Source: Cytophagaceae bacterium
GTDB taxonomy: Bacteria; Bacteroidota; Bacteroidia; Cytophagales; UBA9547
Reading direction: 5' to 3'
Length of the DNA stretch: 64,000 nt
Assembly: GCA_027488865.1 (NCBI GenBank)
Contig: JAIYAU010000058.1
Span: forward strand, 2,724-66,723
In this document: one piece after another, positions 1-64,000 of the stretch
Position numbering within the stretch: the stretch's first letter is position 1
Layout: every line of letters starts with the position of its first letter
The notes under the pieces: generated by a model
The model's database searches: none
Told to the model about the DNA's origin: nothing
Seen by the model: the letters and a program-made list of their open reading frames with translations, nothing else
Position numbers and translations under genes: made by a program

Positions 1-3000
1 CAAAATTAAACTTACCAAATAAAACTGAACGTGTACCTTCTTCTGGTTTAACCCACAGGGCATAGGTGAATGATTGTGTACTAGGCCATGAAATATCCTG
101 TTTAGTATCTATAAACCCATCTGTGCCATTAAATTGATAAGCTCCATTTGGTGTTCCTTTTCTATCAAATGTGGAAGTAACTCCCCCAGTAATTACACCA
201 TCAATATTGGTAATTAGGTCTTTGGAATCGCCATCAAATGGATAATAAGCTACTAGCCCATTATTCAAACTAGAACTTGGCAACACCACAATACTATCAG
301 ATACCGCACCTTTTTGACCAGCATTATCTATTGCGTACACCTTATATACTTGGGTAGTACAAGCTGGAAGAATAGTATAAGCAGAATTAGGTAAAATTGT
401 ACCGACAGAATCGTACGTAGCACCTGATTTTTTCAAAATAGTATAGGAGGCCACATCCGTTGCAATGTTTGGATCCCAAGTAATGGCAGAACCAGTGGTT
501 GCAAGTCCTGTTGGTTTAAATGGATGTAATGCTTTGGAATTAACCGCAACGGCAGAACCTACTATCGATCCATTGTTTCCATTACAAGTGGCATCATAAG
601 CAACGTTGCCAGAAGGCTCATCTAAGTGATAAAGCAAAACTAACCCAGCTTCACTACCAGTTAGTGGTACATCTTTATTTTGGTTTATCTCTACAGGACT
701 CCTCTCTGTGTTCCAGATTCTAACTTCATCTATTTCACCATCAAACAAAAATCCAAATCCGCCGCCCACGTTAAGATAATTGTTGGTTGGATTTATCCTT
801 ACTGGATTATTACCAACAGGAATTGACTTTACTTCTTGGCCATCCAAATAGTGCTTATAAGTTCCACCTGCTTTGTACGTAATTGCTAGGTGATGCCATT
901 GATTCAACTTATAAAACGTTTCTCCAGCAAATTGGTGAGGAGTACCATCACTTTCCCAAATCTCATTGTATATAGAGCCATCTGAATTGGTGCCCAACAC
1001 AAAATAGAAATTAGAGGATGGAATTCGCACATCACTTAAAGAAACTATTTTCTGATTTGCTAACGTCCCTGTTTTAAACCAAGCCTCTACTGTAAGCTCA
1101 TTGGTTATACCATTTTGTGCAAATTTATCATTGTATATATATTGTCCATTCAACCTAACCGCTTTTCCACTCTCAACAACTGGTACTACGGCTACTGCTT
1201 TTGACATTATACCTCCATCTGCAGAAACCCTAAAATAATAAGTGCTGTTGTTAGTTAATCCTGTGATGGTAATGTTTGGTGCTGCAATATCTATTGCTTG
1301 AGGTGTCGTACTGTTACTATCAATATCATAAACCACGGTATACTTTGTTACCCCCGAAATCGCTGGCCAGGTTAAAGTAACCGAACCATTTCCGGCAGTA
1401 GCACAAGGCTTTTGTGGTTGTAAACCAGTAGCTTGTACTGCAAAACGATAAATAGGGTTATTACAGTCATTACTTACAATTGATAGAGTATCCAACTGTA
1501 GCCCAATCGTGTCTCCTTTAAAGGTAACAATGAGATCAATAGAATCATTAGCTGCTACAGGGCCTGGAGGTGCAAAAGAGGCCGTAAAATGTTTGGAATT
1601 TGTTTGAATTATAGTGTTTACAACCAATGGAGCAGCTCCTTTATTGGTTATTTTGAATATTCTTGAAGCAGGACTATAAACGGCTCCAAAATCTGTAGAA
1701 TCATTGCCATTAGCAACCAAATCATTGGCCAATACCACAGTCTGGTTACCTCTTAGTTCTAAACTTGGTAATGGCAATATTGGGCTTAACGAGTCTATTT
1801 TAACCGCCCCAGGGGCAATCCAGTTTGAACTATTGCCATTTAGGCTAAAACCAACCAATGTTCCATCAATTCCATTGACCACGGAATCTACAAGCGTTGT
1901 GATAGTACCATTGGCACCTCCAGCCATACCTTGATTAAATGAATATTGAGCTGTAAGTCCAGTTTTATCCCTCAATCTTTCTGCACCCATGTTATTTTGT
2001 AATTCTGCTTGGCACAGGGCACGGTTCCAGATGCGGAATTCATCAAGTTTACCATTGAATGGACCCCTCTTAAGACCACATCTATCTTCTATACCAATAA
2101 ACCTGTTTGAACTTGCAGGAATAGTCACTCCTATTTTTCTTATTATGGTACTTTGCAATATTCCATTTACGTACATTTTAAAATCTAGTCCGTCATAAGT
2201 TACAGCTACGTGTGTCCAAGTGTTTAAGACTGGCGGCAGGTCTGAAGACAAATTTATTCCTGAACCTTGCACAGCTGAAAAATTGATTCTATCTGCTAAT
2301 CCAATAAAATCTCCCGCACAGGTAAGTTCTGTACCGATATAAGTAGTCCAAGCAGCACACCCTCCATTACAGCCATTGTTATAAGTAAGAATTTGACTTC
2401 CTAAAACCCGGGGGTTAATCCACATCTCCACACTAAAGTTAGCCTCTAAATTCCAAGCTGGTGAACCATTTGGTATAATTATATTATCATCCACCCCATC
2501 AAAATCCAAGGCAGCGCCTTTTTGAACAAACGCTGGCATGAACTCAGCCCTTGCCGTTTGTGATGGTATACCTATGGTATCTGCTATGGTGTTGGCCAAT
2601 GAAGCACCGCTCAAAGAGGTCCAAACTAAGCCTGTATTATCAGGTCTGGTACCCATAGAAGCCGAGGATTCATAAGGTCTGCCATTAATCTTAGTGTTAG
2701 TTGCATACTCGTAGGTGGCATTATAATTGGCAACATTTACAGGGAAAACACCAAAGTATTCTTTAGTTTGAAGGCTGTCAATACCTAAACCTTTTGCCAA
2801 AACATTTGGTGCTTCGTTTACTTTGTAGACTTGAACACCATTTTGTGCAGAAGATAGGTTAAAGCCTTTTACCGTAAATTTACTACCATCTGTAAGCGTA
2901 ACAGAACTACCTGCATTGTAGATGGATGTAGAAACATCTCCTAGAGCCGCGCCAGAAGTAACCCATGTTGGAGAATTGATTAAATAAGCATTATTGATAT

Positions 3001-6000
3001 TAATGGCTGAGTTTTCAGTTCCATAACCAATACCTTCATCAAATCTAAAGTTTAGCAACAAATTTGGCTCATTTCCTTTAAGCTTTTGACACATGTACTG
3101 TTGTATCTCAGCAGTGGTAAGTGCTTTGCTCCATATGGTCGGCTCATCCATTAATCCTTTATAAGGTACATTGCCCACAGAACTACTTCTACCGATTCTA
3201 TTGGAGGTTCTTTTTACATTGGCTAAAGCACCAGTAAGTTCCGCAGATTCTACGCGAACCCCATTAACATAGATAGAAAACGCTGAATTAGCAGGATCAT
3301 ATACGGCAGCGTAATGATTCCAAGAACCATTCTTAATAGAAACAGGTGCTACTAATGTGGCATATCCATTAATATCATTTCCAAGTTGAAAAATAAGGTC
3401 ATCGCTTAAACCATTTCTACCAAAAAAAACCAAATCACTTGATGGAAGATTACCCATATCGAAAAATCTAGCATAATCGCTCATAGTAGGATTTGCCCAA
3501 AGGCTCAATGTAAAGCCATTTGGAAAATTACCATCAAAAGCATCAAATTTAACATAGTCATCTACACCATCAAATTGTAAAGCTGTACCAGAACCAGGCT
3601 TTTTGAAAGTTGATACAATCAATTTTGAATATTCTCCAGAAGAGCCATATTGTGTTTGACCTTTAACACGGTAGAAATAAGTTCTATTCGGTGTAAGGTT
3701 ATTATCTACAAACGTACTTGATAGTTGGCTTGTCACTACAGAATAATTAGTAGTATCACCTACCGAACGTTCTAAAATGTAGTTTGTTATAGACTCCGTA
3801 CCACAATAGTTCCACTCTAAAGAAGCTTGGGTAATGGTGTGAGGAGCAGCAAGTTTTAGGTTATAAGATGCCTGTGCTGGAATTATGGTAGGAGCACCAG
3901 AATTAGGATTGTAATAGGCTTTATTGTCGGTTGTGGCACATAAACCGTTTAAAGCAATGTTTCCATTGAACGTGTTGGTACCCGTTGTAACTAAAGTAGC
4001 ACCCGCGTGTACAAAAACCGCAGAACCTTTGCCTTCCCCATTATTGGCGTTGTTGCCCCCGACTCCCCCCGCTGCATAGTTATCTACAAAATTAACACCA
4101 TCAATAGTTACATTTCCTTCATAAACAAACAAGGCACCACCTAAACCTGCTCCACCGCCTCCACCGTTAGAATTACTACCACCACAACTATTGCCGCCAT
4201 TTCCACCAAACTGGCCACTTAGCCCAGGAACTGATGGGCAATTCGCATTACCATCTGTTCTAATACCATAACCGCCTCCACCAGCAAAAAGGCCACCATC
4301 ACCTCCCTTTGTGTTACCACTCGAAATAGGATTACCTGCGCCTCCACCTCCAGAAAACAATCCTCCATTTTCACCCGGATTCCCAGGATCCACTGAGTTG
4401 CTACCGTTACCAGGTGTACCTGCAATAATTGAAAGACTACCTAATCCTCCATTACCGCCAGCCCCTCCGACCGTCCAAATGCTTGTGTTGCCTCCATTAC
4501 CACCAATGGCTTTGTTCTTATTGAAATTGACATTTTTTAAATTTACGATACTAGATGTACCTATCACTGATAAACCACCACCTAAACCAGCTCCACCACC
4601 ACCACCTGCTCCAGTTTGAATAGAATTTCCACCATCCCCACCTTTTGCCAAACCATCTGCTATGGTTAAATTACTGATATTCACTTTTGCATTATTTACT
4701 ACCAATACTGAATATAAATTATTTCCACTTACAATGGCTCCGTTGCCTACAATAGCCATTGATTTGGTAATAGCTGGCAGTGAACTGGCCAAAGTAATTG
4801 TACCAGCCGTTGTAATGTTGATTACAGAAGAATCACAAGCCAAATTGGCATTAATGATGGCTTGACGAAGTGACCCTGCTCCCGCATCCGCTAAGGTGGT
4901 AACATTAATCGTATTAATACCTGCAACCAATGGTGCACATTTACTGCCAGAAACAATTGGACTACCAGCTACAAAATTGGAGGTAGCACTTAACAAATCA
5001 AATCCGTTGAGTGTGCCATCATTGGTCCCTACAGAATCTTTTAATACAGATAGACCAACGTTATTTGCCCCTGCTATCCCTTGATTAAAATCATATCGTG
5101 CTAATAAACCAGTTTGATTGCCTGGCTTCTCACAGTTTCTGTTGTTATCGATTTCTGACGCACAAAGTGCACGATTCCAAAAGCGGAATTCATCCATTTG
5201 GCCTTTAAATCTAGATAATGGATTAACTCCTACACAAACGCTGGTACCTATTTCAAAATTATAATTATTGTTTATATTGGCAATAGCTAAATCCGAGGTT
5301 TGAAAAATCCCATCTACATACATAGACACTATTCCACCACTTCTCGTAACAGCCAAATGATGCCAAACATTATTATTAATCGTTGCAGTAGTAGATATTT
5401 CTTTGGTATTATTACCTAAACCATCTTCAATCACTGCAAACCTTGCTGTCCCTCCTTCAATGGTCATTTGGATTAAGTTATCATTATTACATATACTTCT
5501 TTTAGATAACAGGTACATATCATTACTATTCGTTTTTATCTTCATTTCAATAGTAAAATCGCCGGTGCCGACGTTTCCTAATGTTTTGTTGATAATAACT
5601 ACATCATCTACCCCATCAAAATCCAGAGCTGCACCCAAAGCATTTCCCTTAATTAAGAATTTAAACACTGGAATAGCACAATCATTAGAAGCAATTTTTA
5701 AAGTATCGGAAGCACTTCCAGTGGCAGGATTGAACCTTACCACCACTTTGGCTGAATCGTTTACAGCGATGCTGGTAGGGCTACTTAATAAACTAAATGA
5801 AGTGCCTAGGCTAAAACTGGTGTTTGTAATATTTAGTACAGAATTGCCTTTATTATAAATTTTAAATGAGGCATTTAATAAATTGCCAGATACTCCTATA
5901 TCGGTAGAATCACTAAGTGCCGGTGAAAAGTCTGCATTGGCAATCACACTTCTATTGCCTCTTAACTGAATGACAGGTTGGGTAAATATTGGTGCCAATG

Positions 6001-9000
6001 AATCAGATTTTACGGCACCTGGGTATACCCAATTTGAAGTAGCTCCATTTAAGTTAAATCCAAATAAAGTTGCATCATTGGTACTAACAGAATCTTTCAA
6101 CAAAACAGATCCTGAATTATCTACTCCGGCTACTCCTTGGTTAAAGCTGTAATGTGACAATAAGCCTGTGGCACTAGCAGGCAGTTTGGTGGCTCCAATA
6201 TACCTTTGTATTTCAGCTTGGCATAAGGCTCTATTCCATACACGAACCTCATCCATTTGGCCTTTGAAAAATCCAACTTCTACACCGTTTGCATATCTGA
6301 AGCCTATTAATAAACCAAAATTTCTGGTAACATTGGCAACAGTTGTATTTATTACACTTTTCACCAAGTTGCCATCAATAATCAAATCTGTCTTTAAACC
6401 ATCTCGGGAAATGGCGACATGATGCCAATTACCATCATTATAAGTAGTTGAAGTAATACCATTTTTATAACTTCCTCCATCAATTTCCAAAACAATAGTA
6501 CCACTGTTTATTTGAACATTGAAAAAATTGCCATTACTAGCATCATACCTATTAGAAAAAATTACTTGATCTTTTGTATCAGAAGTTTTAAACCAAGCTT
6601 CTACCGTGAATGGATTTGTTCCAAAATCGACCAGATTTAAATTATTACTAATAATTTTATCGTTAACCCCATCAAAATCCAGAGCAGCACCCAAAGCACT
6701 ACCTTTCACTAAAAACTTAAACACTGGAATAGCACAATCGTTGGAAGCAATTTTTAAGGTATCGGAAGCACTTCCTGTGGCAGGATTAAACCTTACTACC
6801 ACTTTGGCTGAATCATTTGCAGCAATGTTGGCAGGGCTACTTAAGACCGCAAATGAAGTTCCGAGACTAAAGCTGGTGTTTGTAATATTTAGTACAGAAT
6901 TGCCTTTATTATAAATAGTAAAGCTTCGTTTTATCAACCCGCCACTTAAACCAAAATCGGTAGAATCTAATATTGAAGGTGTAAAATCTCTATGAGAAAT
7001 TATTGTTTTGTTTCCTCTTACTTGAATTAGTGGTTTTAAAATTACAGGAGCCAAAGAATCGGACTTTACAGCACCCGGAGCAATAAAGTTAGACGTGGTT
7101 CCTGACAAAGCAAGCCCGGAAATGGTACCATCATTAGTTCCTAAAGAGTCCTTTACTGCGGTAATTGTGGTATTGATACCATTGGCAATGCCTTGATTAA
7201 AACTGTACTGAGCCAAAAGGCCTACCTTACTAGAAGCAGGTAATTTAGTTGCACCTATATTATTCAATATTTCTGTTTGACATAATGCTCGATTCCAAAT
7301 GCGAACTTCGTCCATACTTCCTTTAAAAATATTGGAAGCAGAGGTACAGTAGGTTTGAACATCGTTCGGGTAATTACCCAAAGAGACATCTTTAGTAGAA
7401 GTAGTGGGAGAAGGCGAACCTGTCCATGCCTGACTTATTTTTAAGACTCCATCAATATATAATCTACCTCCAGAATTATCAACTACCAAGGCAGCATGAT
7501 GCCAAGCGCCATCGTTTGTAGTGCCGCCTGTAGTTTTAAAAGATAAGTAGTTGTTTACATCTGCATAATAAAAGCCTGCTATATCTCCGTTGACTCTAAA
7601 TAAACTCCAGCCGTTGTTGTCATTAGAACCATATTTATTCACCAAACCATAGTAGCAGCCACCATTGTCATTCGGGGCTTTGAACCAAGTTTCTACTGTA
7701 AGCGGGAAAGCGTTTAATTCTGTTTTGTGAGGTATACTCACAACATCATTCACCCCATCAAAATCCAGAGCAGCTCCCAAAGCATTACCCTTAACTAAGA
7801 ATTTAAACACTGGAATAGCACAATCGTTTGAAGCTATTTTTAAAGTATCAGTAGCACTACCTGTGGCAGGATTAAACCTTACCACCACTTTGGCAGAATC
7901 ATTTGCAGCAATGCTAGCAGGGCTACTTAAGACCGCAAATGAAGTACCAAGGCTAAAGCTGGTGTTTGTAATATTTAGTATAGAATTGCCTTTATTATAA
8001 ATAGTAAAGCTTCGTTTTATCAACCCACCACTTAAACCAAAATCGGTAGAATCTATAATAGTAGGTGTAAAATCCTTGTTAGCGATAAGTATTTTATTAC
8101 CTCTTACCTGAATTATTGGTTGGCTTAAAATAGGAGCTAAAGAATCAGATTTAACTGCACCTGGAGCAATCCAGTTTGAAGTATTGCCAAACAAATTAAA
8201 GCCTGATACATTGCCATCATTTGTACCTACAGAATCCTTCAAGACAGTAAGACCAGCATTAATACTGCCAGCTATTCCTTGATTGAAGCTATAATGAGTT
8301 ACCAACCCATTTTTATTTCTCAATCTAGTAGCGCCAATATTATTTTGTATTTCTACTTGGCAAATTGCACGATTCCAAATGCGTACCTCGTCTAATGAAG
8401 TCGGAACATTTTCTACGCCCAATCCTCCATAGATTTGGTGTACCTTTCCTAACACCCAAATATTACCTAAACCTGACCAAATTGTTGACCTTGGTCCATT
8501 GGTAGTTACCGCTTGTTCAACACCATTAACATAAATCGATATTGACCCATCGTTTCTATATAAATATGCCAAATGTGTCCATACATTAGGACTTACCGTT
8601 TGTAGAGTGGTATTAACTGTGTAAATATCGGCACAGGTAGCATCTACATACATAAGTGGCCTACCCGCAACGACACTAAAGCCTGTTTGATTTCCACCGC
8701 AACCATTTGTTCGAAAACTAGCAATTGAGGCATTGCCCGCCAAATCTGTTTTCACCCAAGCTTCAAAAGTGAAATTGTCCGTGCCACTAAAATTTAAGCC
8801 ACTGCTTGGAGGTAAATTAACAACATCATTCACCCCATCAAAATCCAAGGCTGCGCCTGGCTGTACAAAAGCTGCCAAAAACTCTGCTCGTGCTGTTTGG
8901 CTTGGTATGCCCATGGTGTCAGCAAGAGGTTTGGCTAGTGTTGCACCACCTAGACTATTCCATATAGTAGCTGCATTATCTACCCTACTGGCCATGGAGG

Positions 9001-12000
9001 CACTACCTTCATAAGACCTTCCGTTAATTTTTGTATTGACATTATAATCATAAGTAGCTTTGTAGTTGGTAATATTCACTGGAAATACACCAAAATAACG
9101 ACTGGTTTGAAGACTATCCATGCCAGCACCTCTTAATATAGAATTTGGAGCTTCATTTACTTTATAGACTTGAATACCTTGTTCAGCAGCTAAACTAAAT
9201 CCTTTGGCTGTAAAGTTATCCCCATCTAAAAGAGTTACCGAAGATCCAGTATTATATAAGCTGGTAGAAACATCCCCAAGTGGTGCACCAGAGATTGCCC
9301 AAGTAGGCGAACCAACCAAAACTCCATCGGTTGTACTTCTTTTGGCTTTGTTTTCTGTGATAGCACCAGTGTTTTCGTCAAAACGATCATAATAAACTAG
9401 CCCAAGTTCATCACCTTTAAGTTTTTTACACATAATCGCCTGAATTTCAGCTTCTGTTAGTGCCCTATTCCAGATGGTGGCCTCATCAATGCCAGCTTGT
9501 AAGTAAGGATCTGGACCACTGCTTTTACCTATGTAACAATTATTTCTTAGCACATTAATCGGCATGGCAGAAATAACTGTAGAATTACGTAATATCCCGT
9601 TTCTATAAATTTTTACTGTCCTTGAAGGGTCTATAGTAAGGACAATTTGTTGCCACTCATTAAGCACCAAGGAATTAGCACCTGCTGGCATTTGACCACT
9701 TAACACTCCACCATTGTACATATAAAAGCCAACCGTCGGCGCACCTGCATTTCTAAACAGCATTATATTATCTTGTGATGCCCCATTTCCTAAGTCAAAT
9801 AAACGAGCAAAAGTGGCATTATTAGTCGGTTTAATCCAAATCGACATAGTTAATCCATTTGTAAAATCAGCATAACCAGGTCCTAAGTCTACGTAATCAT
9901 TTACCCCATCAAGTGTAATAGAATTCCCACTACCCGGAGGCAAAATGGTGGAAGTCATTTTTGTATTAGAAACAGGCGAATAACTAGTTCCGTCAAATGC
10001 ACGAACACGGTAGTAGTAAATTGTATTAGCAGTTAAACCTGTGACCACGTCAAAAGTATCGGTAATTCCAGTTTTAGGATAACCAGTAGGTTGGGTTAAG
10101 AAGGTAGGGCTTGTGGAAACAGATAATTCGTAGGAGGTTGCACCTGGGTACTTTTTCCACATTCCTAGAAAACTTGATTTGGTAACATTTGTAGCGGCAG
10201 TTGCTACTGGTGGTAGTGCCGCAAAGAGCATTACGCTTAGCTTGGAATTTCCAGTAATAAAATCTGTTTTGCCATCCCCATTAAAATCACCTATGGCCAT
10301 ACTACTTGGGGCATTTACAACCCCAAAATTTAATGGCTTGGCGAAGTTACCGGGACCGTCACCCAACATAATGCCAGCTACATTTCCAGTGTAATTACCA
10401 AATCCAAGATCAAGCTTACCGTCTCCATTAAAGTCGCCATATTTGAGTGCATTTGGATAAATTTGACCTCCTACATACATACTATCAGCAGAAATAGGAT
10501 TTGGGAAATTACCAGTTCCATCTCCTTTTAATTTTACAATGTTATTGGTATTGACGGCAGCGGTAATAATATCTTGGTCACCATCAGCATCAATATCAGC
10601 AGCAATGGTGGAAAATGGATCGCTTCCAAAAGGGAGAAGACTCTTAATGATAAGATTTGTAAATATAGACGTTCCATTTCCACTAAATAGCCTCACGGTA
10701 CTAGTAACATTATTGGAGGAAGCCACATCTGGATAACCATCCCCATTAAAATCACCTACAGCCAAATTGATTGGGCTGGAAATAAGCGCATTGGTGCTAG
10801 CTGTACCTAAAGCTCCTGTACCATCTCCAAATAAAATACTAATATTATTACTACCCATTCCTTGGTTGGCAGTAACCACATCCCACAAACCATCTTTATT
10901 TATATCAGCAACCTTAACATCACGTGGCAAAATTGCCCCAACAGAATAGTTCCCTTTTAACGTAAAATTATTGGTACCATTCCAAAGCCAAATATCTATG
11001 CCATTATTTGTGGCTTCTCTTGCAATGGCCAAATCTTGAAAGCCATCTCCGTTAAAATCTGCTATCGCCAAAGATCTTGTTGTGTTACCAACGGTCACAT
11101 AAGTTGGACCAACAAATGTACCATCTCCATTCCCTATATAAAATCCTACCCTGTTATTGGCCCCATCGGCATAAGCAAAATCAGTTTTACCATCATTGTT
11201 AAAATCGGCAGTTTCTATTTGGTATGCCTGTAAACCAGTCCCAATATCCGTTCTGTTATAATTTGGGGTCAATGTTGGCGTATTTGTCACCGTAAAAACC
11301 CTTGTTCCTGTACCTAAAATGCTTTCATTTGAGCTTACTTGTAAGCCATTGGCATTGTTTCGTACTATAATTGGTGCTAGGGAAGAAGCGCCTTGAGGTA
11401 CATTTACAGTAATACTAGTGCCTGCTGGATTCGCAGTGCCTACTACTTTTACGGCACCAAAATAAACATCATTAGGGCCAGAAGGGTTAAAGTTTAATCC
11501 ATTTATGGTAATTGGAGTTCCTACAATACCACTAGTTGGAGTAAATGAGGTAATGATGGGAGGCACTTGAACTACTTTCGCTGCTGAAAGCTCCGAAGAA
11601 TTTCCTAATGCATCAGTAACCGCTGCAACGATGGTATTGCCAGCAACAATTTTGCTCAAAGGAGTTAAATTAAAATCAATATAACTAAGTGCTGACGTAC
11701 CGATATAGTTAACCGTACCCAGATAGTTTTTAGAATTACCAGTTGCATCAGATTGGTATAAATCAATAGTAAGTGGATAAGCCGCATTTGATGTTCTCGT
11801 CCTCACTCTTACTTTACCACTTAGGTCACCATTAGGCATTCCTAATATGGTTGTAAACTCAGGACTATTTTGCAAATTATTAGGTCCTGCATCATTGTCC
11901 TCTGACCCTGCGATAACGTCATTTGCCGTTGTGGCATTGGGATTAAGATCAATGGTCATTACTGCATGTCCATAACTTCTATTGCCTCTAAAACTATTGT

Positions 12001-15000
12001 TTATAGCTCCTGGATAAACGTATAAGGCCCTTACGCCAGCTGTTGTGATATTTGCTTCGCGAGTAGAAATGCCGCCAAATAGAGTATTGTTACCACCAAT
12101 AAGTGCGGAAGAAAAGGTATTGCCCAAAACTGTAGCACTATCTTTTTGAGTACCAAAATAATTATTATAAACTCTGGTACCATTCCCATTGATGAACATT
12201 CCTTCTTCATTACCGGAAATGAGATTTCTGCTAGACAATGAAGTATCTCCAATCTGGTTATTATTAGATCCTGCATCAATGGTTATTCCTCTTACGTTAG
12301 AATTAATACCAGGCACTGTTGTGGCAAGCGTGTTAGTACCTACAAAACAACCAAGGACCTTATGCTGTCCTGTTCCACCAAGTTTTATATTAGAAATAGA
12401 ACCCGCAGATGTATAAAACGCCAATCCTTTAATAATAGACCCCGCTGATGCGATGGTAATCACATCCCCTCCTGATCTTGTAAGATTTACCCGAAGCTCT
12501 GCATTTGTACCCTTTGAGATGGTATTAGTACTACTACCATATGCCGAATAGCCATCAATTATAACTGGGTTGATTGCTGTAATGGTTGGATTTGCGCCTC
12601 CATTAATTGTAGAAACTGCAGTAAGATTAGCCTGTTGAATACTAAAATCTATATAATCAGTATCAGCATCGGTGTTGGCATCATTAACAGCTTGGCGAAG
12701 GGAACCTAAGCCAGCAGTTCCTACGTCTGTATTGTCGGTTACTCGTAGTGCTCTTAAAGGGGTATGAACAAAAGTAGCGGAATTGCCATTTCCCGAAATA
12801 TCAGTGGCTACATTTCCGTTAAGTTCTTCAAAATTCCAATACCCAACTGCTCCGTTGGGCAGAGTAGAACCCATATCTAACTGTATCTGAGCTGATGTCC
12901 GAGCAGTATTAAAAATTCTCACTTCATCTAGCTGCCCCGGAAAACCATTGGTTTCTCCAAATCCATTGCCAATTACTAAGCTACCTGTTGGAGGAACTGG
13001 ACTTGAATTTTGAGGCCAACTTGGCACATAAGGGGTTATTACACCATTTATGTATAAATCCCAATTGCCATTTTTAACAATGGCTATATGTGTCCATTTA
13101 TTTAATTCAATCGGTGCTGTAAAATTTACACCCCCAAGACCTGCAATAAAAATCGAAGCATTCCCTGTAGGGTCAATGTAAATACCATAACCATTTGCCG
13201 AACTATTTCCATTGTAAGCTACAAATGCTAATCCCGTTGGTAATTTGGCCAATTTAACCCAAGCTTCAAGGGTAACATTATCTATAGCGTTAGAAACTGC
13301 TGTTGCAGTTACTAAATTACTTCCAGCAGTAGGATTTCCTTCTAAATAAATACCGCGGTTGCCTAATGGTTGGGTAGGTAAAACTAAAGGAATAATAGCC
13401 CGCGCTGCACTAAACTCAGAAGTATTCTTTGAAGCATCCATAGCAATGGCGGTAATACTATCGCCTAAGTTAAACGTGCCTGGCAAAGACCAAGTAGTAC
13501 CTGTTGAAAATACCCTTCCTAGAAATGTTTTTCCTTGTGCTTTTGTATTGGCAGGATAAGGGATAGTATTGGCGAATACCTCCAAGGAGTCACCTGCTGT
13601 GCAAGTACCCGATACTAAGGAAGGTGTAGCAGAGGTGACAATTGGCTTACTTTTGTTAGCATTAGCGCCAGAGGTGAGTGAAATTCCTCCGTTGTTGTCA
13701 TAAATTGAATTTCGTACAATACGATTTCCATTGGTACTGGATCCATCCAATAAAATAGCTAGTGTGGTACTATTTGCAAATATATTTGCATCAGATGCAT
13801 TAATCCCTCCAAAAGTATTATTTGATGAGCCACTAAGCACTTGCACTTCGCGCAGATTGCCCAATGCTGTAACACCATCTGGTTGTAAGCCAATCAAATT
13901 TCCAATTATCTTATTGTTGTTACTATTGGTAGTAAATCTGATAGGAATAATCCCTCCCGAGATTACATTTCCTTGAATTAAACCATTAGAGGCAGTCTCA
14001 AACCAAATTCCTCTTCCGCCATTTGGTCCATTAGCAGCTATACCATTTAATAAAGCAGAAGTACCATTTGGATTGGTGCCTATATAGTTATTAACCACTG
14101 AATTGTTGGTGCCACTTACTACTACCCCATTAAATTGCGCATTGGATATCACATTACGAGAAGCAGGTGTACTTCCTCCAACCAAAATTTGACTCGAATT
14201 TATATTGATATTGTTATAATTGGATGCAGGTGTGCCTGAAGCAGCTATTCCAAACCAACATCCTTGAACTGTAATATTTGATGAAGCAGTATTAATACCT
14301 AACGCATGCTCCCCAGCAACTCCAGACTTATTTATTAGAGATAGCCCTTGTACGATTGAGTTACTTATACCCTTAAGTTCGAGACCGGTGTTCAATCCTA
14401 AACCTGCGAAATCAAGTTGAATGCGAAGGTTAGCATTATTTCCAACGTTCAGTGTGTTACTTGATGATCCAAAGGCAGAATATCCATCGATGAATACAGG
14501 GTTGATGACGGAAAGAATGGCACTATTAATGTTGATATTTTGCACACCACCAATACCTGCTACTGTTTGCTGAATACTAAAATCAATATAATCTTGATCC
14601 GCATCAGTATTGGCATCATTGATAGCTTGTCGGAGTGAACCAAGACCAGCAGTACCCAAATCCGTATTATCGGTGACGCGCAGTGCTCTAAGTATCCCAT
14701 TGGATAAGGTGGCATCAAAGCCTATAGGTTGGCTTGTTGTAGTTAAACCATTACTTTCTTCAAAGTTCCAATACGCCACTGCCCCATTTGGCAGAGTAGA
14801 ACCCATATCTAACTGTATTTGGGCTGAGTTTCTGGCAGCACTAAAAATTCGTATTTCATCTAGTTGCCCTGAGAAATGCCCTCCGCCCCAGCCTCCAGCT
14901 GCTGTACCGAAAGTCCAAGGAGATGAAGAGACTGTAGCGGATAATTGTGAATTAATGACTCCCGTAAGAGTCACAGTTTGTTCGACACCATTCACAAAGA

Positions 15001-18000
15001 TTTGTTTTACTCCTCCGTTGCTTACAAAAGCTAAATGAGTCCATTTGTTTGGTTCGATTAACGAGGGTGGTGTTTGGCCATATTCCCAGCCTAATGAGGC
15101 AGCATTATCTGTGGCAAAATTTATGGACCCATCATTTATAATGGTAAACACAAACTTAACTTGTCCAAATCCACCAGCCTGTTTGGTTGCAATATTATAA
15201 TAACCATTCAGATCCTTAACTTTAACCCACGTTTCTACTGTGAAATTGCTATTTCCTGCAAAATCCAAAGCAGCTGAGGTTGGCATATTTAAGACATCAT
15301 CCACCCCATCAAAATAAATACCCCTATTGCCTACTGGTTGTGTAGGTAAAACTAAAGGAATAATTGGTTGAGCTGCGCTAAACTCAGAAGTGTTTCTGGC
15401 GGCATCTACCGCTGTAGCTGTAACACTATCGCCTAAGGTGAATGTTCCACTTAATGACCAAGTAGTGCCTGAAGCAAAAACCTTACCCAAAAATGTTTTT
15501 CCTTGAGCCTTGGTATTGGTAGCATAAGGTGCGGCATTAGAATATATGACAATAGAATCTCCCGCCGTACAAGTACCAGAGATGGTAGAAATACTGGCAC
15601 TGGTAATAACCGGTTTGGCTTTGTTGTTATTGGCGCTGGTGAGTAATGAAATCCCTTTAATTGCATTATCAAAAATACTATTTCTATAAATGAAATTACT
15701 TAGTGAGGAAGCATCTTTGATAACAATACCTCCTGCTTGGTTTGATCGGATGGTATTTCCAAAGATGCGACTATTTACCGCAGGACCATCTATTTGTATA
15801 CCTGCACCTACGTTATTAGCGATGATATTTGGAAATGTTCCGTTTTTATTGCCTATTTGGTTAGCATCTACTGAGCCACCATTTGGCGTTAGCCAAATGC
15901 CTTGATCGCCATTGGGAACTGATAATAGGCCGTTGCTGCTTGTACCAATATAGTTATTAACGACAGTATTGTTGTCACCGTCCATCAAGTGAAGTCCATA
16001 ACCTAAATTACCTGAAATTACGTTTCTAAAACCAGCCATTCCAAACCCAATGTTGTTAAAATCAGAGGATTTTACAGTAACCCCAACTCCGTTTGGCATG
16101 GCAGCAGCTCCAGTCCTGTCTACCCCTACAAAATTTCTGATAAGTGCTGTTCTTGTTGCATTTGATAAAAGAATACCATCTTGAACATTACCCGATATTA
16201 TATTAATGTCTTTGGCACTACCACCACCTATGTATATTCCATTAGAAAGAAGCGATGAAACTACCACACCAACGGTGTTTCCTTGAGCCAAACCGCCATC
16301 AGCAGTTCCAATAAAACAACCTTCAACTGTAACTGTATCTATGGTATTGGTTATATTTATACCCTTATCAAAATTGATAAAAGAGATTGCATTAATGGTT
16401 ACTTTTCCCCTTGTACCACTTGGATGGGTAACAGTTAAGCCATCAAAAGATTTATTTATACCATTTAAAATGATCTGTGGTATGGTGGCAACAGAATTAG
16501 AATCGGTATTGTCAATGTAACCCGGTTGTGATCTACCGTCGATAAAAAGGCCCTCTGTTATGGCTGGCAAAGAATAATCGAGGAAAACGATTTTATTACC
16601 AGGAAATTGTAAATCAAACGTGATAGTATCTTTGCCTGGTTTTGTATTGGCATAGTTAATAGCACGGCGTAGGTCTCCACATTGTCCGCCACTAAGAGGG
16701 TAATCATCTGTATCAGTTGTGACTATGAGGGGATTACAAGTCGGGCAGACCACCGCCGAATCAACATGGAACAGCGGCCCTACTTGACCCGAATTATCCA
16801 CTGCTACTACTCCAAACCATAAGGTATCGCAAGTACTGTAGCCTCCTAATCCAAAAGAGGTTGCTAATGGGTTGGTTACCACAGCTACGGGACTAACTGC
16901 GGTATTAATAACGGCAGATTGACTCTGGTAAATACGGAACTCTTTTATATCTGTAGCAATATTGGTAGTCCAGTTCAGGTAAACCGAGTCTCCATCTAAA
17001 GAGCCTCTTGCCATGAGTGTATCGGTATAGGGATACAAGGCTTTGGAAGTTATGCTATTGTGACTTCCTACCCAAGTAAGGTTATTGGCTAATTTTGAAT
17101 TATTAAAAGCCACTGAGCCACTGGGTTCATCCAAGTGGTACAACACTAGCAGACCCGGTTCGTTGCCAACCGCTGGTTTATCTTTGGCCGCATTTATTTG
17201 TGCAGCAGTACGCTCTACGTTCCATATCCGCACCTCATCTAGTTCACCTGAAAATACCCAGCCAAAACCATTGCCTAGTTGTAATACATTTGTAACATTC
17301 AAGACTCCAGTAGGCGCTACCATACTTTCCACCATCTGCCCATCTAAGTAAATCTGAATTAACCCTCCTGACCTAAAGGTTAAGGCAGTATGATGCCACT
17401 CGTTACTTTTAAAGCGAGTGGCATTCCCAAATCCCTTTTGTTCGACGATGCTACCATTATTCACAAAAACCTCATGGTAAAGTGTTGTATTTATAGAACC
17501 TAACACGAAAGAAAAATCGGTTGGAAGGCTTCCTCCTCCTAGTCTTGACAGGGAAACAAATTTTTGGTTATTAATGGAAGAAGTTTTAAACCAAGCTTCT
17601 ACCGTTAACTGGTCTGTGATTGCCGAAAGGTCAGCACCCTGATTTTCTAAGTATGAAGTTGCACTGCCAGTAAATACGCCAGCTCGGCCACTCTCCAAGG
17701 TCGGTACTACCACCATGCTGTCGCTAAATGGAGTATAAGTAGTACCGTCGAAAGCAACTACTTTAAATACATAAGGTTGGTCATTTAACGCCAAGGCTGG
17801 GATCGTATAAGTAGTATCGACAGTAGTTAAGGCGGTAAAAATTCCTGGCCCTAATTGTTTAAAAAATAAATCGTAAGATACAGCTCCTGGCATGGGATTC
17901 CAATGGGTGAGAATGGAGTAATTCTGACCAGAAGGATTTTTTACCGCGTAGGCACGGAAGTTTTGTGGACCTGATGGTGTAACAACCTTGGCTGCTGAAA

Positions 18001-21000
18001 ACTCAGAAGTATTATTCAACACATTTGTAGCGGTAGTTGTAATTCTATCCCCTACTGTAAATGCGCCGGCAAAACTCCAAGAAGAACCTGTGGTAGTAGC
18101 TGTGCCTAAGAATATTCGACCTTGGTTTGTGAGGCCTGATTGTGGAGAATCTTTGTAAACTTCAACAACATCGGCATTACCACATGTACCAGATATTAAC
18201 ACAGAGGATGCGGAAGTAATGTCTGGAGGCGTTATTGCGCTATTACTGCTATTTGAAAGTAAAATACCACTAGAAATATTTCCGAAAATAAAATTATTAG
18301 AAAATCTATTATTTACTGAGCCAGTGCTTGTTACTGCAATCCCATAACCGTTAAATGCTATGATATTTGCCCCGGATGCAAGCCCATTTCCAATGTTATT
18401 GTTTTGACCAGACGAAAAAGGATTGATTAATACACCTTCTCCAAGATTTCCCAAAGGAGAAGTACCATTTGCTTGCACACCAATATAATTGCCTAAAATG
18501 GTATTGTTTGATGAGGTTGAACCGTCTATCCGAATACCCGTCAAAGCTCCGCTGATGATATTGCGCTGGGCTGGGCTTGCTCCCCCAATGATGTTGTTTG
18601 AACTACCCTGTATCACCAAAGCAGTACTACTGGCTGAAGGATAGGAGGCTGTTCCTGCTGCGTTTACTCCTATATAATTACCCTCTATCACATGTCCTGC
18701 TACTCCTGAAAGCCACAATGCTCCTAATCCGCTTGACACACTTTGTGCAATTGACAAGCCTCTAACGGTAGTTGGCAATACACTGTTTAATTGTAAAGTA
18801 TTATTCGCAACTGGTGCATCCAGCTGTATAACAATATTAGCTGGTACGGCGGCAGTGGCTACAGATGCACCAAACGCGCTATACCCGTCTATTACAGCCT
18901 CCTCAGTTACGTTACTGGGAGAACCAATAAATGATTGTATGGTCCATACACCTGCCGAGTAATTTGGATCACTAGTGGGAATACTGAAATCAATATAATT
19001 TTTTCCAGCTAAAGTATTTGCTTGATTTATGACACCTCTAAAACTTTCTAGCCCACTCTCATTGGTATTTGTGACACGAAGGGCATGTAAAGGATCAGAA
19101 GAATTTAATCCAATTGTATTTCCCAAATAACCGTCACCACCAACAATTCCTGAATTTATCAGTGTTTGCCCAACACCTTCATCCATTTCAAAATATGCTT
19201 CTGCACCTATAGGCCCTTGTGTTAGCATATCAGAGGCAATATCAGCATCGCCTCTTGTAAGATAAAATACTCGTAATTGATCTACCAGCATTTTAGCAGG
19301 TACATTTCTACCGAAATCAATATTTCCTAAAATTAAGGGGTTGGGAGAATTGACTGCCCCGGATAAACCTGTCTTTGTAAAAATCAAAGAGCCATCTTTA
19401 AATACTTTTAATATGCCCTGATCGTCATAAGTTAATGCCAAATGCACCCATTTGTTCATTTCAATAACACCAGGTACATCGTCATACAATTGCCTTCCAA
19501 TTTCTGGGCCAAAACTAACTCTTAATGTAGAATAATTGTTAATTTCTAGAGATACTCCATTAGACCCTAAACTAGGTAAGTTACTGATGATATAGGAGTT
19601 ATTATTATTCAACATAGGCTTCAGCCAAAACTCAATGGTGAGATTATCAGTTGAAGGTATTGTTCCAAAAGTGGCTATATCATCTACCCCATCAAAATAT
19701 AAGCCTTGGTTACCTGCTGGTTGGGTAGTAGGTATAACTACTGCATTAACTACTGGTTTGGCAGCTGAAAACGATGAGCTGTTGTTTGATAAGGAAGTCG
19801 CGATGGCAGTTACATTATCTCCTAAGTTAAAAGTACCTGTAAACGTCCAGTTACCAGAACCATCCGTCAGTGTAGTACCTACAAAATTTGTACCTTGCTC
19901 AGGAATGCAACCACTGCCATCTAGATAGATATCCACAACATCCCCTATCGCAGCAGTTCCAGTTATTGATGTGGTGGTTGCTGTAAGTATGATAGGCGGG
20001 GCTTGATTATCGTTAGCCGCTCCAGTAAGTTTGATACCTGCATTAACATTACAATAAATTTTATTACCCCTAATTTGATTCTGTACACCTGTGGGCTCTA
20101 CATAAACCCCATCAAAATAACCATAAGCAATGATATTGGGTTCTCCTGCACCTATACCTCCTACAAGATTCCGATTTGATTCTAACGAAATTCCGTTGTT
20201 ATTAGGTACCGAGATTGTGTTGTCGGTGCCTACTCCAATTCTGTTATTGTAAAACGTGTTATTGTCACTTGATAAACCTTTAACCATTATTGCATAATCT
20301 AACCCAGCGAAATAGTTATTAGAAACTAAGGAATTGGCTGCGTTAATATATATACCTACCGCATCAAAGGTGGTTAAAGAACTAGATAATCCATCATTAT
20401 TGAGACCTATGAAATTATTGACCACCCTATTATTATTGGCAGTCAATAAAATGCCATTGCTAGCGTTCGCATAAATCAGATTTCGATCAGCATTTAAGTT
20501 TGTTCCAATTGAATTGTTTATACCATAAATGGAAATACCATTGCCCAAAGCATTAACAACAGTTCCATCTGCCTTAGCATTAATTTTACATCCTTTTATA
20601 AAATTGCCAGAAGAGGCTATATCAAAACAGGTTGCACTAAACCCATAGATAGCAAGCCCTCTAAAAATAGCTCTCCCATTGATACCTACATCAATGCCAT
20701 TATCCACACCAAGAAGCCCGGATATTTCAATAGTATGTGTACTGTTATCAGTGGTAGTGGCGGTGTTGGGCTTACTACCAAATTGGGAATAGCCATCTAT
20801 AAATAAAGAATCTTCCGTAATAACTACTTTATTTTCTAAAGTAATGGTGGCCACTCCTGAAACATAATTAGGATCCGTGGCTGGAATACTGAAATCAATA
20901 TAGCTTTTGGTAAGATCAGAATTTGATAGTTTGATTGCATTTCTAAAACTACCAGTTGGAGGATTTGCAGCTAATGCGTCTTCAAGCGTATTTGTTACGC

Positions 21001-21718
21001 GATAGGCACGTTTAGGGTCTGTAGGTTCGTCGGAATTATCAGAACCAAGTTTACCATGAAAAGAGTTGGTAGAGGCATCCAGTATATTTTGTCCGCTAGG
21101 TTCATCAAAATGGTACAAGGCAATAGTATTAACATCTGAGTTAAAAAAATTGGCGGGTGTAAAATTACTAATGTATCGAGAATTATCAGAAAGACGGAGT
21201 TCATCTATTTGACCTCTAAAATATTCACCTAAGGAGGATGCGCCTATTTTAGCTATCCCTGAATTAGGAGAGGCACCACCTGAACCAGTGACAATAGGAC
21301 CAATTATAATACCGTCAATAAAAAAGTAACAATCCCCAAATTGTCTTACTCCTGCCACATGATGCCAAGCATTGTTCAACAAGCTGGTTCGGGCAAAACT
21401 TTGTGAAACATAAATAGTTCCATTGCGCCAAAATCGGAATTGCGCTGTATTATTGTCTACACCAAAGATTCCAAACTTAATGCCATTAATACCGTCTTCT
21501 TTTGAATAAATACATTGAAATTCATTTGCTCGAAGGCTGTCCATCTTTATCCAAGCCTCTGCAGTAATAGTACCAGTAGGCAAATGCAATTGACCAGATC
21601 CAGATAATTCTACCTTATCATTTACACCATCAAAATATAAACCTTGGTTACCAGCAGGTTGGGCATAAACAACCGTGGCCACCAGTGAAAAGAAAAGGAT
21701 TGTAAATAGTTTTTTCAT
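1..21718 (-). CDS. Giant secreted multidomain adhesin-like protein, partial (C-terminus beyond window edge; at least 7,239 codons). Contains signal peptide, at least 13 LamG/ConA-like lectin domains, 6 right-handed beta-helix segments, Ig/FN3-like domains, IPT/TIG, a 7-blade FG-GAP propeller and a Gly-rich Pmp-like region
   Basis: ATG at 21718-21716 is followed by MKKLFTILFFSLVATVVYA|QPAGNQGLYFDGVND. The same minus frame (first codon base = 1 mod 3) was hand-translated at more than 15 checkpoints and always gave domain-like sequence. Examples: LDEVRIWNVERTAAQI (~17.23 kb), GSLRQAINDAN (~14.64 kb), GDFNGDGKLDL (~10.42 kb), MDEVRIWNRALCQTEI (~7.31 kb), IDEVRIWNTERSPVEI (~0.72 kb), LWVKPEEGTRSVLFGKFNF (nt 58-2). 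The track lists no closed minus-strand ORF in this frame, which fits an ORF running off the window. Confidence 0.85.
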   Translation of the reverse strand, partial: MKKLFTILFFSLVATVVYAQPAGNQGLYFDGVNDKVELSGSGQLHLPTGTITAEAWIKMDSLRANEFQCIYSKEDGINGIKFGIFGVDNNTAQFRFWRNGTIYVSQSFARTSLLNNAWHHVAGVRQFGDCYFFIDGIIIGPIVTGSGGASPNSGIAKIGASSLGEYFRGQIDELRLSDNSRYISNFTPANFFNSDVNTIALYHFDEPSGQNILDASTNSFHGKLGSDNSDEPTDPKRAYRVTNTLEDALAANPPTGSFRNAIKLSNSDLTKSYIDFSIPATDPNYVSGVATITLENKVVITEDSLFIDGYSQFGSKPNTATTTDNSTHTIEISGLLGVDNGIDVGINGRAIFRGLAIYGFSATCFDIASSGNFIKGCKINAKADGTVVNALGNGISIYGINNSIGTNLNADRNLIYANASNGILLTANNNRVVNNFIGLNNDGLSSSLTTFDAVGIYINAANSLVSNNYFAGLDYAIMVKGLSSDNNTFYNNRIGVGTDNTISVPNNNGISLESNRNLVGGIGAGEPNIIAYGYFDGVYVEPTGVQNQIRGNKIYCNVNAGIKLTGAANDNQAPPIILTATTTSITGTAAIGDVVDIYLDGSGCIPEQGTNFVGTTLTDGSGNWTFTGTFNLGDNVTAIATSLSNNSSSFSAAKPVVNAVVIPTTQPAGNQGLYFDGVDDIATFGTIPSTDNLTIEFWLKPMLNNNNSYIISNLPSLGSNGVSLEINNYSTLRVSFGPEIGRQLYDDVPGVIEMNKWVHLALTYDDQGILKVFKDGSLIFTKTGLSGAVNSPNPLILGNIDFGRNVPAKMLVDQLRVFYLTRGDADIASDMLTQGPIGAEAYFEMDEGVGQTLINSGIVGGDGYLGNTIGLNSSDPLHALRVTNTNESGLESFRGVINQANTLAGKNYIDFSIPTSDPNYSAGVWTIQSFIGSPSNVTEEAVIDGYSAFGASVATAAVPANIVIQLDAPVANNTLQLNSVLPTTVRGLSIAQSVSSGLGALWLSGVAGHVIEGNYIGVNAAGTASYPSASSTALVIQGSSNNIIGGASPAQRNIISGALTGIRIDGSTSSNNTILGNYIGVQANGTSPLGNLGEGVLINPFSSGQNNNIGNGLASGANIIAFNGYGIAVTSTGSVNNRFSNNFIFGNISSGILLSNSSNSAITPPDITSASSVLISGTCGNADVVEVYKDSPQSGLTNQGRIFLGTATTTGSSWSFAGAFTVGDRITTTATNVLNNTSEFSAAKVVTPSGPQNFRAYAVKNPSGQNYSILTHWNPMPGAVSYDLFFKQLGPGIFTALTTVDTTYTIPALALNDQPYVFKVVAFDGTTYTPFSDSMVVVPTLESGRAGVFTGSATSYLENQGADLSAITDQLTVEAWFKTSSINNQKFVSLSRLGGGSLPTDFSFVLGSINTTLYHEVFVNNGSIVEQKGFGNATRFKSNEWHHTALTFRSGGLIQIYLDGQMVESMVAPTGVLNVTNVLQLGNGFGWVFSGELDEVRIWNVERTAAQINAAKDKPAVGNEPGLLVLYHLDEPSGSVAFNNSKLANNLTWVGSHNSITSKALYPYTDTLMARGSLDGDSVYLNWTTNIATDIKEFRIYQSQSAVINTAVSPVAVVTNPLATSFGLGGYSTCDTLWFGVVAVDNSGQVGPLFHVDSAVVCPTCNPLIVTTDTDDYPLSGGQCGDLRRAINYANTKPGKDTITFDLQFPGNKIVFLDYSLPAITEGLFIDGRSQPGYIDNTDSNSVATIPQIILNGINKSFDGLTVTHPSGTRGKVTINAISFINFDKGINITNTIDTVTVEGCFIGTADGGLAQGNTVGVVVSSLLSNGIYIGGGSAKDINIISGNVQDGILLSNATRTALIRNFVGVDRTGAAAMPNGVGVTVKSSDFNNIGFGMAGFRNVISGNLGYGLHLMDGDNNTVVNNYIGTSSNGLLSVPNGDQGIWLTPNGGSVDANQIGNKNGTFPNIIANNVGAGIQIDGPAVNSRIFGNTIRSNQAGGIVIKDASSLSNFIYRNSIFDNAIKGISLLTSANNNKAKPVITSASISTISGTCTAGDSIVIYSNAAPYATNTKAQGKTFLGKVFASGTTWSLSGTFTLGDSVTATAVDAARNTSEFSAAQPIIPLVLPTQPVGNRGIYFDGVDDVLNMPTSAALDFAGNSNFTVETWVKVKDLNGYYNIATKQAGGFGQVKFVFTIINDGSINFATDNAASLGWEYGQTPPSLIEPNKWTHLAFVSNGGVKQIFVNGVEQTVTLTGVINSQLSATVSSSPWTFGTAAGGWGGGHFSGQLDEIRIFSAARNSAQIQLDMGSTLPNGAVAYWNFEESNGLTTTSQPIGFDATLSNGILRALRVTDNTDLGTAGLGSLRQAINDANTDADQDYIDFSIQQTVAGIGGVQNININSAILSVINPVFIDGYSAFGSSSNTLNVGNNANLRIQLDFAGLGLNTGLELKGISNSIVQGLSLINKSGVAGEHALGINTASSNITVQGCWFGIAASGTPASNYNNININSSQILVGGSTPASRNVISNAQFNGVVVSGTNNSVVNNYIGTNPNGTSALLNGIAANGPNGGRGIWFETASNGLIQGNVISGGIIPIRFTTNSNNNKIIGNLIGLQPDGVTALGNLREVQVLSGSSNNTFGGINASDANIFANSTTLAILLDGSSTNGNRIVRNSIYDNNGGISLTSGANANKSKPIVTSATPSLVSGTCTAGDSLEVFANTIPYPANTKAQGKTFLGRVFSTGTTWSLPGTFNLGDSITAIAMDASKNTSEFSAARAIIPLVLPTQPLGNRGIYLEGNPTAGSNLVTATAVSNAIDNVTLEAWVKLAKLPTGLAFVAYNGNSSANGYGIYIDPTGNASIFIAGLGGVNFTAPIELNKWTHIAIVKNGNWDLYINGVITPYVPSWPQNSSPVPPTGSLVIGNGFGETNGFPGQLDEVRIFNTARTSAQIQLDMGSTLPNGAVGYWNFEELNGNVATDISGNGNSATFVHTPLRALRVTDNTDVGTAGLGSLRQAVNDANTDADTDYIDFSIQQANLTAVSTINGGANPTITAINPVIIDGYSAYGSSTNTISKGTNAELRVNLTRSGGDVITIASAGSIIKGLAFYTSAGSISNIKLGGTGQHKVLGCFVGTNTLATTVPGINSNVRGITIDAGSNNNQIGDTSLSSRNLISGNEEGMFINGNGTRVYNNYFGTQKDSATVLGNTFSSALIGGNNTLFGGISTREANITTAGVRALYVYPGAINNSFRGNRSYGHAVMTIDLNPNATTANDVIAGSEDNDAGPNNLQNSPEFTTILGMPNGDLSGKVRVRTRTSNAAYPLTIDLYQSDATGNSKNYLGTVNYIGTSALSYIDFNLTPLSKIVAGNTIVAAVTDALGNSSELSAAKVVQVPPIITSFTPTSGIVGTPITINGLNFNPSGPNDVYFGAVKVVGTANPAGTSITVNVPQGASSLAPIIVRNNANGLQVSSNESILGTGTRVFTVTNTPTLTPNYNRTDIGTGLQAYQIETADFNNDGKTDFAYADGANNRVGFYIGNGDGTFVGPTYVTVGNTTRSLAIADFNGDGFQDLAIAREATNNGIDIWLWNGTNNFTLKGNYSVGAILPRDVKVADINKDGLWDVVTANQGMGSNNISILFGDGTGALGTASTNALISSPINLAVGDFNGDGYPDVASSNNVTSTVRLFSGNGTSIFTNLIIKSLLPFGSDPFSTIAADIDADGDQDIITAAVNTNNIVKLKGDGTGNFPNPISADSMYVGGQIYPNALKYGDFNGDGKLDLGFGNYTGNVAGIMLGDGPGNFAKPLNFGVVNAPSSMAIGDFNGDGKTDFITGNSKLSVMLFAALPPVATAATNVTKSSFLGMWKKYPGATSYELSVSTSPTFLTQPTGYPKTGITDTFDVVTGLTANTIYYYRVRAFDGTSYSPVSNTKMTSTILPPGSGNSITLDGVNDYVDLGPGYADFTNGLTMSIWIKPTNNATFARLFDLGNGASQDNIMLFRNAGAPTVGFYMYNGGVLSGQMPAGANSLVLNEWQQIVLTIDPSRTVKIYRNGILRNSTVISAMPINVLRNNCYIGKSSGPDPYLQAGIDEATIWNRALTEAEIQAIMCKKLKGDELGLVYYDRFDENTGAITENKAKRSTTDGVLVGSPTWAISGAPLGDVSTSLYNTGSSVTLLDGDNFTAKGFSLAAEQGIQVYKVNEAPNSILRGAGMDSLQTSRYFGVFPVNITNYKATYDYNVNTKINGRSYEGSASMASRVDNAATIWNSLGGATLAKPLADTMGIPSQTARAEFLAAFVQPGAALDFDGVNDVVNLPPSSGLNFSGTDNFTFEAWVKTDLAGNASIASFRTNGCGGNQTGFSVVAGRPLMYVDATCADIYTVNTTLQTVSPNVWTHLAYLYRNDGSISIYVNGVEQAVTTNGPRSTIWSGLGNIWVLGKVHQIYGGLGVENVPTSLDEVRIWNRAICQVEIQNNIGATRLRNKNGLVTHYSFNQGIAGSINAGLTVLKDSVGTNDGNVSGFNLFGNTSNWIAPGAVKSDSLAPILSQPIIQVRGNKILIANKDFTPTIIDSTDFGLSGGLIKRSFTIYNKGNSILNITNTSFSLGTSFAVLSSPASIAANDSAKVVVRFNPATGSATDTLKIASNDCAIPVFKFLVKGNALGAALDFDGVNDVVSIPHKTELNAFPLTVETWFKAPNDNGGCYYGLVNKYGSNDNNGWSLFRVNGDIAGFYYADVNNYLSFKTTGGTTNDGAWHHAALVVDNSGGRLYIDGVLKISQAWTGSPSPTTSTKDVSLGNYPNDVQTYCTSASNIFKGSMDEVRIWNRALCQTEILNNIGATKLPASSKVGLLAQYSFNQGIANGINTTITAVKDSLGTNDGTISGLALSGTTSNFIAPGAVKSDSLAPVILKPLIQVRGNKTIISHRDFTPSILDSTDFGLSGGLIKRSFTIYNKGNSVLNITNTSFSLGTSFAVLSSPANIAANDSAKVVVRFNPATGSASDTLKIASNDCAIPVFKFLVKGSALGAALDFDGVNDKIISNNLNLVDFGTNPFTVEAWFKTSDTKDQVIFSNRYDASNGNFFNVQINSGTIVLEIDGGSYKNGITSTTYNDGNWHHVAISRDGLKTDLIIDGNLVKSVINTTVANVTRNFGLLIGFRYANGVEVGFFKGQMDEVRVWNRALCQAEIQRYIGATKLPASATGLLSHYSFNQGVAGVDNSGSVLLKDSVSTNDATLFGFNLNGATSNWVYPGAVKSDSLAPIFTQPVIQLRGNRSVIANADFSPALSDSTDIGVSGNLLNASFKIYNKGNSVLNITNTSFSLGTSFSLLSSPTSIAVNDSAKVVVRFNPATGSASDTLKIASNDCAIPVFKFLIKGNALGAALDFDGVDDVVIINKTLGNVGTGDFTIEMKIKTNSNDMYLLSKRSICNNDNLIQMTIEGGTARFAVIEDGLGNNTKEISTTATINNNVWHHLAVTRSGGIVSMYVDGIFQTSDLAIANINNNYNFEIGTSVCVGVNPLSRFKGQMDEFRFWNRALCASEIDNNRNCEKPGNQTGLLARYDFNQGIAGANNVGLSVLKDSVGTNDGTLNGFDLLSATSNFVAGSPIVSGSKCAPLVAGINTINVTTLADAGAGSLRQAIINANLACDSSVINITTAGTITLASSLPAITKSMAIVGNGAIVSGNNLYSVLVVNNAKVNISNLTIADGLAKGGDGGNSIQTGAGGGGGAGLGGGLSVIGTSSIVNLKNVNFNKNKAIGGNGGNTSIWTVGGAGGNGGLGSLSIIAGTPGNGSNSVDPGNPGENGGLFSGGGGAGNPISSGNTKGGDGGLFAGGGGYGIRTDGNANCPSVPGLSGQFGGNGGNSCGGSNSNGGGGGAGLGGALFVYEGNVTIDGVNFVDNYAAGGVGGNNANNGEGKGSAVFVHAGATLVTTGTNTFNGNIALNGLCATTDNKAYYNPNSGAPTIIPAQASYNLKLAAPHTITQASLEWNYCGTESITNYILERSVGDTTNYSVVTSQLSSTFVDNNLTPNRTYFYRVKGQTQYGSSGEYSKLIVSTFKKPGSGTALQFDGVDDYVKFDAFDGNFPNGFTLSLWANPTMSDYARFFDMGNLPSSDLVFFGRNGLSDDLIFQLGNDINGYATLVAPVSIKNGSWNHYAAVYDPANSAFSIYVNGVRVESAELTGALANVKRTSNRIGRSSSVGNVPYKGLMDEPTIWSKALTTAEIQQYMCQKLKGNEPNLLLNFRFDEGIGYGTENSAININNAYLINSPTWVTSGAALGDVSTSIYNAGSSVTLTDGSKFTVKGFNLSSAQNGVQVYKVNEAPNVLAKGLGIDSLQTKEYFGVFPVNVANYNATYEYATNTKINGRPYESSASMGTRPDNTGLVWTSLSGASLANTIADTIGIPSQTARAEFMPAFVQKGAALDFDGVDDNIIIPNGSPAWNLEANFSVEMWINPRVLGSQILTYNNGCNGGCAAWTTYIGTELTCAGDFIGLADRINFSAVQGSGINLSSDLPPVLNTWTHVAVTYDGLDFKMYVNGILQSTIIRKIGVTIPASSNRFIGIEDRCGLKRGPFNGKLDEFRIWNRALCQAELQNNMGAERLRDKTGLTAQYSFNQGMAGGANGTITTLVDSVVNGIDGTLVGFSLNGNSSNWIAPGAVKIDSLSPILPLPSLELRGNQTVVLANDLVANGNDSTDFGAVYSPASRIFKITNKGAAPLVVNTIIQTNSKHFTASFAPPGPVAANDSIDLIVTFKGDTIGLQLDTLSIVSNDCNNPIYRFAVQATGLQPQKPCATAGNGSVTLTWPAISGVTKYTVVYDIDSNSTTPQAIDIAAPNITITGLTNNSTYYFRVSADGGIMSKAVAVVPVVESGKAVRLNGQYIYNDKFAQNGITNELTVEAWFKTGTLANQKIVSLSDVRIPSSNFYFVLGTNSDGSIYNEIWESDGTPHQFAGETFYKLNQWHHLAITYKAGGTYKHYLDGQEVKSIPVGNNPVRINPTNNYLNVGGGFGFLFDGEIDEVRIWNTERSPVEINQNKDVPLTGSEAGLVLLYHLDEPSGNVAYDATCNGNNGSIVGSAVAVNSKALHPFKPTGLATTGSAITWDPNIATDVASYTILKKSGATYDSVGTILPNSAYTILPACTTQVYKVYAIDNAGQKGAVSDSIVVLPSSSLNNGLVAYYPFDGDSKDLITNIDGVITGGVTSTFDRKGTPNGAYQFNGTDGFIDTKQDISWPSTQSFTYALWVKPEEGTRSVLFGKFNF
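3960..4660 (-). repeat. Gly-rich low-complexity region with GGA(L/I)-type and FxxN-type motifs (polymorphic-membrane-protein-like repeats) inside the giant ORF
   Basis: Translation gives QTGAGGGGGAGLGGGLSVI (~4600) and NGGGGGAGLGGALFVYEGNVTIDGVNFVD (~4100). The region is preceded by ADAGAGSLRQAIINAN (~4870). The Pro-rich plus-strand ORF 4311..4619 in the track is its antisense shadow. Confidence 0.6.
5400..8850 (-). repeat. Three to four tandem coding repeats of about 1.06-1.09 kb; each unit is a LamG-like domain plus an ASH/choice-of-anchor-D-like Ig domain
   Basis: The string ccccatcaaaatcca recurs at 5611, 6667, 7753 and 8833. After the first three copies, the next ~300 nt are about 90% identical. 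Translation of 7741-8160 gives FGLSGGLIKRSFTIYNKGNSILNITNTSFSLGTSFAVLSSPASIAANDSAKVVVRFNPATGSATDTLKIASNDCAIPVFKFLVKG. The LamG halves (MDEVRIWNRAL at ~7310, ~6245, ~8390) are much more diverged. Confidence 0.8.
10240..11580 (-). other. IPT/TIG domain followed by seven FG-GAP/VCBS repeats (integrin-alpha-like 7-blade propeller) inside the giant ORF
   Basis: Translation gives PPIITSFTPTSGIVGTPITINGLNF (IPT-like, ~11.56 kb). Seven Ca-binding-type motifs follow at about 155-nt spacing: ADFNNDGKTDF, ADFNGDGFQDL, ADINKDGLWDV, GDFNGDGYPDV, ADIDADGDQDI, GDFNGDGKLDL, GDFNGDGKTDF. Confidence 0.7.
11950..21660 (-). repeat. Five-fold coding super-module (about 1.9-2.3 kb each): LamG-like domain, then parallel beta-helix, then Ig-like domain
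   Basis: Module junctions read TQP(A/V/L)GN(Q/R)G(L/I)Y(F/L)(D/E)G at ~21660, 19725, 15340 and 13370. Helix openers of type GSLRxAIxxAN occur at ~20940 (GSFRNAIKLSN, read less carefully than the others), ~19050, ~16680 (GDLRRAINYAN), ~14640 (GSLRQAINDAN) and ~12700 (GSLRQAVNDAN). Modules at 15.3 and 13.4 kb are about 75-85% identical by eye at nucleotide level. Confidence 0.7.
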
Positions 21719-22148
21719 AGGAAAATCGTCTATGGCTAGTATTTTATATGTATGTTATTCCAAGAAAACCTCTTGAAATTAATATTAATAGTGTTAATAA
21801 GAATCAAACTAATATCGGAAATACAGCTGGAAAATGGTGTAAAGCCACCTAACCAAATTGTACGAAGTTTTATAAAAGTTATATGTAGTGACTTAATAAA
21901 AGCACTAAAACTTTGAAATAACAAAATCAAGACAAAAAGAGGATGTCTCATAGCTAATTAGAAGTAAATAAGAAAATTGTAAAGTACATTTCTCTTACTT
22001 ACAAAGATATATACTAAAATTGAGAAAATTGTCACCAAGCATAATAAAGTTTGTTCAATAAGAGGAAGTTAGTTGTGAAAAGAGAATGGTTCGTCTGAAT
22101 CACAGATTTACATAGATGTCACGGATTAGATGTGCATGGTGAATGGTT

Positions 22149-22180
22149 GTCTGAACTATGATTTTTTTGATTTAGGTGAT
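22149..22180. repeat. 32-nt sequence identical to 30501-30532; the two copies bracket the tandem paralog pair
   Basis: gtctgaactatgatttttttgatttaggtgat is present at both coordinates. A degenerate partial copy (gtctgaatcacagattt) lies at ~22093. Confidence 0.8.
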
Positions 22181-22189
22181 TGACAGGAT

Positions 22190-22259
22190 GGATAATGGGA
22201 TAATTGATAATTGATAATTGTCAATTATCAACTTTCAATTATCAATTATCAATTATTCC
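22190..22259. repeat. AT-rich heptamer-based imperfect palindrome directly downstream of the stop of gene 22265..26113; possible terminator hairpin
   Basis: ggataat-gggataat-tgataat-tgataat-tg | tcaatta-tcaactt-tcaatta-tcaatta-tcaatta. The arms are largely complementary. Confidence 0.6.
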
Positions 22260-24290
22260 TTAACTTACTCTACCACTACCTTATGCACTTTGCTGCTGTA
22301 GGGGTTGGATACTTTTACGAAGTATACACCTTTCTCCAAGTTGCTTAGGTCGATGCTGCCGTTGCTGGTGCCTGACTGTTGTAACTGGCCTGTCGCAGTG
22401 TGTATCTCGATGTTTGCTGTGCCTTGCAGGCCTTGGATGTAGATGGTCTTGGTAGCTGGATTGGGATATAGTGATAAGCTTCCTGTCTCTAAATCCTGAA
22501 CTCCTGTTACTGCTTCGCTCTCTTCTACTCTTAAGCTACTTACTTCTCCGTTTACCACAGCTACAAAGCTATTGAAATCGTCTTTGGTGATAGCCGTTCC
22601 GCTGTTCTTGGCCAAGTAGATGTAGGCAATTGGTTCTTTGGTTTCTACAAGGTCCTTTAATACGTACGTAGTGGCCATCAAACGCTGTGCGGATGGCACA
22701 TTGTTGCTCATGCTGGCCATTTTATGACTGATCGGCTGTGCGATATCGTAACCTGTTACGTTGAACTTGCTTCTGTCATAGTCCCAAGCGAAGTCGATAC
22801 CTGCACTTGGTCCGTTGCTCTCGTAAGAAACTGGGATGGCCACGTATTGGTCGTTTGCTGAAATGTCTTTCAAAGACAATACCAACACATTAGAAGGTTT
22901 TTCTGTACGCAAGGTAGTTCCGTTGGTGGCAAGCCATGAGCTGTTTACATCTCCTAGAAGGATGGCATGGTAAGTTTGATCCACTGTAGTAGTTCCACAG
23001 GTGCTCAAGTCTGCTGATACAGGAAGGTAAGCAGGCACTGCTGGAACTTTAAACCTAGTGGCTGTGGTAAATGGTGTGGTAGTCAACAAGGTTGCGTCAA
23101 CAAACAACCAGTCTTTTGACTTGGCATAAGGTACTTTGGCACTTAGGATGCCGTTTGCATCTGCTTCGTAGTTCCAAGACTGTGGGAACTCGCAATTGTA
23201 TTGGTTTAAGCCACGGGAAGAGATAAGTGCAGCATCACCAGAAGTTACTCTGCCATCTAGGTTCACATCTGCTGCCAATAATTGGAAGATGGTTGGGGCT
23301 GTCACGACGCCGTTGGCGATTTGTGCGGCGGTGGTTCTGTCTGCGGCATTGATGACTGTGGTAATGTTGGCACAGCTGGCAAAGGCTACACTGGCATCGC
23401 CCAAGACATCACGGCTGAGAGTGAGGGACTTCAAAGTGGCATCTGGTACGGTAAAAAGGCCATTGGCATCCAGTGAAGGGCTTGCCAATGCTGTTCCTGT
23501 GGCATCGGTCGTGCTATAAGGGGTGATGGTGGTTGGGTTTTGCCCAGTTACACCGCTAATCTTTTTGGTAGCTGTCTCTCTGTATTGTATTTGACCATTA
23601 AAAGCTCTAGTAAAGTTGAAGGCACCTGGCACTACTGGACAAACCACATTGGAAGTAAACAGCTTGCTCTCGATCAGGTCAGAGGTGCTGAAGCTAGAGA
23701 GGGCTTGGTTGGGAGCTACACCTGTGTTGATCCTGAAATTGACATTGATTACCACTCCATCACCACTGAAGAAAGTGTTTGCAGGAGCACCATTAAGGTA
23801 CAAGCCAACGCCTACCTTACCAGGAGTACTGCTGTTGAGGTCGAAAGTAGCAAAGGTGGTAGCTACTGGGCCTACTGTTGCGGTGCCTGTTGGTGTTACC
23901 TTGGTGTCATCGTATAACAGGTCAAAATCAAGAGCGATGAGACCTGAAGCGATATTGCCTACTGTTTTTACTGGAACACTAAATGTGCCAGCTGGGGTAC
24001 AAAGGACGGTTTGTGGATCTATTTTGTATTTAGAGGTCTCTACTGTGCCTGTGCCTGAGGTAGTGCCTGTTACTGTTAAAGTACCACAACGGATGATTTT
24101 TCCGTTGTTTATTAGGTTACCAGAAACTGCTAGTGTAGTGCCTGAGGCAATCGTTAGTGTTTGCCCTGCATTGATGGTGAGGTCTTTGGCAGTTAAGATA
24201 CCGTTGTCTAAGGTGCTGTAGTTGCCGTTGATAATGGCATCGGTGGCAGCGTCTGGGGCTGAAGGTGACCAGGTGGTGCCGTTCCATGTG
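22255..24290 (-). repeat. About 2.0-kb block roughly 95% identical (by eye) to 26442-28477; this is the 3' coding half of paralog A
   Basis: Direct comparison of the two stretches at an offset of 4187 nt. The encoded C-terminal ~675 aa differ at only a handful of positions. Confidence 0.8.
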
Positions 24291-26113
24291 GAGGGGGTAG
24301 TATATAACAAAATGGTACCAAATATCCCTACTGCCCGGCCTAATGTACTGGAGGTAAAGTTAACGGAATATATTATTTGTGTTGTGCCCGAGTTTTGAAC
24401 CGTCCAAGTCGCTCCACCATTGCTTGTTGTCAAGATGATTCCACCCCCCCCTACTGCCCAGCCTTGTGTAGCGGAGGTAAAGTATACAGAAAACAATAGC
24501 TCTGTTGTTCCAGCGCTCTGTGCTGTCCAAGTGATACCGCCATTGCTTGTAGTCAAAATAGTACCACTTAGTCCTACTGCCCAACCTTGGGTAGCGGAAG
24601 CAAAGTATGAATCGCGTAATGAGAGGGAGGTGCCGGAGGTTTGAGCCGTCCAAGTGATACCACCATTGCTCGTGGTCAAGATCGTACCTCCATCGCCAAC
24701 AATCCAGCCTTGCAAAGCGGAGGTGAAGTAAACAGATCGCAATGCTCGTGTGGTACCAAAGATTTGGGCCGTCCAAGTGGTACCGCCGTTGTTCGTAGTT
24801 AAGATAGTACCACCAGTCCCAACTGCCCAACCTTGTCTATCGGAGGTAAAGTACACAGAATACAAAAGTTCTGTAGTACCAGACGTTTGGACTGACCAAG
24901 TTACGCCGCCGTTGCTTGTAGCCAAGATCGTACCACCTTCCCCTACCACCCAACCTTGTGTCGCGGAAGTAAAGTAAACGGAAGTTAATGTTCGTATCGA
25001 ACCAACGGGTTGAGCGATCCAAGTGTTACCACCATCGGTCGTAGTAAATATCCCACCACCAGTTCCAATTTGCCCTACTGCCCAGCCTTGCGTAGCGGAT
25101 GTAAAGAAAACTGACTGTAGTGCCTGTGCGGTATTTAATATTTGGGCTGACCACGTTGTACCGCCATTGTTCGTAGTCAAGATTGTACCACTTCCTCCTA
25201 TTGCCCAGCCTTGCAAAGCGGAGGTAAAGTATACGGAATTTAAAATTTGAGTCGTACCCGAGGTCTGGGCAGTCCATGTGCCACCACTATTGCTTGTAGT
25301 CAGGATGGTACCATTACTCCCTACAGCCCAGCCTTGGGTAGTAGATGTAAAGTATATTGAATATAATGATTGCGTTGTACCAGAGGATTGAACTGTCCAC
25401 GTTATACCACCATTATTGGTAGATAAGATTGTACCATTTTCACCTACTGACCAACCTTGTGTAGCGGAGGTAAAATAAACGGACCTTAATACTTGTGTAG
25501 TACTAGAAATCTGGGCGGTCCATGTATTACCTCCATCGTTTGTAGTCAAGATTGTACCACCAGCCCCTACTGCATAGCCTTGTGTAGAAGAGATAAAGAA
25601 AACGGATAATAACGACTGTGTTGTACCTGAAGTCTGGGGTGTCCATGTCGTTCCTCCGTTGCTCGTTGTTAAGATTGTACCACCGACCCCTACTACCCAA
25701 CCTTGCGTTGCGGAGGTAAAATAAACGGAGCTTAATACTTGTATAGTACCAGAGATCTGGGAGGTCCACATATTTCCGCCACTGCTCGTGGTCAAGATTG
25801 TACCAGCATTCCCTACTATCCAGCCTTGCGTTGCAGAAGTAAAGTAAACGGAATTTAATGTTTCCGTTGTACCAGAGGTCCTAGCAGTCCACCTGGTTCC
25901 TCCATTGATTGTTGTCAAAATTGTACCGCCATCACCTACTGCCCAACCTTGGGTAACAGAGGTAAAAAAGGTACCCCTCATATCGCCAACAGCGCTAGAA
26001 GCACCAAATTCAACTGATTTCCATGTTTGGGAATAGGCTGCTATGCTCGTAATAAAGAGCAGGATTGCCCCCAGAATGGTGCTACTGAACTTTGAGAAGA
26101 TTATCTTTTTCAA
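22265..26113 (-). CDS. T9SS-secreted surface protein, paralog A: signal peptide, 14 Asp-box/Ycf48(BNR)-like propeller blades, cohesin-like domain, dockerin-like Ca-binding segment, second cohesin-like domain, Por C-terminal sorting domain
   Basis: 1282-aa ORF. Fourteen repeats of about 41 aa match SVYFTSATQGWAVGxxGTILTTxNGGxTWTxQxSGTTxxL. Further motifs: IALDFDLLYDDTKVTP, LLAADVNLDGRVTSGDAALI, GIDFAWDYDRSKFNVTG. C-terminus reads LSLYPNPATKTIYI...GVYFVKV...KVVVE. The start codon at the position homologous to the paralog B ATG is TTG. Confidence 0.8.
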   Translation of the reverse strand: MKKIIFSKFSSTILGAILLFITSIAAYSQTWKSVEFGASSAVGDMRGTFFTSVTQGWAVGDGGTILTTINGGTRWTARTSGTTETLNSVYFTSATQGWIVGNAGTILTTSSGGNMWTSQISGTIQVLSSVYFTSATQGWVVGVGGTILTTSNGGTTWTPQTSGTTQSLLSVFFISSTQGYAVGAGGTILTTNDGGNTWTAQISSTTQVLRSVYFTSATQGWSVGENGTILSTNNGGITWTVQSSGTTQSLYSIYFTSTTQGWAVGSNGTILTTSNSGGTWTAQTSGTTQILNSVYFTSALQGWAIGGSGTILTTNNGGTTWSAQILNTAQALQSVFFTSATQGWAVGQIGTGGGIFTTTDGGNTWIAQPVGSIRTLTSVYFTSATQGWVVGEGGTILATSNGGVTWSVQTSGTTELLYSVYFTSDRQGWAVGTGGTILTTNNGGTTWTAQIFGTTRALRSVYFTSALQGWIVGDGGTILTTSNGGITWTAQTSGTSLSLRDSYFASATQGWAVGLSGTILTTSNGGITWTAQSAGTTELLFSVYFTSATQGWAVGGGGIILTTSNGGATWTVQNSGTTQIIYSVNFTSSTLGRAVGIFGTILLYTTPSTWNGTTWSPSAPDAATDAIINGNYSTLDNGILTAKDLTINAGQTLTIASGTTLAVSGNLINNGKIIRCGTLTVTGTTSGTGTVETSKYKIDPQTVLCTPAGTFSVPVKTVGNIASGLIALDFDLLYDDTKVTPTGTATVGPVATTFATFDLNSSTPGKVGVGLYLNGAPANTFFSGDGVVINVNFRINTGVAPNQALSSFSTSDLIESKLFTSNVVCPVVPGAFNFTRAFNGQIQYRETATKKISGVTGQNPTTITPYSTTDATGTALASPSLDANGLFTVPDATLKSLTLSRDVLGDASVAFASCANITTVINAADRTTAAQIANGVVTAPTIFQLLAADVNLDGRVTSGDAALISSRGLNQYNCEFPQSWNYEADANGILSAKVPYAKSKDWLFVDATLLTTTPFTTATRFKVPAVPAYLPVSADLSTCGTTTVDQTYHAILLGDVNSSWLATNGTTLRTEKPSNVLVLSLKDISANDQYVAIPVSYESNGPSAGIDFAWDYDRSKFNVTGYDIAQPISHKMASMSNNVPSAQRLMATTYVLKDLVETKEPIAYIYLAKNSGTAITKDDFNSFVAVVNGEVSSLRVEESEAVTGVQDLETGSLSLYPNPATKTIYIQGLQGTANIEIHTATGQLQQSGTSNGSIDLSNLEKGVYFVKVSNPYSSKVHKVVVE
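24300..26000 (-). repeat. About 123-nt periodic coding repeat (14 propeller blades) in paralog A
   Basis: The blade consensus recurs every ~41 aa. It generates the many overlapping shadow ORFs listed in the track between 24.3 and 25.8 kb. Confidence 0.8.
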
Positions 26114-26188
26114 TAGATTAGGAAGAAATGAGTTAATCGAAATAATTAGGTTTTAGCTTAAATGATTTCTACTGCTGATAGAACCTAC

Positions 26189-26196
26189 CAAAATTA
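26189..26196 (-). promoter_or_regulatory. Candidate Bacteroidota -7 box (TAATTTTG on minus strand) for paralog A
   Basis: Matches TAnnTTTG and lies 76 nt upstream of the start codon. Paralog B has TAGTTTTG at the same 76-nt distance. No clear -33 TTG was seen. Confidence 0.35.
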
Positions 26197-26255
26197 AAGA
26201 AAAGTAGGATAATATTGGTCATGGGAAAGGGATTATTTTTACAGAAATTGAAAAG

Positions 26256-26388
26256 AGAATGATGAATTGATAATGGAGAATTGAGAATGGAGAATTGAGA
26301 ATGACGAATGATGAATTGATAATGGAGAATGGATAATTTTCAACTATCAATTGTTAATTTTCAATTATCAATTATCAACTATCAATTG
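26256..26388. repeat. About 12 tandem heptamers (K-G-A-K-A-A-T) followed by a block of roughly complementary ATTATCA-type heptamers; long imperfect palindrome between the two paralogs
   Basis: gagaat gatgaat tgataat ggagaat tgagaat ggagaat tgagaat gacgaat gatgaat tgataat ggagaat ggataat | ttcaactatcaattgttaattttcaattatcaattatcaactatcaattg. Confidence 0.7.
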
Positions 26389-26391
26389 TAT

Positions 26392-26428
26392 AAATCCCCA
26401 AAAGCCATTATCTGACCATTGGGGATTT
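26392..26428 (-). terminator. Hairpin AAATCCCCAA-loop-TTGGGGATTT downstream of the paralog B stop
   Basis: Perfect 10-bp arms at 26392-26401 and 26419-26428, 24 nt after the stop at 26452. The U-tail on the minus strand is weak. Confidence 0.5.
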
Positions 26429-26441
26429 TACTTTAAACCTT

Positions 26442-28477
26442 ATTCCTTAACTTACTCTACCACTACTTTGTGCACTTTGCTGCTGTAGGGGTTGGATACT
26501 TTCACGAAGTATACGCCTTTCTCCAAGTTGCTTAGGTCGATGCTGCCGTTGCTGGTACCTGACTGCTGTAACTGGCCTGTCGCAGTGTGTATCTCGATGT
26601 TTGCTGTGCCTTGCAAGCCTTGGATGTAGATGGTCTTAGAAGCTGGGTTAGGATATAGTGATAGGCTTCCTGTTTCTAAATCTTGAACTCCTGTTACTGC
26701 TTCGCTCTCTTCTACTCTTAAGCTACTTACCTCTCCGTTTACTACAGCTAATAAGCTATTGAAATCGTCTTTGGTGATAGCCGTTCCGCTGTTCTTGGCC
26801 AAGTAGATGTAGGCAATTGGTTCTTTGGTTTCTACGAGGTCTTTTAATACGTACGTAGTGGCCATCAATCGTTGTGCGGATGGTACATTGTTGCTCAAGC
26901 TGGCCATTTTATTACTGATCGGCTGTGCGATGTCGTAACCTGTTACGTTGAACTTGCTTCTGTCATAGTCCCAAGCGAAGTCGATACCTGCACTTGGTCC
27001 GTTGCTCTCATAAGAAACTGGGATGGCCACGTATTGGTCGTTTGCTGAAATGTCTTTTAAGGACAATACCAACACATTAGAAGGTTTTTCTGTACGCAAG
27101 GTGGCTCCGTTGGTAGCAAGCCATGAGCTGTTTACATCTCCCAACAAAACGGCATGGTAAGTTTGATCCACTGTAGTAGTTCCGCAGGTGCTCAAGTCTG
27201 CTGATACAGGAAGGTAAGCAGGAACTGCTGGAACTTTAAATCTAGTAGCCGTGGTAAATGGTGTGGTGGCCAACAATGTTGCGTCTACAAACAACCAGTC
27301 TTTTGACTTGGCATAAGGTACTTTGGCACTTAGGATGCCGTTTGCATCTGCTTCGTAGTTCCATGATTGTGGGAACTCGCAGTTGTATTGGTTTAAGCCA
27401 CGGGAAGAGATAAGTGCAGCATCTCCAGATGTTACTCTGCCATCGAGGTTCACGTCTGCTGCCAACAATTGGAAGATGGTCGGAGCAGTCACGACGCCGT
27501 TGGCGATTTGTGCAGCGGTCGTTCTGTCTGCGGCATTTATCACTGTGGTGATGTTGGCACAACTGGCAAAGGCCACGCTGGCATCACCCAATACATCACG
27601 GCTGAAGGTGAGGGACTTCAAAGTAGCATCTGGAACGGTAAACAGGCCATTGGCATCTAGTGAAGGGCTTGTCAATGCTATTCCTGTCGCATCGGTCGTG
27701 CTATAAGGGGTAATGGTGGTTGGGTTTTGCCCAGTTACACCGCTGATCTTCTTTGTAGCTGTTTCTCTGTATTGTATTTGACCATTAAAGGCTCTGGTAA
27801 AGTTGAAGGCACCTGGCACTACAGGGCAAACGACATTGGAAGTAAACAGTTTACTCTCGATCAGGTCTGAGGTGCTGAAGCTAGAAAGGGCTTGGTTGGG
27901 TGCTACACCTGTGTTGATTCTGAAATTGACATTGATTACCACTCCATCACCGCTGAAGAAGGTGTTAGCTGGAGCACCATTAAGGTACAAGCCAATACCT
28001 ACTTTGCCAGGCGTGCTGCTGTTAAGATCGAAAGTAGCAAAGGTGGTAGCTACTGGACCTACTGTGGCGGTGCCTGTTGGTGTTACCTTGGTGTCATCAT
28101 ACAATAGGTCAAAATCAAGAGCGATCAAGCCTGAGGAGATGTTGCCTACTGTTTTTACAGGAACGCTAAAGGTACCTGCTGGGGTACAAAGGACGGTTTG
28201 TGGATCTATTTTGTATTTAGAGGTCTCTACTGTGCCTGTGCCTGAGGTGGTGCCTGTTACTGTCAAAGTGCCACAACGGATGATTTTTCCGTTGTTTATC
28301 AAGTTGCCAGAGACAGCTAGTGTTGTGCCAGAAGCAATCGTTAGTGTTTGACCGGCATTGATGGTGAGGTCTTTGGCAGTAAAGATGCCGTTTTCTAGGG
28401 TACTATAATTGCCGTTGATGATTGCATTGGTAGTGGCATCTGGGGCTGAAGGGCTCCAGGTGGTGCCGTTCCAGGTG
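26442..28477 (-). repeat. About 2.0-kb block roughly 95% identical to 22255-24290; this is the 3' coding half of paralog B
   Basis: Same comparison as for 22255-24290. Identity drops sharply upstream of ~28480 at the propeller boundary. Confidence 0.8.
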
Positions 28478-30324
28478 GAGGGGGGTGGCGGGGCGTCATA
28501 CAACAAGATGGTGCCAATATCACCTACTGCCCAACTTCGAGTAGGAGATGTAGAGTAAACGGAATACAAGTTTCGGGTTGTGCCTGAATTTTGAACTGTC
28601 CAAGTGGTACCGCCATTGCTTGTAGTCAAGATCGTACCACTACCCCCTACTGCCCATCCTTGGGTAAAAGAGGTGAAGTAAACGGATAATAAAACTTGTG
28701 ACGTAAGGGATGTTTGGGCCGTCCATGTGGTTCCTCCATTGCTTGTAGTCAAGATCGTACCACTATTACCTACTACCCAACCTTGCGTAGCAGAGATGAA
28801 GTAAACAGACCTTAGTATTTGTGTCGTTCCTGATGTTTGGGCTGTCCAAGTTGCACCTCCGTTGTTTGTAGATAAGATTGTACCACCAACACCCGCCGCC
28901 CAGCCTTGGGTGGCGGAAGTAAAATAAACGGAATTTAAATTATTTGTCGTGCCCGAGGTTTGGGCGGTCCAGGTAATACCGCCATTGCTTGTTGTCAAGA
29001 TTGTACCTCCATCTCCGACCGCCCAGCCTTTTGTAGAGGAGGTAAGGTAAACTGAAGCTAATCTTTGAGTCGTACCAGAAATCTGAGTGTTCCATGTTAC
29101 ACCGCCATTGGTTGTTGTCAAAATAGTACCCCCATTCCCCACAACCCAACCTTGGGTAGCGGAAGTAAAATTAACAGAATTTAAGTGTTGCGTCGTGCCA
29201 GATATCTGGGGAGTCCACACAGTACCTCCATTGCTTGTTACCAAGATAGTGCCAGCACTCCCTACTACCCAACCTTGAGTAGCGGAGGTAAAATAAACCG
29301 ATAATAAAAACTGTGATGAACCAAAGAGCTGGGCCGTCCATGTGGCACCAGCATTACTAGTAGTCAAAGTGATACCACCATCCCCAACTGCCCAGCCTTG
29401 TGTGGGGGAGGTAAAGTAAACGGAATATAGAATCTGTTTGGTGCCCGAGGTTTGGGAAGTCCAAGTGGCACCGCCATTGTTTGTGGTCAAAATGGTACCA
29501 TCACCCCCTACTGCCCAGCCTTGTGAAGCACTAGTAAATTTAATGGAATATAATCCGAGTGTTGCAGCCGAGGTCTGGACTGACCAAGTGGCACCACCAT
29601 TATTCGTAGTTAAGATTTCATTACCAAGTGATACCGCCCATCCTTGTGTAGCGGAGTTAAAGTATACGGAGCTTAGTTCTTGATACGTACCAGAAGTTTG
29701 GGCAGTCCAAGTAGTACCACTATTGCTAGTTGTTAAGATAGTTCCACCCTGTCCAACAGCCCATCCTTGCGTAGCAGAAGTAAAGTAAACAGAAGATAAG
29801 TTTTGTGTCGTACCCGAAGTTTGTGCTGTCCAAGTAGCACCACCATTGATAGTAGTCAAAATTGCACTAAACTTACCCAACATCCAGTCGCCATCCCCAA
29901 CTACCCAGCCCTGTGTAGCAGAGGTAAAGTAAACGGAGGATAACGTTTGAGTCGTACCAGAGGCTTGAGCCGTCCACGTGATACCACCATTGCTCGTAGT
30001 CCTGATAATACCATTAACCCCAACTGCCCAGCCTTGCGTAGAAGAGGTAAAAAAAACGGAATTTAATGTTTGATTTGTACCAGAGGTTTGAGCTGTCCAC
30101 GTGATACCACCATTGTTCGTAGTCCTGATAATACCATTAACCCCAACCGCCCAACCTTGCGAAGGTGAGATAAAAAAGGTTTCCCTCATGCTTTGATTAT
30201 TATAATTGCCGCCTAATTCGAGGGGTGTTTTCCACGTTTGAGCATTGGCTCCCATGCTGGTAATGAAAAGCAAGGCCATCCCGAGAATAGCGCTGCTGAG
30301 TTTTGAGAAAATTGTCTTTTTCAT
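26452..30324 (-). CDS. T9SS-secreted surface protein, paralog B, with the same architecture as paralog A
   Basis: 1290-aa ORF with an ATG start and signal peptide MKKTIFSKLSSAILGMALLFITSMGANA. It has 14 blades, cohesin-like/dockerin-like motifs identical to paralog A, and the same Por CTD. Confidence 0.85.
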   Translation of the reverse strand: MKKTIFSKLSSAILGMALLFITSMGANAQTWKTPLELGGNYNNQSMRETFFISPSQGWAVGVNGIIRTTNNGGITWTAQTSGTNQTLNSVFFTSSTQGWAVGVNGIIRTTSNGGITWTAQASGTTQTLSSVYFTSATQGWVVGDGDWMLGKFSAILTTINGGATWTAQTSGTTQNLSSVYFTSATQGWAVGQGGTILTTSNSGTTWTAQTSGTYQELSSVYFNSATQGWAVSLGNEILTTNNGGATWSVQTSAATLGLYSIKFTSASQGWAVGGDGTILTTNNGGATWTSQTSGTKQILYSVYFTSPTQGWAVGDGGITLTTSNAGATWTAQLFGSSQFLLSVYFTSATQGWVVGSAGTILVTSNGGTVWTPQISGTTQHLNSVNFTSATQGWVVGNGGTILTTTNGGVTWNTQISGTTQRLASVYLTSSTKGWAVGDGGTILTTSNGGITWTAQTSGTTNNLNSVYFTSATQGWAAGVGGTILSTNNGGATWTAQTSGTTQILRSVYFISATQGWVVGNSGTILTTSNGGTTWTAQTSLTSQVLLSVYFTSFTQGWAVGGSGTILTTSNGGTTWTVQNSGTTRNLYSVYSTSPTRSWAVGDIGTILLYDAPPPPSTWNGTTWSPSAPDATTNAIINGNYSTLENGIFTAKDLTINAGQTLTIASGTTLAVSGNLINNGKIIRCGTLTVTGTTSGTGTVETSKYKIDPQTVLCTPAGTFSVPVKTVGNISSGLIALDFDLLYDDTKVTPTGTATVGPVATTFATFDLNSSTPGKVGIGLYLNGAPANTFFSGDGVVINVNFRINTGVAPNQALSSFSTSDLIESKLFTSNVVCPVVPGAFNFTRAFNGQIQYRETATKKISGVTGQNPTTITPYSTTDATGIALTSPSLDANGLFTVPDATLKSLTFSRDVLGDASVAFASCANITTVINAADRTTAAQIANGVVTAPTIFQLLAADVNLDGRVTSGDAALISSRGLNQYNCEFPQSWNYEADANGILSAKVPYAKSKDWLFVDATLLATTPFTTATRFKVPAVPAYLPVSADLSTCGTTTVDQTYHAVLLGDVNSSWLATNGATLRTEKPSNVLVLSLKDISANDQYVAIPVSYESNGPSAGIDFAWDYDRSKFNVTGYDIAQPISNKMASLSNNVPSAQRLMATTYVLKDLVETKEPIAYIYLAKNSGTAITKDDFNSLLAVVNGEVSSLRVEESEAVTGVQDLETGSLSLYPNPASKTIYIQGLQGTANIEIHTATGQLQQSGTSNGSIDLSNLEKGVYFVKVSNPYSSKVHKVVVE
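28490..30190 (-). repeat. About 123-nt periodic coding repeat (14 propeller blades) in paralog B
   Basis: The blade consensus recurs every ~41 aa. Confidence 0.8.
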
Positions 30325-30399
30325 TAGATTAAGAAGAAAAGAATTGATTGAAAGAATGAGTTTTTAGTTTAAGTGATTCCAATTGCTGATAAAATCTAT

Positions 30400-30407
30400 C
30401 AAAACTA
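30400..30407 (-). promoter_or_regulatory. Candidate -7 box (TAGTTTTG on minus strand) for paralog B
   Basis: Matches TAnnTTTG, 76 nt upstream of the ATG at 30324. Its position is conserved with paralog A inside ~150 nt of homologous upstream sequence. Confidence 0.35.
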
Positions 30408-30500
30408 AAGAAATTAGGATAATCTTGGTAATGGAAAAGGGATTATTTTTGTAGAAATTGAAAAGTTATAATTGCGTGTTGGATAAGTGCAATATTTTTT

Positions 30501-30621
30501 GTCTGAACTATGATTTTTTTGATTTAGGTGATGGATTTGATGTTGATGACTAAGTGAAAAGGTGATTTGTAAATGTGAAATGAGAATCATGGTCATCAAT
30601 CATGCGAATCATAGTTCAGAC
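30501..30621. repeat. 121-bp element bounded by perfect 15-bp terminal inverted repeats (MITE-like or REP-like hairpin); its left end is the 32-nt repeat shared with 22149-22180
   Basis: gtctgaactatgatt (30501-30515) pairs with aatcatagttcagac (30607-30621). The interior is made of tgatt/aatca-type short repeats. Confidence 0.6.
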
Positions 30622-30661
30622 AATTTGAATACTCGGTCTGACCCTAGGGGGTACCGACTGG

Positions 30662-30708
30662 TACAAAAAACAAAATCCCCAAAGGCCATTTACTGACCTT
30701 GGGGATTT
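30662..30708 (-). terminator. Rho-independent terminator of the 189-aa gene
   Basis: Arms AAATCCCCAA (30673-30682) and TTGGGGATTT (30699-30708). On the minus strand the hairpin is followed by TTTTGTTTTTTG. Confidence 0.75.
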
Positions 30709-30733
30709 ACGTTAAACTTTGAACCTTGACCTG

Positions 30734-31303
30734 TTAAGCCAATTCTTGTTCTCTGGTGGTTTTATTGCCAGGGCGATCTGTGGCTGTTACCTCAAGCTTG
30801 CTGCCAACTACATTGGTATTGGCCACTGTGGCCAAGAATACCCATTCTATGCCATTTTCTTCGGGCAAGGCAAGGCCGGTCTCTAACAAGGTGCCATCGG
30901 CGTTGAAGATACTTACTCTCACCGACATTACCTCAAAATCATCTACTGCTCGCACGGTGATAGCGTCCCCTACTTTGCCGCTGTAACCAACAGCATCAAT
31001 ATAGGAAACCACGGGCTTGCTGAGGTAGTCGCCCACAGCGGCTTGGTAAGCATTGTTACTGCCTTGTCGGTTACCCAGTTCTTGGTACTCAGCCCTCAGC
31101 ACAATGTCCTTTAAGATACGCTTGCCATATAAAGTGGCTTCCTTAAACCGGACTTGAGCCTCTTGTTGTTTTAAGGTGAACCCTGCCCTTCTCTTTGGAT
31201 TTACATAGAGAACGGTATTACCCCTTTGGCTACGAAATACCATGTCGTGACTTACTTTACCGCTAATCCCTCTTGTGAAATTGTTTTCTTTTACGATACC
31301 CAT
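30734..31303 (-). CDS. Hypothetical 189-aa protein: basic N-terminal half and an Ig-like beta-sandwich-looking C-terminal half; divergent from the WYL regulator gene
   Basis: Clean ATG ORF with its own terminator and no signal peptide. The family was not recognised with confidence. Confidence 0.6.
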   Translation of the reverse strand: MGIVKENNFTRGISGKVSHDMVFRSQRGNTVLYVNPKRRAGFTLKQQEAQVRFKEATLYGKRILKDIVLRAEYQELGNRQGSNNAYQAAVGDYLSKPVVSYIDAVGYSGKVGDAITVRAVDDFEVMSVRVSIFNADGTLLETGLALPEENGIEWVFLATVANTNVVGSKLEVTATDRPGNKTTREQELA

Positions 31304-31318
31304 TGTTTTATGATTTTA

Positions 31319-31382
31319 GTTAATTGTGAAATTGTAAATTGTTAATTGTTAATAGTAAATTGCTAATAGTAAATTGTTAATT
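31319..31382. repeat. Nine tandem heptamers (GTTAATT/GTAAATT type) starting 16 nt upstream of the 189-aa gene start
   Basis: gttaatt gtgaaatt gtaaatt gttaatt gttaata gtaaatt gctaata gtaaatt gttaatt. Confidence 0.75.
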
Positions 31383-31459
31383 GGTGCGTCCCTGATTTGA
31401 TTGCTTGTTCTCTTTTTCATTGTTGTGTTTCGTTGTTGTTGATGCAAAAGTATGGCAGC

Positions 31460-31482
31460 ACAGTGCAACCAGTGTGCACTGT
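31460..31482. promoter_or_regulatory. Perfect 8-7-8 palindrome ACAGTGCA-N7-TGCACTGT in the divergent intergenic region; candidate operator
   Basis: Arms at 31460-31467 and 31475-31482, followed by A8. The A/T run is on the wrong side of the hairpin for a terminator on either strand. Confidence 0.4.
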
Positions 31483-31679
31483 AAAAAAAAGTGAAAAATA
31501 TTTTTTTGGTTGAAATGTGACCTGTAAAAATCCTTGTTATAATTCTTAAGTTTTTATTTTTTGGTCTTAACTACTACTGTTTCAAAATTCCTTGACATGG
31601 TCATAAGGCAATGATGGGTTGGGGATGGATCGGAAGCTTCTTTACATGTCCTTTGCCAACAACATGCTTAACCCAAGAA

Positions 31680-31749
31680 TTTGAATCTTAAACCCTAAAC
31701 CTTCCACTTTAAACGCTTAACTTTAAACCCTAAATCTTAAACTTTGAAC
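31680..31749. repeat. Ten tandem heptamers (YYTAAAC type) ending 6 nt before the WYL gene ATG
   Basis: tttgaat cttaaac cctaaac cttccac tttaaac gcttaac tttaaac cctaaat cttaaac tttgaac. Confidence 0.8.
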
Positions 31750-31755
31750 TAAAAA

Positions 31756-32748
31756 ATGTCTGCTGGCAAAAATCCTTACTTGAGGTACAACATTATCAAC
31801 CAGTGCCTTACCAGTAAAACAAAACCCTATTGGACCGCTCAGGAACTGATGGACAAGATGGGTGAGTATGATATACAGATAGAACGGCGTAGTTTATTTA
31901 ACGATTTTGAGGCCATGCGGCACGATGAGCGGTTGGGATACCATGCGCCGATCACCTTTTGCCGTAAACAACTGGGCTATTATTACAAAAATTCACACTA
32001 TTCCATCAGTGCTATTCCTATCAACGACGAAGACTTGCGTTCTCTTCGCATGGCCACGAGGCTGCTAGAGCAACACAAGGCCTTGCCGCTATTTGTACAG
32101 TTCAAGGGAGTGATGGATAAGCTGGTGACTTTGGTAAACCACCTCCACCAACCCAACAAGAGCAAATACATCTCTTTTGAAACCGCGCCTTACTACAAAG
32201 GACTGGGACACTTAGAAACCCTAATGACCCATATTGAAGCGGAAGAAGCATTGGAGATCGGATACCAAAAGTTTACGGGGCCCAGTAGTGTGTACATCGT
32301 GCACCCCTATCTCTTAAAAGAGTTTAAAAAACGATGGTACTTGTTTGGCTGGCATGAAGGGCGAGGCATCGTAACGGCATTTGGGCTTGACCGCATCGAG
32401 TACATCAGAAAAGCAGCGGTGACTTATCGCAGCAATGAGTCCATCGATGTAGACACCTATTTTAAAAACACGCTTGGTGTGACCTACAGTGGCCAGGCTG
32501 TGGAAAAAGTGGTGTTAGCATTTAACAGCACAATTGCACCTTACATACGCACCCAACACTTACACGAGAGCCAAACAATCCTGTCAGACGACATAAATGG
32601 CCTAGTCATTTCACTTGAGCTGGCTGTGAACTACGAATTGACTTCGCTTGTGCTTGGCTATGGCAATGCCGTTACTGTATTGGCACCACCCTCTTTAATA
32701 CAGGACATCAAGAAAATTGCTACTGAAATGGCGGGGAAGTATAGCTAA
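31756..32748 (+). CDS. WYL-domain transcriptional regulator (N-terminal wHTH, central WYL domain, C-terminal extension)
   Basis: 330 aa. The sequence VYIVHPYLLKEFKKRWYLFGWHEGRGIVTAFGLDRI is a typical WYL-domain core. The N-terminus NPYLRYNIINQCL...WTAQELMDKMG looks like a wHTH. Confidence 0.75.
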   Translation: MSAGKNPYLRYNIINQCLTSKTKPYWTAQELMDKMGEYDIQIERRSLFNDFEAMRHDERLGYHAPITFCRKQLGYYYKNSHYSISAIPINDEDLRSLRMATRLLEQHKALPLFVQFKGVMDKLVTLVNHLHQPNKSKYISFETAPYYKGLGHLETLMTHIEAEEALEIGYQKFTGPSSVYIVHPYLLKEFKKRWYLFGWHEGRGIVTAFGLDRIEYIRKAAVTYRSNESIDVDTYFKNTLGVTYSGQAVEKVVLAFNSTIAPYIRTQHLHESQTILSDDINGLVISLELAVNYELTSLVLGYGNAVTVLAPPSLIQDIKKIATEMAGKYS

Positions 32749-32827
32749 TTGGGTTGACTGATTAAGAAATTTAAAGCATTGAAAGGTTATAAGGATTCGT
32801 AAAACTTGTAAATATGAAAATGACAAC

Positions 32828-32939
32828 TATTGGAAATGTACAATTATAAGGTTCTCGAAGGACTCTCGGAAGATACTCGGAAGATGCTTGGAAGATGAAA
32901 ATGAAGATAACTGTGGGAAATTATTGGAAAAGTACAATT
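32828..32939. repeat. Five tandem 11-mers (CTCGGAAGATR, 32854-32908) flanked by an 18-nt direct repeat with one mismatch (32828-32845 and 32922-32939)
   Basis: ctcgaaggact ctcggaagata ctcggaagatg cttggaagatg aaaatgaagat; flanks are tattggaaatgtacaatt and tattggaaaagtacaatt. Confidence 0.75.
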
Positions 32940-33220
32940 TACATGGATATTTTGGTTGCGAATTTATGAATGAATAGTTGAATCAAAAAGCAAGTGAAGT
33001 AAAAATATCTTTTGAAATTTAAATTATTTAGGCACGATATAGAACGACCAACGAGCTGTATTTTCGAAATATAAAATTGGGGTATGAAAAAGCGTGCTGC
33101 TAGATCGAAAATGATTGTAACAACAACTAATTTGGGATTTCTATCAAAGTTAGAAAAATAGTTTTTGGTATGGCAACGTTTTCGCACATTTTTGCATCTT
33201 TGTATTGAATAACTAAGATC

Positions 33221-34879
33221 ATGAAAATAAGAATAGCATTTTTAGTTTTGGTTCTATGTCAATCGGTATTTGCCAGCATAACAGGTCGAGCGTACTTAGA
33301 AGGACAAAGCAATCATCAAGGAATAATAGTAATATTTAAAGCCTTTTCTCCTATCGCAGTGAGTGATTCAGTAATCACCCAAGTAGATGGCAGCTTTTCA
33401 GCCAATATAAAACCAGGAGTATATCAAATTTCTTTCAAAAAGCCGGGTTATCAATCAATATTTTACAATAATAATGTTGGCGTTTTAATTGGATCGAACA
33501 ATTTGACCTTAAATGACGCCAACTTGCCAAAAGGAGTTACAATTATTGTATCAGGCGATATTTTTGGCGTTTGGGAAAGCAATAATATATATCTAATTCA
33601 AGATACTGTTTTTATACCTGCAAACAAAACCTTGGTTATTTCACCAAATACGGTAATCAAGTTTGACACATTAGGAACTTTAATTGTATACGGCAACCTT
33701 ATTTCAATGGGTAAATTGAACGAACCTATAATTTATACATCTTCTAAACAAAATGTTGGTCGTGATTATTGGAATTCGATTAAGTTTAGGAACGAAGTTA
33801 GGAATAGCAAATTTGAATATTCAATTTTTGAAAATTGTAAAAACTGTATAGATAGCTTAAATGGCGAAGGTTACCCTTATATTATTACAGAAAATAGTTC
33901 TTTTGTAAGAAACTGTGAGTTTAGAAAATTTACATCAGGAATAGGTTGTGGAAACAATATTTTAATTGAAAAGAATCTTTTTTATGATTTTACAGAAACT
34001 GCAATCAATTCAGGTCAATTTTTTAATCCTTATGATGGATTAATAAAATGTAACAAAATTTATAATGGTGGCAAAATAGCAATTGTACTTGGTAGATCTG
34101 TAACAGTTAAAGGCAATGAAATCGAAGGCAATTCATTTTCTAAAGTCGGTATTACTTACTTAGTAACATCTACCCATACTATAACAAATAATTTCATCTC
34201 TGGTTTTCAAGAAGGAATAAGCCCTGATGAAGGAAGAGATCCTTATGGGTTTATAAATGGACTTTTGACAGTCTCTAACAATAAAATTCAAAATTGTAAA
34301 AATGGCATAACTATTATTCCTGGTGCTTTTACCAAGATAGAGAACAATTTTTTAACAAACAACATGAAAGCTGCTTTATTTAAAAACATTAATAATTGCC
34401 AAACTTACTGTGGTGCTGACAAATTGACTATCTCTAACAACATATTAACCAAAAATACTTCTAACGACATAACCATAAATGAACAAATTGGGCTATTTGT
34501 GCCAATTACAAAAAATTCCGATGGCTATGATATTGATTCTTATAACAACCTTATCGAGTATCCTAATGATACCCATCCTAGCATAGGTTATATTAAAAAC
34601 TGTACGTTTCTAAATGAGGTTACAACTAGTGAGAGAGATTCACAACTTGAAGATGAAAAAGTGAGCTTCTATCCCAATCCCGCCCATGATTTTTTAACAA
34701 TAAAATCAACTGCTGAAATTGAAACGATCAGTATTTGGGACAACTATGGTAAAAAAATACTTATAACTATGATTCTGGATAAGATTGAAACGTTACACCT
34801 AAAGACTGGGATTTATCATGTCTCTTTAGACCTCAAAAACGGGAAGACAACCAGTTTTACTTTTGTAAAAACAGAATAA
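33221..34879 (+). CDS. T9SS-secreted protein: signal peptide, carboxypeptidase-regulatory-like domain, right-handed beta-helix (PbH1/NosD-like) repeats, Por C-terminal sorting domain
   Basis: MKIRIAFLVLVLCQSVFA signal peptide; VDGSFSANIKPGVYQISFKKPGYQS; repeated N-x-I-x-N/G-I motifs; C-terminus VSFYPNPAHDFLTIK...GIYHVSL...FVK. Confidence 0.75.
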   Translation: MKIRIAFLVLVLCQSVFASITGRAYLEGQSNHQGIIVIFKAFSPIAVSDSVITQVDGSFSANIKPGVYQISFKKPGYQSIFYNNNVGVLIGSNNLTLNDANLPKGVTIIVSGDIFGVWESNNIYLIQDTVFIPANKTLVISPNTVIKFDTLGTLIVYGNLISMGKLNEPIIYTSSKQNVGRDYWNSIKFRNEVRNSKFEYSIFENCKNCIDSLNGEGYPYIITENSSFVRNCEFRKFTSGIGCGNNILIEKNLFYDFTETAINSGQFFNPYDGLIKCNKIYNGGKIAIVLGRSVTVKGNEIEGNSFSKVGITYLVTSTHTITNNFISGFQEGISPDEGRDPYGFINGLLTVSNNKIQNCKNGITIIPGAFTKIENNFLTNNMKAALFKNINNCQTYCGADKLTISNNILTKNTSNDITINEQIGLFVPITKNSDGYDIDSYNNLIEYPNDTHPSIGYIKNCTFLNEVTTSERDSQLEDEKVSFYPNPAHDFLTIKSTAEIETISIWDNYGKKILITMILDKIETLHLKTGIYHVSLDLKNGKTTSFTFVKTE

Positions 34880-35075
34880 TGCAATGAATGTTGGCTTAAA
34901 ATGGACATGATGCAAGAATATTATGTTGCAAGCGATATTAAAATTTTAACACGTAATAATGTATTTAAATATGGAAATCAAATTAGTTATAAATAGATTT
35001 TTTTGGCTTTAAACAAACAGATCTATAAACTAGTAAATGGTGAAGTGGTAACTGAGAGAAGTGAGTTTTAATATC

Positions 35076-35120
35076 CTCAAAAAAACAAATCCCCAAGGCT
35101 AAACTTTAACCTTGAGGATT
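35076..35120 (-). terminator. Rho-independent terminator of pgk
   Basis: Arms AAATCCCCAAGG (35087-35098) and CCTTGAGGATT (35110-35120) with one mismatch. On the minus strand the hairpin is followed by a T-rich tail (tttgtttttttgagg). Confidence 0.65.
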
Positions 35121-35180
35121 ATTAAATGGTTCATCTATAAATTCGTAAATAGACAAAACCCTATAGCGATACAACTTAAA

Positions 35181-36368
35181 TTAAGATTCCAAAGCCGCTA
35201 CCCCAGGCAATATTTTACCCTCCATATATTCTAACAAAGCACCTCCACCTGTAGAAACATAAGAAACGTCATCGCCATAACCAAGGTTATTAATAGCTGA
35301 TGCAGAGTCTCCGCCACCGATCAATGAAAAACCACCTTTTTTAGTAGCACTTACAACTGCTTTTGCTATGGCTTCTGTACCGACAGCAAAAGTCGGAAAT
35401 TCAAATACACCCATCGGACCATTCCACAATACTGTTTTAGAATTCTCAACTATATCTGCAAAAACCTTGACACTATCAGGCCCTATATCTAAACCTTCCC
35501 AACCATCAGGAATCTCTCCACTTTTTACAACTTGCGTATTTGCATCATTTTTAAATCCGTCCGCAATTACGTTATCACTCGGGAAATAAAGCTTAACACC
35601 TTTTGCCTCAGCTTTTTTAAGTAGTTCTAACGCCAATTCCATTTTATCATCTTCATGAATAGATTTGCCTATTTTACCTCCTTGTGCTTTTACAAAAGTA
35701 TAGGTCATTCCTCCTCCAATAATCAAATTATCAACTTTGTCCAACAACTTTTCAATAATTAAAATCTTATCCGATATTTTTGAACCTCCCATGATTGCTG
35801 TAAATGGTCTTTCGGCATGTTCTAATACCTTTTTGGCATTTACTAACTCAGCTTGCATTACATATCCACAAACCTTGTCTTTAAAAAACTTAGCAACTAT
35901 GGTAGTAGACGCATGAGCCCTATGTGCAGTACCAAATGCATCATTTACATATACATCACCGTGTTTGGATAATTTTTCAGCAAATGCCTCGTCACCTTTT
36001 TCCTCTTCTTTATAAAATCTTAAATTTTCTAAAAGTAAAATTTCTCCAGGTTTTAAAGTCGAAGATAGTTTGTAAGATTCCTCTCCAATACAATCGTCAG
36101 CAAATTTTACAGTAACGCCAAACACCTCCGATAATCTTTTTACTAAGTGTTTTAAAGAAGACTTATCTTCAGGACCTGATTTTGGTCTACCTAAATGTGA
36201 CATCAAAACTACAGAACCTCCATCTTTCAAAATCTTAGATATGGTTGGTACGGTAGCCTTTATTCTTGTTTCATCAGTAATTTCAAATTTGTCGTTTAAA
36301 GGCACATTAAAATCTACACGAATCAAAGCTCTTTTGCCTGCAAAATTGTAGTTGTCGATAGTAATCAT
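35181..36368 (-). CDS. pgk: Phosphoglycerate kinase
   Basis: 395 aa; [21 protein letters not shown]-like motif, GGGDS; full-length match to the family. Confidence 0.95.
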
Positions 36369-36425
36369 AAAAGTTAAAATAGTTAAAATAATAAAAACAT
36401 GTTCAATCTTAATTGCTTAGTGCAA

Positions 36426-37961
36426 TCATTTAGGAGATTTTATCAAAATATCATTGATGATGTAATAATTTGTTTTATCCTGAGCAACAGGAGTTTTATA
36501 GTTCATCGTTTCTATAATTTCACCTTGAGATTTAATAATCATTTCATATTCTTTGTTGATTAATAAAACAACGTCGTAGGTATTTTCACCTGCACTTATG
36601 ATATTTCTATCTTGAATATTTTTACTTTTTTTGTCAACAAAAGCTACTTCAATATCACTTATAGGCTTATTAGAACCAATTTCATTAACCTTTCCTCTTA
36701 CCCTTACATTTTTACTGTTTTCTAGATTTATTACTTCATAAAGATCTTTTTCACCAAAACCACCTGGTCTGTACGACGCAAATACACCTTTGTCTATATT
36801 GGAAGAAGTAAAATAAAAATAAATATCATCTCCAGGGGTATTTAAAGGTACTCCTAAATTAACTGGTTCTTTCCATTCGTTTTTTATTGAATCAAATTCA
36901 CTTTTAAAAATATCAAAACCACCTATAGTATTATGTCCATTTGAACTGAAATAAAGTGTTTTACCATCAGGAGTTACAAAAGGACACACCTCATCATCAG
37001 TTGTATTAACTTTACCATTTAATTTTTTAAATGCCTCCCACACCCCTCCTTTATTAGATTTTGACATGTACAAATCATGGGTACCATTATTATTCTCATC
37101 TGCAGAACTAATTATTATTGATTTACCATTATTTGTTAAAAAGGCATCAATTTCCTCTTGAGTACCATTATCTTTTCTGATTCTACTAGGAGTACCCACA
37201 CTATTATTAGTAAAAGTGGAAACATAAATGCCTGATTTAGTAGTTTGCTTAAAAAATATCAACTTTGAATCTTTTTCTACCAGTTGAATGGGAGCCTTAT
37301 CGCCTACGCCCATGGCAGTCACCTTTTGAGGTACACTCCATGCACCTAAAGAATCCTTATAAGTTACATATATATCTTCTGGTTGATCTGCACTTGTATT
37401 TCTACTCTTTTTGTTATCCATTCTAGCTGCTGCAAAAAGTAACATTTTACCATTTTGAGATAAGACTGGACTATGCTCACTCCCATCAGTATTAATAATA
37501 TTACCTAAATTTTTAATCACTATATTGTGTGATTGCCTCATCAGCTCTCTACCTAATGCACACTCCTCAACCATTTTAGATATGGTTGATTGTATTTCTT
37601 CATTATTTTCATTTCTTGAACCATACGATCTGTAATGTCTCTCAGCGTCGTCAAATAAATAATTATTGTGTTCGGCCTGAGCTAGTTCAAACAATATATC
37701 TGGACTAATGGTGGATTTCTTTTTATATATGGCCTTAAGAAATTTTAAAGCCTTATCATGCCGATAATTGTAGAGATAACAAAGCGCCAACTTATACTTT
37801 ATATCTATGTTGGTAGTATCAGCTAAATATAATTTTTCATAAATAGGGGTAGCTTCTTTAAAATCACCTGTTTCAAACAGTTGTTTAGCTTGATTAATAG
37901 TTTGAATTTGACAAAAACATGCGGTAATAGAAACCAAAAATAGAAAAACCAGCTTTTTCAT
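36426..37961 (-). CDS. Secreted TPR plus PD40/TolB-like beta-propeller repeat protein (no OmpA domain)
   Basis: Signal peptide, TPR-like N-terminus, and repeated PD40-type motifs (SPDGKTLYFSSN-like, e.g. TPDGKTLYFSSNGHNTIGGFDIF). It resembles the N-terminal part of 61820..63697. Confidence 0.6.
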   Translation of the reverse strand: MKKLVFLFLVSITACFCQIQTINQAKQLFETGDFKEATPIYEKLYLADTTNIDIKYKLALCYLYNYRHDKALKFLKAIYKKKSTISPDILFELAQAEHNNYLFDDAERHYRSYGSRNENNEEIQSTISKMVEECALGRELMRQSHNIVIKNLGNIINTDGSEHSPVLSQNGKMLLFAAARMDNKKSRNTSADQPEDIYVTYKDSLGAWSVPQKVTAMGVGDKAPIQLVEKDSKLIFFKQTTKSGIYVSTFTNNSVGTPSRIRKDNGTQEEIDAFLTNNGKSIIISSADENNNGTHDLYMSKSNKGGVWEAFKKLNGKVNTTDDEVCPFVTPDGKTLYFSSNGHNTIGGFDIFKSEFDSIKNEWKEPVNLGVPLNTPGDDIYFYFTSSNIDKGVFASYRPGGFGEKDLYEVINLENSKNVRVRGKVNEIGSNKPISDIEVAFVDKKSKNIQDRNIISAGENTYDVVLLINKEYEMIIKSQGEIIETMNYKTPVAQDKTNYYIINDILIKSPK

Positions 37962-38246
37962 AAAAAGGCTATACTTTGTTTTTTACTTATTTTAAAAACG
38001 TGGTAAATGGGTCATGAAATTAGGAAATATTTTGGAACTTTGCTATTCTCCAATAAAAAGTTTAAGATTTAATTAATTTTTAAAAATATCAAAGTTTAGC
38101 TATTCCTACGGCTAAAACCAAATAAAGATTTGCAAGATTGCTTTAAGTAAAACAATTCTTGGAACAACCACTGGATAAAATTAAAGAGCTCCAATTGGTT
38201 AGGATCTAAACAACAACAAACAAAATTAAAAATTATTTTATAACAT

Positions 38247-38276
38247 TTGTTTTTTAATTGATTTTCTCTAAATTTG
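38247..38276 (+). promoter_or_regulatory. Bacteroidota-type promoter for the rpsL operon (TTG-N19-TAAATTTG)
   Basis: TTG at 38247-38249 and TAAATTTG at 38269-38276, 40 nt upstream of the rpsL ATG. Confidence 0.5.
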
Positions 38277-38315
38277 CAGTCCCAAAAATAAGAGTGCTTT
38301 AAACAAAAAACATAA

Positions 38316-38735
38316 ATGCCTACTATACAGCAATTAGTAAAAAAAGGTAGAGAGAAATTAACCTTCAAATCAAAGTCTCCAGCGTTGGACTCTTGTCCAC
38401 AAAGGAGAGGTGTTTGTACACGTGTTTACACTACTACACCTAAAAAACCAAATTCTGCCCTTAGAAAGGTAGCTAGGGTGAGACTTACCAACAGCAAAGA
38501 AGTAAACGCATATATTCCAGGCGAAGGACATAATTTACAAGAACACTCTATAGTGTTGATTCGTGGCGGAAGGGTAAAAGATCTACCTGGAGTACGTTAT
38601 CACATTGTACGTGGTGCATTAGATACAGCAGGTGTGAACGGAAGAAAACAAAGTCGTTCTAAATACGGTGCAAAAAGACCTAAACCAGGCCAGCCAGCAG
38701 CACCAGCAGCTAAAGGTAAAGGTGGTAAAAAATAA
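38316..38735 (+). CDS. rpsL: 30S ribosomal protein S12
   Basis: [13 protein letters not shown]...; universally conserved sequence. Confidence 0.97.
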
Positions 38736-38754
38736 TTAGAAAAATAAAAGGTAC

Positions 38755-39222
38755 ATGAGAAAGTCAAAACCTAAAAAAAGATACGTTCTTCCAGATCCAA
38801 AGTTTAAGGATGTATTAGTGACAAAATTTGTTAATAGTTTAATGTATGATGGTAAAAAAAGTACCGCATACGACATATTTTATGGTGCTATTGAAATAGT
38901 AGAAAAGAAAACCAGTGAAAATGGTTTGGAAATATGGAAAAAAGGGCTTAGCAACGTAATGCCTGCTGTGGAAGTTAAAAGTCGCAGGGTAGGTGGTGCT
39001 AACTTTCAAGTACCAACAGAAGTAAGACCAGAAAGAAAACAAGCTCTAGGCATTAAGTGGTTAATTCAATACGCAAGAAACCGTGGTGAAAAAACCATGA
39101 CTGAAAAATTGGCTAACGAAATACTAGCAGCATCCAAAGGTGAAGGAGCAGCAGTAAAGAAAAGAGACGATACACACAGGATGGCCGAAGCAAATAAAGC
39201 ATTCTCGCACTTTAAATTCTAA
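38755..39222 (+). CDS. rpsG: 30S ribosomal protein S7
   Basis: 155 aa; conserved S7 sequence; position between rpsL and fusA. Confidence 0.97.
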
Positions 39223-39236
39223 TTCAATATTTTTTT

Positions 39237-41339
39237 ATGGCACGTGACCTCAAATATACAAGAAACATCGGTATTGCAGCACATATAGATGCTGGTAAAA
39301 CGACCACCACTGAGCGTATATTATATTATGCTGGTGTAAGTCATAAAATTGGAGAGGTACATGACGGTGCAGCCACCATGGACTGGATGGCTCAAGAGCA
39401 AGAAAGAGGTATTACTATTACATCTGCTGCTACCACAGTAGGTTGGAAATACAAAAATGAGAACTACCACGTAAACATTATTGACACTCCTGGTCACGTT
39501 GATTTTACAGTGGAAGTAAACCGTTCATTACGTGTATTGGATGGTTTAGTATTTTTATTTAGTGCAGTTGATGGTGTTGAACCTCAATCAGAAACTAACT
39601 GGAGACTTGCTAACAATTATAATGTAGCTCGTGTAGGATTTGTTAATAAAATGGACCGCTCTGGTGCAGACTTCTTAAACGTGTGCAAGCAAGTTAAAGA
39701 AATGTTAGGTAGCCATGCAGTTCCTTTACAAATACCAATTGGTGCTGAAGATCAATTTAAAGGTGTTGTAGATTTAGTAAACTGGAGAGGAATCATCTGG
39801 AATGAACATGACAAGGGTATGACTTTTCAAGAAGTTCCAATACCTGAGGATGTAATGGAAGATGCTCTTAAATATAGAGAGTTATTGTTGGAGGCTGTAG
39901 CCGAGTACGATGACAAACTTATGGAGAAATTCTTCGAAGATCCTAACTCAATCACAGAAGAAGAAATGTTAACCGCTTTAAGAAAAGCAACAATCGATAT
40001 GAAGATTGTACCTATGCTTTGCGGTTCTTCATTTAAAAATAAAGGTGTACAAACAATGTTAGATTATGTAATGGCGATTTTACCATCTCCATTAGATAAA
40101 AAGAGCATTATTGGTACAGACCCTGATACAGGTGCTGAAATAGAGAGAAAGCCATCAGAATCCGAACCATTCTGTGGATTAGCATTTAAGATTGCAACAG
40201 ATCCATTTGTAGGTCGTTTGTGCTTTGTAAGAGCTTATTCTGGTGTTTTAGAATCAGGTTCATATGTATATAACGCTAGATCTAATTCAAAAGAAAGGAT
40301 TTCGCGTATATTCCAAATGCATGCGAACAAACAAAATCAAATTGAACGTTTAGCAGCTGGTGATATTGGTGCAGTAGTTGGTTTCAAAGACATTAAAACT
40401 GGTGACACGCTGTGCGACGAAAAAAATAGAATAGTGCTTGAATCAATGGTATTCCCTGATCCAGTAATTGGATATGCAGTGGAGCCTAAGAAACAAGCTG
40501 ACGTTGATAAATTTTCTACTGCAATTACTAAATTGATTGAAGAAGATCCAACATTAAAAGTTGAAACTGATCACGAGACTGGACAAACAGTATTGAGAGG
40601 TATGGGTGAGCTCCACCTTGAAATCATCATTGATCGTATGAAGCGTGAATTTGGTGTAGAAATAAATCAAGGCGCTCCTCAAGTAGCTTATAGAGAGAAG
40701 ATTACCAAGAAATTTGAACATAGAGAAGTTTATAAAAAACAAACTGGTGGTCGTGGTAAATTTGCGGACATCGTGTTTGAAATGGGACCAAGAGAAGCAG
40801 AAGGAACTGGTCTTGAATTTGTAAATGAAATTGTAGGTGGTGTTATTCCTAGAGAATTTATCCAACCAGTTCAAAAAGGTTTTGAAGAGGCAATGAAGAA
40901 TGGTGTATTGGCTGGTTATCCAGTTGAATCGCTTAGAGTTAGACTTTTCCACGGTTCGTATCACGATGTGGATTCTGACTCACTTTCTTTCGAACTTGCA
41001 GCAAGACAAGGTTATAAAGAAGCAGCAAGAAATGCGGGTCCAGTATTGTTGGAACCAATTATGAATGTTGAGGTAGTAACCCCTGAAGAATATACAGGTC
41101 CAATTACTGGTGACTTGAATAGAAGAAGAGGGTTAATGAAAGGGATGGATGCCAAAATCAACGGACAAGTGATTAAAGCTGATGTACCACTTTCGGAATT
41201 GTTTGGATATGTAACCGATTTGAGAACAATGTCTTCAGGAAGAGCAACTGCTTCTTTAACGTTCTCTCATTACGAGCAAGTTCCAAATAACTTAGCTGAA
41301 TCAGTAGTAGCAAAAGTAAAAGGAGCCGTAAAGGCATAA
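39237..41339 (+). CDS. fusA: Elongation factor G
   Basis: 700 aa; [24 protein letters not shown] GTPase motifs. Confidence 0.97.
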
Positions 41340-41353
41340 TATAAAAGGGAAAA

Positions 41354-41659
41354 ATGAATCAAAAGATTAGAATTAAACTTAAGTCATACGATCACAACTT
41401 GGTAGATAAGTCTTCTGAGAAAATTGTAAGGGCTGTAAAAGCTACAGGTGCTATTGTTAACGGACCAATCCCGTTACCAACAGAGAAGGAGATTTACACT
41501 GTATTACGTTCTCCACATGTTAACAAAAAAGCACGTGAGCAGTTTCAACTTTGTACTTATAAAAGACTAGTGGATATATACTCTACATCAGCTAAGACTG
41601 TTGATGCGCTTATGAAACTAGAACTTCCAAGCGGAGTAGATGTTGAAATTAAAGTTTGA
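41354..41659 (+). CDS. rpsJ: 30S ribosomal protein S10
   Basis: 101 aa; [14 protein letters not shown]...; conserved S10 sequence. Confidence 0.97.
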
Positions 41660-41688
41660 TTAAAAATTTTTAGGTTAAATTATCTTAA

Positions 41689-41721
41689 AAGGCTTCCAAT
41701 TTTTGGTAGCCTTTTTTGTTT
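41689..41721 (+). terminator. Rho-independent terminator after rpsJ
   Basis: AAGGCTTCCA-atttt-TGGTAGCCTT (one mismatch) followed by TTTTGTTT. Confidence 0.7.
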
Positions 41722-41813
41722 ATTTCTGTAGAAAGTAACTAAATCCCTTCATTTCTTATTAACCTGTTCTTTATATTAAAAGAAACAACGACACCATTAA
41801 ATAAAATAATTAA

Positions 41814-43880
<2,067 letters not shown>

Positions 43881-43884
43881 TACA

Positions 43885-45495
43885 TTACAATACACATAAT
43901 TTATATTCTACATGGCTTTGTGCATTATGTAGCCGTAAAATATAAATTCCTTGTTGAAGCGGTACAGAAATTTGATAGTCTCTATTTTCGAAAAAATTGA
44001 TATTGTTGAAGTTTATTACCTCCTTACCAAAAGAATCGTAAATGGTAAAATTAGCTGATTGTGAAGTTATTAAATCGTATTTAAGTTTAATTTCTAAAAT
44101 TTGATTGGTAATGGGATTTGTGACTAACAAATTGCTTAGAAATTTTTCTGCCAATTGTTGAGGATTTTGAAAACGTGGGATTCCATAACCAACCTGATTA
44201 TTTGGAGAAGATGAATTGGTGGCTGTACTTTTCAAAAACTCAATTAGTCCAATATTTGTAAGTTTAGGATTAGCCTGCCATACACCAGCCGCTAGCCCAC
44301 ACAATAGGGGTGATGCAAATGAAGTTCCATTTCTGTATTCCACCTCTCCCGTAAATGCATTAATAACAGCTACTGAAGAGCCCATTGCCGACAAATCTGG
44401 TTTAATACGACCATCGGCAGAAGGACCAAATGAACTAAAAGAAGATTTATTTCCTTCGGCAGATACTGCTCCTACTGCAATAATTGATTCAGCATCAGCG
44501 GGTGCTTTAATGTATTTCCAACTTTTAGCACCTTCATTGCCTGCACTATTACATACCAATATCCCTACTTCTGAGGCAATCTTTGCAGCTCGTGAACATA
44601 TGGTAGTTTTACCATCCATATCTGCATAAGAGTGATTTAATGATGTCACATCAAAATCAGTATAACCAAGTGAGCTGTTAATTATATCAACTCCAATACT
44701 ATCAGAAAATTCTGCGGCTTGAACCCAAAAAAACTCTTCGGTAGGCAATTCATATTCCGCTACTTCTGTTTTTAGTAATACGTAACTTGCGCTAGGTGCT
44801 GTTCCAATTATATTATTGGGGAGGTTAGCGGCTAAACAAGACAATACGTTGGTACCGTGTGTTCCGTTGGTATATACATCCTTGGTCCTATTTTGAAAAT
44901 TATAAGTTGCTACAATTCTATTTTGTTGATTAATCGAGTCAAATGCTGAAAGCTTATTAACATTGTAAAAACCTTCATCAAATACAGCTATCATCATCCC
45001 TTGGCCTTTATAACCTGCTGAATGCATTAGATCTACCCCTAGCATAGAAACTTGAGTATGAGCTTGTCCATAGATTCCAGATCTTCTTACACTTGATGGC
45101 AGCGTTTTTAAAGCTGATTCTTTAAAAACCCTTGCTTCACTACTGGCTCTGTTCAGCTCTGTTGAAGATTTAATAAAACCAAAATTGTATTGATTTATTT
45201 GATCCAAATTACCTTGCACTAAAAGCGCATTTAACCACTTTGAAGAACCCACTACCTTTAATCCTCTTGTATTTAACGTGTCTATATATTGCCTACTTAC
45301 CGGCAAATCTCTCTCAGAAATGCCTATGTTTTGCTTATCCCTTCTTAAAATTGCACGAGTAGATAAAAAGTTTTGAGGCTCAGAAATTACAAAATCATTG
45401 TTTGACTTATCTTTTAAATAAACAATGGACAGTTTTTGTGCAAAAGAAAAGTTTATAAAAAAAAAAAAAAAAAAAAAAAAACTACTCTTTACCAT
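43885..45495 (-). CDS. S8 (subtilisin-like) serine peptidase with N-terminal propeptide and probable T9SS C-terminal domain
   Basis: Asp/His/Ser triad contexts (AVFDEGF, HGTNV, GTSFASP). The track starts at TTG 45504; ATG at 45495 (MVKSSFFFFFFFFINFSFAQK) is more likely. The C-terminus has CTD-like beta strands. Confidence 0.8.
   Translation of the reverse strand: MVKSSFFFFFFFFINFSFAQKLSIVYLKDKSNNDFVISEPQNFLSTRAILRRDKQNIGISERDLPVSRQYIDTLNTRGLKVVGSSKWLNALLVQGNLDQINQYNFGFIKSSTELNRASSEARVFKESALKTLPSSVRRSGIYGQAHTQVSMLGVDLMHSAGYKGQGMMIAVFDEGFYNVNKLSAFDSINQQNRIVATYNFQNRTKDVYTNGTHGTNVLSCLAANLPNNIIGTAPSASYVLLKTEVAEYELPTEEFFWVQAAEFSDSIGVDIINSSLGYTDFDVTSLNHSYADMDGKTTICSRAAKIASEVGILVCNSAGNEGAKSWKYIKAPADAESIIAVGAVSAEGNKSSFSSFGPSADGRIKPDLSAMGSSVAVINAFTGEVEYRNGTSFASPLLCGLAAGVWQANPKLTNIGLIEFLKSTATNSSSPNNQVGYGIPRFQNPQQLAEKFLSNLLVTNPITNQILEIKLKYDLITSQSANFTIYDSFGKEVINFNNINFFENRDYQISVPLQQGIYILRLHNAQSHVEYKLCVL
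45457..45481. repeat. 25-nt A/T homopolymer; on the minus strand it encodes the F8 core of the S8 peptidase signal peptide
   Basis: Counted directly: A at 45457-45481. It abuts the TAG stop (45482-45484) of the upstream gene. Confidence 0.9.
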
Positions 45496-46207
45496 AAGAA
45501 GCAACTTGCATGGACCTATAAACTCCGGTTAAAATCTTTCTAGTACTTGATGATTGGTCATATTCGTACTTTTCAATAAATAATTTTATGAGACCTATCT
45601 CCGCTGCATAGATTTCATAAACATCATTATAAACAGTTACTCCTTTAGTATCGTTTTCAAAAACGACTTTTACCGTTTTGTCATAGTTTATGTTATTGAT
45701 TAAATATGATTTAAATACATTTTTATATTGGTGATTAAATTCATTGTTGGAATTGTATTTGTTCACATTCCATCGCTCATTCTCTTTTATTGGAAATTTT
45801 AATTTCACCCTCTTAACATTGCTTTGTGTTAATACGAGTTCATTGATATTCTCTAGTTGCACATTCCAGACAGAATCAATTACCCAAGGCTCAGATGATA
45901 AGTTTCGTTTATAAATATCAAGTTTAAAGGCTTTTTGGTTATTTAAGGTATTGAAAGTATCAGCAATAAGATATTTTAATTGATATTTACTTGGTGCAGG
46001 TGGTTTGCTAAATTGATAAATGGTATCGGTAACGTCATAAATTACGTACTTCCCTACCTGTAACGGATAATATTCATAGTTATAATTGAGACGAGGTATT
46101 ATGTTGTTATTAGTTGAACAACTACTAAACCAAAATACCGAAACAACGATAGTTACTATTAGGTAATTAATGTTAAACAAGAATTTGATGTTAAAATGCC
46201 TCTCCAT
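45482..46207 (-). CDS. Hypothetical lipoprotein
   Basis: 241 aa. N-terminal hydrophobic segment ends in FSSC (lipobox-like). No recognisable family. Confidence 0.55.
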   Translation of the reverse strand: MERHFNIKFLFNINYLIVTIVVSVFWFSSCSTNNNIIPRLNYNYEYYPLQVGKYVIYDVTDTIYQFSKPPAPSKYQLKYLIADTFNTLNNQKAFKLDIYKRNLSSEPWVIDSVWNVQLENINELVLTQSNVKRVKLKFPIKENERWNVNKYNSNNEFNHQYKNVFKSYLINNINYDKTVKVVFENDTKGVTVYNDVYEIYAAEIGLIKLFIEKYEYDQSSSTRKILTGVYRSMQVASYGKE

Positions 46208-46243
46208 TACCTCAATAAATAAGTATTTTTGGCATAAGGTAAC

Positions 46244-47344
46244 CTATTGTCTAAAACTAGATTCGATCCAACCACCCCCTATTACATCATTTCCCTCATA
46301 AAAAACCGCAGCTTGCCCTGGGGCAATGGCACTTACACCTTCATGAAATATAACTTTTATTTTATTCTCCAATTGTTCTATTTCTGCAGGAGTTCCAGGA
46401 TCTTTGTAACGCACTTTAGTAACAGTCTGCATCTTGGTTTGTAGCTTATCGTATTTTACCATATTCAGCTTACCAACCATCATGCCGTCCCTGTCAAGAT
46501 CTTCTAGCTTGCCTAAAATTACACGATTGGTATCCTTTTGAATTTCAGTAACAAAAATTGGATAACCTAAGGCAATTTCTAGTCCTTTTCTTTGACCTAT
46601 AGTATAAAATGGATACCCGCGATGTTTGCCCACTATTGTACCATCTTCCATTACAAACTCTCCCCCTGCAACTTGTTCTTCTAGCCCAGGTACTCGTCTT
46701 TTTAAGAACCCTCGATAGTCATTATCGGGTACAAAACAGATTTCATAAGACTCTGATTTTTTTAATAATTCTGTAAATCCTCTTACACGAGCCATTTCCC
46801 TTATTTCTGATTTATGCAAACCACCTAAAGGCAATAAAGTTCGGCTCAAACTTTGCTGAGACACCCCCCATAATACATAAGATTGGTCTTTTGTTTGGTC
46901 TACCCCTTTTGATATTACAAACCTACCATTCTCCTCACGAACCTTAGCGTAGTGACCAGTGGCAATTTTTTCACAACCCAATTTATCAGCCCTACGCAAC
47001 AAAGAATCCCATTTAATATGTGTATTGCATAAAACACAAGGATTTGGTGTTCTGCCTTCAAGATACTCATTGGTAAAATGATTAATAACATAATCACCAA
47101 ATTCTTCCCTTATATCGACTATGTAATGTGGAAAACCTAAAGAAACGGCTATATCTCGAGCGTCGTTAATAGAGTCAAGGCTACAACATCCAGTTTCCTT
47201 TTTGTTTCCCCCTGAAGAAGCATAATCCCACGTTTTCATGGTCATACCAATCACTTCATAGCCTTCTTCATGAAGCATGACCGCGGCCACCGAACTATCG
47301 ATACCTCCACTCATTGCAACCAAAATCCTACCGTGTTTACTCAT
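46244..47344 (-). CDS. mnmA: tRNA-specific 2-thiouridylase (tRNA 5-methylaminomethyl-2-thiouridine synthesis)
   Basis: 366 aa; VAMSGGIDSSVAA PP-loop; conserved Cys residues. Confidence 0.93.
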   Translation of the reverse strand: MSKHGRILVAMSGGIDSSVAAVMLHEEGYEVIGMTMKTWDYASSGGNKKETGCCSLDSINDARDIAVSLGFPHYIVDIREEFGDYVINHFTNEYLEGRTPNPCVLCNTHIKWDSLLRRADKLGCEKIATGHYAKVREENGRFVISKGVDQTKDQSYVLWGVSQQSLSRTLLPLGGLHKSEIREMARVRGFTELLKKSESYEICFVPDNDYRGFLKRRVPGLEEQVAGGEFVMEDGTIVGKHRGYPFYTIGQRKGLEIALGYPIFVTEIQKDTNRVILGKLEDLDRDGMMVGKLNMVKYDKLQTKMQTVTKVRYKDPGTPAEIEQLENKIKVIFHEGVSAIAPGQAAVFYEGNDVIGGGWIESSFRQ

Positions 47345-47426
47345 ATTATCGTTAATTTTTAAGGTTACGGCGCATCACCATTTTATGATTAAACCTTTAA
47401 AAAGAATCAATTTTAACCTAAATTAA

Positions 47427-47666
47427 CTAATTGATTGATTCCCTTACCTTTTTTGTATACTCTCGTAGGGCTTCCCCAATTTGTTTTCCTTTTTGTACCT
47501 CTTGAATCACCCAAACGGCAGCAATTATATGTGTTAGCTGCTCGCCTTCATCATCACCTTCTATAGCAATTTGCAAAGAATTACCATCCATTAAAGACTC
47601 CTCTGCCAGATTTAGTTGTTCGATGGTATAGCTTTCAGCTAATTTTTTAATAATGGGTAGTTTCAT
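47427..47666 (-). CDS. Small acidic hypothetical protein, 4 nt downstream of the thioredoxin gene (likely co-transcribed)
   Basis: 79-aa ORF with compact spacing to the upstream gene. Family not recognised. Confidence 0.5.
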   Translation of the reverse strand: MKLPIIKKLAESYTIEQLNLAEESLMDGNSLQIAIEGDDEGEQLTHIIAAVWVIQEVQKGKQIGEALREYTKKVRESIN

Positions 47667-47670
47667 AAAA

Positions 47671-47997
47671 TCAATTATCGGATTTTAATTTATTTAATAA
47701 CTCCACCACTGCCTCTTCTTTACTTGTGGTATAGGCTTCTATGAAATTCCCATTTTTATAAATTGCAAAACAAGGTAAATTATGTACATTACCCGTTTTT
47801 CTTGCTTCAGGACTCTCTTCTGCATTCACTTCCAAAAACGTGATAGCTTCATACCCTTCTGTAGTAGACAATCTTTTATATTTAGGAGCAAATAATCTAC
47901 AGCTCCCACACCAATCGGCATAGTATTTCACAATTACTTGGTTATGTTCACCAATCAATTCTTTAAAATTAATATCATCTGCTTTAATGACTGCCAT
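47671..47997 (-). CDS. Thioredoxin-family protein (WCGSC active site)
   Basis: 108 aa; YADWCGSCRLFAP motif. Confidence 0.85.
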   Translation of the reverse strand: MAVIKADDINFKELIGEHNQVIVKYYADWCGSCRLFAPKYKRLSTTEGYEAITFLEVNAEESPEARKTGNVHNLPCFAIYKNGNFIEAYTTSKEEAVVELLNKLKSDN

Positions 47998-48149
47998 ATT
48001 GAAATTATTATTGTAATTGAACGCAAAAGTAAAACATTAACTATTATTATTCGCACTTTGTTCCATTTAATCACTTTTGGTTTGTTATTTAAAAATGAAT
48101 AATTTTGCTTCTCCTCAATCTTTTTTAGATTAAATTAAAGAATATCCTT

Positions 48150-48740
48150 ATGAGTCTTTCGTTCCCAGTTAAAATAAATCAAATTACAAATTTAAGTGAT
48201 GCCCGCTATTGTGCGGGAATGGGGGTTGAAATGGCCGGTTTCCCGATAATTACGGCCAGTAGTGAGGAACTAAATGCCATCAAAGCAATCACCGGTTGGA
48301 TTTCAGGTGTAAAAATTGTAGGAGAATTTACAAAAGACTATTTTGATAAAGCTGAAATGCTTGTTGCGGAACTTGGTTTAGAATTAATCGAGATCAATCA
48401 TTATGAAGATTTAATAATACCAGCATCCTTACAAACAATTTCTATAATTAAAATTGAGTCAAATGATCCAAACTTAGAAAATTTAATAAAAATTATTGAA
48501 AGCTACCCTAGCGCCCCATTTTATCACTTAATAAATGAATCACTTAACAAAAATGATTGGATAAAAATATGTGGAATCTATCCAATTATTTATGGAAATC
48601 AACTTACCAACAAGGATTTAGGAGGAATAATACAAGAACTGAAGCCAAAGGCAATATCCCTTAATGGAGGTGAAGAAATAGCACCAGGTTTAAAAGACTT
48701 TGAACAATTGGCTTCTGTATTAGAATTTCTAGAGCTGTAA
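48150..48740 (+). CDS. Phosphoribosylanthranilate isomerase (TrpF)-like TIM-barrel protein, divergent
   Basis: VKINQITNLSDARYCAGMGVEMAGF resembles the TrpF N-terminus (KICGIT...DA). GGEEIAPGLKDFEQL resembles the TrpF C-terminal SSGVE-xPGxKD motif. Confidence 0.45.
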   Translation: MSLSFPVKINQITNLSDARYCAGMGVEMAGFPIITASSEELNAIKAITGWISGVKIVGEFTKDYFDKAEMLVAELGLELIEINHYEDLIIPASLQTISIIKIESNDPNLENLIKIIESYPSAPFYHLINESLNKNDWIKICGIYPIIYGNQLTNKDLGGIIQELKPKAISLNGGEEIAPGLKDFEQLASVLEFLEL

Positions 48741-48745
48741 TATTT

Positions 48746-49192
48746 TTAAACTAACGTAGTTTTACTCACATTTCTAAATACGTACGAATTATAAATATGC
48801 CTACGGGCAAATCGAGCTAAATTGGCTGAATTTACGAGGTTGTTATAAATGTTTTTCGGCACGCCAAAATATTCATAAGCACTACCATCTTGAAAAGTGA
48901 TTTTTAAAATGGAATTTTTATAATGCAAATCATCTATTCCGCTATTGGTAGTGGTAGCTAAGTAGATTTCTTCATTATTGGCATGAGTTTCAGGAGATAT
49001 ACTTACCAAAAAATGATAAGCTTCTATTATTTCTTTACTTTTTAGTTCTGCAAATTCTTTTTGAGTGTTATCTTCAATAAACTTGTCAGGATGCCACTCC
49101 TTCATCAAGTTGCGATAAAGTGTCTTTAAGGTAGAAAGATCAACATCCGCTTCGATGTTAAACAATTTACGATACTCAGTGATACGTTTCAT
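48746..49192 (-). CDS. J-domain (DnaJ-like) protein with C-terminal KTSC-like domain
   Basis: LYRNLMKEWHPDKF contains the HPD motif. The C-terminus ILKITFQDGSAYEYFGVPKNIYNNL is KTSC-like. Confidence 0.7.
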   Translation of the reverse strand: MKRITEYRKLFNIEADVDLSTLKTLYRNLMKEWHPDKFIEDNTQKEFAELKSKEIIEAYHFLVSISPETHANNEEIYLATTTNSGIDDLHYKNSILKITFQDGSAYEYFGVPKNIYNNLVNSANLARFARRHIYNSYVFRNVSKTTLV

Positions 49193-49334
49193 AACTTAAA
49201 TTAACGGGTTCTTTTTAAAACTGGGAAAAAACAAAAATTTATGTTTTTTTCAACCACAAAAGTAATAAATTGAACTTTGGTAAAAAATTAATTAGATGAA
49301 TATAAAATTAGTGTTGGCCACTTTTTAAAATGGC

Positions 49335-50207
49335 TTAATCTATGTACCGTTTTAAGATATCTCCATATGCATCAATTCGTCTATCTCTCAAAAAAGGCCA
49401 GTGAGTTCTATAATAATCTATTTCTGTTAAGTCACATTCCACCACTTTTATTTCCTCTTGATCACTTGAAGTTTTAGCCTTTAATCGACCAAATGGCCCA
49501 TATACAAAGCTATTACCCCAAAACTCAAGTTGATTTTTTTCAATCCCTACCCTATTCACTGCACACACAAATACTCCATTTGCTATACTATGACCTCGTT
49601 GTATTGTTTCCCAAGCTTCTTGCTGACTTTTTCTAACAGACAAATCCTTTTCATCTGTAGCCCAACCAATTGCCGTTGGGTAGAATAAAATTTCAGCCCC
49701 CATCAAAGCAGTTATTCTTGCAGCTTCCGGATACCATTGATCCCAACAAATTAAAGTACCTATGGTTGCATATTTTGTCTTAAAAACCTTAAAACCAAGG
49801 TCACCTGGTGTAAAGTAAAATTTTTCATAAAATGCAGGATCATCAGGAATGTGCATTTTTCTATACGAACCCAGCAACGTGCCATCTGCATCTATAACTG
49901 CAATGGTGTTATGATAAAGCCCATGTGTTCGTTTCTCAAATAGTGGTAAAATTAAAACCACCTGCTTTTCTTTTGCTATGATAGAAAACACCTCTGTAGA
50001 TGGACCTGGAATAGATTCACCAGTCAAAAAATTATCATAAGATTCCACATCACAAAAGTAGTCTGTTCTGTACATTTCCTGTAAACAGATGATTTGTGCA
50101 CCTTGATCTGCAACTTCTCTTACTTTTTGTGCTGTTTTTTCTACCATAGACTGTATATCCCCAGTATAAGCAAGCTGCACTATGCCTATTTTTACATTTC
50201 TATTCAT
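49335..50207 (-). CDS. aguB: N-carbamoylputrescine amidase (carbon-nitrogen hydrolase family)
   Basis: HIPDDPAFYEKFYFTPGDLGFKVFKTKYATIGTLICWDQWYPEAAR is very close to characterised enzymes, and the Glu-Lys-Cys triad context is present. The track ORF starts at TTG 50261; ATG 50207 (MNRNVKIG) is more likely. Confidence 0.75.
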   Translation of the reverse strand: MNRNVKIGIVQLAYTGDIQSMVEKTAQKVREVADQGAQIICLQEMYRTDYFCDVESYDNFLTGESIPGPSTEVFSIIAKEKQVVLILPLFEKRTHGLYHNTIAVIDADGTLLGSYRKMHIPDDPAFYEKFYFTPGDLGFKVFKTKYATIGTLICWDQWYPEAARITALMGAEILFYPTAIGWATDEKDLSVRKSQQEAWETIQRGHSIANGVFVCAVNRVGIEKNQLEFWGNSFVYGPFGRLKAKTSSDQEEIKVVECDLTEIDYYRTHWPFLRDRRIDAYGDILKRYID

Positions 50208-50542
50208 GAGCGAAAGTTTGACACAAATATATACTATTGTATTAATTGATGGATAGTCCAATTGAAAGTTTGCGACTTACACTTCCTACACAAACTCTTT
50301 CAAGGGTTGCCAACTAGTAATTAATTAATTGATAATAATTGAATTGTATAAAAATGGTAAATAACTTATGCCAATGTAAAGCAATTGTTTTCAATATTAT
50401 GTTTTTGTTAAGTTTGATATAATTTAATCTCTTTTACTTTACTTATAAGCTAAACCTGTGTTTTTTTGTAAAATGTTTTAATGAGTTGTCCTTACTACAA
50501 TTTTTATTCGAAGACTATTTCTTTACTTAATCTCTTTTTAAA

Positions 50543-52075
50543 ATGAAAAAAATTTTCCTTTTCGCTGCATGTTTCTTTAGTTTAATGCAGTTTTCAACTC
50601 AAGCACAAAATGCGGATCAAAAATGGGGCGCGGGCTTCAATGCTGGTCTTCGAGATTATAAAGGCGATCTTGGTAATGGTTTTTTTAAGTTTGCACAAAA
50701 TGATATTACTGTAGGAGGCTGGGCTTATCGTTATTTAAATTCATCAATTGATCTAGGTCTTAATCTTAACTATGGCGGGTTGAGATTCAGAAATACTAGC
50801 CAGACAGATGAGGTAAAAATAGACACAATTAAAGTGTCGTTGCAAGACAAGTCGTTTAGAGGGTCAATGTTTGACTTCTCAGTTATAGGTAAGTATAAAT
50901 TTAACAATGGGTATTTGTTGAAAGAAAATTCCATTTTAGCTCCATATTTATTTACTGGATTTGGCCTGGTTAGAACTTCTAATATCGAATCGAGTTTTAA
51001 AGACAATAAATCATTTACAACCGCACAAAAGCTAGACAATGTTACCGCACTAAATATACCATTAGGAATCGGCGCAAGACTTGTTTTAGAAGAGAATGTG
51101 TCTTTGGTAGGTCAAATTAGCCACAATTTTACATTTACAGATAATTTTGATGGTCTTGATTTGAAAACGAATGATCGTTTTTTACAATATAATCTTGGTT
51201 TTGTAGTAAACTTTGGCAAACCAAAAGATACTGATAAAGATGGTGTTGCCGACAAAATCGATAAATGTTTGGATACTAGAGCTGGTGTAAAAGTAACCAA
51301 AGAAGGATGCGACTTAGATACTGACGGAGATGGTGTAGCTGATTTTGATGATGCTTGCCCGGAAGTAACAGGAAAAATAAAAGGCTGTCCTGATATGGAC
51401 AATGATGGCATTGCTGACAAGGATGATAAGTGTCCGGAACAAAACGGGATTGAGGCTTTTGGTGGTTGTCCTGATAGTGATAGTGATGGTATTCAAGATA
51501 GTGAAGACAAGTGTCCAAAACTTGCAGGTGTTGCTCAATTTGGAGGTTGCCCTGACACAGATGGTGATGGCATAATTGACCCTAACGATGCTTGCCCACA
51601 GGTGTCTGGTATCTTAAATGGTTGTCCGGATACAGACGGAGATGGAATTGCTGATAAAGATGACAAATGTCCTAAAGTAGCTGGTATAAGCGCAAACAAG
51701 GGTTGCCCTGAAATCAAACAAGAAGTACTTGCAAAAGTATTAAAATCTGCGAAAGGAGTATTTTTTGAAACTGGAAGTGACAAGCTTAAAAATGAATCAT
51801 TTAAAAACTTAAATGAGTTAGCTATTATTCTAATGGAGGACGAAGCAGTAAATGTGGAAATTCAAGGCCACACAGATAACAAAGGAGATGTGACCAAAAA
51901 TAAAGAATTATCACAAAAAAGAGCTGATGCCGTTAAAAACTTCCTCTTAGTAAAAGGAATAGATGCTGCAAGATTGAAAGCTGTTGGTTATGGGTCTGAG
52001 TTACCAATTGCCGACAATGCCACCGAAAAAGGTCGCTCAACCAACCGAAGAGTGGAATTTAAGTTAAGTTTCTAA
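50543..52075 (+). CDS. OmpA-family outer-membrane protein with thrombospondin type-3 Ca-binding repeats
   Basis: Signal peptide and beta-barrel-like N-terminus. About 8 DxDxDGxxDxxDxCP repeats lie at 51.23-51.70 kb. The C-terminal OmpA domain contains NRRVEF. Confidence 0.9.
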   Translation: MKKIFLFAACFFSLMQFSTQAQNADQKWGAGFNAGLRDYKGDLGNGFFKFAQNDITVGGWAYRYLNSSIDLGLNLNYGGLRFRNTSQTDEVKIDTIKVSLQDKSFRGSMFDFSVIGKYKFNNGYLLKENSILAPYLFTGFGLVRTSNIESSFKDNKSFTTAQKLDNVTALNIPLGIGARLVLEENVSLVGQISHNFTFTDNFDGLDLKTNDRFLQYNLGFVVNFGKPKDTDKDGVADKIDKCLDTRAGVKVTKEGCDLDTDGDGVADFDDACPEVTGKIKGCPDMDNDGIADKDDKCPEQNGIEAFGGCPDSDSDGIQDSEDKCPKLAGVAQFGGCPDTDGDGIIDPNDACPQVSGILNGCPDTDGDGIADKDDKCPKVAGISANKGCPEIKQEVLAKVLKSAKGVFFETGSDKLKNESFKNLNELAIILMEDEAVNVEIQGHTDNKGDVTKNKELSQKRADAVKNFLLVKGIDAARLKAVGYGSELPIADNATEKGRSTNRRVEFKLSF

Positions 52076-52110
52076 AAATAAAAATTGTTGGTTTATAAAT
52101 TTTTGCATCC

Positions 52111-52145
52111 AAAAAAAGCTGGAAGTCATCTTCCAGCTTTTTTTA
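52111..52145 (+). terminator. Rho-independent terminator after the OmpA/TSP3 gene
   Basis: AGCTGGAAG-tcat-CTTCCAGCT flanked by an A-run and a T-run. Confidence 0.8.
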
Positions 52146-52245
52146 TTTGACCGCTCATAATTGTTTATATATCCTAAATAATTATTACTTTAGGCAACAA
52201 ATTCATAATTAAAAAAATTACACTTCTTAAAATCCAATTTATTCG

Positions 52246-53382
52246 ATGATTATAGCCATTGAAGCTCAAAGATTATTTAGACCTAAAAAACATGGAATGG
52301 ATATCGTGGCGTTAGAACTAATAAAAAATCTGCAAACAATAGATGACAAAAATGAATACCATCTGTTTGTAAAAGAAGATGTAGACAATAAAATTTTGAC
52401 CCTCCGAAGTAACTTTATTTTACATAAATTACCTTCAAGCCCATATCCTTGGTGGGAACAAATAACCTTACCAAGAGCTGTTGCCAAGATAAAAGCGGAT
52501 GTATTACATTGCACTGGCAATACAGCTCCCATTTTTTCACCTTGCCCAGTAATAATTACACTACACGATATTATCTATTTAGAAAACAATCCTTTAGCTA
52601 AAGGTTCTATTTATCAACGTTTTGGTAACCTATATAGAAAATTTATCGTGCCAATCGTAGTAAAGTCAGCCAAAAAAATAGTAACCGTTTCTAATTTTGA
52701 AATAGGCACCATTTTAAAGAGGTTGCCTTTGTTAAGACCAAAACTTGAAGTGGTATACAATGGTGTGGGAACGCATTTTTTTAACAACAAAGATGTAGAA
52801 TACTTACAAGATGTAAAAAACAGATATAATTTACCCGCCAATTTTATACTGTTTTTAGGAAATACCGCCCCAAAAAAAAATTTAGATAATGTAGTTTTAG
52901 CGTTTTCACAAGCATTGGAAAATAAGTTAATTGACATAGACTTGGTTATTGTAGATTTTAGTGAAGACCATTTAAAAAGCGTATTACAAAGATTACAACT
53001 TCCATTTACGTTGTTGAACAAAATAAAACTACCAGGATATGTCAAAAACAGCGATTTACCAGCTTTTTATGGATTGGCTAATTTGTTTTTGTATCCATCG
53101 CTTCGAGAGAGTTTTGGAATACCCATACTTGAGGCTATGGCTTGTGCAACACCTGTGATAACCTCAAATACCTCTTCTATGCCAGAGGTAGCAGGTGAAG
53201 CTGCAATTTTTGTAGATCCTTATGACTACAACGATATTGCCAACAAAATAAGCTTGGTTTTAAACGATCAAGATTTACAGAAAACTCTTTCAGAAAAAGG
53301 ACTTTTACGAGCAAAGGATTTTACTTGGAGAAAAACCGCAGAAGAAATGCTCGCACTCTACAAATCATTTCTACAAAATTAA
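52246..53382 (+). CDS. Glycosyltransferase family 4
   Basis: 378 aa; ESFGIPILEAMACATPVITSN EX7E-type motif. Confidence 0.85.
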   Translation: MIIAIEAQRLFRPKKHGMDIVALELIKNLQTIDDKNEYHLFVKEDVDNKILTLRSNFILHKLPSSPYPWWEQITLPRAVAKIKADVLHCTGNTAPIFSPCPVIITLHDIIYLENNPLAKGSIYQRFGNLYRKFIVPIVVKSAKKIVTVSNFEIGTILKRLPLLRPKLEVVYNGVGTHFFNNKDVEYLQDVKNRYNLPANFILFLGNTAPKKNLDNVVLAFSQALENKLIDIDLVIVDFSEDHLKSVLQRLQLPFTLLNKIKLPGYVKNSDLPAFYGLANLFLYPSLRESFGIPILEAMACATPVITSNTSSMPEVAGEAAIFVDPYDYNDIANKISLVLNDQDLQKTLSEKGLLRAKDFTWRKTAEEMLALYKSFLQN

Positions 53383-53397
53383 TTAGAAATAAAAATT

Positions 53398-53432
53398 ACC
53401 CTTCAAAGTATTAGTTATAATATTTGAAGGGT
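53398..53432. terminator. Bidirectional hairpin between convergent GT4 and msrA genes
   Basis: ACCCTTCAAA (53398-53407) and TTTGAAGGGT (53423-53432); perfect 10-bp arms. Confidence 0.6.
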
Positions 53433-53441
53433 TTAAATTCA

Positions 53442-54119
53442 TTATTTAGTTTTTAACTTATCAGCAAATACTTTTTTTACCTTATCTATTTTAGGTTTAA
53501 TGACGTAACTGCAATAAGATTGATTGCTATTTTGATTAAAATAATTTTGATGATAATCTTCAGCAACATAAAATACCTCAGCCTTTGAAATTTCAGTCAC
53601 TATTGGCCTAGACCATACTTGAGCTTCAGTTAGTTTTTTCTTGTAGTTTTCTGCAATCACCTTTTGTTTATCAGTATGATAGAAAATAGCAGAACGGTAT
53701 TGCGTACCTTCGTCATTGCCTTGTCTATTTAACGTAGTAGGGTCGTGTGTTTGCCAAAAGACCTCAAGTAACTCTTCAAACGTAACTTTGGCGGGATCAT
53801 AGGTGAGTTGGCACACCTCAGCATGACCTGTAAGACCACTACACACTTCGCGATAAGTAGGATTTTTTATTTTACCACCCATATACCCACTTTTGACCAA
53901 CTCAACACCTTTGATTTGCTGAAATACAGCTTCAACACACCAAAAACAGCCTGCACCAAATGTGATGATCTCCAAATTGCTTGTATCAGTTTTTGATACA
54001 TCTTCAGGTTTTGTAATTTCTGAATTTATCATAATATTATTATTTTCTTCTTTATTCACTTTACCACAAGCCAATAGAGACAAAAGGCTTGCTATTATAA
54101 TTGTCAATTTTCTTATCAT
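53442..54119 (-). CDS. msrA: Peptide-methionine (S)-S-oxide reductase with lipoprotein-type signal peptide
   Basis: GAGCFWCVEAVF active-site motif; N-terminal LLSLLACG lipobox-like. Confidence 0.92.
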   Translation of the reverse strand: MIRKLTIIIASLLSLLACGKVNKEENNNIMINSEITKPEDVSKTDTSNLEIITFGAGCFWCVEAVFQQIKGVELVKSGYMGGKIKNPTYREVCSGLTGHAEVCQLTYDPAKVTFEELLEVFWQTHDPTTLNRQGNDEGTQYRSAIFYHTDKQKVIAENYKKKLTEAQVWSRPIVTEISKAEVFYVAEDYHQNYFNQNSNQSYCSYVIKPKIDKVKKVFADKLKTK

Positions 54120-54385
54120 GATTCTGAAACAGTTTTAATTGTGAAATTGTTCTGCAAACTTAAATACTTTAAAAAACTGGTTCTGTCATACTGCTGACCA
54201 AATCAATAAATTATTTTGTATCTATGTTAATCGTTGGAATGTAAACTAATTCATTTCGATTAAAGATTACGACATATTTTTTTCTGTTTTCGTTATTATG
54301 TGATACAATAACCATTACCCCTTAAAGAATATTAAAATATCCAATTAAAGGTTATTAGTTTTTTTAACTTTGTCAAAATTTTTGA

Positions 54386-55189
54386 ATGAACACTAACCCA
54401 ATTGGCATATTCGATTCAGGTATAGGCGGGCTTACTGTAGCGAAGGCCATCAAATACACCTTACCACACGAGCAACTAATATATTTCGGAGATACTGCCC
54501 ATTTACCTTATGGAGATAAGTCCACCGCTGCCATTCAAGCATATGCTGTAAAAATTTGTAATTTATTATTAGAAAAAAATTGTAAATTAATAGTAATAGC
54601 TTGTAATTCAGCTAGTGCAGCTGCATATGAGTTAGTAAAAGAGTATGTTGCTAGTAAGGCAAAAGTTATTAATGTAATTGATCCCGCAGTTGACTACATA
54701 ACCCAAAACTTTAAGAATAAACAGGTTGGGCTAATAGGTACAAAACAAACCGTAAACTCGAATATTTATCTAGAAAAAATAGAAAAGAATAAGGTGGGTA
54801 TAGCTTTACACGCATTAGCCACGCCACTTTTAGCCCCGATGATCGAAGAAGGATTTTATGATGAATCTGTAAGTAAGAGTATTTTAAATCAGTATTTATC
54901 TAATCCAATTCTTTCAAAAATAAATGCGCTCATACTTGGATGCACACATTATCCGCTAATAAAGGCACAAGTAATTGAATATTATAACAACGAAATTGAT
55001 ATTATCGACTCATCTGAACATGTAGCAGAGGCGGTTAAAAAGTATTTAATAAACAACAATCTACTTACAAAGAAACGTGAAAATGTTGATAAATTCTTTG
55101 TATCTGATTATACACGTTCATTTGAAGCCTCTACAAAGATTTTCTTTGGGGAAGAGGTGCATATTGAACATTACCCATTATGGCAATAA
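54386..55189 (+). CDS. murI: Glutamate racemase
   Basis: IGIFDSGIGGLTV, ACNSAS and GCTHYP motifs. Confidence 0.93.
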   Translation: MNTNPIGIFDSGIGGLTVAKAIKYTLPHEQLIYFGDTAHLPYGDKSTAAIQAYAVKICNLLLEKNCKLIVIACNSASAAAYELVKEYVASKAKVINVIDPAVDYITQNFKNKQVGLIGTKQTVNSNIYLEKIEKNKVGIALHALATPLLAPMIEEGFYDESVSKSILNQYLSNPILSKINALILGCTHYPLIKAQVIEYYNNEIDIIDSSEHVAEAVKKYLINNNLLTKKRENVDKFFVSDYTRSFEASTKIFFGEEVHIEHYPLWQ

Positions 55190-55283
55190 ATTTTTATACT
55201 TTTACCAATAATATAAAAATAGAATCTTATTAATAAATTATAATTATTTTTTGAACTTTGTGATAGTTAATCAGTCCAAATAG

Positions 55284-57221
55284 ATGGAACGTAAACATTC
55301 AAATGATAGTGTGAGCCTAGGAGGCTTGTTGGTAACTTTGGGAATTATATACGGAGATATTGGAACATCTCCTCTTTATGTACTTAAGGCCATAATGGGT
55401 ACAAAGTTAGTAACCACCGATTTAGTTTATGGGGGTATCTCAGCCATTTTTTGGACCCTTACATTGCAAACAACATTAAAGTATGTTATACTAACCTTAA
55501 GAGCAGACAATAACGGTGAGGGAGGAATATTTTCATTATTCGCATTAGTACGGCGAAAAATTAAATGGCTTACTATCCCAGCAATTATAGGAGGAAGTGC
55601 ATTATTAGCAGATGGCATTATAACACCCCCTATTTCTGTAGCCTCTGCTGTAGAAGGACTTCTAATACAATACCCTCAATTAGAAACCTTACCAATCATT
55701 ATCACCATAATAACGTTGATATTTTTGTTTCAACGATTTGGCACATCGGTGGTTGGTAAATCATTTGGCCCAATCATGTTTATTTGGTTTTCCATGTTGG
55801 CAGTATTGGGTGTAAGTCAGCTGGTAAAAGCACCTCAAATTTTATACGCCCTAAATCCATATTATGCTTATAGCTTGATAGTAAACACACCTGGCGGATT
55901 TTGGTTATTGGGTGCTGTTTTCTTATGTACGACAGGCGCAGAAGCACTCTATTCAGATTTAGGACATTGTGGCAGAAAGAACATTAGGATATCTTGGGTT
56001 TTTGTAAAAATATGTCTCATTCTTAACTACCTTGGTCAAGGAGCATTTTTAATTTCTTACGAAGGCAAACAACTTAACGAAAATCCATTTTTTGGTATAA
56101 TGCCTGAGTGGTTTTTGATCTATGGTATTGGTATAGCTACAATGGCAGCTATTATTGCCAGCCAAGCTCTTATATCTGGGTCATTCACCCTTATAAGTGA
56201 AGCAATTAGGTTAAATTTTTGGCCAAAATTAAAGCTAAACTATCCCACAAATCAAAAAGGACAATTGTATGTGCCAGCGATCAATACCCTGTTATGGCTA
56301 GGATGCATTGGAATTGTATTGGGTTTTAGAGAATCTCAAAAAATGGAAGCAGCTTATGGTTTGTCAATAACTATTACTATGCTCATGACTTCTTTACTCA
56401 TGGCCAACTATTTGTTAGCTAAACGAACCAATTTAGTCTTAGTGGCCATATTTGTAGTAGTTTATTTTACCATAGAACTATCATTTTTGGCAGCCAATCT
56501 ATTAAAATTTCATGAAGGAGGGTTTGTTACGCTAATAATTGGTTCGGTATTGGTGTTAGTAATGATTATTTGGCACAAAGCTACCAATATAAAGAACCGT
56601 CTTACCGAATATGAACGTATGGATAAGTATATGGAAGCAATGAAGGAATTAAGCAACGATATGACCATTCCAAAATATGCTACTAATTTGGTTTTTATGA
56701 CTAGCTCCAATTCAAAAGAAAAAATAGAAACTAAAATTATCTATTCTTTATTTCAAAGACAACCCAAACGAGCTGACATTTATTGGTTTGTTCATGTAGA
56801 CACAACAGATGAGCCTTATACTATGGAGTTTAAGGTAGACGTAATGGCAGAAGATGATGTGGTGTGGGTCAAATTCAGGTTAGGTTTTAGGGTTGAACAG
56901 CGAATTAATTTATATTTTAGGAAAGTAGTGGAGGAAATGGTGAAAAATAAAGAAGTTGATATCACTAGCCGCTACGATTCTTTAAGCAAACAAAATGTAA
57001 CTGGTGATTTTAGGTTTGTAGTGCTGGAAAAATACCTTTCCTCTGAAAATGACCTCCCAATTTTGGAACAATTGAACATGGACATTTATTTTTTCTTAAA
57101 ACAATTTACAATTACTGAAAAACGTTGGTTTGGCCTAGATACTAGCCTTGTAACTGTAGAAAAAGTACCACTAATCATTAGACCAGTTGGAAGATTTCAT
57201 CTTAAACGAATATATGAGTAG
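55284..57221 (+). CDS. kup: KUP/HAK/KT potassium uptake transporter
   Basis: 645 aa; GIIYGDIGTSPLYV and GAEALYSDLGH motifs; about 12 TM segments. Confidence 0.93.
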   Translation: MERKHSNDSVSLGGLLVTLGIIYGDIGTSPLYVLKAIMGTKLVTTDLVYGGISAIFWTLTLQTTLKYVILTLRADNNGEGGIFSLFALVRRKIKWLTIPAIIGGSALLADGIITPPISVASAVEGLLIQYPQLETLPIIITIITLIFLFQRFGTSVVGKSFGPIMFIWFSMLAVLGVSQLVKAPQILYALNPYYAYSLIVNTPGGFWLLGAVFLCTTGAEALYSDLGHCGRKNIRISWVFVKICLILNYLGQGAFLISYEGKQLNENPFFGIMPEWFLIYGIGIATMAAIIASQALISGSFTLISEAIRLNFWPKLKLNYPTNQKGQLYVPAINTLLWLGCIGIVLGFRESQKMEAAYGLSITITMLMTSLLMANYLLAKRTNLVLVAIFVVVYFTIELSFLAANLLKFHEGGFVTLIIGSVLVLVMIIWHKATNIKNRLTEYERMDKYMEAMKELSNDMTIPKYATNLVFMTSSNSKEKIETKIIYSLFQRQPKRADIYWFVHVDTTDEPYTMEFKVDVMAEDDVVWVKFRLGFRVEQRINLYFRKVVEEMVKNKEVDITSRYDSLSKQNVTGDFRFVVLEKYLSSENDLPILEQLNMDIYFFLKQFTITEKRWFGLDTSLVTVEKVPLIIRPVGRFHLKRIYE

Positions 57222-57224
57222 CAA

Positions 57225-57632
57225 ATGAATTATTGGCTAGTAAAATCAGAACCTTTTAAATATTCTTGGGATAAATTTGTAGCTGATGGAAGCACGTTTT
57301 GGGATGGAGTAAGGAACTACCAAGCACGTAACAACCTCAGAGATATGAAATTAGGAGATTTAGTGCTTTTTTACCATAGTAACGAAGGTAAAGAAATAGT
57401 TGGGATTGCGGAGGTAATTCAAGAATCGTATCAAGATCCCACTACGGAAGATACTAATTGGCTAGTGGTAAATTTAAAACCTAAAAAAAAATTAAATAGT
57501 CCTGTGACCTTAGAAATGATAAAAATGGATGTAACTCTCCAAAATATTGGCCTAGTGAAACAAGGGAGGCTTTCTGTAATGCCAATAAAATCCGAAGAAT
57601 TTGACAGAATATTACTATTAGCTAACGAATAA
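57225..57632 (+). CDS. EVE (PUA-like) domain protein
   Basis: MNYWLVKSEPFKYSWDKF...WDGVRNYQARNNLRDMKLGDLVLFYHS is a typical EVE-domain sequence. Confidence 0.85.
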   Translation: MNYWLVKSEPFKYSWDKFVADGSTFWDGVRNYQARNNLRDMKLGDLVLFYHSNEGKEIVGIAEVIQESYQDPTTEDTNWLVVNLKPKKKLNSPVTLEMIKMDVTLQNIGLVKQGRLSVMPIKSEEFDRILLLANE

Positions 57633-57708
57633 TAAAATCAAGCAAGCTTCATGCCATTAGTAGATTGTTGTATCATAATGATAATAGTGGTGCAAGAACC
57701 TATAATAT

Positions 57709-57748
57709 TTGGATATGGTAATTTTTAAACGAAAACCACCATATCCAA
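57709..57748. terminator. Bidirectional hairpin between convergent EVE and CDF genes
   Basis: TTGGATATGGT (57709-57719) and ACCATATCCAA (57738-57748); perfect 11-bp arms. Confidence 0.55.
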
Positions 57749-57758
57749 AATAACTTAG

Positions 57759-58682
57759 CTAATCCATTTGAATTTTTGCCAAAGACTGCGCCTCAATAAA
57801 TATCTTTTTTATTTCTGGGTGCATTTCTCTTATCTTTCTCTCTATTGTTTCTATGGCATGAGCAACGTCATTTGAAGATATATCATCTTTAAAATTAATC
57901 TCCATTGCCAATATAATTTCTTCAGGACCTAGGTGCATGGTAAGCGGATTCTTTACATTTTGCACTACAACTTCCTGTTTAGTTATAGAAACAATGTCTG
58001 CAATCATATCATCATTAGCGCTTTCTCCAATAAGTAAAGCTTTACTTTCATAAGCCAAAAGCACTGAGGTAGCAGTAAGCACAACACCAATAAATATAGA
58101 TGCAATACCATCAATGTAGTGATTATCAAACATATCGCCTAATAAAACACCAAAAAAAGCAATTACTAACCCTATCAAGGCAGCTGTATCTTCCATTAAG
58201 ACCGCAAATACCGAAGGGTCCTTACTATTGTTAATTGCCACCATTATATTATTTGATTTTATTTCCTTCCTTACCTCATTATACGCAATTACCCAAGATA
58301 TACCTTCAAAAACTAGTGCAAACCCTAACACAATATAGTTTACAAACGAATCTTTGATTTGTTCAGGATGCTCGATGTGCGTAATTCCTTCATATATGGC
58401 CATACCTCCACCAATTCCAAATAATGAAACAGCCACCAACAGCGACCAAAAATATAACTCTTTCCCATAACCAAAAGGATGCTTTTTATCAGGTAATCGT
58501 TGACTTCTTTTGTTCCCCAACAACAACAGAACAGAATTACCACAATCCACAACCGAATGTATCCCTTCAGATATCATAGCAGAACTACCTGTGAAATAAG
58601 CTGCTACAAATTTTGTGATTGCAATCGCCAAATTGGCACCTAAGGCTCCTAATATTGTGCGTGTTGAATTTCCTTTAGCCAT
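57759..58682 (-). CDS. Cation diffusion facilitator family transporter
   Basis: 6-TM N-terminal region with HSVVDCGN and DG-type motifs, plus a C-terminal cytoplasmic domain. The track ORF starts at GTG 58730; ATG 58682 (MAKGNSTRT) is more likely. Confidence 0.8.
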   Translation of the reverse strand: MAKGNSTRTILGALGANLAIAITKFVAAYFTGSSAMISEGIHSVVDCGNSVLLLLGNKRSQRLPDKKHPFGYGKELYFWSLLVAVSLFGIGGGMAIYEGITHIEHPEQIKDSFVNYIVLGFALVFEGISWVIAYNEVRKEIKSNNIMVAINNSKDPSVFAVLMEDTAALIGLVIAFFGVLLGDMFDNHYIDGIASIFIGVVLTATSVLLAYESKALLIGESANDDMIADIVSITKQEVVVQNVKNPLTMHLGPEEIILAMEINFKDDISSNDVAHAIETIERKIREMHPEIKKIFIEAQSLAKIQMD

Positions 58683-58778
58683 AATAAAAATAAGGTTGTT
58701 TGATAAAAATTTTTGATAAGCAATTTGCACAATCTGATAATTTATTCAAAGCAACCTATTAAAAAAATCTTTATTTAT

Positions 58779-59630
58779 TTAAATTAATTTGTTAGTGTAG
58801 TCAGTCCAGTATAGAAGCCTTTTTTGAAAAAATTGTTTAGCCTCCAAAATAATATTTGCGTAATTCGTAAGAACATAACGATACGAAGTACACTCTGTAC
58901 CTGCGCTTATATTTTGAGCAATAAGAAAATCCAAAGCCGAGGCATTTCCAAAAATTTCTTTTAGGTCCTGCAATATCTTTTTATTGTTATTAAGTGTATT
59001 TTTATTTAAAGGCTTAATATATTTTTTATAAATTTTCATGGCTGTATCGTTTGCAGCCAGCCCCTTTTCCATGGCTAAATTGTCTTTTGCAGGATTGGAA
59101 TAATCAAAAAAACTACCATCAAAAATATTTGTCAAAACATTACTTTCGTTATATTTACAATTAAAAAAATAATCCGAACTGGTTGTAAACTTCAAATAAC
59201 TTAAGTTGCTATTACCAATCAATTGCAACCATTTTTTGAGCTCTAGCGGCTTTCTTATATCCAAAACCGGATCTATTACCAAAAGTCGCTTTTGTCCATT
59301 AGTTATAGACCCAATTACAGGTGCTGTGTGATAATTCCAATGAATTAAATGATCACCCGTGAGGTTGTTTTTATCTTTTACTTCAAGCGTTGTTAGATCA
59401 CCCTCTTTTACTGTTATAGGGGCAAACAACCATGCTTTTGCGGGAATTATTTCAAAATTCTTCATTAAAACCAACGAAATAAGATGGCTTCGTTGTTGAC
59501 ACCCTCCCTGTTGATACCTAAAGTCTATGGAAGTTGACTTTACTATGTATCGAAATGCCTCAGAAATTACTGAATAATCGTAAAAATCTGATTGAAAATT
59601 ATCAATATTTGAAAAATGATCGTTTGACAT
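58779..59630 (-). CDS. Protein-glutamine glutaminase-like (papain-fold Cys-His-Asp) protein, no signal peptide
   Basis: GGCQQRSHLISLVL ... IHWNYHTAPVIG ... LLVIDPVLD has the same order and context as the C-x-x-R-x-H / W-x-Y-H-x-A / IDP motifs I recall from Chryseobacterium protein-glutaminase. Confidence 0.4.
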   Translation of the reverse strand: MSNDHFSNIDNFQSDFYDYSVISEAFRYIVKSTSIDFRYQQGGCQQRSHLISLVLMKNFEIIPAKAWLFAPITVKEGDLTTLEVKDKNNLTGDHLIHWNYHTAPVIGSITNGQKRLLVIDPVLDIRKPLELKKWLQLIGNSNLSYLKFTTSSDYFFNCKYNESNVLTNIFDGSFFDYSNPAKDNLAMEKGLAANDTAMKIYKKYIKPLNKNTLNNNKKILQDLKEIFGNASALDFLIAQNISAGTECTSYRYVLTNYANIILEAKQFFQKRLLYWTDYTNKLI

Positions 59631-60219
59631 GCTTAAAGATAGGTATCAATAGTTTAAAATAACAATAATCTTATAATAATTGACCAAAATTATACTTAGT
59701 AATGGTAAAAAATATTACTAATATTAATAAATAAGGTAAAAATTAACCAATAAATTATCTACAAATAATCAATCAACAGATGCTTTTATGGCTTTGCGTT
59801 AAATGACAAAAATAACAAAACAACTAGTCCCTTAAATATTAGGAAAAAGTTAATAGAATTTTTTGAATAACATAAATTACAAAAACTCAAATAACAAATA
59901 AATAATGTAACTCACAAAAATTAAAATAACCAATCCCTATTTTAAAAATAGAACCTATCAAAAAACCTACACTCCACCCTTGTTAACTACGTTATTTGTA
60001 GAATATTAATAGATTATGTTGTAAAATAGACAAAAATACTTAAAAGTAATAACTAAATTTTTTGGAAATGTTTACGCTTTATGCGTCTACGCAGTAGGGG
60101 TGTTCCTTACCATCATGCCATCCAAAATTTAAAATAAGAATTTGTACTTCAATGAACCAAGTCTTATAGTTTAAGTTACAAATTGAAAATTATACGTTGG
60201 ATTTATATAAATTTACCGA

Positions 60220-61647
60220 ATGAACATCCGTATAGAACCGTCAACTAAGATTGATAACCAACAAGATCAAATTGTATTATTAGATGAAATACATCCTGTT
60301 GGTACTTACCTTTCGTCTCAAGAAGAAATTTCCTTGGTCGAAAAACAGGTCAAAAATGACAAAAAACAGATTCATTTAAGAAGAGGTTTAAACAATATCT
60401 ATCTAATTTTTGAAAATAAAGATGAACCTGAAATTAACGAACTAAAAGAGTACTATCGAGTGAAAGGTTATCAAATCTATCAATCGATAAAAGAAGAGCA
60501 CATTACTGATATTCAGATAATTGGAAACGATTTTATTAAAGATTTTATCGAAGGATTTGTTTTAAGTGCTTATAATTTTAATAAATACAAGTCAAATCCA
60601 TCCAAAACTGCCTTAAGATCTATTAAGGTAATAGGTTTAAACAAAAAAGATATTAGAGAATTGCAACACCTCCTTGATGCGGTTTTTTTAACACGAGATC
60701 TTGTAAATGAACCTGTAATTTATCTTACCGCTGAACAGCTGGGTGCGGAGTTTAGTAAAATGGGTAATGAAGCTGGCTTTTCGGTAGAAGTTCTAAACAA
60801 AGCCAAAATAAAAAGTCTTAAAATGGGAGGATTACTGGCCATAAGTGAAGGTGCACCCAACCCTCCTACTTTTTCCATACTTACTTATAAACCTAAAAAT
60901 GCCATCAACAAAAGACCTTACGTTTTGGTAGGCAAAGGGGTGGTTTTTGATACTGGTGGCCTTACACTTAAAGACACACCAAATAGTATGGATATTATGA
61001 AGTGTGACATGGCGGGAGGTGCTGCTGTAGCTGGTGCATTGTATTGTATCGCCAAAAACGAACTACCTGTATATATTGTTGGTCTTGTGCCTGCCACAGA
61101 AAACAGACCCGATGGTAATGCAGTTACTCCTGGCGATGTTATAACAATGTTTAACAAAAAAACCGTTGAGATCTTGAACACAGATGCCGAGGGAAGGGTG
61201 ATATTAGCTGATGCACTTTCTTATGCTGAAAAACTCAACCCGGAACTGATCATTGATTTGGCGACGCTAACAGGTGCTGCAATAATGGTGCTTGGCAAGG
61301 AAGGATCGGTGTGCATGGGAACTGCTAAAAAAACTCATTTTGAGCAGCTTATAAATGCAGGCAATCAAACCCATGAACGTATTTTGCAACTACCACTTTG
61401 GAAAGAATATGACAAAGAAATTGAATCAAGTATAGCTGATTATAAAAATATTGGCAACGGTTCTTCGGCAGGAGCCATCACCGCAGGCGCATTTCTTAAA
61501 CAATTTACCTTAAGTCCTTGGATTCATTTGGACATTGCCGGGCCAGCATTTTTAAAGGCTCCTGATAATTATAGGGGTGCACAAGGTACTGGTATAGGAG
61601 TTAGACTGCTTTATCAATTTTTTAAAAATATTTGTACTTCTATTTAA
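60220..61647 (+). CDS. pepA: Leucyl aminopeptidase (M17 family)
   Basis: VGKGVVFDTGG and NTDAEGRVILADAL motifs. Confidence 0.9.
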   Translation: MNIRIEPSTKIDNQQDQIVLLDEIHPVGTYLSSQEEISLVEKQVKNDKKQIHLRRGLNNIYLIFENKDEPEINELKEYYRVKGYQIYQSIKEEHITDIQIIGNDFIKDFIEGFVLSAYNFNKYKSNPSKTALRSIKVIGLNKKDIRELQHLLDAVFLTRDLVNEPVIYLTAEQLGAEFSKMGNEAGFSVEVLNKAKIKSLKMGGLLAISEGAPNPPTFSILTYKPKNAINKRPYVLVGKGVVFDTGGLTLKDTPNSMDIMKCDMAGGAAVAGALYCIAKNELPVYIVGLVPATENRPDGNAVTPGDVITMFNKKTVEILNTDAEGRVILADALSYAEKLNPELIIDLATLTGAAIMVLGKEGSVCMGTAKKTHFEQLINAGNQTHERILQLPLWKEYDKEIESSIADYKNIGNGSSAGAITAGAFLKQFTLSPWIHLDIAGPAFLKAPDNYRGAQGTGIGVRLLYQFFKNICTSI

Positions 61648-61673
61648 TCCATAGAAACCTATAAAAAACATAA

Positions 61674-61712
61674 CTTGAAACAATTAAATCAAACGAATTT
61701 GATTGTTTCAAG
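61674..61712. terminator. Bidirectional hairpin between convergent pepA and OmpA-family genes
   Basis: CTTGAAACAAT (61674-61684) and ATTGTTTCAAG (61702-61712); perfect 11-bp arms. Confidence 0.55.
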
Positions 61713-61819
61713 CTATTTAGTTTTAACCAATCCTAAGTAGGTGGAGGGCAAACTTAAATTTACCTAAATCAAATAAACCGGATTCTAAAAATCTATAATT
61801 GTCTTTTATCAAAACCATT

Positions 61820-63697
61820 CTATTCTTTTACATCCAATATTTTAAATTCTACACGTCTATTTTTAGCTCTTCCTTCATCTTTATTATTGTCGGCAATTGG
61901 CTTTGTTTCTCCATAACCCTTAGAAACCAAGTTACCCGCTACTATGCCCATTTTAATCATGTATTCAACAACGGATTTAGCCCTTTTTTGAGATAAGGTC
62001 ATGTTATTCAAATCATTACCAATCCAGTCAGTATGTGCAGAAATCTCAACTTTGATATTTGGTGCATCCTTTAACACTGAAACCAGCTTATCAAGTTCTA
62101 CAAAAGACTCAGGTTTTAAATCAGCCTTACCAAATTCAAAGTAAATGTTTTCTACCGTAAACTTAAGACCTTTCTCGATATGCTTTAAGAACCAATCTTT
62201 CTTCTTTTCTTCATAAACCTTTTGATCTGTTAAATCAATTTCGACCTCCTCAGTTAAAAACTCCTTAGATTTTACTTTAATGTCATATTTTGCTCCAGCG
62301 GGTAGTTTAACATCGTAAGGTTCATCTTTACCAAGTTTTTTGTTATAAATGATATCCCCTGTGCTTTTATTTGTTATAATTATTTCTGATTCCAAAGGAG
62401 AGTTGTCTTTTGAACTAAAGGTCTTGCCGTTTAATACTAATGCTGGTTCACGTTTTAACCTAAAATCCTGCTCCTTACTTACAAGACCACCAGTTTGATT
62501 AGTAAGGTCAAATGTATCAATTCTTGTTTGGTATCCAGGTGCCTCGATTATTGCAATAAACTTCTTTTTACCAATAAGTGTAGTTTGATAGTTACGTTCT
62601 GGTGTTACCTCATCTTTATCCACTTGTATATTGTCTTTAACAGATACAAACTTTACTGTTGCAGTTATGGCTTTTCCATCAAAATCATCAAATACTTTCC
62701 CAGATAGTGCCAGTTTTGGATCTATTTCTTTGATTCTTATTCTTATTACGTCGCTATGTTGGTCGTTCCCATGTCCAAAATGCCTAGATAAATAAACATA
62801 ATCTGTTTCATCAGGGGCAGAGAAATAAAAGTCATCATCGTGGGTGTTAAACGGCGCACCAATATGTCTTGGTTTAGACCAACTCGTCCAACTGGAATCT
62901 AAACGATGGGTTTCATAAATGTCAAAACCTCCAAAACTTCCAGGATGCCCATTTGATGAAAAATAGATTGTTTTACCATCAGGTGCGATAAATGCAGTTG
63001 CTTCTGCTCCAGAAGTGTTAATAACCGCACCCATATTTTTAGGTTCGGAATATTCAAATTCACCAGTTTTAAAACTTACATATAAATCCTGTTTACCTAG
63101 TGTATTGTTTGGTTGAGTAATAGCCGAAATTAGCACTTTTTGATCTGCAGATAAATCAAACGAGCACACATCTTTATTTTTGTATCCTTTTATCTTTAAT
63201 TTTTTTGGAAAACTCCAACTTCCGTCAGGCAATTTTGTACTTATAGAAACTCCATTTTTACTTAGCTTATTTTTAAGATAAATGTTGTGTAGTAAAAGAG
63301 TATTACCATCTTCAGATATCCAATGAACCGAGTTATCACCATAATTGTTAAGAGGTTGACCAAAATGATATGCTTTAGACCAAGTACTATCCGCTGTGTT
63401 ATAATCTGACACCCAAATATCTCTGGTTCCTTTTAAATTTTCAGGGTGATTAATTTTAAAAAAATAAAGATGTTTACCATCAGGTGAAATTCTTGGTCCT
63501 GACGACACGTGACCTTCATTTACATACTCACCCAAGTTGTCGATTTTGTAATGAGTCGAATCGTCGTCAATATGAATTGTGTCCTTTGCGTATTTTTGAC
63601 TTATGGGCGCTTTTGGAGTACTATTTTGTGCAAATAGTGTGTTAATAATTGATATCCACAACACCGTTAAACAATAAAATATCCTAATAAGATTCAT
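61820..63697 (-). CDS. OmpA-family protein with PD40/TolB-like repeats and carboxypeptidase-regulatory-like domains
   Basis: Signal peptide; SPDGKHLYFF and APDGKTIYFSSNGHPGSFGGFDIY repeats; C-terminal OmpA domain (FEFGKADL...SAHTDW...NRRVEFKI). Confidence 0.88.
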   Translation of the reverse strand: MNLIRIFYCLTVLWISIINTLFAQNSTPKAPISQKYAKDTIHIDDDSTHYKIDNLGEYVNEGHVSSGPRISPDGKHLYFFKINHPENLKGTRDIWVSDYNTADSTWSKAYHFGQPLNNYGDNSVHWISEDGNTLLLHNIYLKNKLSKNGVSISTKLPDGSWSFPKKLKIKGYKNKDVCSFDLSADQKVLISAITQPNNTLGKQDLYVSFKTGEFEYSEPKNMGAVINTSGAEATAFIAPDGKTIYFSSNGHPGSFGGFDIYETHRLDSSWTSWSKPRHIGAPFNTHDDDFYFSAPDETDYVYLSRHFGHGNDQHSDVIRIRIKEIDPKLALSGKVFDDFDGKAITATVKFVSVKDNIQVDKDEVTPERNYQTTLIGKKKFIAIIEAPGYQTRIDTFDLTNQTGGLVSKEQDFRLKREPALVLNGKTFSSKDNSPLESEIIITNKSTGDIIYNKKLGKDEPYDVKLPAGAKYDIKVKSKEFLTEEVEIDLTDQKVYEEKKKDWFLKHIEKGLKFTVENIYFEFGKADLKPESFVELDKLVSVLKDAPNIKVEISAHTDWIGNDLNNMTLSQKRAKSVVEYMIKMGIVAGNLVSKGYGETKPIADNNKDEGRAKNRRVEFKILDVKE

Positions 63698-64000
63698 ACC
63701 CTAAGCTTTAATAATTTAATTCATACCCAACCAACCTATATTAAATCACTTGTAAATGATTATTGAATAGCGGTTTAACCACAAATCTATGAAATTATTA
63801 CAACTGAGGCAAAAAATTGTAAATAAAAAATAAAAAATAGGATATTTTTTCTTTAACAAAATCTAAAATCACAAAACATTTTTCGATGTGAATGTGATTT
63901 TAGATTGTAGATACTAGTGGTAAGAAATATATTTTAGAAATTCTGATTTAGTTGATTCTTCTAGAAATTTCCCAGAATATTGAGCAGTAACTGTTTTGCT

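Follow-up and report, generated by a model that had tools for sequence, protein, structure and literature searches.

SprB of Flavobacterium johnsoniae, which comprises about 6,500 aa, is a giant cell-surface protein of the Bacteroidota, and the RTX/Bap/LapA-type adhesins of the T1SS combine large size with a repetitive, β-rich extracellular architecture and are presumed to mediate adhesion. Large Bacteroidota T9SS cargo proteins annotated as 'LamG-like jellyroll fold' or 'choice-of-anchor D domain-containing' (P0001, P0022, P0038; P0136, P0159, P0186, P0218) are built from Laminin_G_3, ASH/DUF1573/HYDIN Ig-like, fn3, and FG-GAP domains and a domain of ~190 aa. The gene described here, which lies in a window of 64,000 nucleotides (the whole stretch of DNA that was analysed), encodes a protein that uses the same domain vocabulary as these cargo proteins, begins as they do with a signal peptide followed by LamG, and is 28–50% identical to them over multi-domain stretches. 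It resembles SprB as a giant Bacteroidota cell-surface protein with presumed T9SS export, and shares size, architecture, and presumed role with the T1SS adhesins. The initial annotation had placed it by size among the largest bacterial adhesins, such as SprB-type gliding adhesins and giant RTX/Bap proteins, and its length of at least 7,239 aa does match that of the largest adhesins of the Bacteroidota.

Results

The giant ORF (2..21718, minus strand) represents the first 21.7 kb, at the 5′ end, of a single genuine gene on the chromosome of a Cytophagales-like Bacteroidota bacterium. It comprises 7,239 codons, with domain matches throughout, and its 3′ end is cut at the window edge, there being no stop codon within the window. 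When window positions 2..21718 were reverse-complemented and translated by machine, the 7,239 codons contained no stop, in agreement with the initial annotation, which had described a single long minus-strand frame that was never left. At the base composition of the window, a stop is expected in ~6.8% of codons, and a run of 7,239 codons without one would therefore arise by chance with a probability of ~1e-221; in the other frames of the window, the longest open stretch reaches 1,303 codons. The open stretch extends a further 12 codons upstream of ATG 21718 (7,251 in total) to an in-frame stop, and because ATG, GTG, and TTG are all absent from these 12 codons, no start codon precedes ATG 21718. 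The ORF is covered end to end by Pfam domains or internal paralogue matches, and at 0.27 its GC3 (the G+C content of third codon positions) lies within the range of 0.21–0.30 seen for the housekeeping genes of the window. The ORF list, by contrast, contains only 26 ORFs of 60–151 aa for 1..21718. This list leaves out ORFs that run off either end of the sequence, and the track looks 'empty' because the stop of the giant ORF lies beyond the edge, which had been correctly proposed as the sole reason for its invisibility. Genes leaving the window vanish in this blind spot of the ORF track, which here hides a third of the window.

The ORF opens with a putative Sec-type signal peptide (aa 1–20, MKKLFTILFFSLVATVVYAQ; 21659..21718, minus strand), read from the translation and judged by eye on the N-terminus MKKLFTILFFSLVATVVYAQ|PAGN. 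The same layout, in which the signal peptide is directly followed by ..GNRG[LIM]YFDG.., occurs in the closest relatives P0159, P0223, P0147, and P0149. Upstream lies an AT-rich intergenic region of 546 nt (21719..22264, minus strand) with a TAnnTTTG motif (22002–22009, minus strand) and a sigma-70-like match (22004–21976). The promoter and terminator scans of this region gave matches no better than those in shuffles, and assigning a promoter to either element, neither being enriched over shuffles, would be only a guess. Rfam gave no match in the window.

After the signal peptide, the protein consists of five [LamG + right-handed β-helix module] units, TIG, an FG-GAP region, fn3, eight LamG domains with spacers, and a partial fourteenth LamG. 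LamG 1–5 (aa 30–187, 676–828, 1351–1509, 2137–2302, and 2799–2946; PF13385 and an internal HMM, E 1e-39 to 1e-52) alternate with β-helix modules 1–4 (aa 188–675, 829–1350, 1510–2136, and 2303–2798; assigned from Pfam, paralogy, alignment, and an AF2 model) within 12881..21631 of the minus strand. Module 5 (aa 2947–3390; 11549..12880, minus strand) follows and is 35% identical to module 4 over ~500 aligned columns. The central region (9968..11560, minus strand), assigned from Pfam, comprises TIG/IPT (aa ~3387–3462; PF01833, E 6.7e-7), the FG-GAP repeats (aa ~3490–3830; PF13517, E 1e-47, seven FG-GAP_3 stretches; PF01839, E 4.6e-27), for which family membership suggests a propeller fold, and a weakly matching fn3 (aa ~3837–3917, E 2.6e-3). 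LamG 6–13 (aa 3937–4093, 4294–4458, 4654–4818, 5016–5171, 5368–5524, 6050–6206, 6407–6574, and 6856–7012; 683..9910, minus strand) were assigned with the internal HMM (E 1e-42 to 1e-50), PF13385, and PF02210. The frame ends (2..682, minus strand) with an fn3-like segment (aa 7013–7150), which is paralogous to aa 1512–1660 (37% identity over 150 aa, blastp), and the first ~86 aa of LamG 14 (from aa ~7154), recognised by PF13385 profile positions 1–32 at the very end of the frame and by the motif GLVAYYPFDG at aa 7154, and cut by the window edge.

PF13385 (Laminin_G_3) scores are 241–416 bits against a Pfam gathering cutoff of 27.6, with 13 complete copies mapped, and the LamG copies are 15–44% identical to one another. 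LamG domains (13 complete and one partial) account for 30% of the residues, whereas the five β-helix modules account for 36%, so the initial annotation's view of the protein as LamG-dominated has to be amended; its contention that the protein is unlike known giant adhesins is upheld in that Pfam scans covering the whole frame contained no SprB repeats (PF13573) and no RTX/HemolysinCabind or Bap-type repeats. The secreted-protein families that it had named were likewise found in large part (PF13385, PF13229, PF13517/PF01839, and PF01833), but PF02415 (Chlamydia PMP) was not detected, either at E≤0.01 in the whole frame or at E≤1 in the inter-LamG segments including the glycine-rich segment.

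The spacers between LamG 6–13 (roughly 200–525 aa) contain Ig-like/fn3 domains, an uncharacterised all-β domain, and one glycine-rich β-helix-like segment. Three paralogous spacers of ~195 aa (aa 4459–4653, 4819–5015, and 5172–5367; 5618..8344, minus strand), interleaved with LamG 8 and LamG 9 and related by blastp among the spacers, are 70–80% identical in amino acid sequence and 75–80% in DNA. They correspond to an Ig-like domain of the choice-of-anchor D/DUF1573/HYDIN type (PF22544, PF07610, and NF012200, the last just under its curated cutoff), and a fourth, more distant copy is found by blastp together with fn3 at aa 6575–6855 (nt 1154–1996, minus strand). The uncharacterised all-β domain of ~190 aa is present as copy A (aa 4094–4293; 8840..9439, minus strand) and copy B (aa 6207–6406; 2501..3100, minus strand), which are 64% identical. 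For copy A, Pfam and NCBIfam gave no match, and its AF2 model (pLDDT 78) had no significant match in a fold search of the PDB. Homologues of this domain come after LamG domains in many relatives. The remaining spacer (aa 5525–6049; 3572..5146, minus strand), delineated by motif search and Pfam, begins with 'GAGSLRQAIINAN', a cap like that of the β-helix modules, and continues with a glycine-rich (GGxGG) segment, which has no Pfam or NCBIfam family match, and a weak fn3-like match (aa ~5959–6033, E 4.7e-4).

Of the eight complete relatives with the closest similarity, seven have TIGR04183 (type A) at the C-terminus and one (P0159) has TIGR04131 (type B). Four of the eight have a signal peptide followed by LamG at the N-terminus, and relatives with this layout do carry sorting domains. 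Four other genes of the window match Por_Secre_tail (type A sorting domain), two of them under the curated cutoffs, and the window contains a PorE-like/CHU_0125-like gene that scores under its curated cutoff; the T9SS core genes sprA and porKLMN are not found within the window. From this context we infer that the giant protein would be exported by the T9SS, with a type A sorting domain more likely than type B. A host that probably bears a T9SS would point to a route other than the T1SS.

The same observations bear on whether the protein might be a motility adhesin like SprB, i.e. a T9SS type B cargo of the gliding machinery that has a PorP/SprF-type partner and is propelled along the cell surface. 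Its size class near that of SprB is consistent with such a role, as are the Cytophagales-like lineage, in which gliding is common, the type B sorting domain of the close relative P0159, and the presence of PF13585 or PF13573 in some distant homologues. However, PF13573 is absent from the whole-frame Pfam scan, the closest complete relatives are predominantly of type A, and no sprF/porP-like gene is visible, its expected position being downstream and outside the window. We consider this role unlikely.

The β-helix modules are 28–49% identical to one another (modules 1–4). When modules 1–4 were scanned singly, three of the four matched PF13229/PF05048 and module 2 (aa 829–1350) gave none; two modules exceeded the PF13229 cutoff of 25.9 bits (37.5 and 26.2 bits), one exceeded the PF05048 (NosD) cutoff of 23.6 bits (35 bits), and the others were below cutoff or without a match. 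An AF2 model of one module has a β-helix core with low to moderate confidence (pLDDT 59), and Foldseek searches with this model returned mostly right-handed β-helix proteins (best E 2.8e-7, TM 0.2–0.39). β-helix folds also occur in polysaccharide lyases and epimerases, so that single modules might conceivably be enzymatically active. Conserved caps particular to the modules, 'GSLRQAINDANTD..DYIDFSI' and '..NTSEFSAA', are captured by no NCBIfam model. The GSLRQAI cap resembles, as a lead only, the CSLREA/choice-of-anchor Q β-helix proteins; no such NCBIfam family was matched at E≤0.1 by any module.

An alternative reading is that the protein is a surface-tethered multi-enzyme, in which the β-helix modules are lyases, epimerases, or depolymerases and the LamG domains are carbohydrate-binding modules, forming a polysaccharide-degrading array on a single chain. 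The Foldseek matches include tailspike depolymerases, AlgG epimerase, PL6 alginate lyases, and fucoidan lyase alongside the PfbA adhesin, weak PF05048 (NosD) and AlgG sequence matches are present, and LamG often accompanies glycan-active enzymes. However, the TM-scores indicate a generic fold only, and the AlgG match (E 0.03), which we rejected as an identity for the module, is a generic coil repeat of 60 residues, with no DPHD motif anywhere. In an alignment of all five modules (A1), the invariant residues of the helix core are, with few exceptions, G, N, I, or L; none is acidic, basic, or His. This pattern, together with the missing DPHD-type motif, suggests that the modules serve structure or binding rather than catalysis. 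PDB sequence searches with single modules and with the module profile yielded nothing significant, and NCBIfam contained no significant family match. A degradative array thus described is, in our view, improbable.

The initial annotation had implied that such a protein is unusual, which the database searches contradict: a search with its first 1,200 aa matched 29,639 database representatives, and among the best 150 of these, 19 exceed 5,000 aa, the longest reaching 7,459 aa. The giant protein itself gave no self-match among the representatives, the best being 43–50% identical over parts of the query. In a second protein library no homologue exceeded 42% identity and all matches were ≤2,046 aa, which suggests a length limit there. 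A Cytophagales MAG contig (JAAFIH010000039.1, locus L003) carries a frame that stays open for at least 7,333 aa, leaves both ends of the 22 kb examined, and contains tandem [LamG + β-helix module] units 35–40% identical to aa 1664–3200 of the giant protein. The size of this frame suggests an orthologue, but ~2,200 aa align, all in the LamG/β-helix part, whereas the remainder is unrelated at blastp E≤1e-20, and L003 is thus a mosaic relative. Peptide-pattern scans of genome and metagenome contigs with the last 500 aa of the giant ORF gave no match. Exact matches of the neighbouring proteins were seen only in Logan contigs of 1.5–3.6 kb (runs SRR30952584, SRR30952591, and SRR30952595).

In a blastn self-comparison of the giant ORF, the best internal DNA repeat was ~80% over 657 nt, with no near-identical internal DNA repeats, and TRF reported no tandem array; with DNA self-identity at or below ~80%, repeat collapse is therefore unlikely. 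It is highly improbable that mis-assembly, by collapse or chimeric joining of repeats from shorter genes, produced the long frame, or that the frame is a non-functional relic. In favour of an artefact or a relic, the source is apparently an unannotated NCBI assembly contig of 130.8 kb, neither of the two protein libraries searched contains the giant protein, and modular repeat proteins are a classic site of mis-assembly. Against it, the modules are old and divergent, with repeat identity far under what assemblers collapse; 21.7 kb is kept in frame, which neither a false junction nor a pseudogene in decay would do; GC3 is host-like; and relatives of 5,000–7,459 aa are frequent.

Discussion

We propose, with a probability of roughly 70%, that the gene encodes a T9SS-exported giant protein of the cell surface that is adhesin-like, non-enzymatic, fibre-like, and multidomain. 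This reading is based on the open frame, the host-like GC, the LamG, β-helix, TIG, FG-GAP, fn3, and Ig-like domains, the T9SS context, and the sorting domains of the relatives. TIG, FG-GAP, fn3, and Ig-like domains are characteristic of stalk and binding proteins found outside the cell. In the proposed mechanism, Sec would take the chain across the inner membrane, and the T9SS would export it across the outer membrane by means of a C-terminal sorting domain encoded beyond the window. After export the protein would remain on the cell surface, where its LamG domains (at least 14, divergent and lectin-like), together with the β-helix modules and FG-GAP region, may mediate multivalent binding to polysaccharides, particles, and other cells.

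The giant protein would then be a further lectin-like surface protein of very large size, multivalent and probably exported by the T9SS. Proteins of this kind probably control how cells attach to particles, algae, or prey. The gene itself raises no new question. Two of its building blocks, the capped β-helix module and the ~190 aa all-β domain that follows LamG, are widespread yet uncharacterised. A more speculative idea, which we regard as a long shot, is that the gene runs far past the window and that the [LamG + capped β-helix] unit and the ~190 aa domain are undescribed glycan-binding or glycan-processing modules across many phyla rather than an inert stalk. The protein is missing from a library with relatives as long as 7,459 aa, which would be consistent with its exceeding some length cutoff; if the gene does extend so far, its product would be among the largest Bacteroidota proteins.

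The likeness to described systems is in each case partial. SprB has a type B sorting domain and SprF, whereas the giant protein lacks PF13573 and its relatives are mostly of type A. The RTX/Bap/LapA-type adhesins differ from the giant protein, in which no RTX/HemolysinCabind or Bap-type repeats were found and which has a putative cleavable Sec signal peptide; T1SS adhesins, to our knowledge, have no such N-terminal peptide. The predicted fold of the five modules (~440–630 aa) resembles that of the PfbA adhesin, phage tailspikes, AlgG/AlgE, and PL6 lyases, but there is no significant sequence relationship to these proteins, and the modules are without conserved catalytic residues. The Bacteroidota LamG T9SS cargo proteins are mostly 1,000–5,500 aa long, and the giant protein, at 7,239 aa or more, exceeds nearly all of them in length; none is colinear with it over its whole length, and they are mosaics rather than orthologues. 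Judged by its sequence, the giant protein is one more of an already known kind, with thousands of similar proteins in public databases.

The Giant Open Reading Frame

Machine translation of the reverse complement of window positions 2 to 21718 gave 7,239 codons with no stops, which confirms the giant minus-strand ORF that the initial annotation had translated by hand. An in-frame stop lies upstream of ATG 21718 after 12 further open codons, none of which is ATG, GTG, or TTG, making ATG 21718 the first possible start. Stops are expected in ~6.8% of random codons at the base composition of the window, so that the chance of an open frame of 7,239 codons is ~1e-221; no other frame of the window stays open for more than 1,303 codons. 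The ORF track, which omits ORFs running off the source sequence, lists only 26 ORFs of 60–151 aa over positions 1 to 21718, and the explanation first offered for this apparently empty region, i.e. that the giant ORF is invisible because its stop lies outside the window, is therefore right. The G+C content at third codon positions (GC3) of the giant ORF (0.27) falls within the range observed for pgk, fusA, ligA, and other window genes (0.21–0.30), and the ORF is covered end to end by Pfam domains or internal paralogue matches.

Domain Architecture

The giant protein (numbered such that nt = 21718 − 3(aa − 1)) has a signal-peptide-like start: its N terminus, MKKLFTILFFSLVATVVYAQ|PAGN, reads by eye as a Sec signal peptide (aa 1–20). 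The N-terminal half comprises five units, each consisting of a LamG domain of ~155 aa (starting at aa 30, 676, 1351, 2137, and 2799) followed by a module of 440–630 aa (modules 1–5; aa 188–675, 829–1350, 1510–2136, 2303–2798, and 2947–3390). A TIG domain (aa ~3387–3462) and an FG-GAP repeat region with seven FG-GAP_3 stretches (aa ~3490–3830), then fn3, precede the C-terminal half, where LamG domains 6–13 start at aa 3937, 4294, 4654, 5016, 5368, 6050, 6407, and 6856, and the beginning of a 14th occupies the last 86 residues in the window. Four kinds of spacer separate the LamG domains of this half: three ~195 aa spacers with 70%–80% mutual identity, each containing an Ig-like domain of the choice-of-anchor D/DUF1573/HYDIN type; a related Ig-like plus fn3 spacer (aa 6575–6855); two copies, 64% identical, of a ~190 aa domain without a family (aa 4094–4293 and 6207–6406); and a 525-aa segment (aa 5525–6049) that opens with a further “GSLRQAI” cap and continues through a glycine-rich GGxGG region to an fn3-like end. 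LamG domains make up 30% of residues and the five modules 36%, such that the initial description of the protein as LamG-dominated is overstated; the presence of PF02415 is not borne out, the rest of that reading being largely right.

Modules 1–5 share 28%–49% mutual identity and have conserved caps (“PLRALRVTNT..GLGSLRQAINDANTD..DYIDFSI”, “FIDGYSAFGS”, and a C-terminal “..GD.ITA.ATD...NTSEFSAA”). Three of the four modules scanned singly reached or approached the threshold of Pfam Beta_helix or NosD, and module 2 scanned in this way had no Pfam match. Modeled by AF2 from an alignment with its four paralogues, module 4 shows a β-helix core, at moderate confidence only (pLDDT 59, pTM 0.65). Foldseek comparison of this model with the PDB returned mostly right-handed β-helix proteins, including phage tailspikes, AlgG/AlgE epimerases, PL6 lyases, and the pneumococcal adhesin PfbA, with E values down to 2.8e-7 and TM scores of only 0.2–0.39. 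PDB sequence searches with single modules or a profile gave nothing significant; a relationship to AlgG was rejected, the sole match being a generic 60-residue coil (E 0.03). A resemblance of the GSLRQAI cap to the “CSLREA” and choice-of-anchor Q families was not confirmed, as no NCBIfam family matched the modules better than E 0.005. When GTDB species genomes were scanned with the module alignment, the β-helix module was located in many phyla, including Bacteroidota, Verrucomicrobiota, Planctomycetota, Acidobacteriota, Chloroflexota, and Cyanobacteria.

The ~190 aa domain (window 8840–9439 and 2501–3100, minus strand) has no Pfam or NCBIfam match, and occurs directly after LamG in dozens of relatives; T9SS sorting domains are present in many of these proteins. 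Its AF2 model is all-β (pLDDT 78, core about 90), and comparison with PDB folds gave nothing significant (best E 0.06, TM ≤0.41). Conserved residues include C4, K6, Y62, Y92, G117, and W160. It may represent a domain family that has yet to be described.

Relatives

The first 1,200 aa of the giant protein matched 29,639 representatives at E ≤1e-3 (2,478 at E ≤1e-30). Among the best 150 of the 29,639, 66 are longer than 3,000 aa and 19 longer than 5,000 aa, with a maximum of 7,459 aa. None of the relatives is colinear with the giant protein over its whole length; each is a mosaic built from the same modules. Four of the closest (P0159, P0223, P0147, and P0149) share its start, a signal peptide followed by “..GNRG[LIM]YFDG..”. 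At the C termini of the eight closest complete relatives, TIGR04183 (type A) is present in seven and TIGR04131 (type B) in one (P0159). The best match of the GTDB module scan was a Cytophagales MAG contig (JAAFIH010000039.1, 34,522 nt), on which a frame is open across all 22 kb fetched (positions 1–22001; at least 7,333 aa) and continues past both ends. It shares the LamG plus β-helix part at 35%–40% identity, and only its aa ~3,300–5,500 resemble the giant protein; its predicted product is another giant mosaic surface protein.

The giant protein itself is present in neither the homologue nor the representatives library. In the homologue search the 120 listed matches were all ≤2,046 aa, and the representatives library gave no self-hit, though proteins of the neighboring genes are in the collection. 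Very long proteins thus seem to be excluded from both libraries, in which case giant proteins are systematically under-reported by these searches.

Genomic Context and Host

The giant ORF lies in a T9SS-rich context. Immediately upstream on the same strand are two tandem paralogues of 1,282 and 1,290 aa (window 22265–26113 and 26452–30324, minus strand), each with ~13 copies of a 123-nt (41-aa) Ycf48/BNR-like repeat and, at the C-terminal end, a nearly identical T9SS type A sorting domain. They share 81% DNA identity over ~4 kb, flanks included, and the copy scanned with Pfam has a cohesin-like match. Their GC3 is 0.44, versus 0.21–0.30 in all other genes checked, an atypical composition that may reflect recent acquisition or repeat-driven bias. 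Just downstream of both stop codons are AATTATC/GATAATT heptamer arrays (window 22197–22259 and 26255–26387) forming nested inverted repeats of 20–24 nt. Having neither a G+C-rich stem nor a T-run, they were rejected as classical terminators, and could represent AT-rich hairpins or, ahead of the giant gene, an array of sites bound by a regulator.

Farther along, the window has genes for a 552-aa type A cargo, a WYL/WCX regulator, and an S8 peptidase whose weak Por_Secre_tail match falls just under the Pfam cutoff; pgk, fusA, ligA, and a PorE-like/CHU_0125-like gene are also located there. The PorE-like gene (TPR plus PD40, 511 aa; window 36426–37961, minus strand) matches only positions ~4–500 of ~640-residue profiles, with scores far below cutoffs, and seems to be without the C-terminal OmpA-like part of PorE. 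The WYL/WCX regulator (window 31756–32748, plus strand) is divergent from the gene for a 189-aa protein matching no family (30734–31303, minus strand), a pair that is kept on Logan contig L083.

The nearest other sequence to the window LigA, from a Logan assembly, is 80% identical, and named matches are all ≤64% (Cyclobacteriaceae, Cytophagales, and Flammeovirgaceae MAGs), indicating a Cytophagales-like Bacteroidota host with no close named relative. LigA, PGK, EF-G, and the 1,290-aa protein of the window are singletons, and identical genes are otherwise confined to Logan contigs of 1.5–3.6 kb (runs SRR30952584, SRR30952591, and SRR30952595). The host lineage is poorly sampled, and very probably possesses a T9SS.

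Proposed Role and Alternatives

The giant protein would enter the periplasm via Sec, be exported by the T9SS via a C-terminal sorting domain lying beyond the window, and be retained on the cell surface. There its at least 14 divergent LamG lectin-like domains, together with the β-helix modules and the FG-GAP region, could bind multivalently, with the Ig-like and fn3 domains serving as spacers to hold these binding elements out from the cell. That it is instead an SprB-like motility adhesin we consider unlikely. The DPHD motif is absent throughout the giant protein in the window, and nearly all invariant helix-core residues in the five-module alignment are G, N, I, or L. The modules thus read as structural or binding elements, not enzymes, though single copies may be active; on the same grounds a tethered multi-enzyme appears slightly less probable still than a motility adhesin. 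TRF detected no tandem array inside the giant ORF. An assembly artefact or remnant is very improbable, since repeats as divergent as these (LamG copies with 15%–44% mutual protein identity; best DNA self-match ~80% over 657 nt) are not collapsed during assembly, and 21.7 kb would not have stayed in frame across an artefactual join.

Surface binding by the giant protein would have a parallel in Ekhidna algicida, where putatively secreted proteins with LamG-like domains have been read as adhesion-related (PMC12998431). With respect to size, proteins of 5,000–10,000 aa are treated as a routine class by West-Roberts et al. (bioRxiv 10.1101/2023.11.21.568195), who call proteins “large” only above 10,000 aa and “giant” only from 30,000 aa upward. 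The giant protein does not represent a new kind of system, but adds a new and very large example to a common class of modular surface proteins of T9SS type.

What the first reader, a model, noticed from the sequence alone, without database searches (positions are those of the whole stretch)
5400..8850. About 1.08-kb tandem repeats with patchwork conservation: homogenised Ig scaffold, diverged LamG heads
Repeat anchors at 5611, 6667 and 7753 (periods 1056 and 1086 nt) begin ~300-nt stretches that are ~90% identical at nucleotide level. These stretches encode an ASH/choice-of-anchor-D-like Ig domain (...FTIYNKGNS(I/V)LNITNTSFSLGTSF...LKIASNDCAIPVFKF). The LamG-coding remainder of each unit is far more diverged. 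This mosaic is what gene conversion or unequal crossing-over of the scaffold would produce alongside diversification of the putative ligand-binding domain. The near-identical stretches also make the copy number unstable and easy to mis-assemble.
Basis: seen in the sequence. Interest (0 to 1): 0.6.

Follow-up and report, generated by a model that had tools for sequence, protein, structure and literature searches.

The report
Gene-conversion patch in giant adhesin repeats
Three neighbouring lectin-plus-Ig modules inside a giant secreted surface protein of a Bacteroidota bacterium share a sharply bounded 260-310-base patch that was copied between them by recombination, which is an ordinary way for repeat-rich surface proteins to evolve.

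Summary
Window 5603-5902, 6659-6958 and 7745-8044 are 83-92% identical, spaced 1056 and 1086 nt apart. The rest of each ~1.07-kb unit is at near-random nucleotide identity.

The repeats lie on the minus strand, inside one open frame of more than 8147 codons. It encodes a T9SS-type giant surface protein, and each unit is a LamG domain followed by an Ig-like domain.

Silent sites decide the reading:
- In the patch, dS is 0.36-0.50.
- Elsewhere dS is saturated, even where the protein is 60-70% conserved.
- Codons at conserved residues are identical in 75-81% of cases inside the patch and 43-45% outside (p 1e-4 to 2e-6).

The patch has sharp edges that ignore domain borders. It starts inside the Ig domain and ends 13 codons into the next LamG. 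This is intragenic gene conversion, in at least two events, and none is very recent.

- Unequal crossing-over: no LamG pair is alike.
- Measurable LamG "diversification": dS is saturated.
- Assembly hazard: the longest exact match is 45 nt.

Copy-number variation could not be tested.

Ten other LamG-Ig arrays show no such silent-site patch. The scan has noted intragenic conversion in surface proteins on other DNA several times. The finding is ordinary.

The parts
2..21718 (-). Window part of one giant gene: ATG at 21718, signal-peptide-like N-terminus, 7239 codons without a stop. It continues 908 more codons to the end of contig C55, and probably onto contig C64, which ends in a T9SS type A sorting domain.
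   Evidence: Pfam domains
7784..8863 (-). Unit A (residues 4286-4645): LamG-A, its ~50-residue C-terminal tail (HYSFNQG...NWI) and Ig-A
6698..7783 (-). Unit B (residues 4646-5007): LamG-B, tail and Ig-B. Modelled: LamG jelly roll plus a beta-sandwich whose pLDDT is 87-93.
5642..6697 (-). Unit C (residues 5008-5359): LamG-C, tail and Ig-C
4919..5641 (-). Unit D (residues 5360 to about 5600): LamG-D and tail only, with no Ig. A Gly-rich beta-helix-like block follows.
1424..2524 (-). Unit E (residues 6399-6765): a remote fifth LamG-Ig unit of an older Ig subtype (36-39% to Ig-A/B/C). Used as the internal control.
7746..8053 (-). Conversion tract, copy A: the last ~90 residues of Ig-A, the linker and the first 13 codons of LamG-B (GAALDFDGVND)
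6660..6967 (-). Conversion tract, copy B: Ig-B core, the linker and the first 13 codons of LamG-C. It is 92.5% identical to copy A, and 19 of the 23 differences are at third codon positions.
5604..5866 (-). Conversion tract, copy C (shorter on the N-terminal side): Ig-C core, the linker and the first 13 codons of LamG-D. It is 87.5-88% identical to copies A and B.

Best explanation
The region is part of one giant secreted surface protein of a Bacteroidota bacterium: at least 8147 residues, probably close to 9000, and very probably exported by the type IX secretion system. One stretch of it is an array of modules, each a LamG (concanavalin-like, lectin-type) domain followed by an Ig-like beta-sandwich. 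The modules are old duplicates whose LamG parts and tails are saturated at silent sites.

A segment of 260-310 nt was copied non-reciprocally between three neighbouring modules by homologous recombination, that is, intragenic gene conversion. The segment covers the C-terminal three quarters of the Ig domain, the inter-domain linker and the first strand of the following LamG. At least two events are visible. An older one involved all three copies (silent divergence now 0.36-0.50). A younger one between copies A and B covers roughly the first 100 nt of their shared tract (2 differences in 101 nt). Since then the copies have drifted, mainly at third codon positions, under purifying selection.

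Shown: the repeat, its sharp edges, the silent-site contrast and the domain identities. Inferred: the recombination mechanism, the direction of copying, T9SS export and surface display, and the role of the LamG heads as distinct binding modules spaced by Ig domains.
For: Repeat family and spacing. It has three copies only in the genome.

Nei-Gojobori dS in the Ig core is 0.36 (A-B), 0.44 (A-C) and 0.50 (B-C). It is above 1.6 or undefined in the LamG core. It is also saturated in the LamG C-terminal segment and tail, which are 51-73% identical at protein level among units A, B and C.

Codon identity at conserved degenerate residues is 58/72, 54/68 and 51/68 in the tract, against 45/101, 43/99 and 45/100 outside (Fisher p 2e-6 to 1e-4). 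The control pairs with unit E show no difference (p 0.5-1).

Maximum chi-square on the silent-site series places breakpoints at alignment columns 258 (A-B) and 305 (A-C, B-C), with permutation p 0.0005-0.005. The E controls are not significant.

In the nucleotide alignment, identity jumps at column 98 (A-B) or 143 (C) and collapses after column 405. Neither edge is at a domain border: with the secondary structure.

19 of 23 A-B differences are at third codon positions. A-B divergence is uneven, with 2 differences in 101 nt and then 21 in 207 nt (p 0.008).

Ig-A/B/C are 75-87% alike, yet only 58-62% identical to the nearest homologue in another genus (G006). That genome also keeps the separate E-type Ig.

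In ten other LamG-Ig arrays no Ig or LamG pair has pS below 0.45, so the low silent divergence is not a property of this kind of Ig domain.
Against: No genome of the same genus or species was available. The classic test could therefore not be completed: paralogues alike within a genome while LamG orthologues pair up 1:1 between genomes. LamG identities to G006 are flat at 33-41%.

Silent divergence of 0.36-0.50 means the main event is old, so 'homogenised' describes history and not an ongoing process.

Clustering of AB|C, BC|A and AC|B site patterns along the tract is not significant (p 0.44-0.69). Exchange among varying partners is therefore not shown.

Confidence: 0.75

Rival explanations
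1. A recent tandem duplication of whole LamG-Ig units was followed by replacement of the LamG parts with diverged cassettes, from other strains or from unassembled paralogues. The conserved Ig-junction stretches served as recombination handles. On this view the Ig tract is the remnant of the duplication and the LamG parts are the imports.
For: LamG-B and LamG-C are each flanked on both sides by a copy of the tract. Unit number differs widely among relatives: 10-12 units in P0002-P0004, and two adjacent units on the truncated G006 contig. The LamG heads have no clear orthologues in the nearest relative.
Against: No donor exists in the assembled genome. The best non-self match of any LamG is another unit of the same array, at 37-44%. 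The left edge of the tract differs between pairs (column 98 against 143) and lies inside the Ig fold, which is not where a cassette swap would be expected to end. This reading needs three or four independent replacements, where conversion needs two events.
Confidence: 0.12
2. No recombination took place. The Ig core is simply under very strong purifying selection, possibly including selection on codon choice or on an overlapping nucleotide-level element. The LamG heads are free to vary.
For: The Ig core has low dN/dS (0.06-0.17). In Aurantibacillus P0003, units 7 and 8 have Ig domains 85% identical in protein with much weaker silent-site similarity (pS 0.57). So selection alone can keep neighbouring Ig domains alike.
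Against: Silent sites are the issue here. Codon identity at conserved residues nearly doubles inside the tract, and the step is abrupt. Unit E's Ig, of the same fold and in the same gene, shows only background codon identity with A, B and C (10/29, 10/29, 10/27). No Rfam family matches. The tract RNA folds no better than shuffles (z = +0.96). The antisense ORFs are not shared by all three copies.
Confidence: 0.07
3. Assembly artefact: the repeat structure, copy number or chimeric joins were produced by a short-read assembler.
For: The genome is a 64-contig draft. This same gene is broken at a contig end inside another repeat family.
Against: The copies differ by 8-17% and share at most 30-45 nt of exact match. 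Each is embedded in a unique LamG sequence. The frame stays open through 8147 codons. Differences between copies fall mainly at third codon positions, as in real diverged DNA.
Confidence: 0.04

Closest known systems
Intragenic concerted evolution (gene conversion) among repeat modules of large microbial surface proteins
   Same: A sharply bounded stretch is shared by repeat modules of one surface-protein gene. Silent-site similarity is confined to the stretch and purifying selection acts on the protein. It fits homologous recombination between misaligned repeats.
   Different: Only about a quarter of each 1.06-1.09-kb unit is involved. The tract straddles a domain border. The events are old (dS 0.36-0.50), so the array is not being kept identical.
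Periscope Proteins (SasG/Aap, Rib, Sgo_0707; Whelan et al. 2021, PMC8201768)
   Same: Both are large bacterial surface proteins with tandem folded domains, in which DNA identity between repeats can promote intragenic recombination. SasG likewise alternates two domain types.
   Different: Periscope repeats are highly similar over the whole repeat, form a rod under a terminal binding domain, and vary in number between strains. Here the units are mostly dissimilar and each carries its own lectin-like head. Number variation is untested. The organism is Gram-negative and the protein is a T9SS cargo.
LamG-like jellyroll / choice-of-anchor-D giant proteins of Bacteroidota, for example the 4610-residue protein of Aurantibacillus circumpalustris (P0003)
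   Same: They share the alternating LamG-Ig module of about 350 residues (10-12 units in P0002-P0004) and a Bacteroidota secretion or gliding C-terminal domain. Identity over the array is 33-35%.
   Different: The window's protein has only 3.5 + 1 such units. They are embedded among beta-helix, FG-GAP propeller, Fn3 and other modules. Its tail is a type A T9SS domain, where P0003 has CHU_C. None of the ten other arrays surveyed has a silent-site-similar patch.
Solved LamG/LNS-type domains: PAPP-A LamG-like module (8hgg, 8d8o) and the Bacteroides ovatus putative carbohydrate-binding protein BACOVA_03559 (4dqa)
   Same: These are the best fold matches of the modelled unit B over 216-262 aligned columns (Foldseek E 5e-10 to 4e-9, probability 1.00).
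   Different: Sequence identity is only 15-19% and TM-scores normalised to the two-domain query are about 0.42-0.46. No ligand can be inferred.

Membership tests
Laminin_G_3 / concanavalin A-like lectin-glucanase superfamily (PF13385) | Score above Pfam's gathering threshold over the full model | tested here: met
   Unit B alone scores 82.9 bits against a cut-off of 27.6, model positions 1-150 of 151. There are 14 stretches over the window's protein.
Laminin_G_3 / concanavalin A-like lectin-glucanase superfamily (PF13385) | Jelly-roll beta-sandwich fold like solved LamG/LNS/pentraxin domains | tested here: met
   AlphaFold2 model of unit B: mean pLDDT 75, pTM 0.69. Top PDB fold matches are the PAPP-A LamG module, 4dqa, laminin LG, neurexin LNS and pentraxins.
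ASH / HYDIN-VesB-like / DUF1573 Ig-like domains (PF22544, PF07610, PF15780) | Score above the gathering threshold | tested here: met
   For unit B alone, PF22544 scores 27.0 against 25.5, which is marginal, and DUF1573 scores 22.6, below 26.1. On the C-terminal half of the window's protein: DUF1573 77.3 bits, PF22544 76.0 bits, ASH 30.3 against 27.
Choice-of-anchor D domain (NCBIfam NF012200) | Score above NCBI's curated cut-off | tested here: not met
   40.0 bits against a cut-off of 45, covering model positions 3-105 of 108. It is related, but not callable as a member.
T9SS cargo with a type A C-terminal sorting domain (TIGR04183) | Por_Secre_tail domain at the very C-terminus of the same polypeptide | tested here: inconclusive
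   The frame running in from the end of contig C64 ends in a TIGR04183 match of 39.4 bits against a cut-off of 23. Its start is 77-87% identical in protein to the last module on C55. The two contigs are not joined in the assembly.
T9SS cargo with a type A C-terminal sorting domain (TIGR04183) | N-terminal signal peptide | not tested
   The N-terminus MKKLFTILFFSLVATVVYAQ looks like a signal peptide by eye. No predictor was run.
Periscope Proteins (PMC8201768) | Tandem array of domains highly similar over the whole repeat at DNA level | tested here: not met
   Only 260-310 nt of each 1056-1086-nt unit is 83-92% identical. The LamG core is 38-49% identical.
Periscope Proteins (PMC8201768) | Repeat number varies between strains | not testable with these tools
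Gene conversion / concerted evolution of paralogous segments | Silent-site similarity confined to a tract with abrupt edges | tested here: met
Gene conversion / concerted evolution of paralogous segments | Copies within the genome are more alike than orthologues between species, although the duplication predates the split | tested here: inconclusive
   Ig-A/B/C are 75-87% identical to each other and 58-62% to G006 Ig1. LamG orthology with G006 is unresolved (33-41% to all), and the G006 contig ends before the equivalent array.
Diversity-generating retroelement target (template/variable repeat pair) | Mismatches between the copies fall almost only at adenines of one copy | tested here: not met
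   The candidate template has A at 6-19 of 23-51 mismatches in every ordering, and T is about as frequent.

The most novel reading that the evidence does not exclude
The tract copies that flank LamG-B and LamG-C could work as recombination handles. Cells in a population would then delete, duplicate or exchange whole lectin heads. That would be a cassette-type variation of binding specificity in a T9SS giant adhesin, and not only a passive trace of past conversion.
Probability: 0.08. Interest if true: 0.5.

Novelty: new member of a known kind. Interest (0 to 1): 0.22.

Why it matters
It gives a clean, quantified example of partial gene conversion inside a giant Bacteroidota surface protein, and it shows that such tracts do not follow domain borders. 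The practical lessons are modest:
- Protein-level "conserved scaffold, variable head" patterns in modular adhesins should be checked at silent sites before being read as adaptive.
- Here the pattern is a historical accident of recombination, not a rule of this protein family.

It does not open a new question.

Tried and rejected
A metagenome scan with the Ig-B peptide found no relative. All 22 genomes of the family were searched, and the nearest copy is 60% identical.

2. DGR-type mutagenesis. Rejected: the mismatches are not adenine-specific.

3. An RNA element or structure in the tract. There is no Rfam match at E up to 0.1, and the fold is no better than shuffles.

4. An intragenomic LamG donor. 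None is closer than 44%.

5. Exchange among varying partners, judged from clustered site patterns. Not significant (p 0.44-0.69), so it is not claimed.

6. dN/dS as a test of LamG diversification. It is uninformative because dS is saturated.

7. Generalising the pattern. Ten other LamG-Ig arrays, taken from loci, show no Ig or LamG pair with pS below 0.45. P0007, whose Ig domains are 62-85% alike, could not be examined at DNA level. It exceeds the 5000-residue limit, and its own contig did not come back in the metagenome scan.

8. A LamG tree against G006 to date the duplications. It was not pursued, because all identities lie flat at 33-46%.
Full report
**What is there**

The finding lies inside one very long open frame on the minus strand. 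It starts at ATG 21718 and runs off the window's left edge after 7239 codons without a stop. The window is G000:C55:2724-66723. On the contig the frame continues to the contig end, giving 8147 codons.

The last module on C55 is 77-87% identical in protein to the frame running in from the end of contig C64. That frame ends 759 residues later in a T9SS type A sorting domain (TIGR04183, 39.4 bits against a cut-off of 23). So the gene very probably encodes a T9SS cargo of close to 9000 residues, broken in the assembly by a different repeat family.

Pfam finds many domains: 14 Laminin_G_3 stretches, beta-helix (NosD/Beta_helix), an FG-GAP propeller, Fn3, and Ig-like domains of the DUF1573/HYDIN-VesB/ASH kind. 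The two genes upstream are also T9SS cargo. The genome is 4.33 Mb in 64 contigs at 34.7% GC.

The repeat finder gives 300-nt copies at 5603-5902, 6659-6958 and 7745-8044, with 83% and 92% identity to the middle copy and spacings of 1056 and 1086 nt. The genome holds only these three copies.

In protein terms the array has these units:

| Unit | Residues | Content |
|---|---|---|
| A | 4286-4645 | LamG + tail + Ig |
| B | 4646-5007 | LamG + tail + Ig |
| C | 5008-5359 | LamG + tail + Ig |
| D | 5360 to about 5600 | LamG + tail, no Ig |
| E | 6399-6765 | remote LamG + tail + Ig |

Each full unit has three parts:
- a LamG domain (unit B: PF13385, 82.9 bits);
- a ~50-residue tail (HYSFNQG...NWI);
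- an Ig-like sandwich (PF22544, 27.0 bits against 25.5; choice-of-anchor D 40 bits, below its cut-off of 45).

An AlphaFold2 model of unit B has mean pLDDT 75, rising to 87-93 in the Ig part. It finds LamG/LNS/pentraxin folds in the PDB, led by the PAPP-A LamG module and Bacteroides ovatus 4dqa.

**Selection or a separate history**

I aligned the units by codon and split them into segments.

| Segment | Protein identity among A, B, C | Silent divergence (dS) |
|---|---|---|
| Ig core | 89-95% | 0.36 (A-B), 0.44 (A-C), 0.50 (B-C) |
| LamG C-terminal segment and tail | 51-73% | saturated (pS 0.71-0.85) |
| LamG core | 20-29% | saturated |

The LamG core has 38-49% nucleotide identity over all unit pairs.

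I then counted only residues conserved between two units and asked whether the codon is the same:
- Inside the tract: 58/72, 54/68 and 51/68.
- Outside the tract: 45/101, 43/99 and 45/100.
- Fisher p is 2e-6, 3e-6 and 1e-4.

The internal control is unit E, which has the same fold and sits in the same gene. It shows no contrast (10/29 against 39/91 and similar; p 0.5-1).

A maximum chi-square scan of the silent-site series puts the change point at alignment column 258 (A-B) or 305 (A-C, B-C). Permutation p is 0.0005-0.005, and the E controls are not significant.

Purifying selection on the protein therefore cannot explain the pattern. The tract has a younger common ancestor than its surroundings.

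**Anatomy of the tract**

In the nucleotide alignment, identity steps up at column 98 for A-B and at column 143 for C. For all three it collapses after column 405. In window coordinates the copies are 7746-8053, 6660-6967 and 5604-5866.

Against the model's strands, the tract starts after the first two Ig strands (A-B) or inside the third (C). It runs through the linker and ends 13 codons into the next LamG (GAALDFDGVND). It does not follow domain borders. That suits a recombination tract better than domain shuffling.

This also explains why the first codons of LamG-B, LamG-C and LamG-D resemble each other, while LamG-A's start resembles LamG-E's (80% nt).

Differences inside the tract are mostly at third codon positions (19 of 23 for A-B). 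A-B divergence is uneven, with 2 differences in the first 101 nt and 21 in the next 207 (p 0.008). So at least two events of different age are visible. Clustering of the three site patterns is not significant (p 0.44-0.69), and I make no claim about changing partners.

**Which mechanism**

Unequal crossing-over would duplicate a LamG along with the Ig, but no LamG pair exceeds 46% identity. Non-reciprocal copying, that is gene conversion, leaves the LamG parts untouched and fits.

The mirror reading is a recent duplication whose LamG parts were later replaced. It cannot be excluded for donors outside this genome. No donor exists inside it (best 37-44%, all within the array), and this reading needs more events.

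Several other readings were tested and rejected:
- Assembly error is unlikely. The longest exact matches between copies are 30-45 nt, the flanks are unique and the frame is intact.
- DGR mutagenesis is rejected by the mismatch spectrum.
- An RNA element is rejected: there is no Rfam match and no excess structure.

**Relatives**

No same-genus genome exists in the collections, and a metagenome scan found nothing close.

The nearest homologue is in another genus of the family (G006). Its contig aligns at 47% identity with residues 5547-6762 of this protein. It carries two adjacent LamG-Ig units:
- The first unit's Ig is 58-62% identical to Ig-A/B/C and 34% to Ig-E.
- The second unit's Ig is 45% identical to Ig-E and about 35% to Ig-A/B/C.

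So the two Ig subtypes predate the genus split, while A, B and C coalesce after it. LamG identities to G006 are flat (33-41%), so orthology of the heads, and therefore the full concerted-evolution test, stays open.

More distant giant proteins have 10-12 such units (P0002, P0003 of Aurantibacillus circumpalustris, P0004). In several, blocks of neighbouring Ig domains are 65-85% alike while their LamG parts are 35-49% alike.

At DNA level the picture differs. In ten other arrays, no Ig or LamG pair has pS below 0.45. The lowest are 0.48 for an Ig pair only 41% identical in protein (L033), and 0.57 for Ig 7-8 of P0003. Median Ig-Ig identity (0.39-0.55) is close to median LamG-LamG identity (0.36-0.44). 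The window's patch is thus a particular event, not a family rule of conserved scaffold and variable head.

**Function**

This part is inferred. The protein is probably a surface-displayed, multi-headed binding protein in which distinct LamG heads are spaced by Ig domains. Nothing here identifies ligands. Whether the heads were diversified by selection cannot be judged, because silent sites are saturated.

**Comparison and novelty**

The closest concept is intragenic concerted evolution in repeat-bearing surface proteins. Periscope Proteins (PMC8201768) share the idea that DNA identity between repeats drives recombination. They are defined by whole-repeat similarity and strain-to-strain number variation. 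The first is not met here and the second is untestable.

Earlier notes of this scan describe similar conversion patches in surface proteins of other genomes. One is a LamG-Ig array with the opposite pattern, LamG alike and Ig diverged. I did not test those notes, but they fit the view that such patches fall anywhere.

This is a new member of a known kind and of low interest.

**Limits**

Noticed in passing
G000:C55:1-2723 (left of the window) and the end of G000:C64 (about 51300-53582): The giant gene runs off contig C55 inside a different repeat family: ~180-residue modules containing SICQGDTVTFSL...YQW. The frame entering from the end of C64 is 77-87% identical in protein to that module and ends in a T9SS type A sorting domain. 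The true assembly gap of this gene is here, not in the LamG-Ig array.
   Followed up: partly
window 22253-22552 and 26440-26739 (and onward): The two neighbouring T9SS cargo paralogues (BNR propeller + cohesin-like + Por_Secre_tail) share a 3' stretch that is 95% identical at an offset of 4187 nt. Their propeller parts consist of 123-nt periodic repeats at only 60-75% identity. This looks like a second, more recent conversion tract in the same locus.
   Followed up: partly
window residues 3837-4645 and about 5960-6765 of the giant protein (window about 7784-10210 and 1424-3840): There is a higher-order duplication: Fn3, LamG, an unassigned ~190-residue domain, then LamG-Ig, occurring twice. 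The first codons of LamG-A match those of LamG-E (80% nt) and not those of B, C or D. This marks the older super-repeat on which the conversion tract was later laid.
   Followed up: partly
L031 (G006:C246:1-11698): In the nearest relative, the ABC-type Ig (58-62% identity) and the E-type Ig (45%) sit in adjacent units of one array. That contig also starts inside a LamG, so the equivalent of the window's first array is unassembled there.
   Followed up: partly
L051, L066, L061 (metagenome contigs): Some metagenomic relatives carry 12-15 tandem copies of the same Ig type with no LamG between them. So the Ig module also forms pure stalk-like arrays.
   Followed up: no
window 5403-5858 and 6606-6914, + strand: Antisense ORFs of 151 and 102 codons overlap two of the three tract copies. 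The third copy has none of 80 codons or more, so they are probably chance frames in AT-rich antisense sequence.
   Followed up: partly

Follow-up and report, generated by a model that had tools for sequence, protein, structure and literature searches.

Genes and features of the locus

The window analysed here is a 64-kb stretch of a Cytophagaceae genome. Between two native genes, one encoding a giant adhesin and the other a 552-aa T9SS cargo protein, it carries a patch of four genes (positions 22150-32800): two tandem paralogs for large propeller proteins, a gene for a 189-aa protein and a gene for a WYL-domain protein.

Paralog 1 (22265..26113, minus strand) encodes 1282 aa if translation begins at a TTG codon and 1238 aa if it begins at the ATG at position 25981. 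Its product comprises a signal peptide, about 14 Ycf48/BNR-like blades of 41 aa, a cohesin-like domain, a dockerin-like stretch and a Por_Secre_tail (Pfam: PSII_BNR, 1e-64; Cohesin, 6e-07; Por_Secre_tail, 3e-12). Paralog 2 (26452..30324, minus strand; 1290 aa) is a tandem duplicate with 83% amino acid identity. Overall, the two differ by a synonymous divergence (dS) of 0.63, with values of 0.14-0.43 for residues 700-1290 and of ~1 or higher across the blades. The translation shows a hydrophobic N-terminus, and the final 70 residues of each protein are matched by the Por_Secre_tail models PF18962 and TIGR04183. These are the features of T9SS type A cargo, and both paralogs are predicted from their sequences to be secreted by this route; the T9SS sorting domains reported in the original prediction are indeed present.

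The paralogs resemble the T9SS type A Ycf48/BNR cargo annotated as 'YCF48-related protein' in Bacteroidota metagenome-assembled genomes (MAGs), which also has a signal peptide, tandem 41-aa blades and a C-terminal Por_Secre_tail. In contrast, P0055, the best near-full-length match examined, is without the cohesin-like and dockerin-like C-terminal half, and among the matches listed only P0061 shares the cohesin domain. The paralogs differ further in having a codon usage foreign to their present host. No full-length homologue was found in 40 relatives; for the propeller half, proteins from Bacteroidia and Chitinophagaceae MAGs show 55-66% identity.

The 189-aa gene (30734..31303, minus strand) represents an uncharacterised family of patchy distribution. 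An AF2 model of the protein (pLDDT 91.8) consists of a small N-terminal domain, formed by a β-hairpin and three helices, and a C-terminal domain of Ig-like type that bears a DRPGN motif. The protein has no apparent signal peptide and no family match in Pfam, NCBIfam, PADLOC or PHROG, and a fold search returned generic Ig-fold matches only. Among 5.8 billion proteins there are 32 homologues (best, 51% identity), and full-length members occur in 9 of the 200 other genomes covered from the order and in 1 of 12 from the host's family.

Divergent from this gene is one for a WYL-WCX transcription-factor-like protein of 330 aa (31756..32748, plus strand), with Pfam matches to WYL (PF13280, residues 152-217, 2.6e-12) and WCX (PF25583, residues 250-326, 4.8e-11) and a match to the PADLOC WYL models at 9e-27. 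JGI labels its homologues YafY-type regulators. The best homologue, a metagenome protein, is 55% identical; within the host's family identity is at most 37%, although pgk is 74-86% identical there. A homologue that is closer in another lineage than in the host's own family is a mark of horizontal acquisition, and the metagenome protein would probably be of this kind.

The two divergent genes have a common control region (31304..31755; 31.4% GC), in which each start codon has a heptamer array next to it (31319-31383 and 31687-31749) and positions 31458-31492 are taken up by a palindromic motif that includes a Bacteroidota-type -7 box. This 35-nt motif, GTGCAC.CTGGTTGCACTG followed by TAnnTTTG, recurs upstream of a dispersed family of 177-aa genes. 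It is a putative promoter or operator, and the WYL protein may regulate the 189-aa gene through the region that they share.

PafBC, BrxR and CapW are HTH-WYL-WCX factors that are divergent from the genes they control. The pair described here is similar in combining WYL and WCX domains, in being divergent from a small partner gene and in having a palindrome in the shared region. It also recurs without the cargo genes on three other metagenomic contigs, on one of which it lies beside defence-type genes (AbiEi, an M78 peptidase, a SNF2 helicase and a nuclease). Contig C47 of the same genome carries a further copy, rearranged and accompanied by an IS200-like gene. The pair differs from the known modules in that its partner gene encodes an Ig-domain protein and no recognised defence or repair function, and in that the WYL protein matches no Pfam HTH model at E 0.001.

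Base composition of genes and spacers

The patch is 44.8% GC, and the 4.33-Mb assembly is 34.7% GC. When 10-kb windows from the whole genome were compared (n = 3741; mean 0.346, SD 0.016), the one at this locus ranked first at 0.450, about 6.5 SD over the mean, so the GC jump that drew attention to the region is real. The four coding sequences average 45.7-47.3% GC (0.473 for paralog 1 and 0.469 for paralog 2), and positions 33221-64000 average 33.4%. The GC counts made by hand on single 60-nt lines were reproduced on recounting (58.3, 51.7, 53.3 and 45.0% inside; 30.0, 30.0, 28.3 and 31.7% outside), save that the line at 40021 is 30% rather than 28% GC. The lines counted by hand are local peaks. 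The giant adhesin ORF had been called intermediate in GC, and at 39.4% it is, but this value comes entirely from amino acid composition (GC2, 0.45) and its third-position GC (GC3) of 0.276 is native. Raw tetranucleotide distance of the patch exceeded that of all 400 sampled windows; once normalised for GC, its tetranucleotide correlation fell at the 3rd percentile and was only mildly atypical.

The original prediction had extended the jump to the spacers as well as the four genes. The genes bear this out, but the spacers have the composition of the host: the five are at most 546 nt long and 28-33% GC, compared with 31.3% for the non-ORF background of the genome, and the GC signal sits only in the four coding sequences. 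Every spacer also contains heptamer arrays or dispersed repeats that occur host-wide. The left spacer (21719..22264; 28.2% GC) is host-like and has a 44-nt dispersed repeat of the D16 type (22147-22190) and, downstream of paralog 1, a GATAATT/AATTATC heptamer palindrome (22199-22256); AATTATC is the commonest class of period-7 array in the genome, with 25 arrays. Between the paralogs (26114..26451; 28.4% GC) there are heptamer arrays (26255-26387) and a terminator-like hairpin (26397-26434) that is 86% identical to the hairpin after the 189-aa gene. The first 142 nt of this spacer are a duplicated upstream segment, 83% identical to positions 30325-30465. The latter belong to the spacer between paralog 2 and the 189-aa gene (30325..30733; 32.5% GC), which holds an inverted pair of D16 repeats (30499-30542 and 30598-30623) and, on the minus strand, a terminator hairpin followed by a T-run (30667-30705). 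Further D16 copies are found on contigs C38 (position 670), C39 (603 and 5010), C16 (10393) and C14 (2949). In the right spacer (32749..33220; 30.7% GC) lies one copy of a dispersed host repeat of ~160 nt (~32830-32990), with six other copies of 76-85% identity on contigs C56, C63, C14, C28, C40 and C5.

None of these elements marks the limits of an insertion. The 44-nt repeat (22147 and 30499) brackets the paralog pair only, and no bounding direct repeats were found around the patch. A 17-nt inverted match (21812/33054) was considered as a bracket, but it is no more than chance would give, judging by the size and composition of the region. Across the full 64-kb window ARAGORN detected neither tRNA nor tmRNA genes, and a Pfam search of the four proteins revealed neither integrase nor transposase domains, in agreement with what had been reported from inspection.

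Synonymous sites and codon usage

GC3 was referred to 2778 ORFs of the genome (median, 0.283; SD, 0.048; 99th percentile, 0.469). The values for paralog 1 (0.439), paralog 2 (0.441), the 189-aa gene (0.484) and the WYL gene (0.541) are all within the top 0.2-1.5%, and the codon-usage log-likelihoods of the four genes are in the bottom 0.1-0.6% of the same ORFs; by both measures the WYL gene is the most atypical. GC3 and k-mer profiles both lie outside the genome-wide distribution, and on this point the original prediction is not refuted.

Amino acid bias can be ruled out as the whole cause, because composition predicts a GC3 of only 0.29-0.31 for these genes and 0.44-0.54 is observed. The original prediction had attributed part of the signal to the amino acids of the blades, and this is correct in so far as GC2 (0.543 in paralog 1) accounts for slightly more than half of the excess in the propeller genes; GC3 accounts for the rest. 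It had also placed the signal in the WYL and 189-aa genes beyond the reach of amino acid bias, as their observed GC3 confirms. Structured RNA can be set aside as a source of high GC, since positions 21000-34000 yielded no Rfam match at E <= 1. Translational selection is likewise ruled out. All four genes favour ATC, TAC, AGC, GGC and ACC, with a preference for GCC too; in the paralogs the frequencies are 0.61 for ATC, 0.30 for GGC, 0.33 for GCC and 0.29 for AGC. The host rps, fusA and pgk genes go the opposite way, with C and G at 0.07 each at four-fold sites and ATC at 0.15.

The third-position pattern of the WYL/189-aa pair is unlike that of the paralogs, and the use of G-ending codons differs between the two modules (NNR G, 0.40 versus 0.31; four-fold G, 0.21 versus 0.11). 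The GC3 excess of paralog 1 consists entirely of C-ending codons (C3 of 0.30 versus 0.14 for the genome).

High GC3 is also seen elsewhere in this genome. It occurs in a Tn7-like set of TniQ, TniB and Mu-type transposase genes, in an HsdM methylase gene on the same contig (C44), in a Mu-like portal gene and IS200-like genes, and in genes for a T4-type RNA ligase and for a TROVE protein beside a WYL gene. The housekeeping-type genes leuC and ccoNO have values of 0.41-0.49. The 177-aa family is genome-specific and has ~30 copies, which are roughly 650 nt long and each form a single-gene GC spike. It is distantly related to the 189-aa gene, with which it has the N-terminal domain and the palindromic promoter motif in common. 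Its copies have a GC3 of 0.42-0.56 despite ~41% third-position divergence, which indicates that high GC3 can persist for long in this genome. Singleton changes at third positions comprise 10 AT>GC and 8 GC>AT, and a looser count gives 50 GC>AT and 22 AT>GC.

These observations bear on whether the four genes are native and owe their GC3 to selection or family constraint, such as codon demand, mRNA structure or the homogenisation of repeats. The persistence of GC3 in the 177-aa family would fit such an origin, as would the three WYL paralogs of the genome, which are all GC3-rich (0.54-0.58), and the restriction of the paralog excess to C-ending codons, a pattern that selection can produce. Nevertheless, we consider native genes unlikely. 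Highly expressed host genes show the opposite usage at four-fold sites and Ile codons, within the paralogs GC is as high in the non-repeat half as in the repeat half, and recognisable transposon and prophage genes of the genome fall in the same GC3 range. Moreover, homologues of all three families have native GC3 elsewhere, including in hosts of 29-38% GC: those of the 189-aa protein do so in hosts of 29% to 64% GC, WYL homologues match the composition of their flanks in most relatives, and a propeller-cargo homologue on a 38%-GC contig has a GC3 of 0.27. Given the foreign synonymous composition of the four genes and homologues that sit at the GC of their own hosts, foreign origin is the best reading. 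It is even less probable that the WYL/189-aa pair and the 177-aa family together form one undescribed system, self-propagating or co-regulated, which would hold on to a GC-rich composition of its own within an AT-rich genome and have the patch as one landing site, instead of leaving it as a passive remnant of transfer.

Origin of the patch

We favour the interpretation that the region is a horizontally acquired patch of accessory genes, assembled from at least two modules, and that it is probably not a discrete, recent mobile island. One module would be the portable divergent pair of the WYL-WCX regulator and the 189-aa Ig-domain protein with its common control region. The other would be the gene for a T9SS-secreted double-propeller/cohesin cargo protein, duplicated in tandem at a later time. 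The donors of both may have been Bacteroidota with genomes of roughly 45-50% GC; the synonymous sites would retain their signature, and the spacers, terminators and promoter elements would be of host type. As no donor or near-identical copy was found, the argument for transfer draws on composition and patchy distribution, and from these the direction of transfer, the GC content of the donors and the number of events are inferred.

A higher-GC donor from the Bacteroidota, as originally proposed, is plausible, for the named homologues come from Chryseolinea, Ohtaekwangia, Hymenobacter, Chitinophagaceae and Bacteroidia. Many members of the Cytophagales have 45-55% GC. The proposal that the acquisition was recent is not supported. 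No donor closer than 55-65% amino acid identity is present among 5.8 billion proteins, dS between the paralogs is 0.14-0.43 even in their more similar part, and the duplicated spacers, at 83% identity, are already AT-rich. If duplication took place in situ at dS ~0.3, a rough two-state estimate suggests that the GC3 of the paralogs could have been ~0.5 at that time.

The four genes might instead have entered together with their spacers, as one block of ~10.6 kb, in a single recent event from a higher-GC member of the Bacteroidota. They are contiguous, they form the highest-GC window of the genome and they have five favoured codons in common; the paralogs could also have arrived already duplicated, in which case dS would say nothing of residence time. 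We nevertheless regard a single recent entry as quite unlikely. The host-like spacers, with the commonest heptamer array and two families of dispersed repeats, speak against it, as do the missing integrase, transposase, tRNA and bounding repeats and the want of any protein above 55-65% identity among 5.8 billion. The WYL/189-aa pair, moreover, travels alone on other contigs, and its G-ending codon use sets it apart from the paralogs, so that a single unit is not supported.

A further possibility is an assembly chimera, or a contaminant joined to a native contig. The assembly is a draft of 64 contigs, and L021, the only independent contig, spans 30503-32883 and leaves the junctions with the flanks outside it, beginning within a D16 repeat and ending within the ~160-nt repeat. 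Such an artefact is most improbable, however: this contig of the independent Logan assembly matches 2381 nt at 100% identity, the patch lies inside a contig of 130.8 kb, flanked left and right by native genes, the repeats present in every internal spacer recur on many further contigs of the genome, and estimated contamination is 0.72%.

In the pgk neighbourhoods of six family-level relatives, pgk alone is common with this locus. A metagenome scan with the 552-aa flank protein gave no relative, and one with pgk gave nothing above 78%. An exact-protein look-up with rpsG recovered the strain itself from three runs, together with a relative whose DNA is 88-89% identical (runs SRR30952574, SRR30952585 and SRR30952594) and whose Logan contigs are at most 4.4 kb and end inside pgk.

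Relation to known gene-transfer systems

The framework for atypical, partly ameliorated acquired genes is said to be that of Lawrence and Ochman in 1997. Like the acquired clusters of that framework, the patch has atypical GC3 and codon usage, a patchy distribution and accessory functions (surface proteins and a regulator), and it lies among variable surface-protein genes. It differs in exceeding the GC content of its host, the usual report being of acquired DNA that is AT-richer, in having no donor that could be found and in having non-coding parts that are already fully host-like. Compared with classical genomic islands (Hacker-Kaper), it has deviant composition and codon usage, accessory cargo and a size (10.6 kb) at the lower limit, but no tRNA, mobility gene or flanking direct repeat.

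The acquisition of surface-protein and regulator genes is in itself ordinary. What the locus illustrates is that synonymous sites can show a genuine jump in GC amid non-coding DNA that is already fully host-like, so that island borders drawn from GC alone can mislead. Annotation of this genome should mark the four genes as accessory, with a probable xenologous origin, and the giant adhesin beside them as native. The recognisable mobile genes that were checked are GC-richer than the core, the reverse of the usual trend, which makes GC3 a handy marker of accessory genes in this organism.

Base composition of a four-gene region

The genome of this Cytophagales bacterium is assembled into 64 contigs (4.33 Mb, 34.7% GC), and the window lies at positions 2724-66723 of contig C55. 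Between window positions 22150 and 32800 are four genes. Two tandem paralogs on the minus strand (paralog 1, 22265-26113; paralog 2, 26452-30324) share 83% amino acid identity, and each encodes a signal peptide, about fourteen 41-aa Ycf48/BNR-type blades, a cohesin-like domain and a T9SS Por_Secre_tail domain. The third gene, for a 189-aa protein without family assignment (30734-31303, minus strand), is divergent from the fourth, a WYL-WCX regulator-like gene (31756-32748, plus strand). On the left lies a giant ORF (more than 8147 aa) extending beyond the contig end, and on the right a 552-aa T9SS cargo gene, then pgk, then the rpsL-rpsG-fusA cluster.

The compositional anomaly of this region is real. 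In 1-kb steps, GC runs at 0.42-0.49 between 22 and 30 kb and at 0.39-0.43 from there to 33 kb; it is 0.28-0.38 downstream and 0.35-0.44 in the giant ORF upstream. Of 3741 genome-wide 10-kb segments (mean 0.346, sd 0.016), the one on the island ranks first, at 0.450. The eight 60-nt counts behind the original prediction of a recent GC-rich island were reproduced almost exactly on recounting, but they mark local peaks, the average of the region being 44.8%. The giant ORF has a GC of 0.393 with GC2 of 0.45 and GC3 of 0.276; its intermediate GC is therefore purely an amino acid effect, and the gene is native. Amino acid bias had also been proposed as a partial cause within the island, and this holds for the paralogs, whose blades are rich in Gly/Thr/Ser/Ala/Trp and give a GC2 of 0.54; slightly more than half of the raw GC excess stems from this GC2 and the remainder from GC3. 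The excess in the WYL gene is almost all GC3.

Codon usage of the four genes

Third-position composition was compared with that of 2778 non-overlapping ORFs of at least 150 aa, which cover 81% of the genome and have a median GC3 of 0.283 (sd 0.048, 99th percentile 0.469). The four genes have GC3 values of 0.439, 0.441, 0.484 and 0.541, placing them at percentiles 98.5-99.8, and their per-codon log-likelihoods fall in the bottom 0.1-0.6%. Amino acid content and genome-wide codon use predict a GC3 of only 0.29-0.31, leaving residuals of +0.135 to +0.25. High GC3 is not forced by this type of protein, because a propeller-cargo homologue (N-terminal half 55% identical) in a 38%-GC metagenomic contig has a GC of 0.40 and a GC3 of 0.27.

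Translational selection is rejected as the cause of the high GC3, since the codon choices are unlike those of the host genes rpsL, rpsG, fusA, rpsJ and pgk. In those genes C and G each occupy only 7% of four-fold sites, ATC makes up 15% of Ile codons and GGC 8% of Gly codons; the paralogs use ATC at 61%, GGC at 30%, GCC at 33%, AGC at 29% and TAC at 64%. These preferences recur in the WYL and 189-aa genes, which use more G-ending codons besides (GTG 42%; NNR-G 0.40 versus 0.31 in the paralogs); the two sets thus lean the same way without being identical.

Spacers and repeats

The foreign block was originally taken to comprise the four genes plus their spacers, but the spacers resemble host DNA. 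All five are 28-33% GC, equal to the genome non-ORF background (31.3%), and they carry host-wide repeats. Both paralogs are followed by GATAATT/AATTATC heptamer palindromes, and further heptamer arrays adjoin both start codons of the divergent 189-aa/WYL pair. No period-7 array class is commoner genome-wide than AATTATC (25 arrays), and at least 15 other contigs have similar heptamer arrays. An element of about 44 nt is present at 22147 and 30499 and, inverted, at 30598, with more copies on C38, C39, C16 and C14, and a dispersed repeat of about 160 nt at 32830-32990 has six other copies of 76-85% identity (C56, C63, C14, C28, C40 and C5). This dispersed repeat includes the phased 11-mer array seen at the island's right edge. 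The intergenic landscape of the genome is unusually array-rich, with 2322 short-period tandem arrays under loose TRF settings, mostly of period 6-13. As first observed, no integrase, transposase or tRNA was found in the region; nor did we find a repeat bounding the whole of it or an Rfam match within it.

The WYL/189-aa pair as a module

The divergent pair, 189-aa gene on the minus and WYL gene on the plus strand, recurs in three other metagenomic contigs of about 39-40% GC, where it is again somewhat GC-rich; in all three, a propeller-cargo gene beside the pair is absent. One copy adjoins genes for AbiEi, an M78 peptidase, an SNF2 helicase and a nuclease. The genome of the window holds the module a second time, rearranged and all on one strand, at the end of a 7.6-kb contig (C47:4875-7303). 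This copy comprises a WYL-WCX gene (46% identical to that of the window, GC3 0.58) directly followed by a heptamer array, an IS200-like gene (GC3 0.49; identified by eye, with no Pfam Y1_Tnp match at E <= 1) and a gene for a 190-aa homologue of the 189-aa protein (33% identical), whose GC3 of 0.66 is the genome maximum. At C50:141-2887, a third WYL-WCX gene (GC3 0.57) is divergent from a TROVE (Ro60-like) gene (GC3 0.53) that by eye seems to end in a vWA-like region, TROVE being the only match tested. Three contigs of 64-66% GC from one ENA metagenome sample (L022, L023 and L024) carry a 100-aa gene with a 187-aa homologue of the 189-aa protein; their differing left flanks suggest that a high-GC organism likewise carries the small gene in repeated or mobile form.

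A dispersed gene family related to the 189-aa protein

The 189-aa protein shares homology over its N-terminal ~90 residues with the corresponding part of a very basic protein of about 177 aa, whose gene forms a dispersed unit of about 650 nt at 32 loci (for example C38:49316-50009, C62:7283-7973, C9:1-640 and C5:100-800), 18 of them at contig ends. The copies share 72-92% DNA identity, and each is a single-gene GC spike (0.42-0.48) amid native surroundings. Differences by codon position (0.22, 0.19 and 0.42) show that this is a genuine coding sequence subject to purifying selection. In a set of 1.84 billion representative proteins the family occurs only in this genome, and only its N-terminal domain is common to other proteins. 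The palindrome GTGCACACTGGTTGCACTG, with a TAnnTTTG -7 box after it, is located at 31458-31492, about 155 nt upstream of the 189-aa start codon. The same motif precedes the start codons of the 177-aa family by about 25 nt and is a candidate common operator. The 177-aa unit may be a selfish element or an expanded regulon. As its high GC3 has lasted through substantial divergence, high GC3 alone is no proof of recency.

Other high-GC3 genes in the genome

GC3 exceeds 0.40 in 75 of the 2778 ORFs, many of them clustered. Ten sampled proteins include a Tn7-like TniQ/TniB/Mu-type transposase set, an HsdM methylase, a Mu-like portal, IS200-like genes, a T4-type RNA ligase and TROVE; further members of the set were recognised as T9SS cargo or polysaccharide genes by eye only. 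Elevated GC3 therefore marks much of the flexible gene pool of the organism. It is shared by a few genes of housekeeping type (leuC, ccoNO). The Tn7-like set lies at a contig end, about 130 kb along C44, with the HsdM methylase and large ATPase/DUF4007-like genes 10-20 kb away, and GC3 is 0.39-0.51 throughout C44:109000-134000.

Distribution among relatives

No full-length paralog homologue was found among 40 relatives, none of the same genus, the best matches being to blades only (42-60% identity). A search of 5.8 billion proteins gave best matches to the propeller half alone (55-66%), from Bacteroidia and Chitinophagaceae MAGs and other contigs. For the WYL protein, the best match (55%) is from a Logan contig; identity is 30-40% to Chryseolinea, Ohtaekwangia, Ekhidna and Hymenobacter and at most 37% to family-level relatives, although pgk of the latter is 74-86% identical. 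Among named pgk sequences, the nearest come from Larkinella, Flectobacillus and other Spirosomataceae (74-78%). WYL homologues match the composition of their flanks in most relatives, the exception being one same-family genome. The 189-aa family has only 32 members in 5.8 billion proteins (best 51%), and is full-length in nine of 200 other genomes of the order, where its GC tracks that of the host from 29% to 64%. A related species with 88-89% DNA identity over rpsL-rpsG-fusA, found in the same study as the strain of the window, keeps the pgk / TPR-PD40 / rpsL order (L039-L041 and L043; Logan SRR30952574, SRR30952585 and SRR30952594, JGI 3300078644).

Age and origin of the region

The paralogs differ by a dS of 0.63 overall. 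Within the C-terminal half, which aligns well and is strongly constrained, dS is 0.14-0.43 with a dN of 0.004-0.018; the blades reach a dS of about 1 or higher, a figure that repeat shuffling may inflate. The 142-nt spacers upstream of the two paralogs are 83% identical and already AT-rich, and the heptamer palindromes after both copies are of host type. The simplest reading is that the gene was duplicated in the present lineage and that each copy has since gained about 0.15 synonymous changes per site. From a rough two-state calculation that assumes an equilibrium GC3 of 0.28, we infer a GC3 of about 0.5 at the time of duplication and hence a donor of about 45-50% GC.

The anomaly is best explained by horizontal acquisition from higher-GC Bacteroidota. 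A single recent island, as first proposed, is less likely, given the synonymous divergence of the paralogs even in their C-terminal half, the host-type spacers and the occurrence of the WYL/189-aa pair without the cargo gene. The evidence favours a scenario in which at least two modules entered a variable surface-protein region longer ago; tandem duplication would have followed, and the non-coding parts would have been fully replaced or have evolved to be host-like. Acquisition of this kind is an ordinary phenomenon, here documented in some detail.

Follow-up and report, generated by a model that had tools for sequence, protein, structure and literature searches.

A conserved cohesin/dockerin-like module precedes the T9SS sorting domain in a tandem pair of double-propeller proteins

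The locus raises the question of what two tandem secreted proteins would do with cohesin-type and dockerin-type elements on one and the same chain, and whether these elements join one molecule to another, as the earlier note had proposed, or hold a single molecule together.

The gene pair and its propeller heads

In the 64,000-nt stretch of DNA analysed here (the window), the two tandem ORFs described by the earlier note are present on the minus strand of the ORF list, and all of the motifs that it quoted occur in the two translations (Table 1). The paralogues U and D are 83% identical over their full length in a protein alignment and share the same order of parts, i.e. a signal peptide, 14 blades, a pre-module segment, a Coh-X-Doc-like-Coh module and a T9SS C-terminal sorting domain (CTD). 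The signal peptide of D, in which a Gln adjoins the predicted cleavage site, is seen only if the TTG is taken as the start, and it aligns as a homologue of the U N-terminus. The pre-module segments are 90-98% identical between U and D and have no family match in Pfam. The strong hairpin following U is probably a terminator, so that the two genes are probably transcribed separately.

Table 1. Features of genes U and D and their flanks, in window coordinates
Feature	Position	Strand	Residues	Details and basis
Gene U, upstream paralogue	26452..30324	-		1290 aa, ATG start; ORF list, Pfam, NCBIfam
U signal peptide	30238..30324	-	1-29	sequence inspection
U double seven-bladed propeller	28486..30189	-	46-613	14 blades
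U cohesin 1	27814..28233	-	698-837	PF00963; 98-100% identical to D
U helical calcium-loop domain with dockerin-like repeat	27100..27588	-	913-1075	Dockerin_1 at residues 951-973
U cohesin-like domain 2	26686..27099	-	1076-1213	tblastn of module
U T9SS type A sorting domain	26455..26658	-	1223-1290	PF18962 50.7 bits, TIGR04183 48.7 bits
Strong hairpin	26386..26431	-		~20 nt past U stop codon; RNA fold -22.4 kcal/mol, z -4.3
Gene D, downstream paralogue	22265..26113	-		1282 aa, TTG start; ORF list, Pfam, NCBIfam
D signal peptide	26027..26113	-	1-29	MKKIIFSKFSSTILGAILLFITSIAAYSQ; sequence inspection and alignment with U N-terminus
D double seven-bladed propeller	24299..25981	-	45-605	14 Asp-box blades of 41 aa
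D pre-module segment	24047..24298	-	606-689	WNGTTWSP...GTLTVTG, Gly/Thr-rich
D cohesin 1	23627..24046	-	690-829	module positions 1-140; PF00963
D middle beta segment	23402..23626	-	830-904	module 141-215; ends in conserved RDI.G motif
D helical calcium-loop domain	22913..23401	-	905-1067	module 216-378; contains dockerin-like repeat; AF2 secondary structure
D dockerin-like F-hand repeat	23207..23296	-	940-969	PTIFQLLAADVNLDGRVTSGDAALISSRGL; invariant D, V, N, D, R
D degenerate second calcium-loop motif	22934..22963	-	1051-1060	ILLGDVNSSW; family consensus giLLGDvnGnw
D cohesin-like domain 2	22499..22912	-	1068-1205	module 379-516; hhalign, PDB profile
D T9SS type A C-terminal sorting domain	22268..22471	-	1215-1282	PF18962 47.1 bits, TIGR04183 51 bits
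AT-rich palindrome of AATTATC heptamers	22200..22262	-		directly past D stop codon; TRF; fold -22.7 kcal/mol, z -7.3

Both sorting domains score above the cut-offs of the Por_Secre_tail and TIGR04183 models (27 bits for PF18962 and 23 bits for TIGR04183), in agreement with the earlier call. The window holds further CTD-bearing proteins, and no core T9SS gene was identified within its 64,000 nt. From what is known of the family, each protein would be exported by Sec, following which recognition of the type A CTD by the T9SS would lead either to release or to attachment on the outside of the outer membrane.

The head of each protein consists of exactly 14 repeats with a period of 41 residues, as established from the blade register, and TRF finds the matching 123-nt period in the DNA; in D, the junction of the two propellers lies near residue 331. 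PSII_BNR models match the pair with 219 and 195 bits (Pfam/NCBIfam), and the head sequence matches Ycf48 in the PDB seven blades at a time (E 1.6e-22), Ycf48 being its best sequence match as well as its best single-domain structural match (TMt 0.77). The AlphaFold2 (AF2) model of the D head (pLDDT 90.3, pTM 0.66) also retrieved GH74 double propellers (E 2e-17) and 2ymu (TM 0.68-0.70) in Foldseek, so that the proposed pair of seven-bladed Ycf48-type propellers is borne out by register, PDB sequence match and predicted structure. That the blades adhere unusually closely to one consensus, as the earlier note had it, stands in part: mean blade-blade identity is 66-67% in U and D, but homologues reach 76% (median 49%), values taken from 15 homologues out of 120, those left by a simple filter on repeat spacing. 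The score of 209 against the NCBIfam Ycf48 equivalog lies below its cut-off of 326, and the head is thus not a Ycf48 orthologue. "YCF48-related" double propellers are very frequent among secreted heads, and the double propeller would be the working end of the protein, most likely a ligand-binding head.

The module ahead of the sorting domain

The ~516 residues directly before the sorting domain comprise a cohesin, a beta linker, a dockerin-like domain and a cohesin-like domain. Cohesin 1 is a genuine cohesin, as had been proposed: it passes the PF00963 cut-off of 24.1 bits in both proteins (30.1 bits in D, 29.3 bits in U), the D domain matches the PDB cohesin 5nrk_A (E 5.3e-7), its Foldseek matches are cohesins (TMt 0.66-0.67), and Cohesin is matched in 30 of 45 module family members (best 7e-21). 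Domain 2 has no match in Pfam and proves to be a remote cohesin homologue, as evidenced by its profile-profile alignment with cohesin 1 (hhalign, 95.2% probability, E 2.9e-8) and by weak PDB profile matches, among which cohesins account for 8 of the 10 listed (best E 0.011). The middle beta segment occupies the position of an X-module, is modelled by AF2 with low confidence and has no similarity to either cohesin 1 or cohesin-like domain 2.

Among the 18 listed PDB matches of the helical domain profile, at least 14 are dockerins or enzymes that carry one (best E 4.4e-5). The repeat within it has invariant columns D45, V46, N47, D56 and R63 (alignment A2) and, in D, aligns to both repeats of solved dockerins, with Dockerin_1 scoring 18.1 bits in U and D, below the cut-off of 22.9, and with only half of the model covered. 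A degenerate loop (LLGDVNSSW) lies ~90 residues past the full repeat, and no helix follows it in the AF2 secondary structure. To judge from its sequence, the segment is one true dockerin-type calcium loop with its helix, set within a 160-residue domain; the EF-hand noted earlier can be retained as dockerin-related, but not as a canonical two-repeat dockerin, in view of its single full repeat and sub-threshold Pfam score.

The combination is not confined to this pair. With a threshold of E<=1e-3, the module matches 281 representative clusters, and with one of E<=1e-10 it still matches 213. The 55 genome loci recovered with it all belong to Bacteroidota, and it sits behind many unrelated heads, including PKD_6, Ig_7, SBBP, NHL, SGL, Big_7, RCC1, FG-GAP, LRR and SprB among 45 members, 44 of which carry Por_Secre_tail; these heads are mostly non-enzymatic. 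Across 147 full-length matches, the order and spacing of the parts are fixed and the distance from the module end to the C-terminus has a median of 88 aa (mostly 77-101 aa), while the part ahead of the module ranges from 0 to 2641 aa. Such a fixed Coh-X-Doc-like-Coh block was not found in the literature searched, and what is new here is the context, i.e. the block as a conserved pre-CTD unit.

Packing in cis, assembly in trans and other readings

Between U and D, the module shows a dS of 0.31, a dN of 0.012 and a dN/dS of 0.04, as compared to a dN/dS of 0.20 for the propellers, and the two modules remain ~98% identical in protein despite that dS. The module is under very strong purifying selection in this pair, unlike an inert spacer; the same value is equally expected if it binds a partner in trans. 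The AF2 model of the whole 516-residue module, built from an alignment of 14 sequences only, reaches a pTM of 0.76 with a pLDDT that averages only 68 and drops below 50 in several loops and in the middle segment, whereas the two rigid propellers gave the lower pTM (0.66) despite a pLDDT of 90. Of 147 members, 143 carry both the cohesin 1 cysteine C16 and the helical-domain cysteine C350/351, and every member with C184 in its middle segment also has C340 in the helical domain; the pairing of C16 with C350 is only a guess, since near-invariant cysteines cannot show covariation. The predicted pTM, the cysteines and the fixed order and spacing point to a compact, internally stapled unit with its contacts in cis, the contact between the dockerin-like helix and the cohesins being one that we infer from the pTM and cysteine patterns.

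This results in a model, to which we would give about an even chance of being right, in which the module is a surface-display pedestal that folds as a single compact unit, in which calcium and disulfide bonds give stability and the dockerin-derived helix and loop pack on the adjacent cohesin-type sandwiches in cis. As a rigid, protease-resistant support, the pedestal would display interchangeable heads at the cell surface.

In the self-assembly model of the earlier note, the dockerin-like element of one molecule would instead bind cohesin 1 or 2 of another module-bearer, either within the U/D pair or among the remaining module-bearing cargo of the cell, and mixed heads would come to be arrayed over the outer membrane in chains or a lattice. 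Since the cohesin and dockerin models do return hits, this model is not refuted; none of the computations made here supports it, and we regard it as rather unlikely. Consistent with it, the two halves are truly homologous to cohesin and dockerin, there are two cohesin-type domains for each dockerin-type element, so that one cohesin could remain free, the module genes are arranged in tandem at this locus as well as in its two closest relatives, L001 and L003, and a binding specificity common to U and D would agree with the near-identity of their modules; there is precedent in Amy4, which recognises its own dockerin (PMC4611034), and in single-repeat dockerins, whose one loop can bind cohesins (PMC12270676). 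It has to be set against this that the pTM and the cysteine pattern suggest elements already engaged in cis, that the repeat, sub-threshold for Dockerin_1 in both proteins, is buried within the 160-residue domain and lacks the second helix, half of the canonical binding face, and that a fixed order and spacing of the parts in 147 members is characteristic of one fold unit, as opposed to binding modules that act independently.

Two further readings assign the module or the head a different partner. In one, for which we see a small likelihood, the module is a cell-surface or glycan anchor whose cohesin-type sandwiches act with calcium like CBMs on lipopolysaccharide, capsule or environmental polysaccharide, and the dockerin-like loop would be a structural calcium site only. 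The CBM-type sandwiches 3ndy_E and 6qfs_B among the Foldseek cohesin matches, the invariant calcium ligands, the many heads that are binding domains and not enzymes, and the constant position of the module next to the CTD, at the membrane-nearest end, speak for it; the sequence matches are, however, to cohesins specifically and not to CBM families, and an aromatic platform or known sugar-binding motif was not identified. In the other, the head is a GH74-like glycoside hydrolase which the cohesin/dockerin parts recruit into a true complex of the cellulosome type, built around a separate scaffoldin. GH74 includes some cellulosomal enzymes, and in Foldseek the head is matched best by GH74 xyloglucanases, likewise with two seven-bladed propellers. 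Yet their identity to it is 13-16%, with a TMq of only ~0.54 and an rmsd of ~9 Å, the PDB sequence search returns Ycf48 and designed propellers with no GH74 at E<=1e-3, 41-residue blades leave almost no loops for a catalytic cleft, the window has neither a scaffoldin nor dockerin-bearing enzymes, and most heads in the family are non-enzymatic. We consider such a role very improbable.

Relation to known cohesin, dockerin and propeller proteins

Ycf48/HCF136, the photosystem II assembly factor (PDB 2xbg, 5ojp), is a seven-bladed Asp-box propeller like those of the head, but U and D, secreted proteins from a lineage of non-phototrophs, each carry two of them in a row. The group-2 truncated dockerins of Ruminococcus flavefaciens (PDB 8ajy; PMC12270676) have one calcium-coordinating loop, as does the module, and 8ajy_B is among the PDB profile matches of the helical domain (E 0.029); they are, however, short and free-standing and bind the ScaE cohesin, whereas the repeat of the module lies between additional helices and beta hairpins. 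Cohesin- and dockerin-type modules outside cellulosomes are also seen in the non-cellulosomal Archaeoglobus fulgidus (PDB 2xdh, which appears in both the Foldseek and the domain 2 PDB profile searches for cohesins), and cohesins have been reported next to a T9SS sorting domain in a scaffoldin-like protein of Ca. Stygibacter (PMC8542988). These differ in that their canonical modules are separate, or their cohesins are in tandem and would recruit enzymes bearing dockerins.

[quoted passage not shown] Amy4 differs in its canonical C-terminal two-repeat dockerin, single cohesin and amylase domain and in its Firmicute origin, without a T9SS; its self-recognition is demonstrated, whereas that of the module is hypothetical.

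The closest likeness in order is the Coh-X-DocII end of Clostridium thermocellum CipA (PDB 4fl4, 3kcp), constructs of which (4fl4_I, 3kcp_A) are among the top Foldseek matches of the module. Both have a cohesin, a small beta module and dockerin-type calcium-binding helices in this order, and in CipA with its anchoring type II cohesin the next element toward the cell surface is a cohesin, as it is in the module. In that, the module may be likened to a scaffoldin Coh-X-Doc end fused with its own anchoring cohesin. It differs from CipA in that no enzymes are recruited, its dockerin is one full repeat inside a 160-residue domain, its anchor is a T9SS CTD in Gram-negative Bacteroidota and not an SLH domain, and all of the parts, the "anchoring" cohesin included, are on one chain.

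The C-terminal module and its parts

The upstream and downstream paralogues of the pair, U and D, are most aptly viewed as two new additions to a family of Bacteroidota T9SS cargo proteins that has no annotation and is built on a conserved Coh-X-Doc-like-Coh block, the proposed pedestal. This block, here called the module, comprises about 516 residues before the T9SS type A C-terminal sorting domain (CTD), and whatever precedes it in a family protein is called the head; a module position plus 689 gives the D residue. The observation of the earlier note holds, and its domain calls, which had proposed cohesin-like and dockerin-like parts from motif resemblance, were largely confirmed by Pfam, PDB, hhalign and Foldseek comparisons. 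The first cohesin-like domain exceeds the PF00963 cut-off of 24.1 bits in both proteins (30.1 bits in D, 29.3 bits in U) and is matched by the PDB cohesin 5nrk_A with E 5.3e-7 over 136 residues. The cohesin fold is a nine-stranded beta jelly-roll, and the domain agrees with the family on profile score and, in the AlphaFold2 (AF2) prediction, on this fold, with a pLDDT of about 80-89 across module residues 21-110. Almost all Foldseek matches of the AF2 module model are cohesins, among them 5nrm_A and 5nrk_A (probability 1.0, TMt 0.66-0.67, rmsd about 3 A, the aligned module domain being unstated). The middle beta segment, predicted with low AF2 confidence, sits where the X module stands in the Coh-X-Doc ends of scaffoldins. 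As a third cohesin it was rejected, since hhalign against either cohesin domain gave a probability below 1%.

Type I dockerins consist of two tandem F-hand repeats of about 22 residues in a three-helix module of about 70 residues. For the helical-domain profile, at least 14 of the 18 PDB matches listed are dockerins or dockerin-bearing enzymes (best E 4.4e-5); the aligned stretch covers profile positions 34-72 only (P..YQ.IAADVNLDG.VSA.D..LI..R), and within solved dockerins this one repeat matches the first repeat as well as the second. The segment DVNLDGRVTSGD holds the calcium-ligand residues D1, N3, D5 and D12 of the dockerin loop, and D, V, N, D and the following Arg in the exiting helix are invariant across 22 diverse members. 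With a helix predicted by AF2 at module positions 269-280 behind the loop, ligands 1, 3, 5 and 12 are thus followed by an amphipathic helix, as in dockerins. The module departs from the two-repeat architecture: it has one full repeat only, and PF00404 reaches 18.1 bits in U and D against a cut-off of 22.9, over model positions 31-53 of 57 only. A second loop, about 90 residues on, is degenerate (family consensus giLLGDvnGnw, LLGDVNSSW in D) and has no helix after it, and the approximately 85 residues between the two loops contain an invariant SKDW.F motif and beta hairpins. Judging from sequence and model, the “dockerin” of U and D is a single-repeat derivative within a larger domain. The second cohesin-like domain has no Pfam match; its profile aligns with that of cohesin 1 in hhalign (95.2%, E 2.9e-8, 84 columns), and its PDB profile matches are weak (best E 0.011), with cohesins making up 8 of the 10 listed.

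Positions of the features discussed, in the window unless stated otherwise
Feature	Position	Strand	Remarks
Gene U	26452..30324	-	ORF list; 1290 aa, ATG start
Gene D	22265..26113	-	ORF list; 1282 aa, TTG start
5' part of D	25982..26113		
Cohesin 1	module 1-140	-	Pfam, PDB search, Foldseek
Middle beta segment	module 141-215	-	Family consensus; conserved RDI.G motif at end
Helical domain	module 216-378	-	22-sequence profile vs PDB
Cohesin-like domain 2	module 379-516	-	Profile-profile and PDB profile
Giant ORF	1..21718	-	Runs off left window end; >7239 aa; directly downstream of D
WYL/WCX-domain regulator	31756..32748	+	Divergently upstream of the pair
552-aa T9SS-CTD protein	33221..34879	+	No other Pfam match
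S8 subtilase with T9SS CTD	43885..45504	-	Pfam
Hairpin after U	26386..26431	-	
Hairpin after 189-aa ORF	30676..30713	-	ORF unrelated, upstream of U
Tandem heptamers	22216..22256, 26255..26338, 26335..26387		TRF; just past D and U stops
CACCTAAATCAAAAAAATCATAGTTCAGAC/GTCTGAACTATGAT copies	about 22150..22190 and about 30490..30640		Outside the duplication, on either side
Raised GC	22000..30000		
408-aa protein	7235..8461 of locus L050	+	Flavobacteriia MAG

The module family and its conservation

With D residues 690-1205 as query (516 aa, sorting domain excluded), a word-indexed search found 13 proteins that share the entire block at 23-34% identity and have unrelated N-termini, and an exhaustive search of 1.84 billion representatives returned 281 module clusters at E<=1e-3, 213 at E<=1e-10 and 55 at E<=1e-30. 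The four parts keep one order and one spacing throughout 147 full-length matches, in which the distance from the module end to the C-terminus has a median of 88 aa (most 77-101 aa) and the part before the module ranges from 0 to 2641 aa. Among 45 members, Por_Secre_tail was found in 44, a Cohesin match in 30 (best E 7.4e-21) and a Dockerin_1 match at E<=1e-3 in 11 (best E 2.3e-7). Their heads are mostly binding domains and include PKD_6, Ig_7, SBBP, NHL, SGL, Big_7, RCC1, FG-GAP, LRR, SprB repeats and PSII_BNR.

A genome scan, in a set from which the window's own species was absent and with a best match of 40% identity, gave 55 module loci, all in Bacteroidota MAGs and distributed over Cytophagales, Flavobacteriales (including Crocinitomicaceae), Chitinophagales and Saprospiraceae. 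In L001 and L003, the nearest relatives, two module genes likewise stand in tandem, and ligA adjoins those of L001, as it also lies nearby in the window. Matches of tblastn at four loci (L048-L051, module positions 196-516) suggested a subfamily made up of the helical domain and cohesin 2 alone; this idea was dropped because the L050 protein has cohesin 1 plus an insertion. Directly after the module-bearing gene of that locus, a 408-aa protein is encoded whose N-terminus resembles, by eye, a cohesin-2-type sandwich (…IDIPVLL…FDFWFQFN…), with PKD-like sequence and a CTD-like tail behind it; it may be a stand-alone cohesin-like partner. The searchable literature yielded nothing relevant on the module, or on Ycf48 together with T9SS.

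Between U and D, the module shows dS 0.31, dN 0.012 and dN/dS 0.04, and the propellers dS 1.18, dN 0.23 and dN/dS 0.20. The C-terminal halves differ at 7-30% of third-codon positions, their proteins being 97-100% identical. Gene conversion as the sole cause of this near-identity is ruled out by these third-codon differences together with the dS and dN of the module; the low dN/dS instead indicates that module near-identity is upheld by purifying selection and not merely by very recent copying. Since the propellers have a dS of 1.18, an older conversion of the C-terminal half possibly preceded selection; the lower dS of the module suggests either that this half was homogenised after duplication or that blade shuffling inflates propeller divergence. 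It is unlikely that so constrained a module is a passive spacer.

The gene pair, its propeller head and its surroundings

U and D are 83% identical overall and lie head to tail, and every peptide motif quoted in the earlier note was found in their translations. Both begin with a Sec signal peptide as read from the sequence (MKK..., a hydrophobic core, ...AYSQ/ANAQ, then TW). That of D exists only with the TTG start and is missing from the public copy, P0017, a protein of 1238 aa that begins at Met45 of D and has a module 100% identical to that of D. Because the TTG start, 44 codons upstream of the P0017 start, restores a signal peptide homologous to that of U, the deposited gene model probably lacks the true 5' end. 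At the other terminus, the proposed Por sorting domain is borne out for the pair by TIGR04183 (51 and 48.7 bits, cut-off 23) and PF18962 (47.1 and 50.7 bits, cut-off 27); it follows the module after about 10 residues and occupies the extreme C-terminus (residues 1215-1281 of 1282 in D). Two more CTD proteins lie within the window, and all module relatives are Bacteroidota.

The head comprises 14 repeats of 41 residues per protein in strict register, matched by a TRF period of 123 nt, and scores 219 and 195 bits against PF14870 (PSII_BNR) in the pair. In a PDB sequence search its closest solved relatives are Ycf48 (E 1.6e-22, seven blades covered per match), and designed consensus propellers also match. 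Foldseek places GH74 enzymes on top (E 2e-17, TMq about 0.54, rmsd about 9 A, identity 13-16%), alongside the repetitive double propeller 2ymu (TM 0.68-0.70) and Ycf48 (TMt 0.77). The proposal of two seven-bladed propellers per protein therefore stands, because Ycf48 matches cover seven blades each and Foldseek returns double seven-bladed proteins. An AF2 model of D residues 30-625 from 23 sequences reached pLDDT 90.3 and a pTM of 0.66, which leaves the relative orientation of the two propellers uncertain, with confidence dropping at the junction of the seventh and eighth blades. A true Ycf48 orthologue was rejected on the NCBIfam equivalog NF010237 (209 and 200 bits, cut-off 326). GH74 glycoside hydrolases have two seven-bladed propellers that form a cleft; membership by sequence was rejected, since searching the PDB by sequence gave no GH74 chain at E<=1e-3.

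The claim of unusually uniform blades holds in part: blade-to-blade identity is 66-67% within U and within D, above most relatives (median 49% in the 15 of 120 homologues that pass a simple repeat-spacing filter), but the maximum among those 15 is 76%. Between U and D, blades at the same position (69% identical) are barely closer to each other than those at different positions (67%). Secreted heads of this YCF48-related double-propeller type are very common (of 8000 candidates scored, 6674 match), many of them accompanied by a T9SS tail or other anchor; none of the top 120 propeller homologues has the full module, and partial matches occur in one protein only (P0235).

The duplicated DNA unit begins about 140 bp before each start codon and ends about 12 bp beyond each stop. 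Direct RNA folding revealed strong hairpins after the stops of U (-22.4 kcal/mol, z -4.3) and D (-22.7 kcal/mol, z -7.3), both missed by a simple terminator scan, and U and D are therefore probably separate transcription units. The hairpin after U recurs nearly identically after the 189-aa ORF (AAAUCCCCAA...UUGGGGAUUU, about -22 to -23 kcal/mol) and has the appearance of a recurring terminator or REP-like element. Tandem heptamers (AATTATC / GAGAATT), of which the array after D folds as a perfect AT-rich palindrome, may be terminators or a remnant of the duplication junction, and the short sequence CACCTAAATCAAAAAAATCATAGTTCAGAC, present also as the partial inverted copy GTCTGAACTATGAT, may represent a small repeat bordering the duplicated block. 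The GC content of U and D, 44-47% against 31-40% around them, probably reflects their Gly/Thr/Ala-rich composition and not foreign origin.

The surroundings are ordinary chromosome (pgk, fusA, ligA). The giant ORF, with about 13 Laminin_G_3 (LamG_3) domains, FG-GAP repeats, a right-handed beta-helix, HYDIN-type Ig, DUF1573 and fn3, is a predicted giant surface protein. Neither it nor the other neighbours contain a cohesin or dockerin, tblastn found no module copies in the window besides U and D, and as regards a cellulosome-type system, the window holds no scaffoldin with several cohesins and no separate dockerin-bearing enzymes.

Packing and possible partners of the module

Indirect evidence speaks for a module folded as one compact unit. 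The AF2 model of the module has a pTM of 0.76 over 516 residues at a mean pLDDT of only 68, a value out of reach for 140-160-residue domains on free hinges, the two rigid propellers giving 0.66. Across the 147 members, the cysteine columns 23/101, 42/122 and 225/285 co-occur (phi 0.94, 0.93 and 0.86), each pair within one subdomain. C184 of the middle segment never occurs without C340 of the helical domain, and C16 of cohesin 1 (in 99%) and C350/351 of the helical domain (in 96%) are found together in 143 of the 147; such patterns suggest that disulfides staple the subdomains to one another. The invariable arrangement of the four parts points the same way. On this basis we give about an even chance to the module being a compact, cis-packed display pedestal. 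Self-assembly in trans through the module, as the earlier note proposed for U and D, finds precedent in a single-loop dockerin that binds cohesin in R. flavefaciens (PMC12270676) and in Amy4 of R. bromii, which recognises its own dockerin (PMC4611034), and the module has two cohesin-type domains per one dockerin-type element; against the pTM, the cysteine patterns and the fixed order and spacing of the parts, however, it appears rather unlikely. Anchoring to glycans or to the cell surface by the module is more doubtful still.

A reading that combines packing and capture is that the block is a general T9SS-linked assembly device of environmental Bacteroidota, which we likewise hold to be improbable. 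Here, cohesin 2 would pair in cis with the dockerin-derived element beside the membrane anchor, leaving cohesin 1 free to capture the single-repeat dockerin face of a neighbouring module-bearing cargo, so that propeller, Ig-array, LRR and RCC1 heads would be daisy-chained into a mixed surface layer.

Homologues of cohesin and dockerin are thus fused in a fixed order directly before a T9SS signal in at least 213 Bacteroidota clusters with interchangeable heads, making the module an unannotated and apparently unstudied unit of Gram-negative surface proteins. A rigid pedestal would explain how many T9SS cargo proteins are presented and would offer a ready-made display scaffold; binding in trans would amount to a novel type of system for assembly at the cell surface, in bacteria abundant in freshwater and soil. 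Either way, public annotations of module proteins cover their heads only (“hypothetical”, “6-bladed beta-propeller”, “RCC1 domain-containing”). Gram-positive anaerobes build cellulosomes by cohesin-dockerin pairing, a textbook mechanism that also serves widely as a protein-engineering tool. In Ca. Stygibacter, cohesins and a T9SS CTD have been described on one scaffoldin-like protein (PMC8542988), and the T9SS-linked assembly device, if real, would be the Gram-negative equivalent of assembly on scaffoldins, outside cellulosomes.
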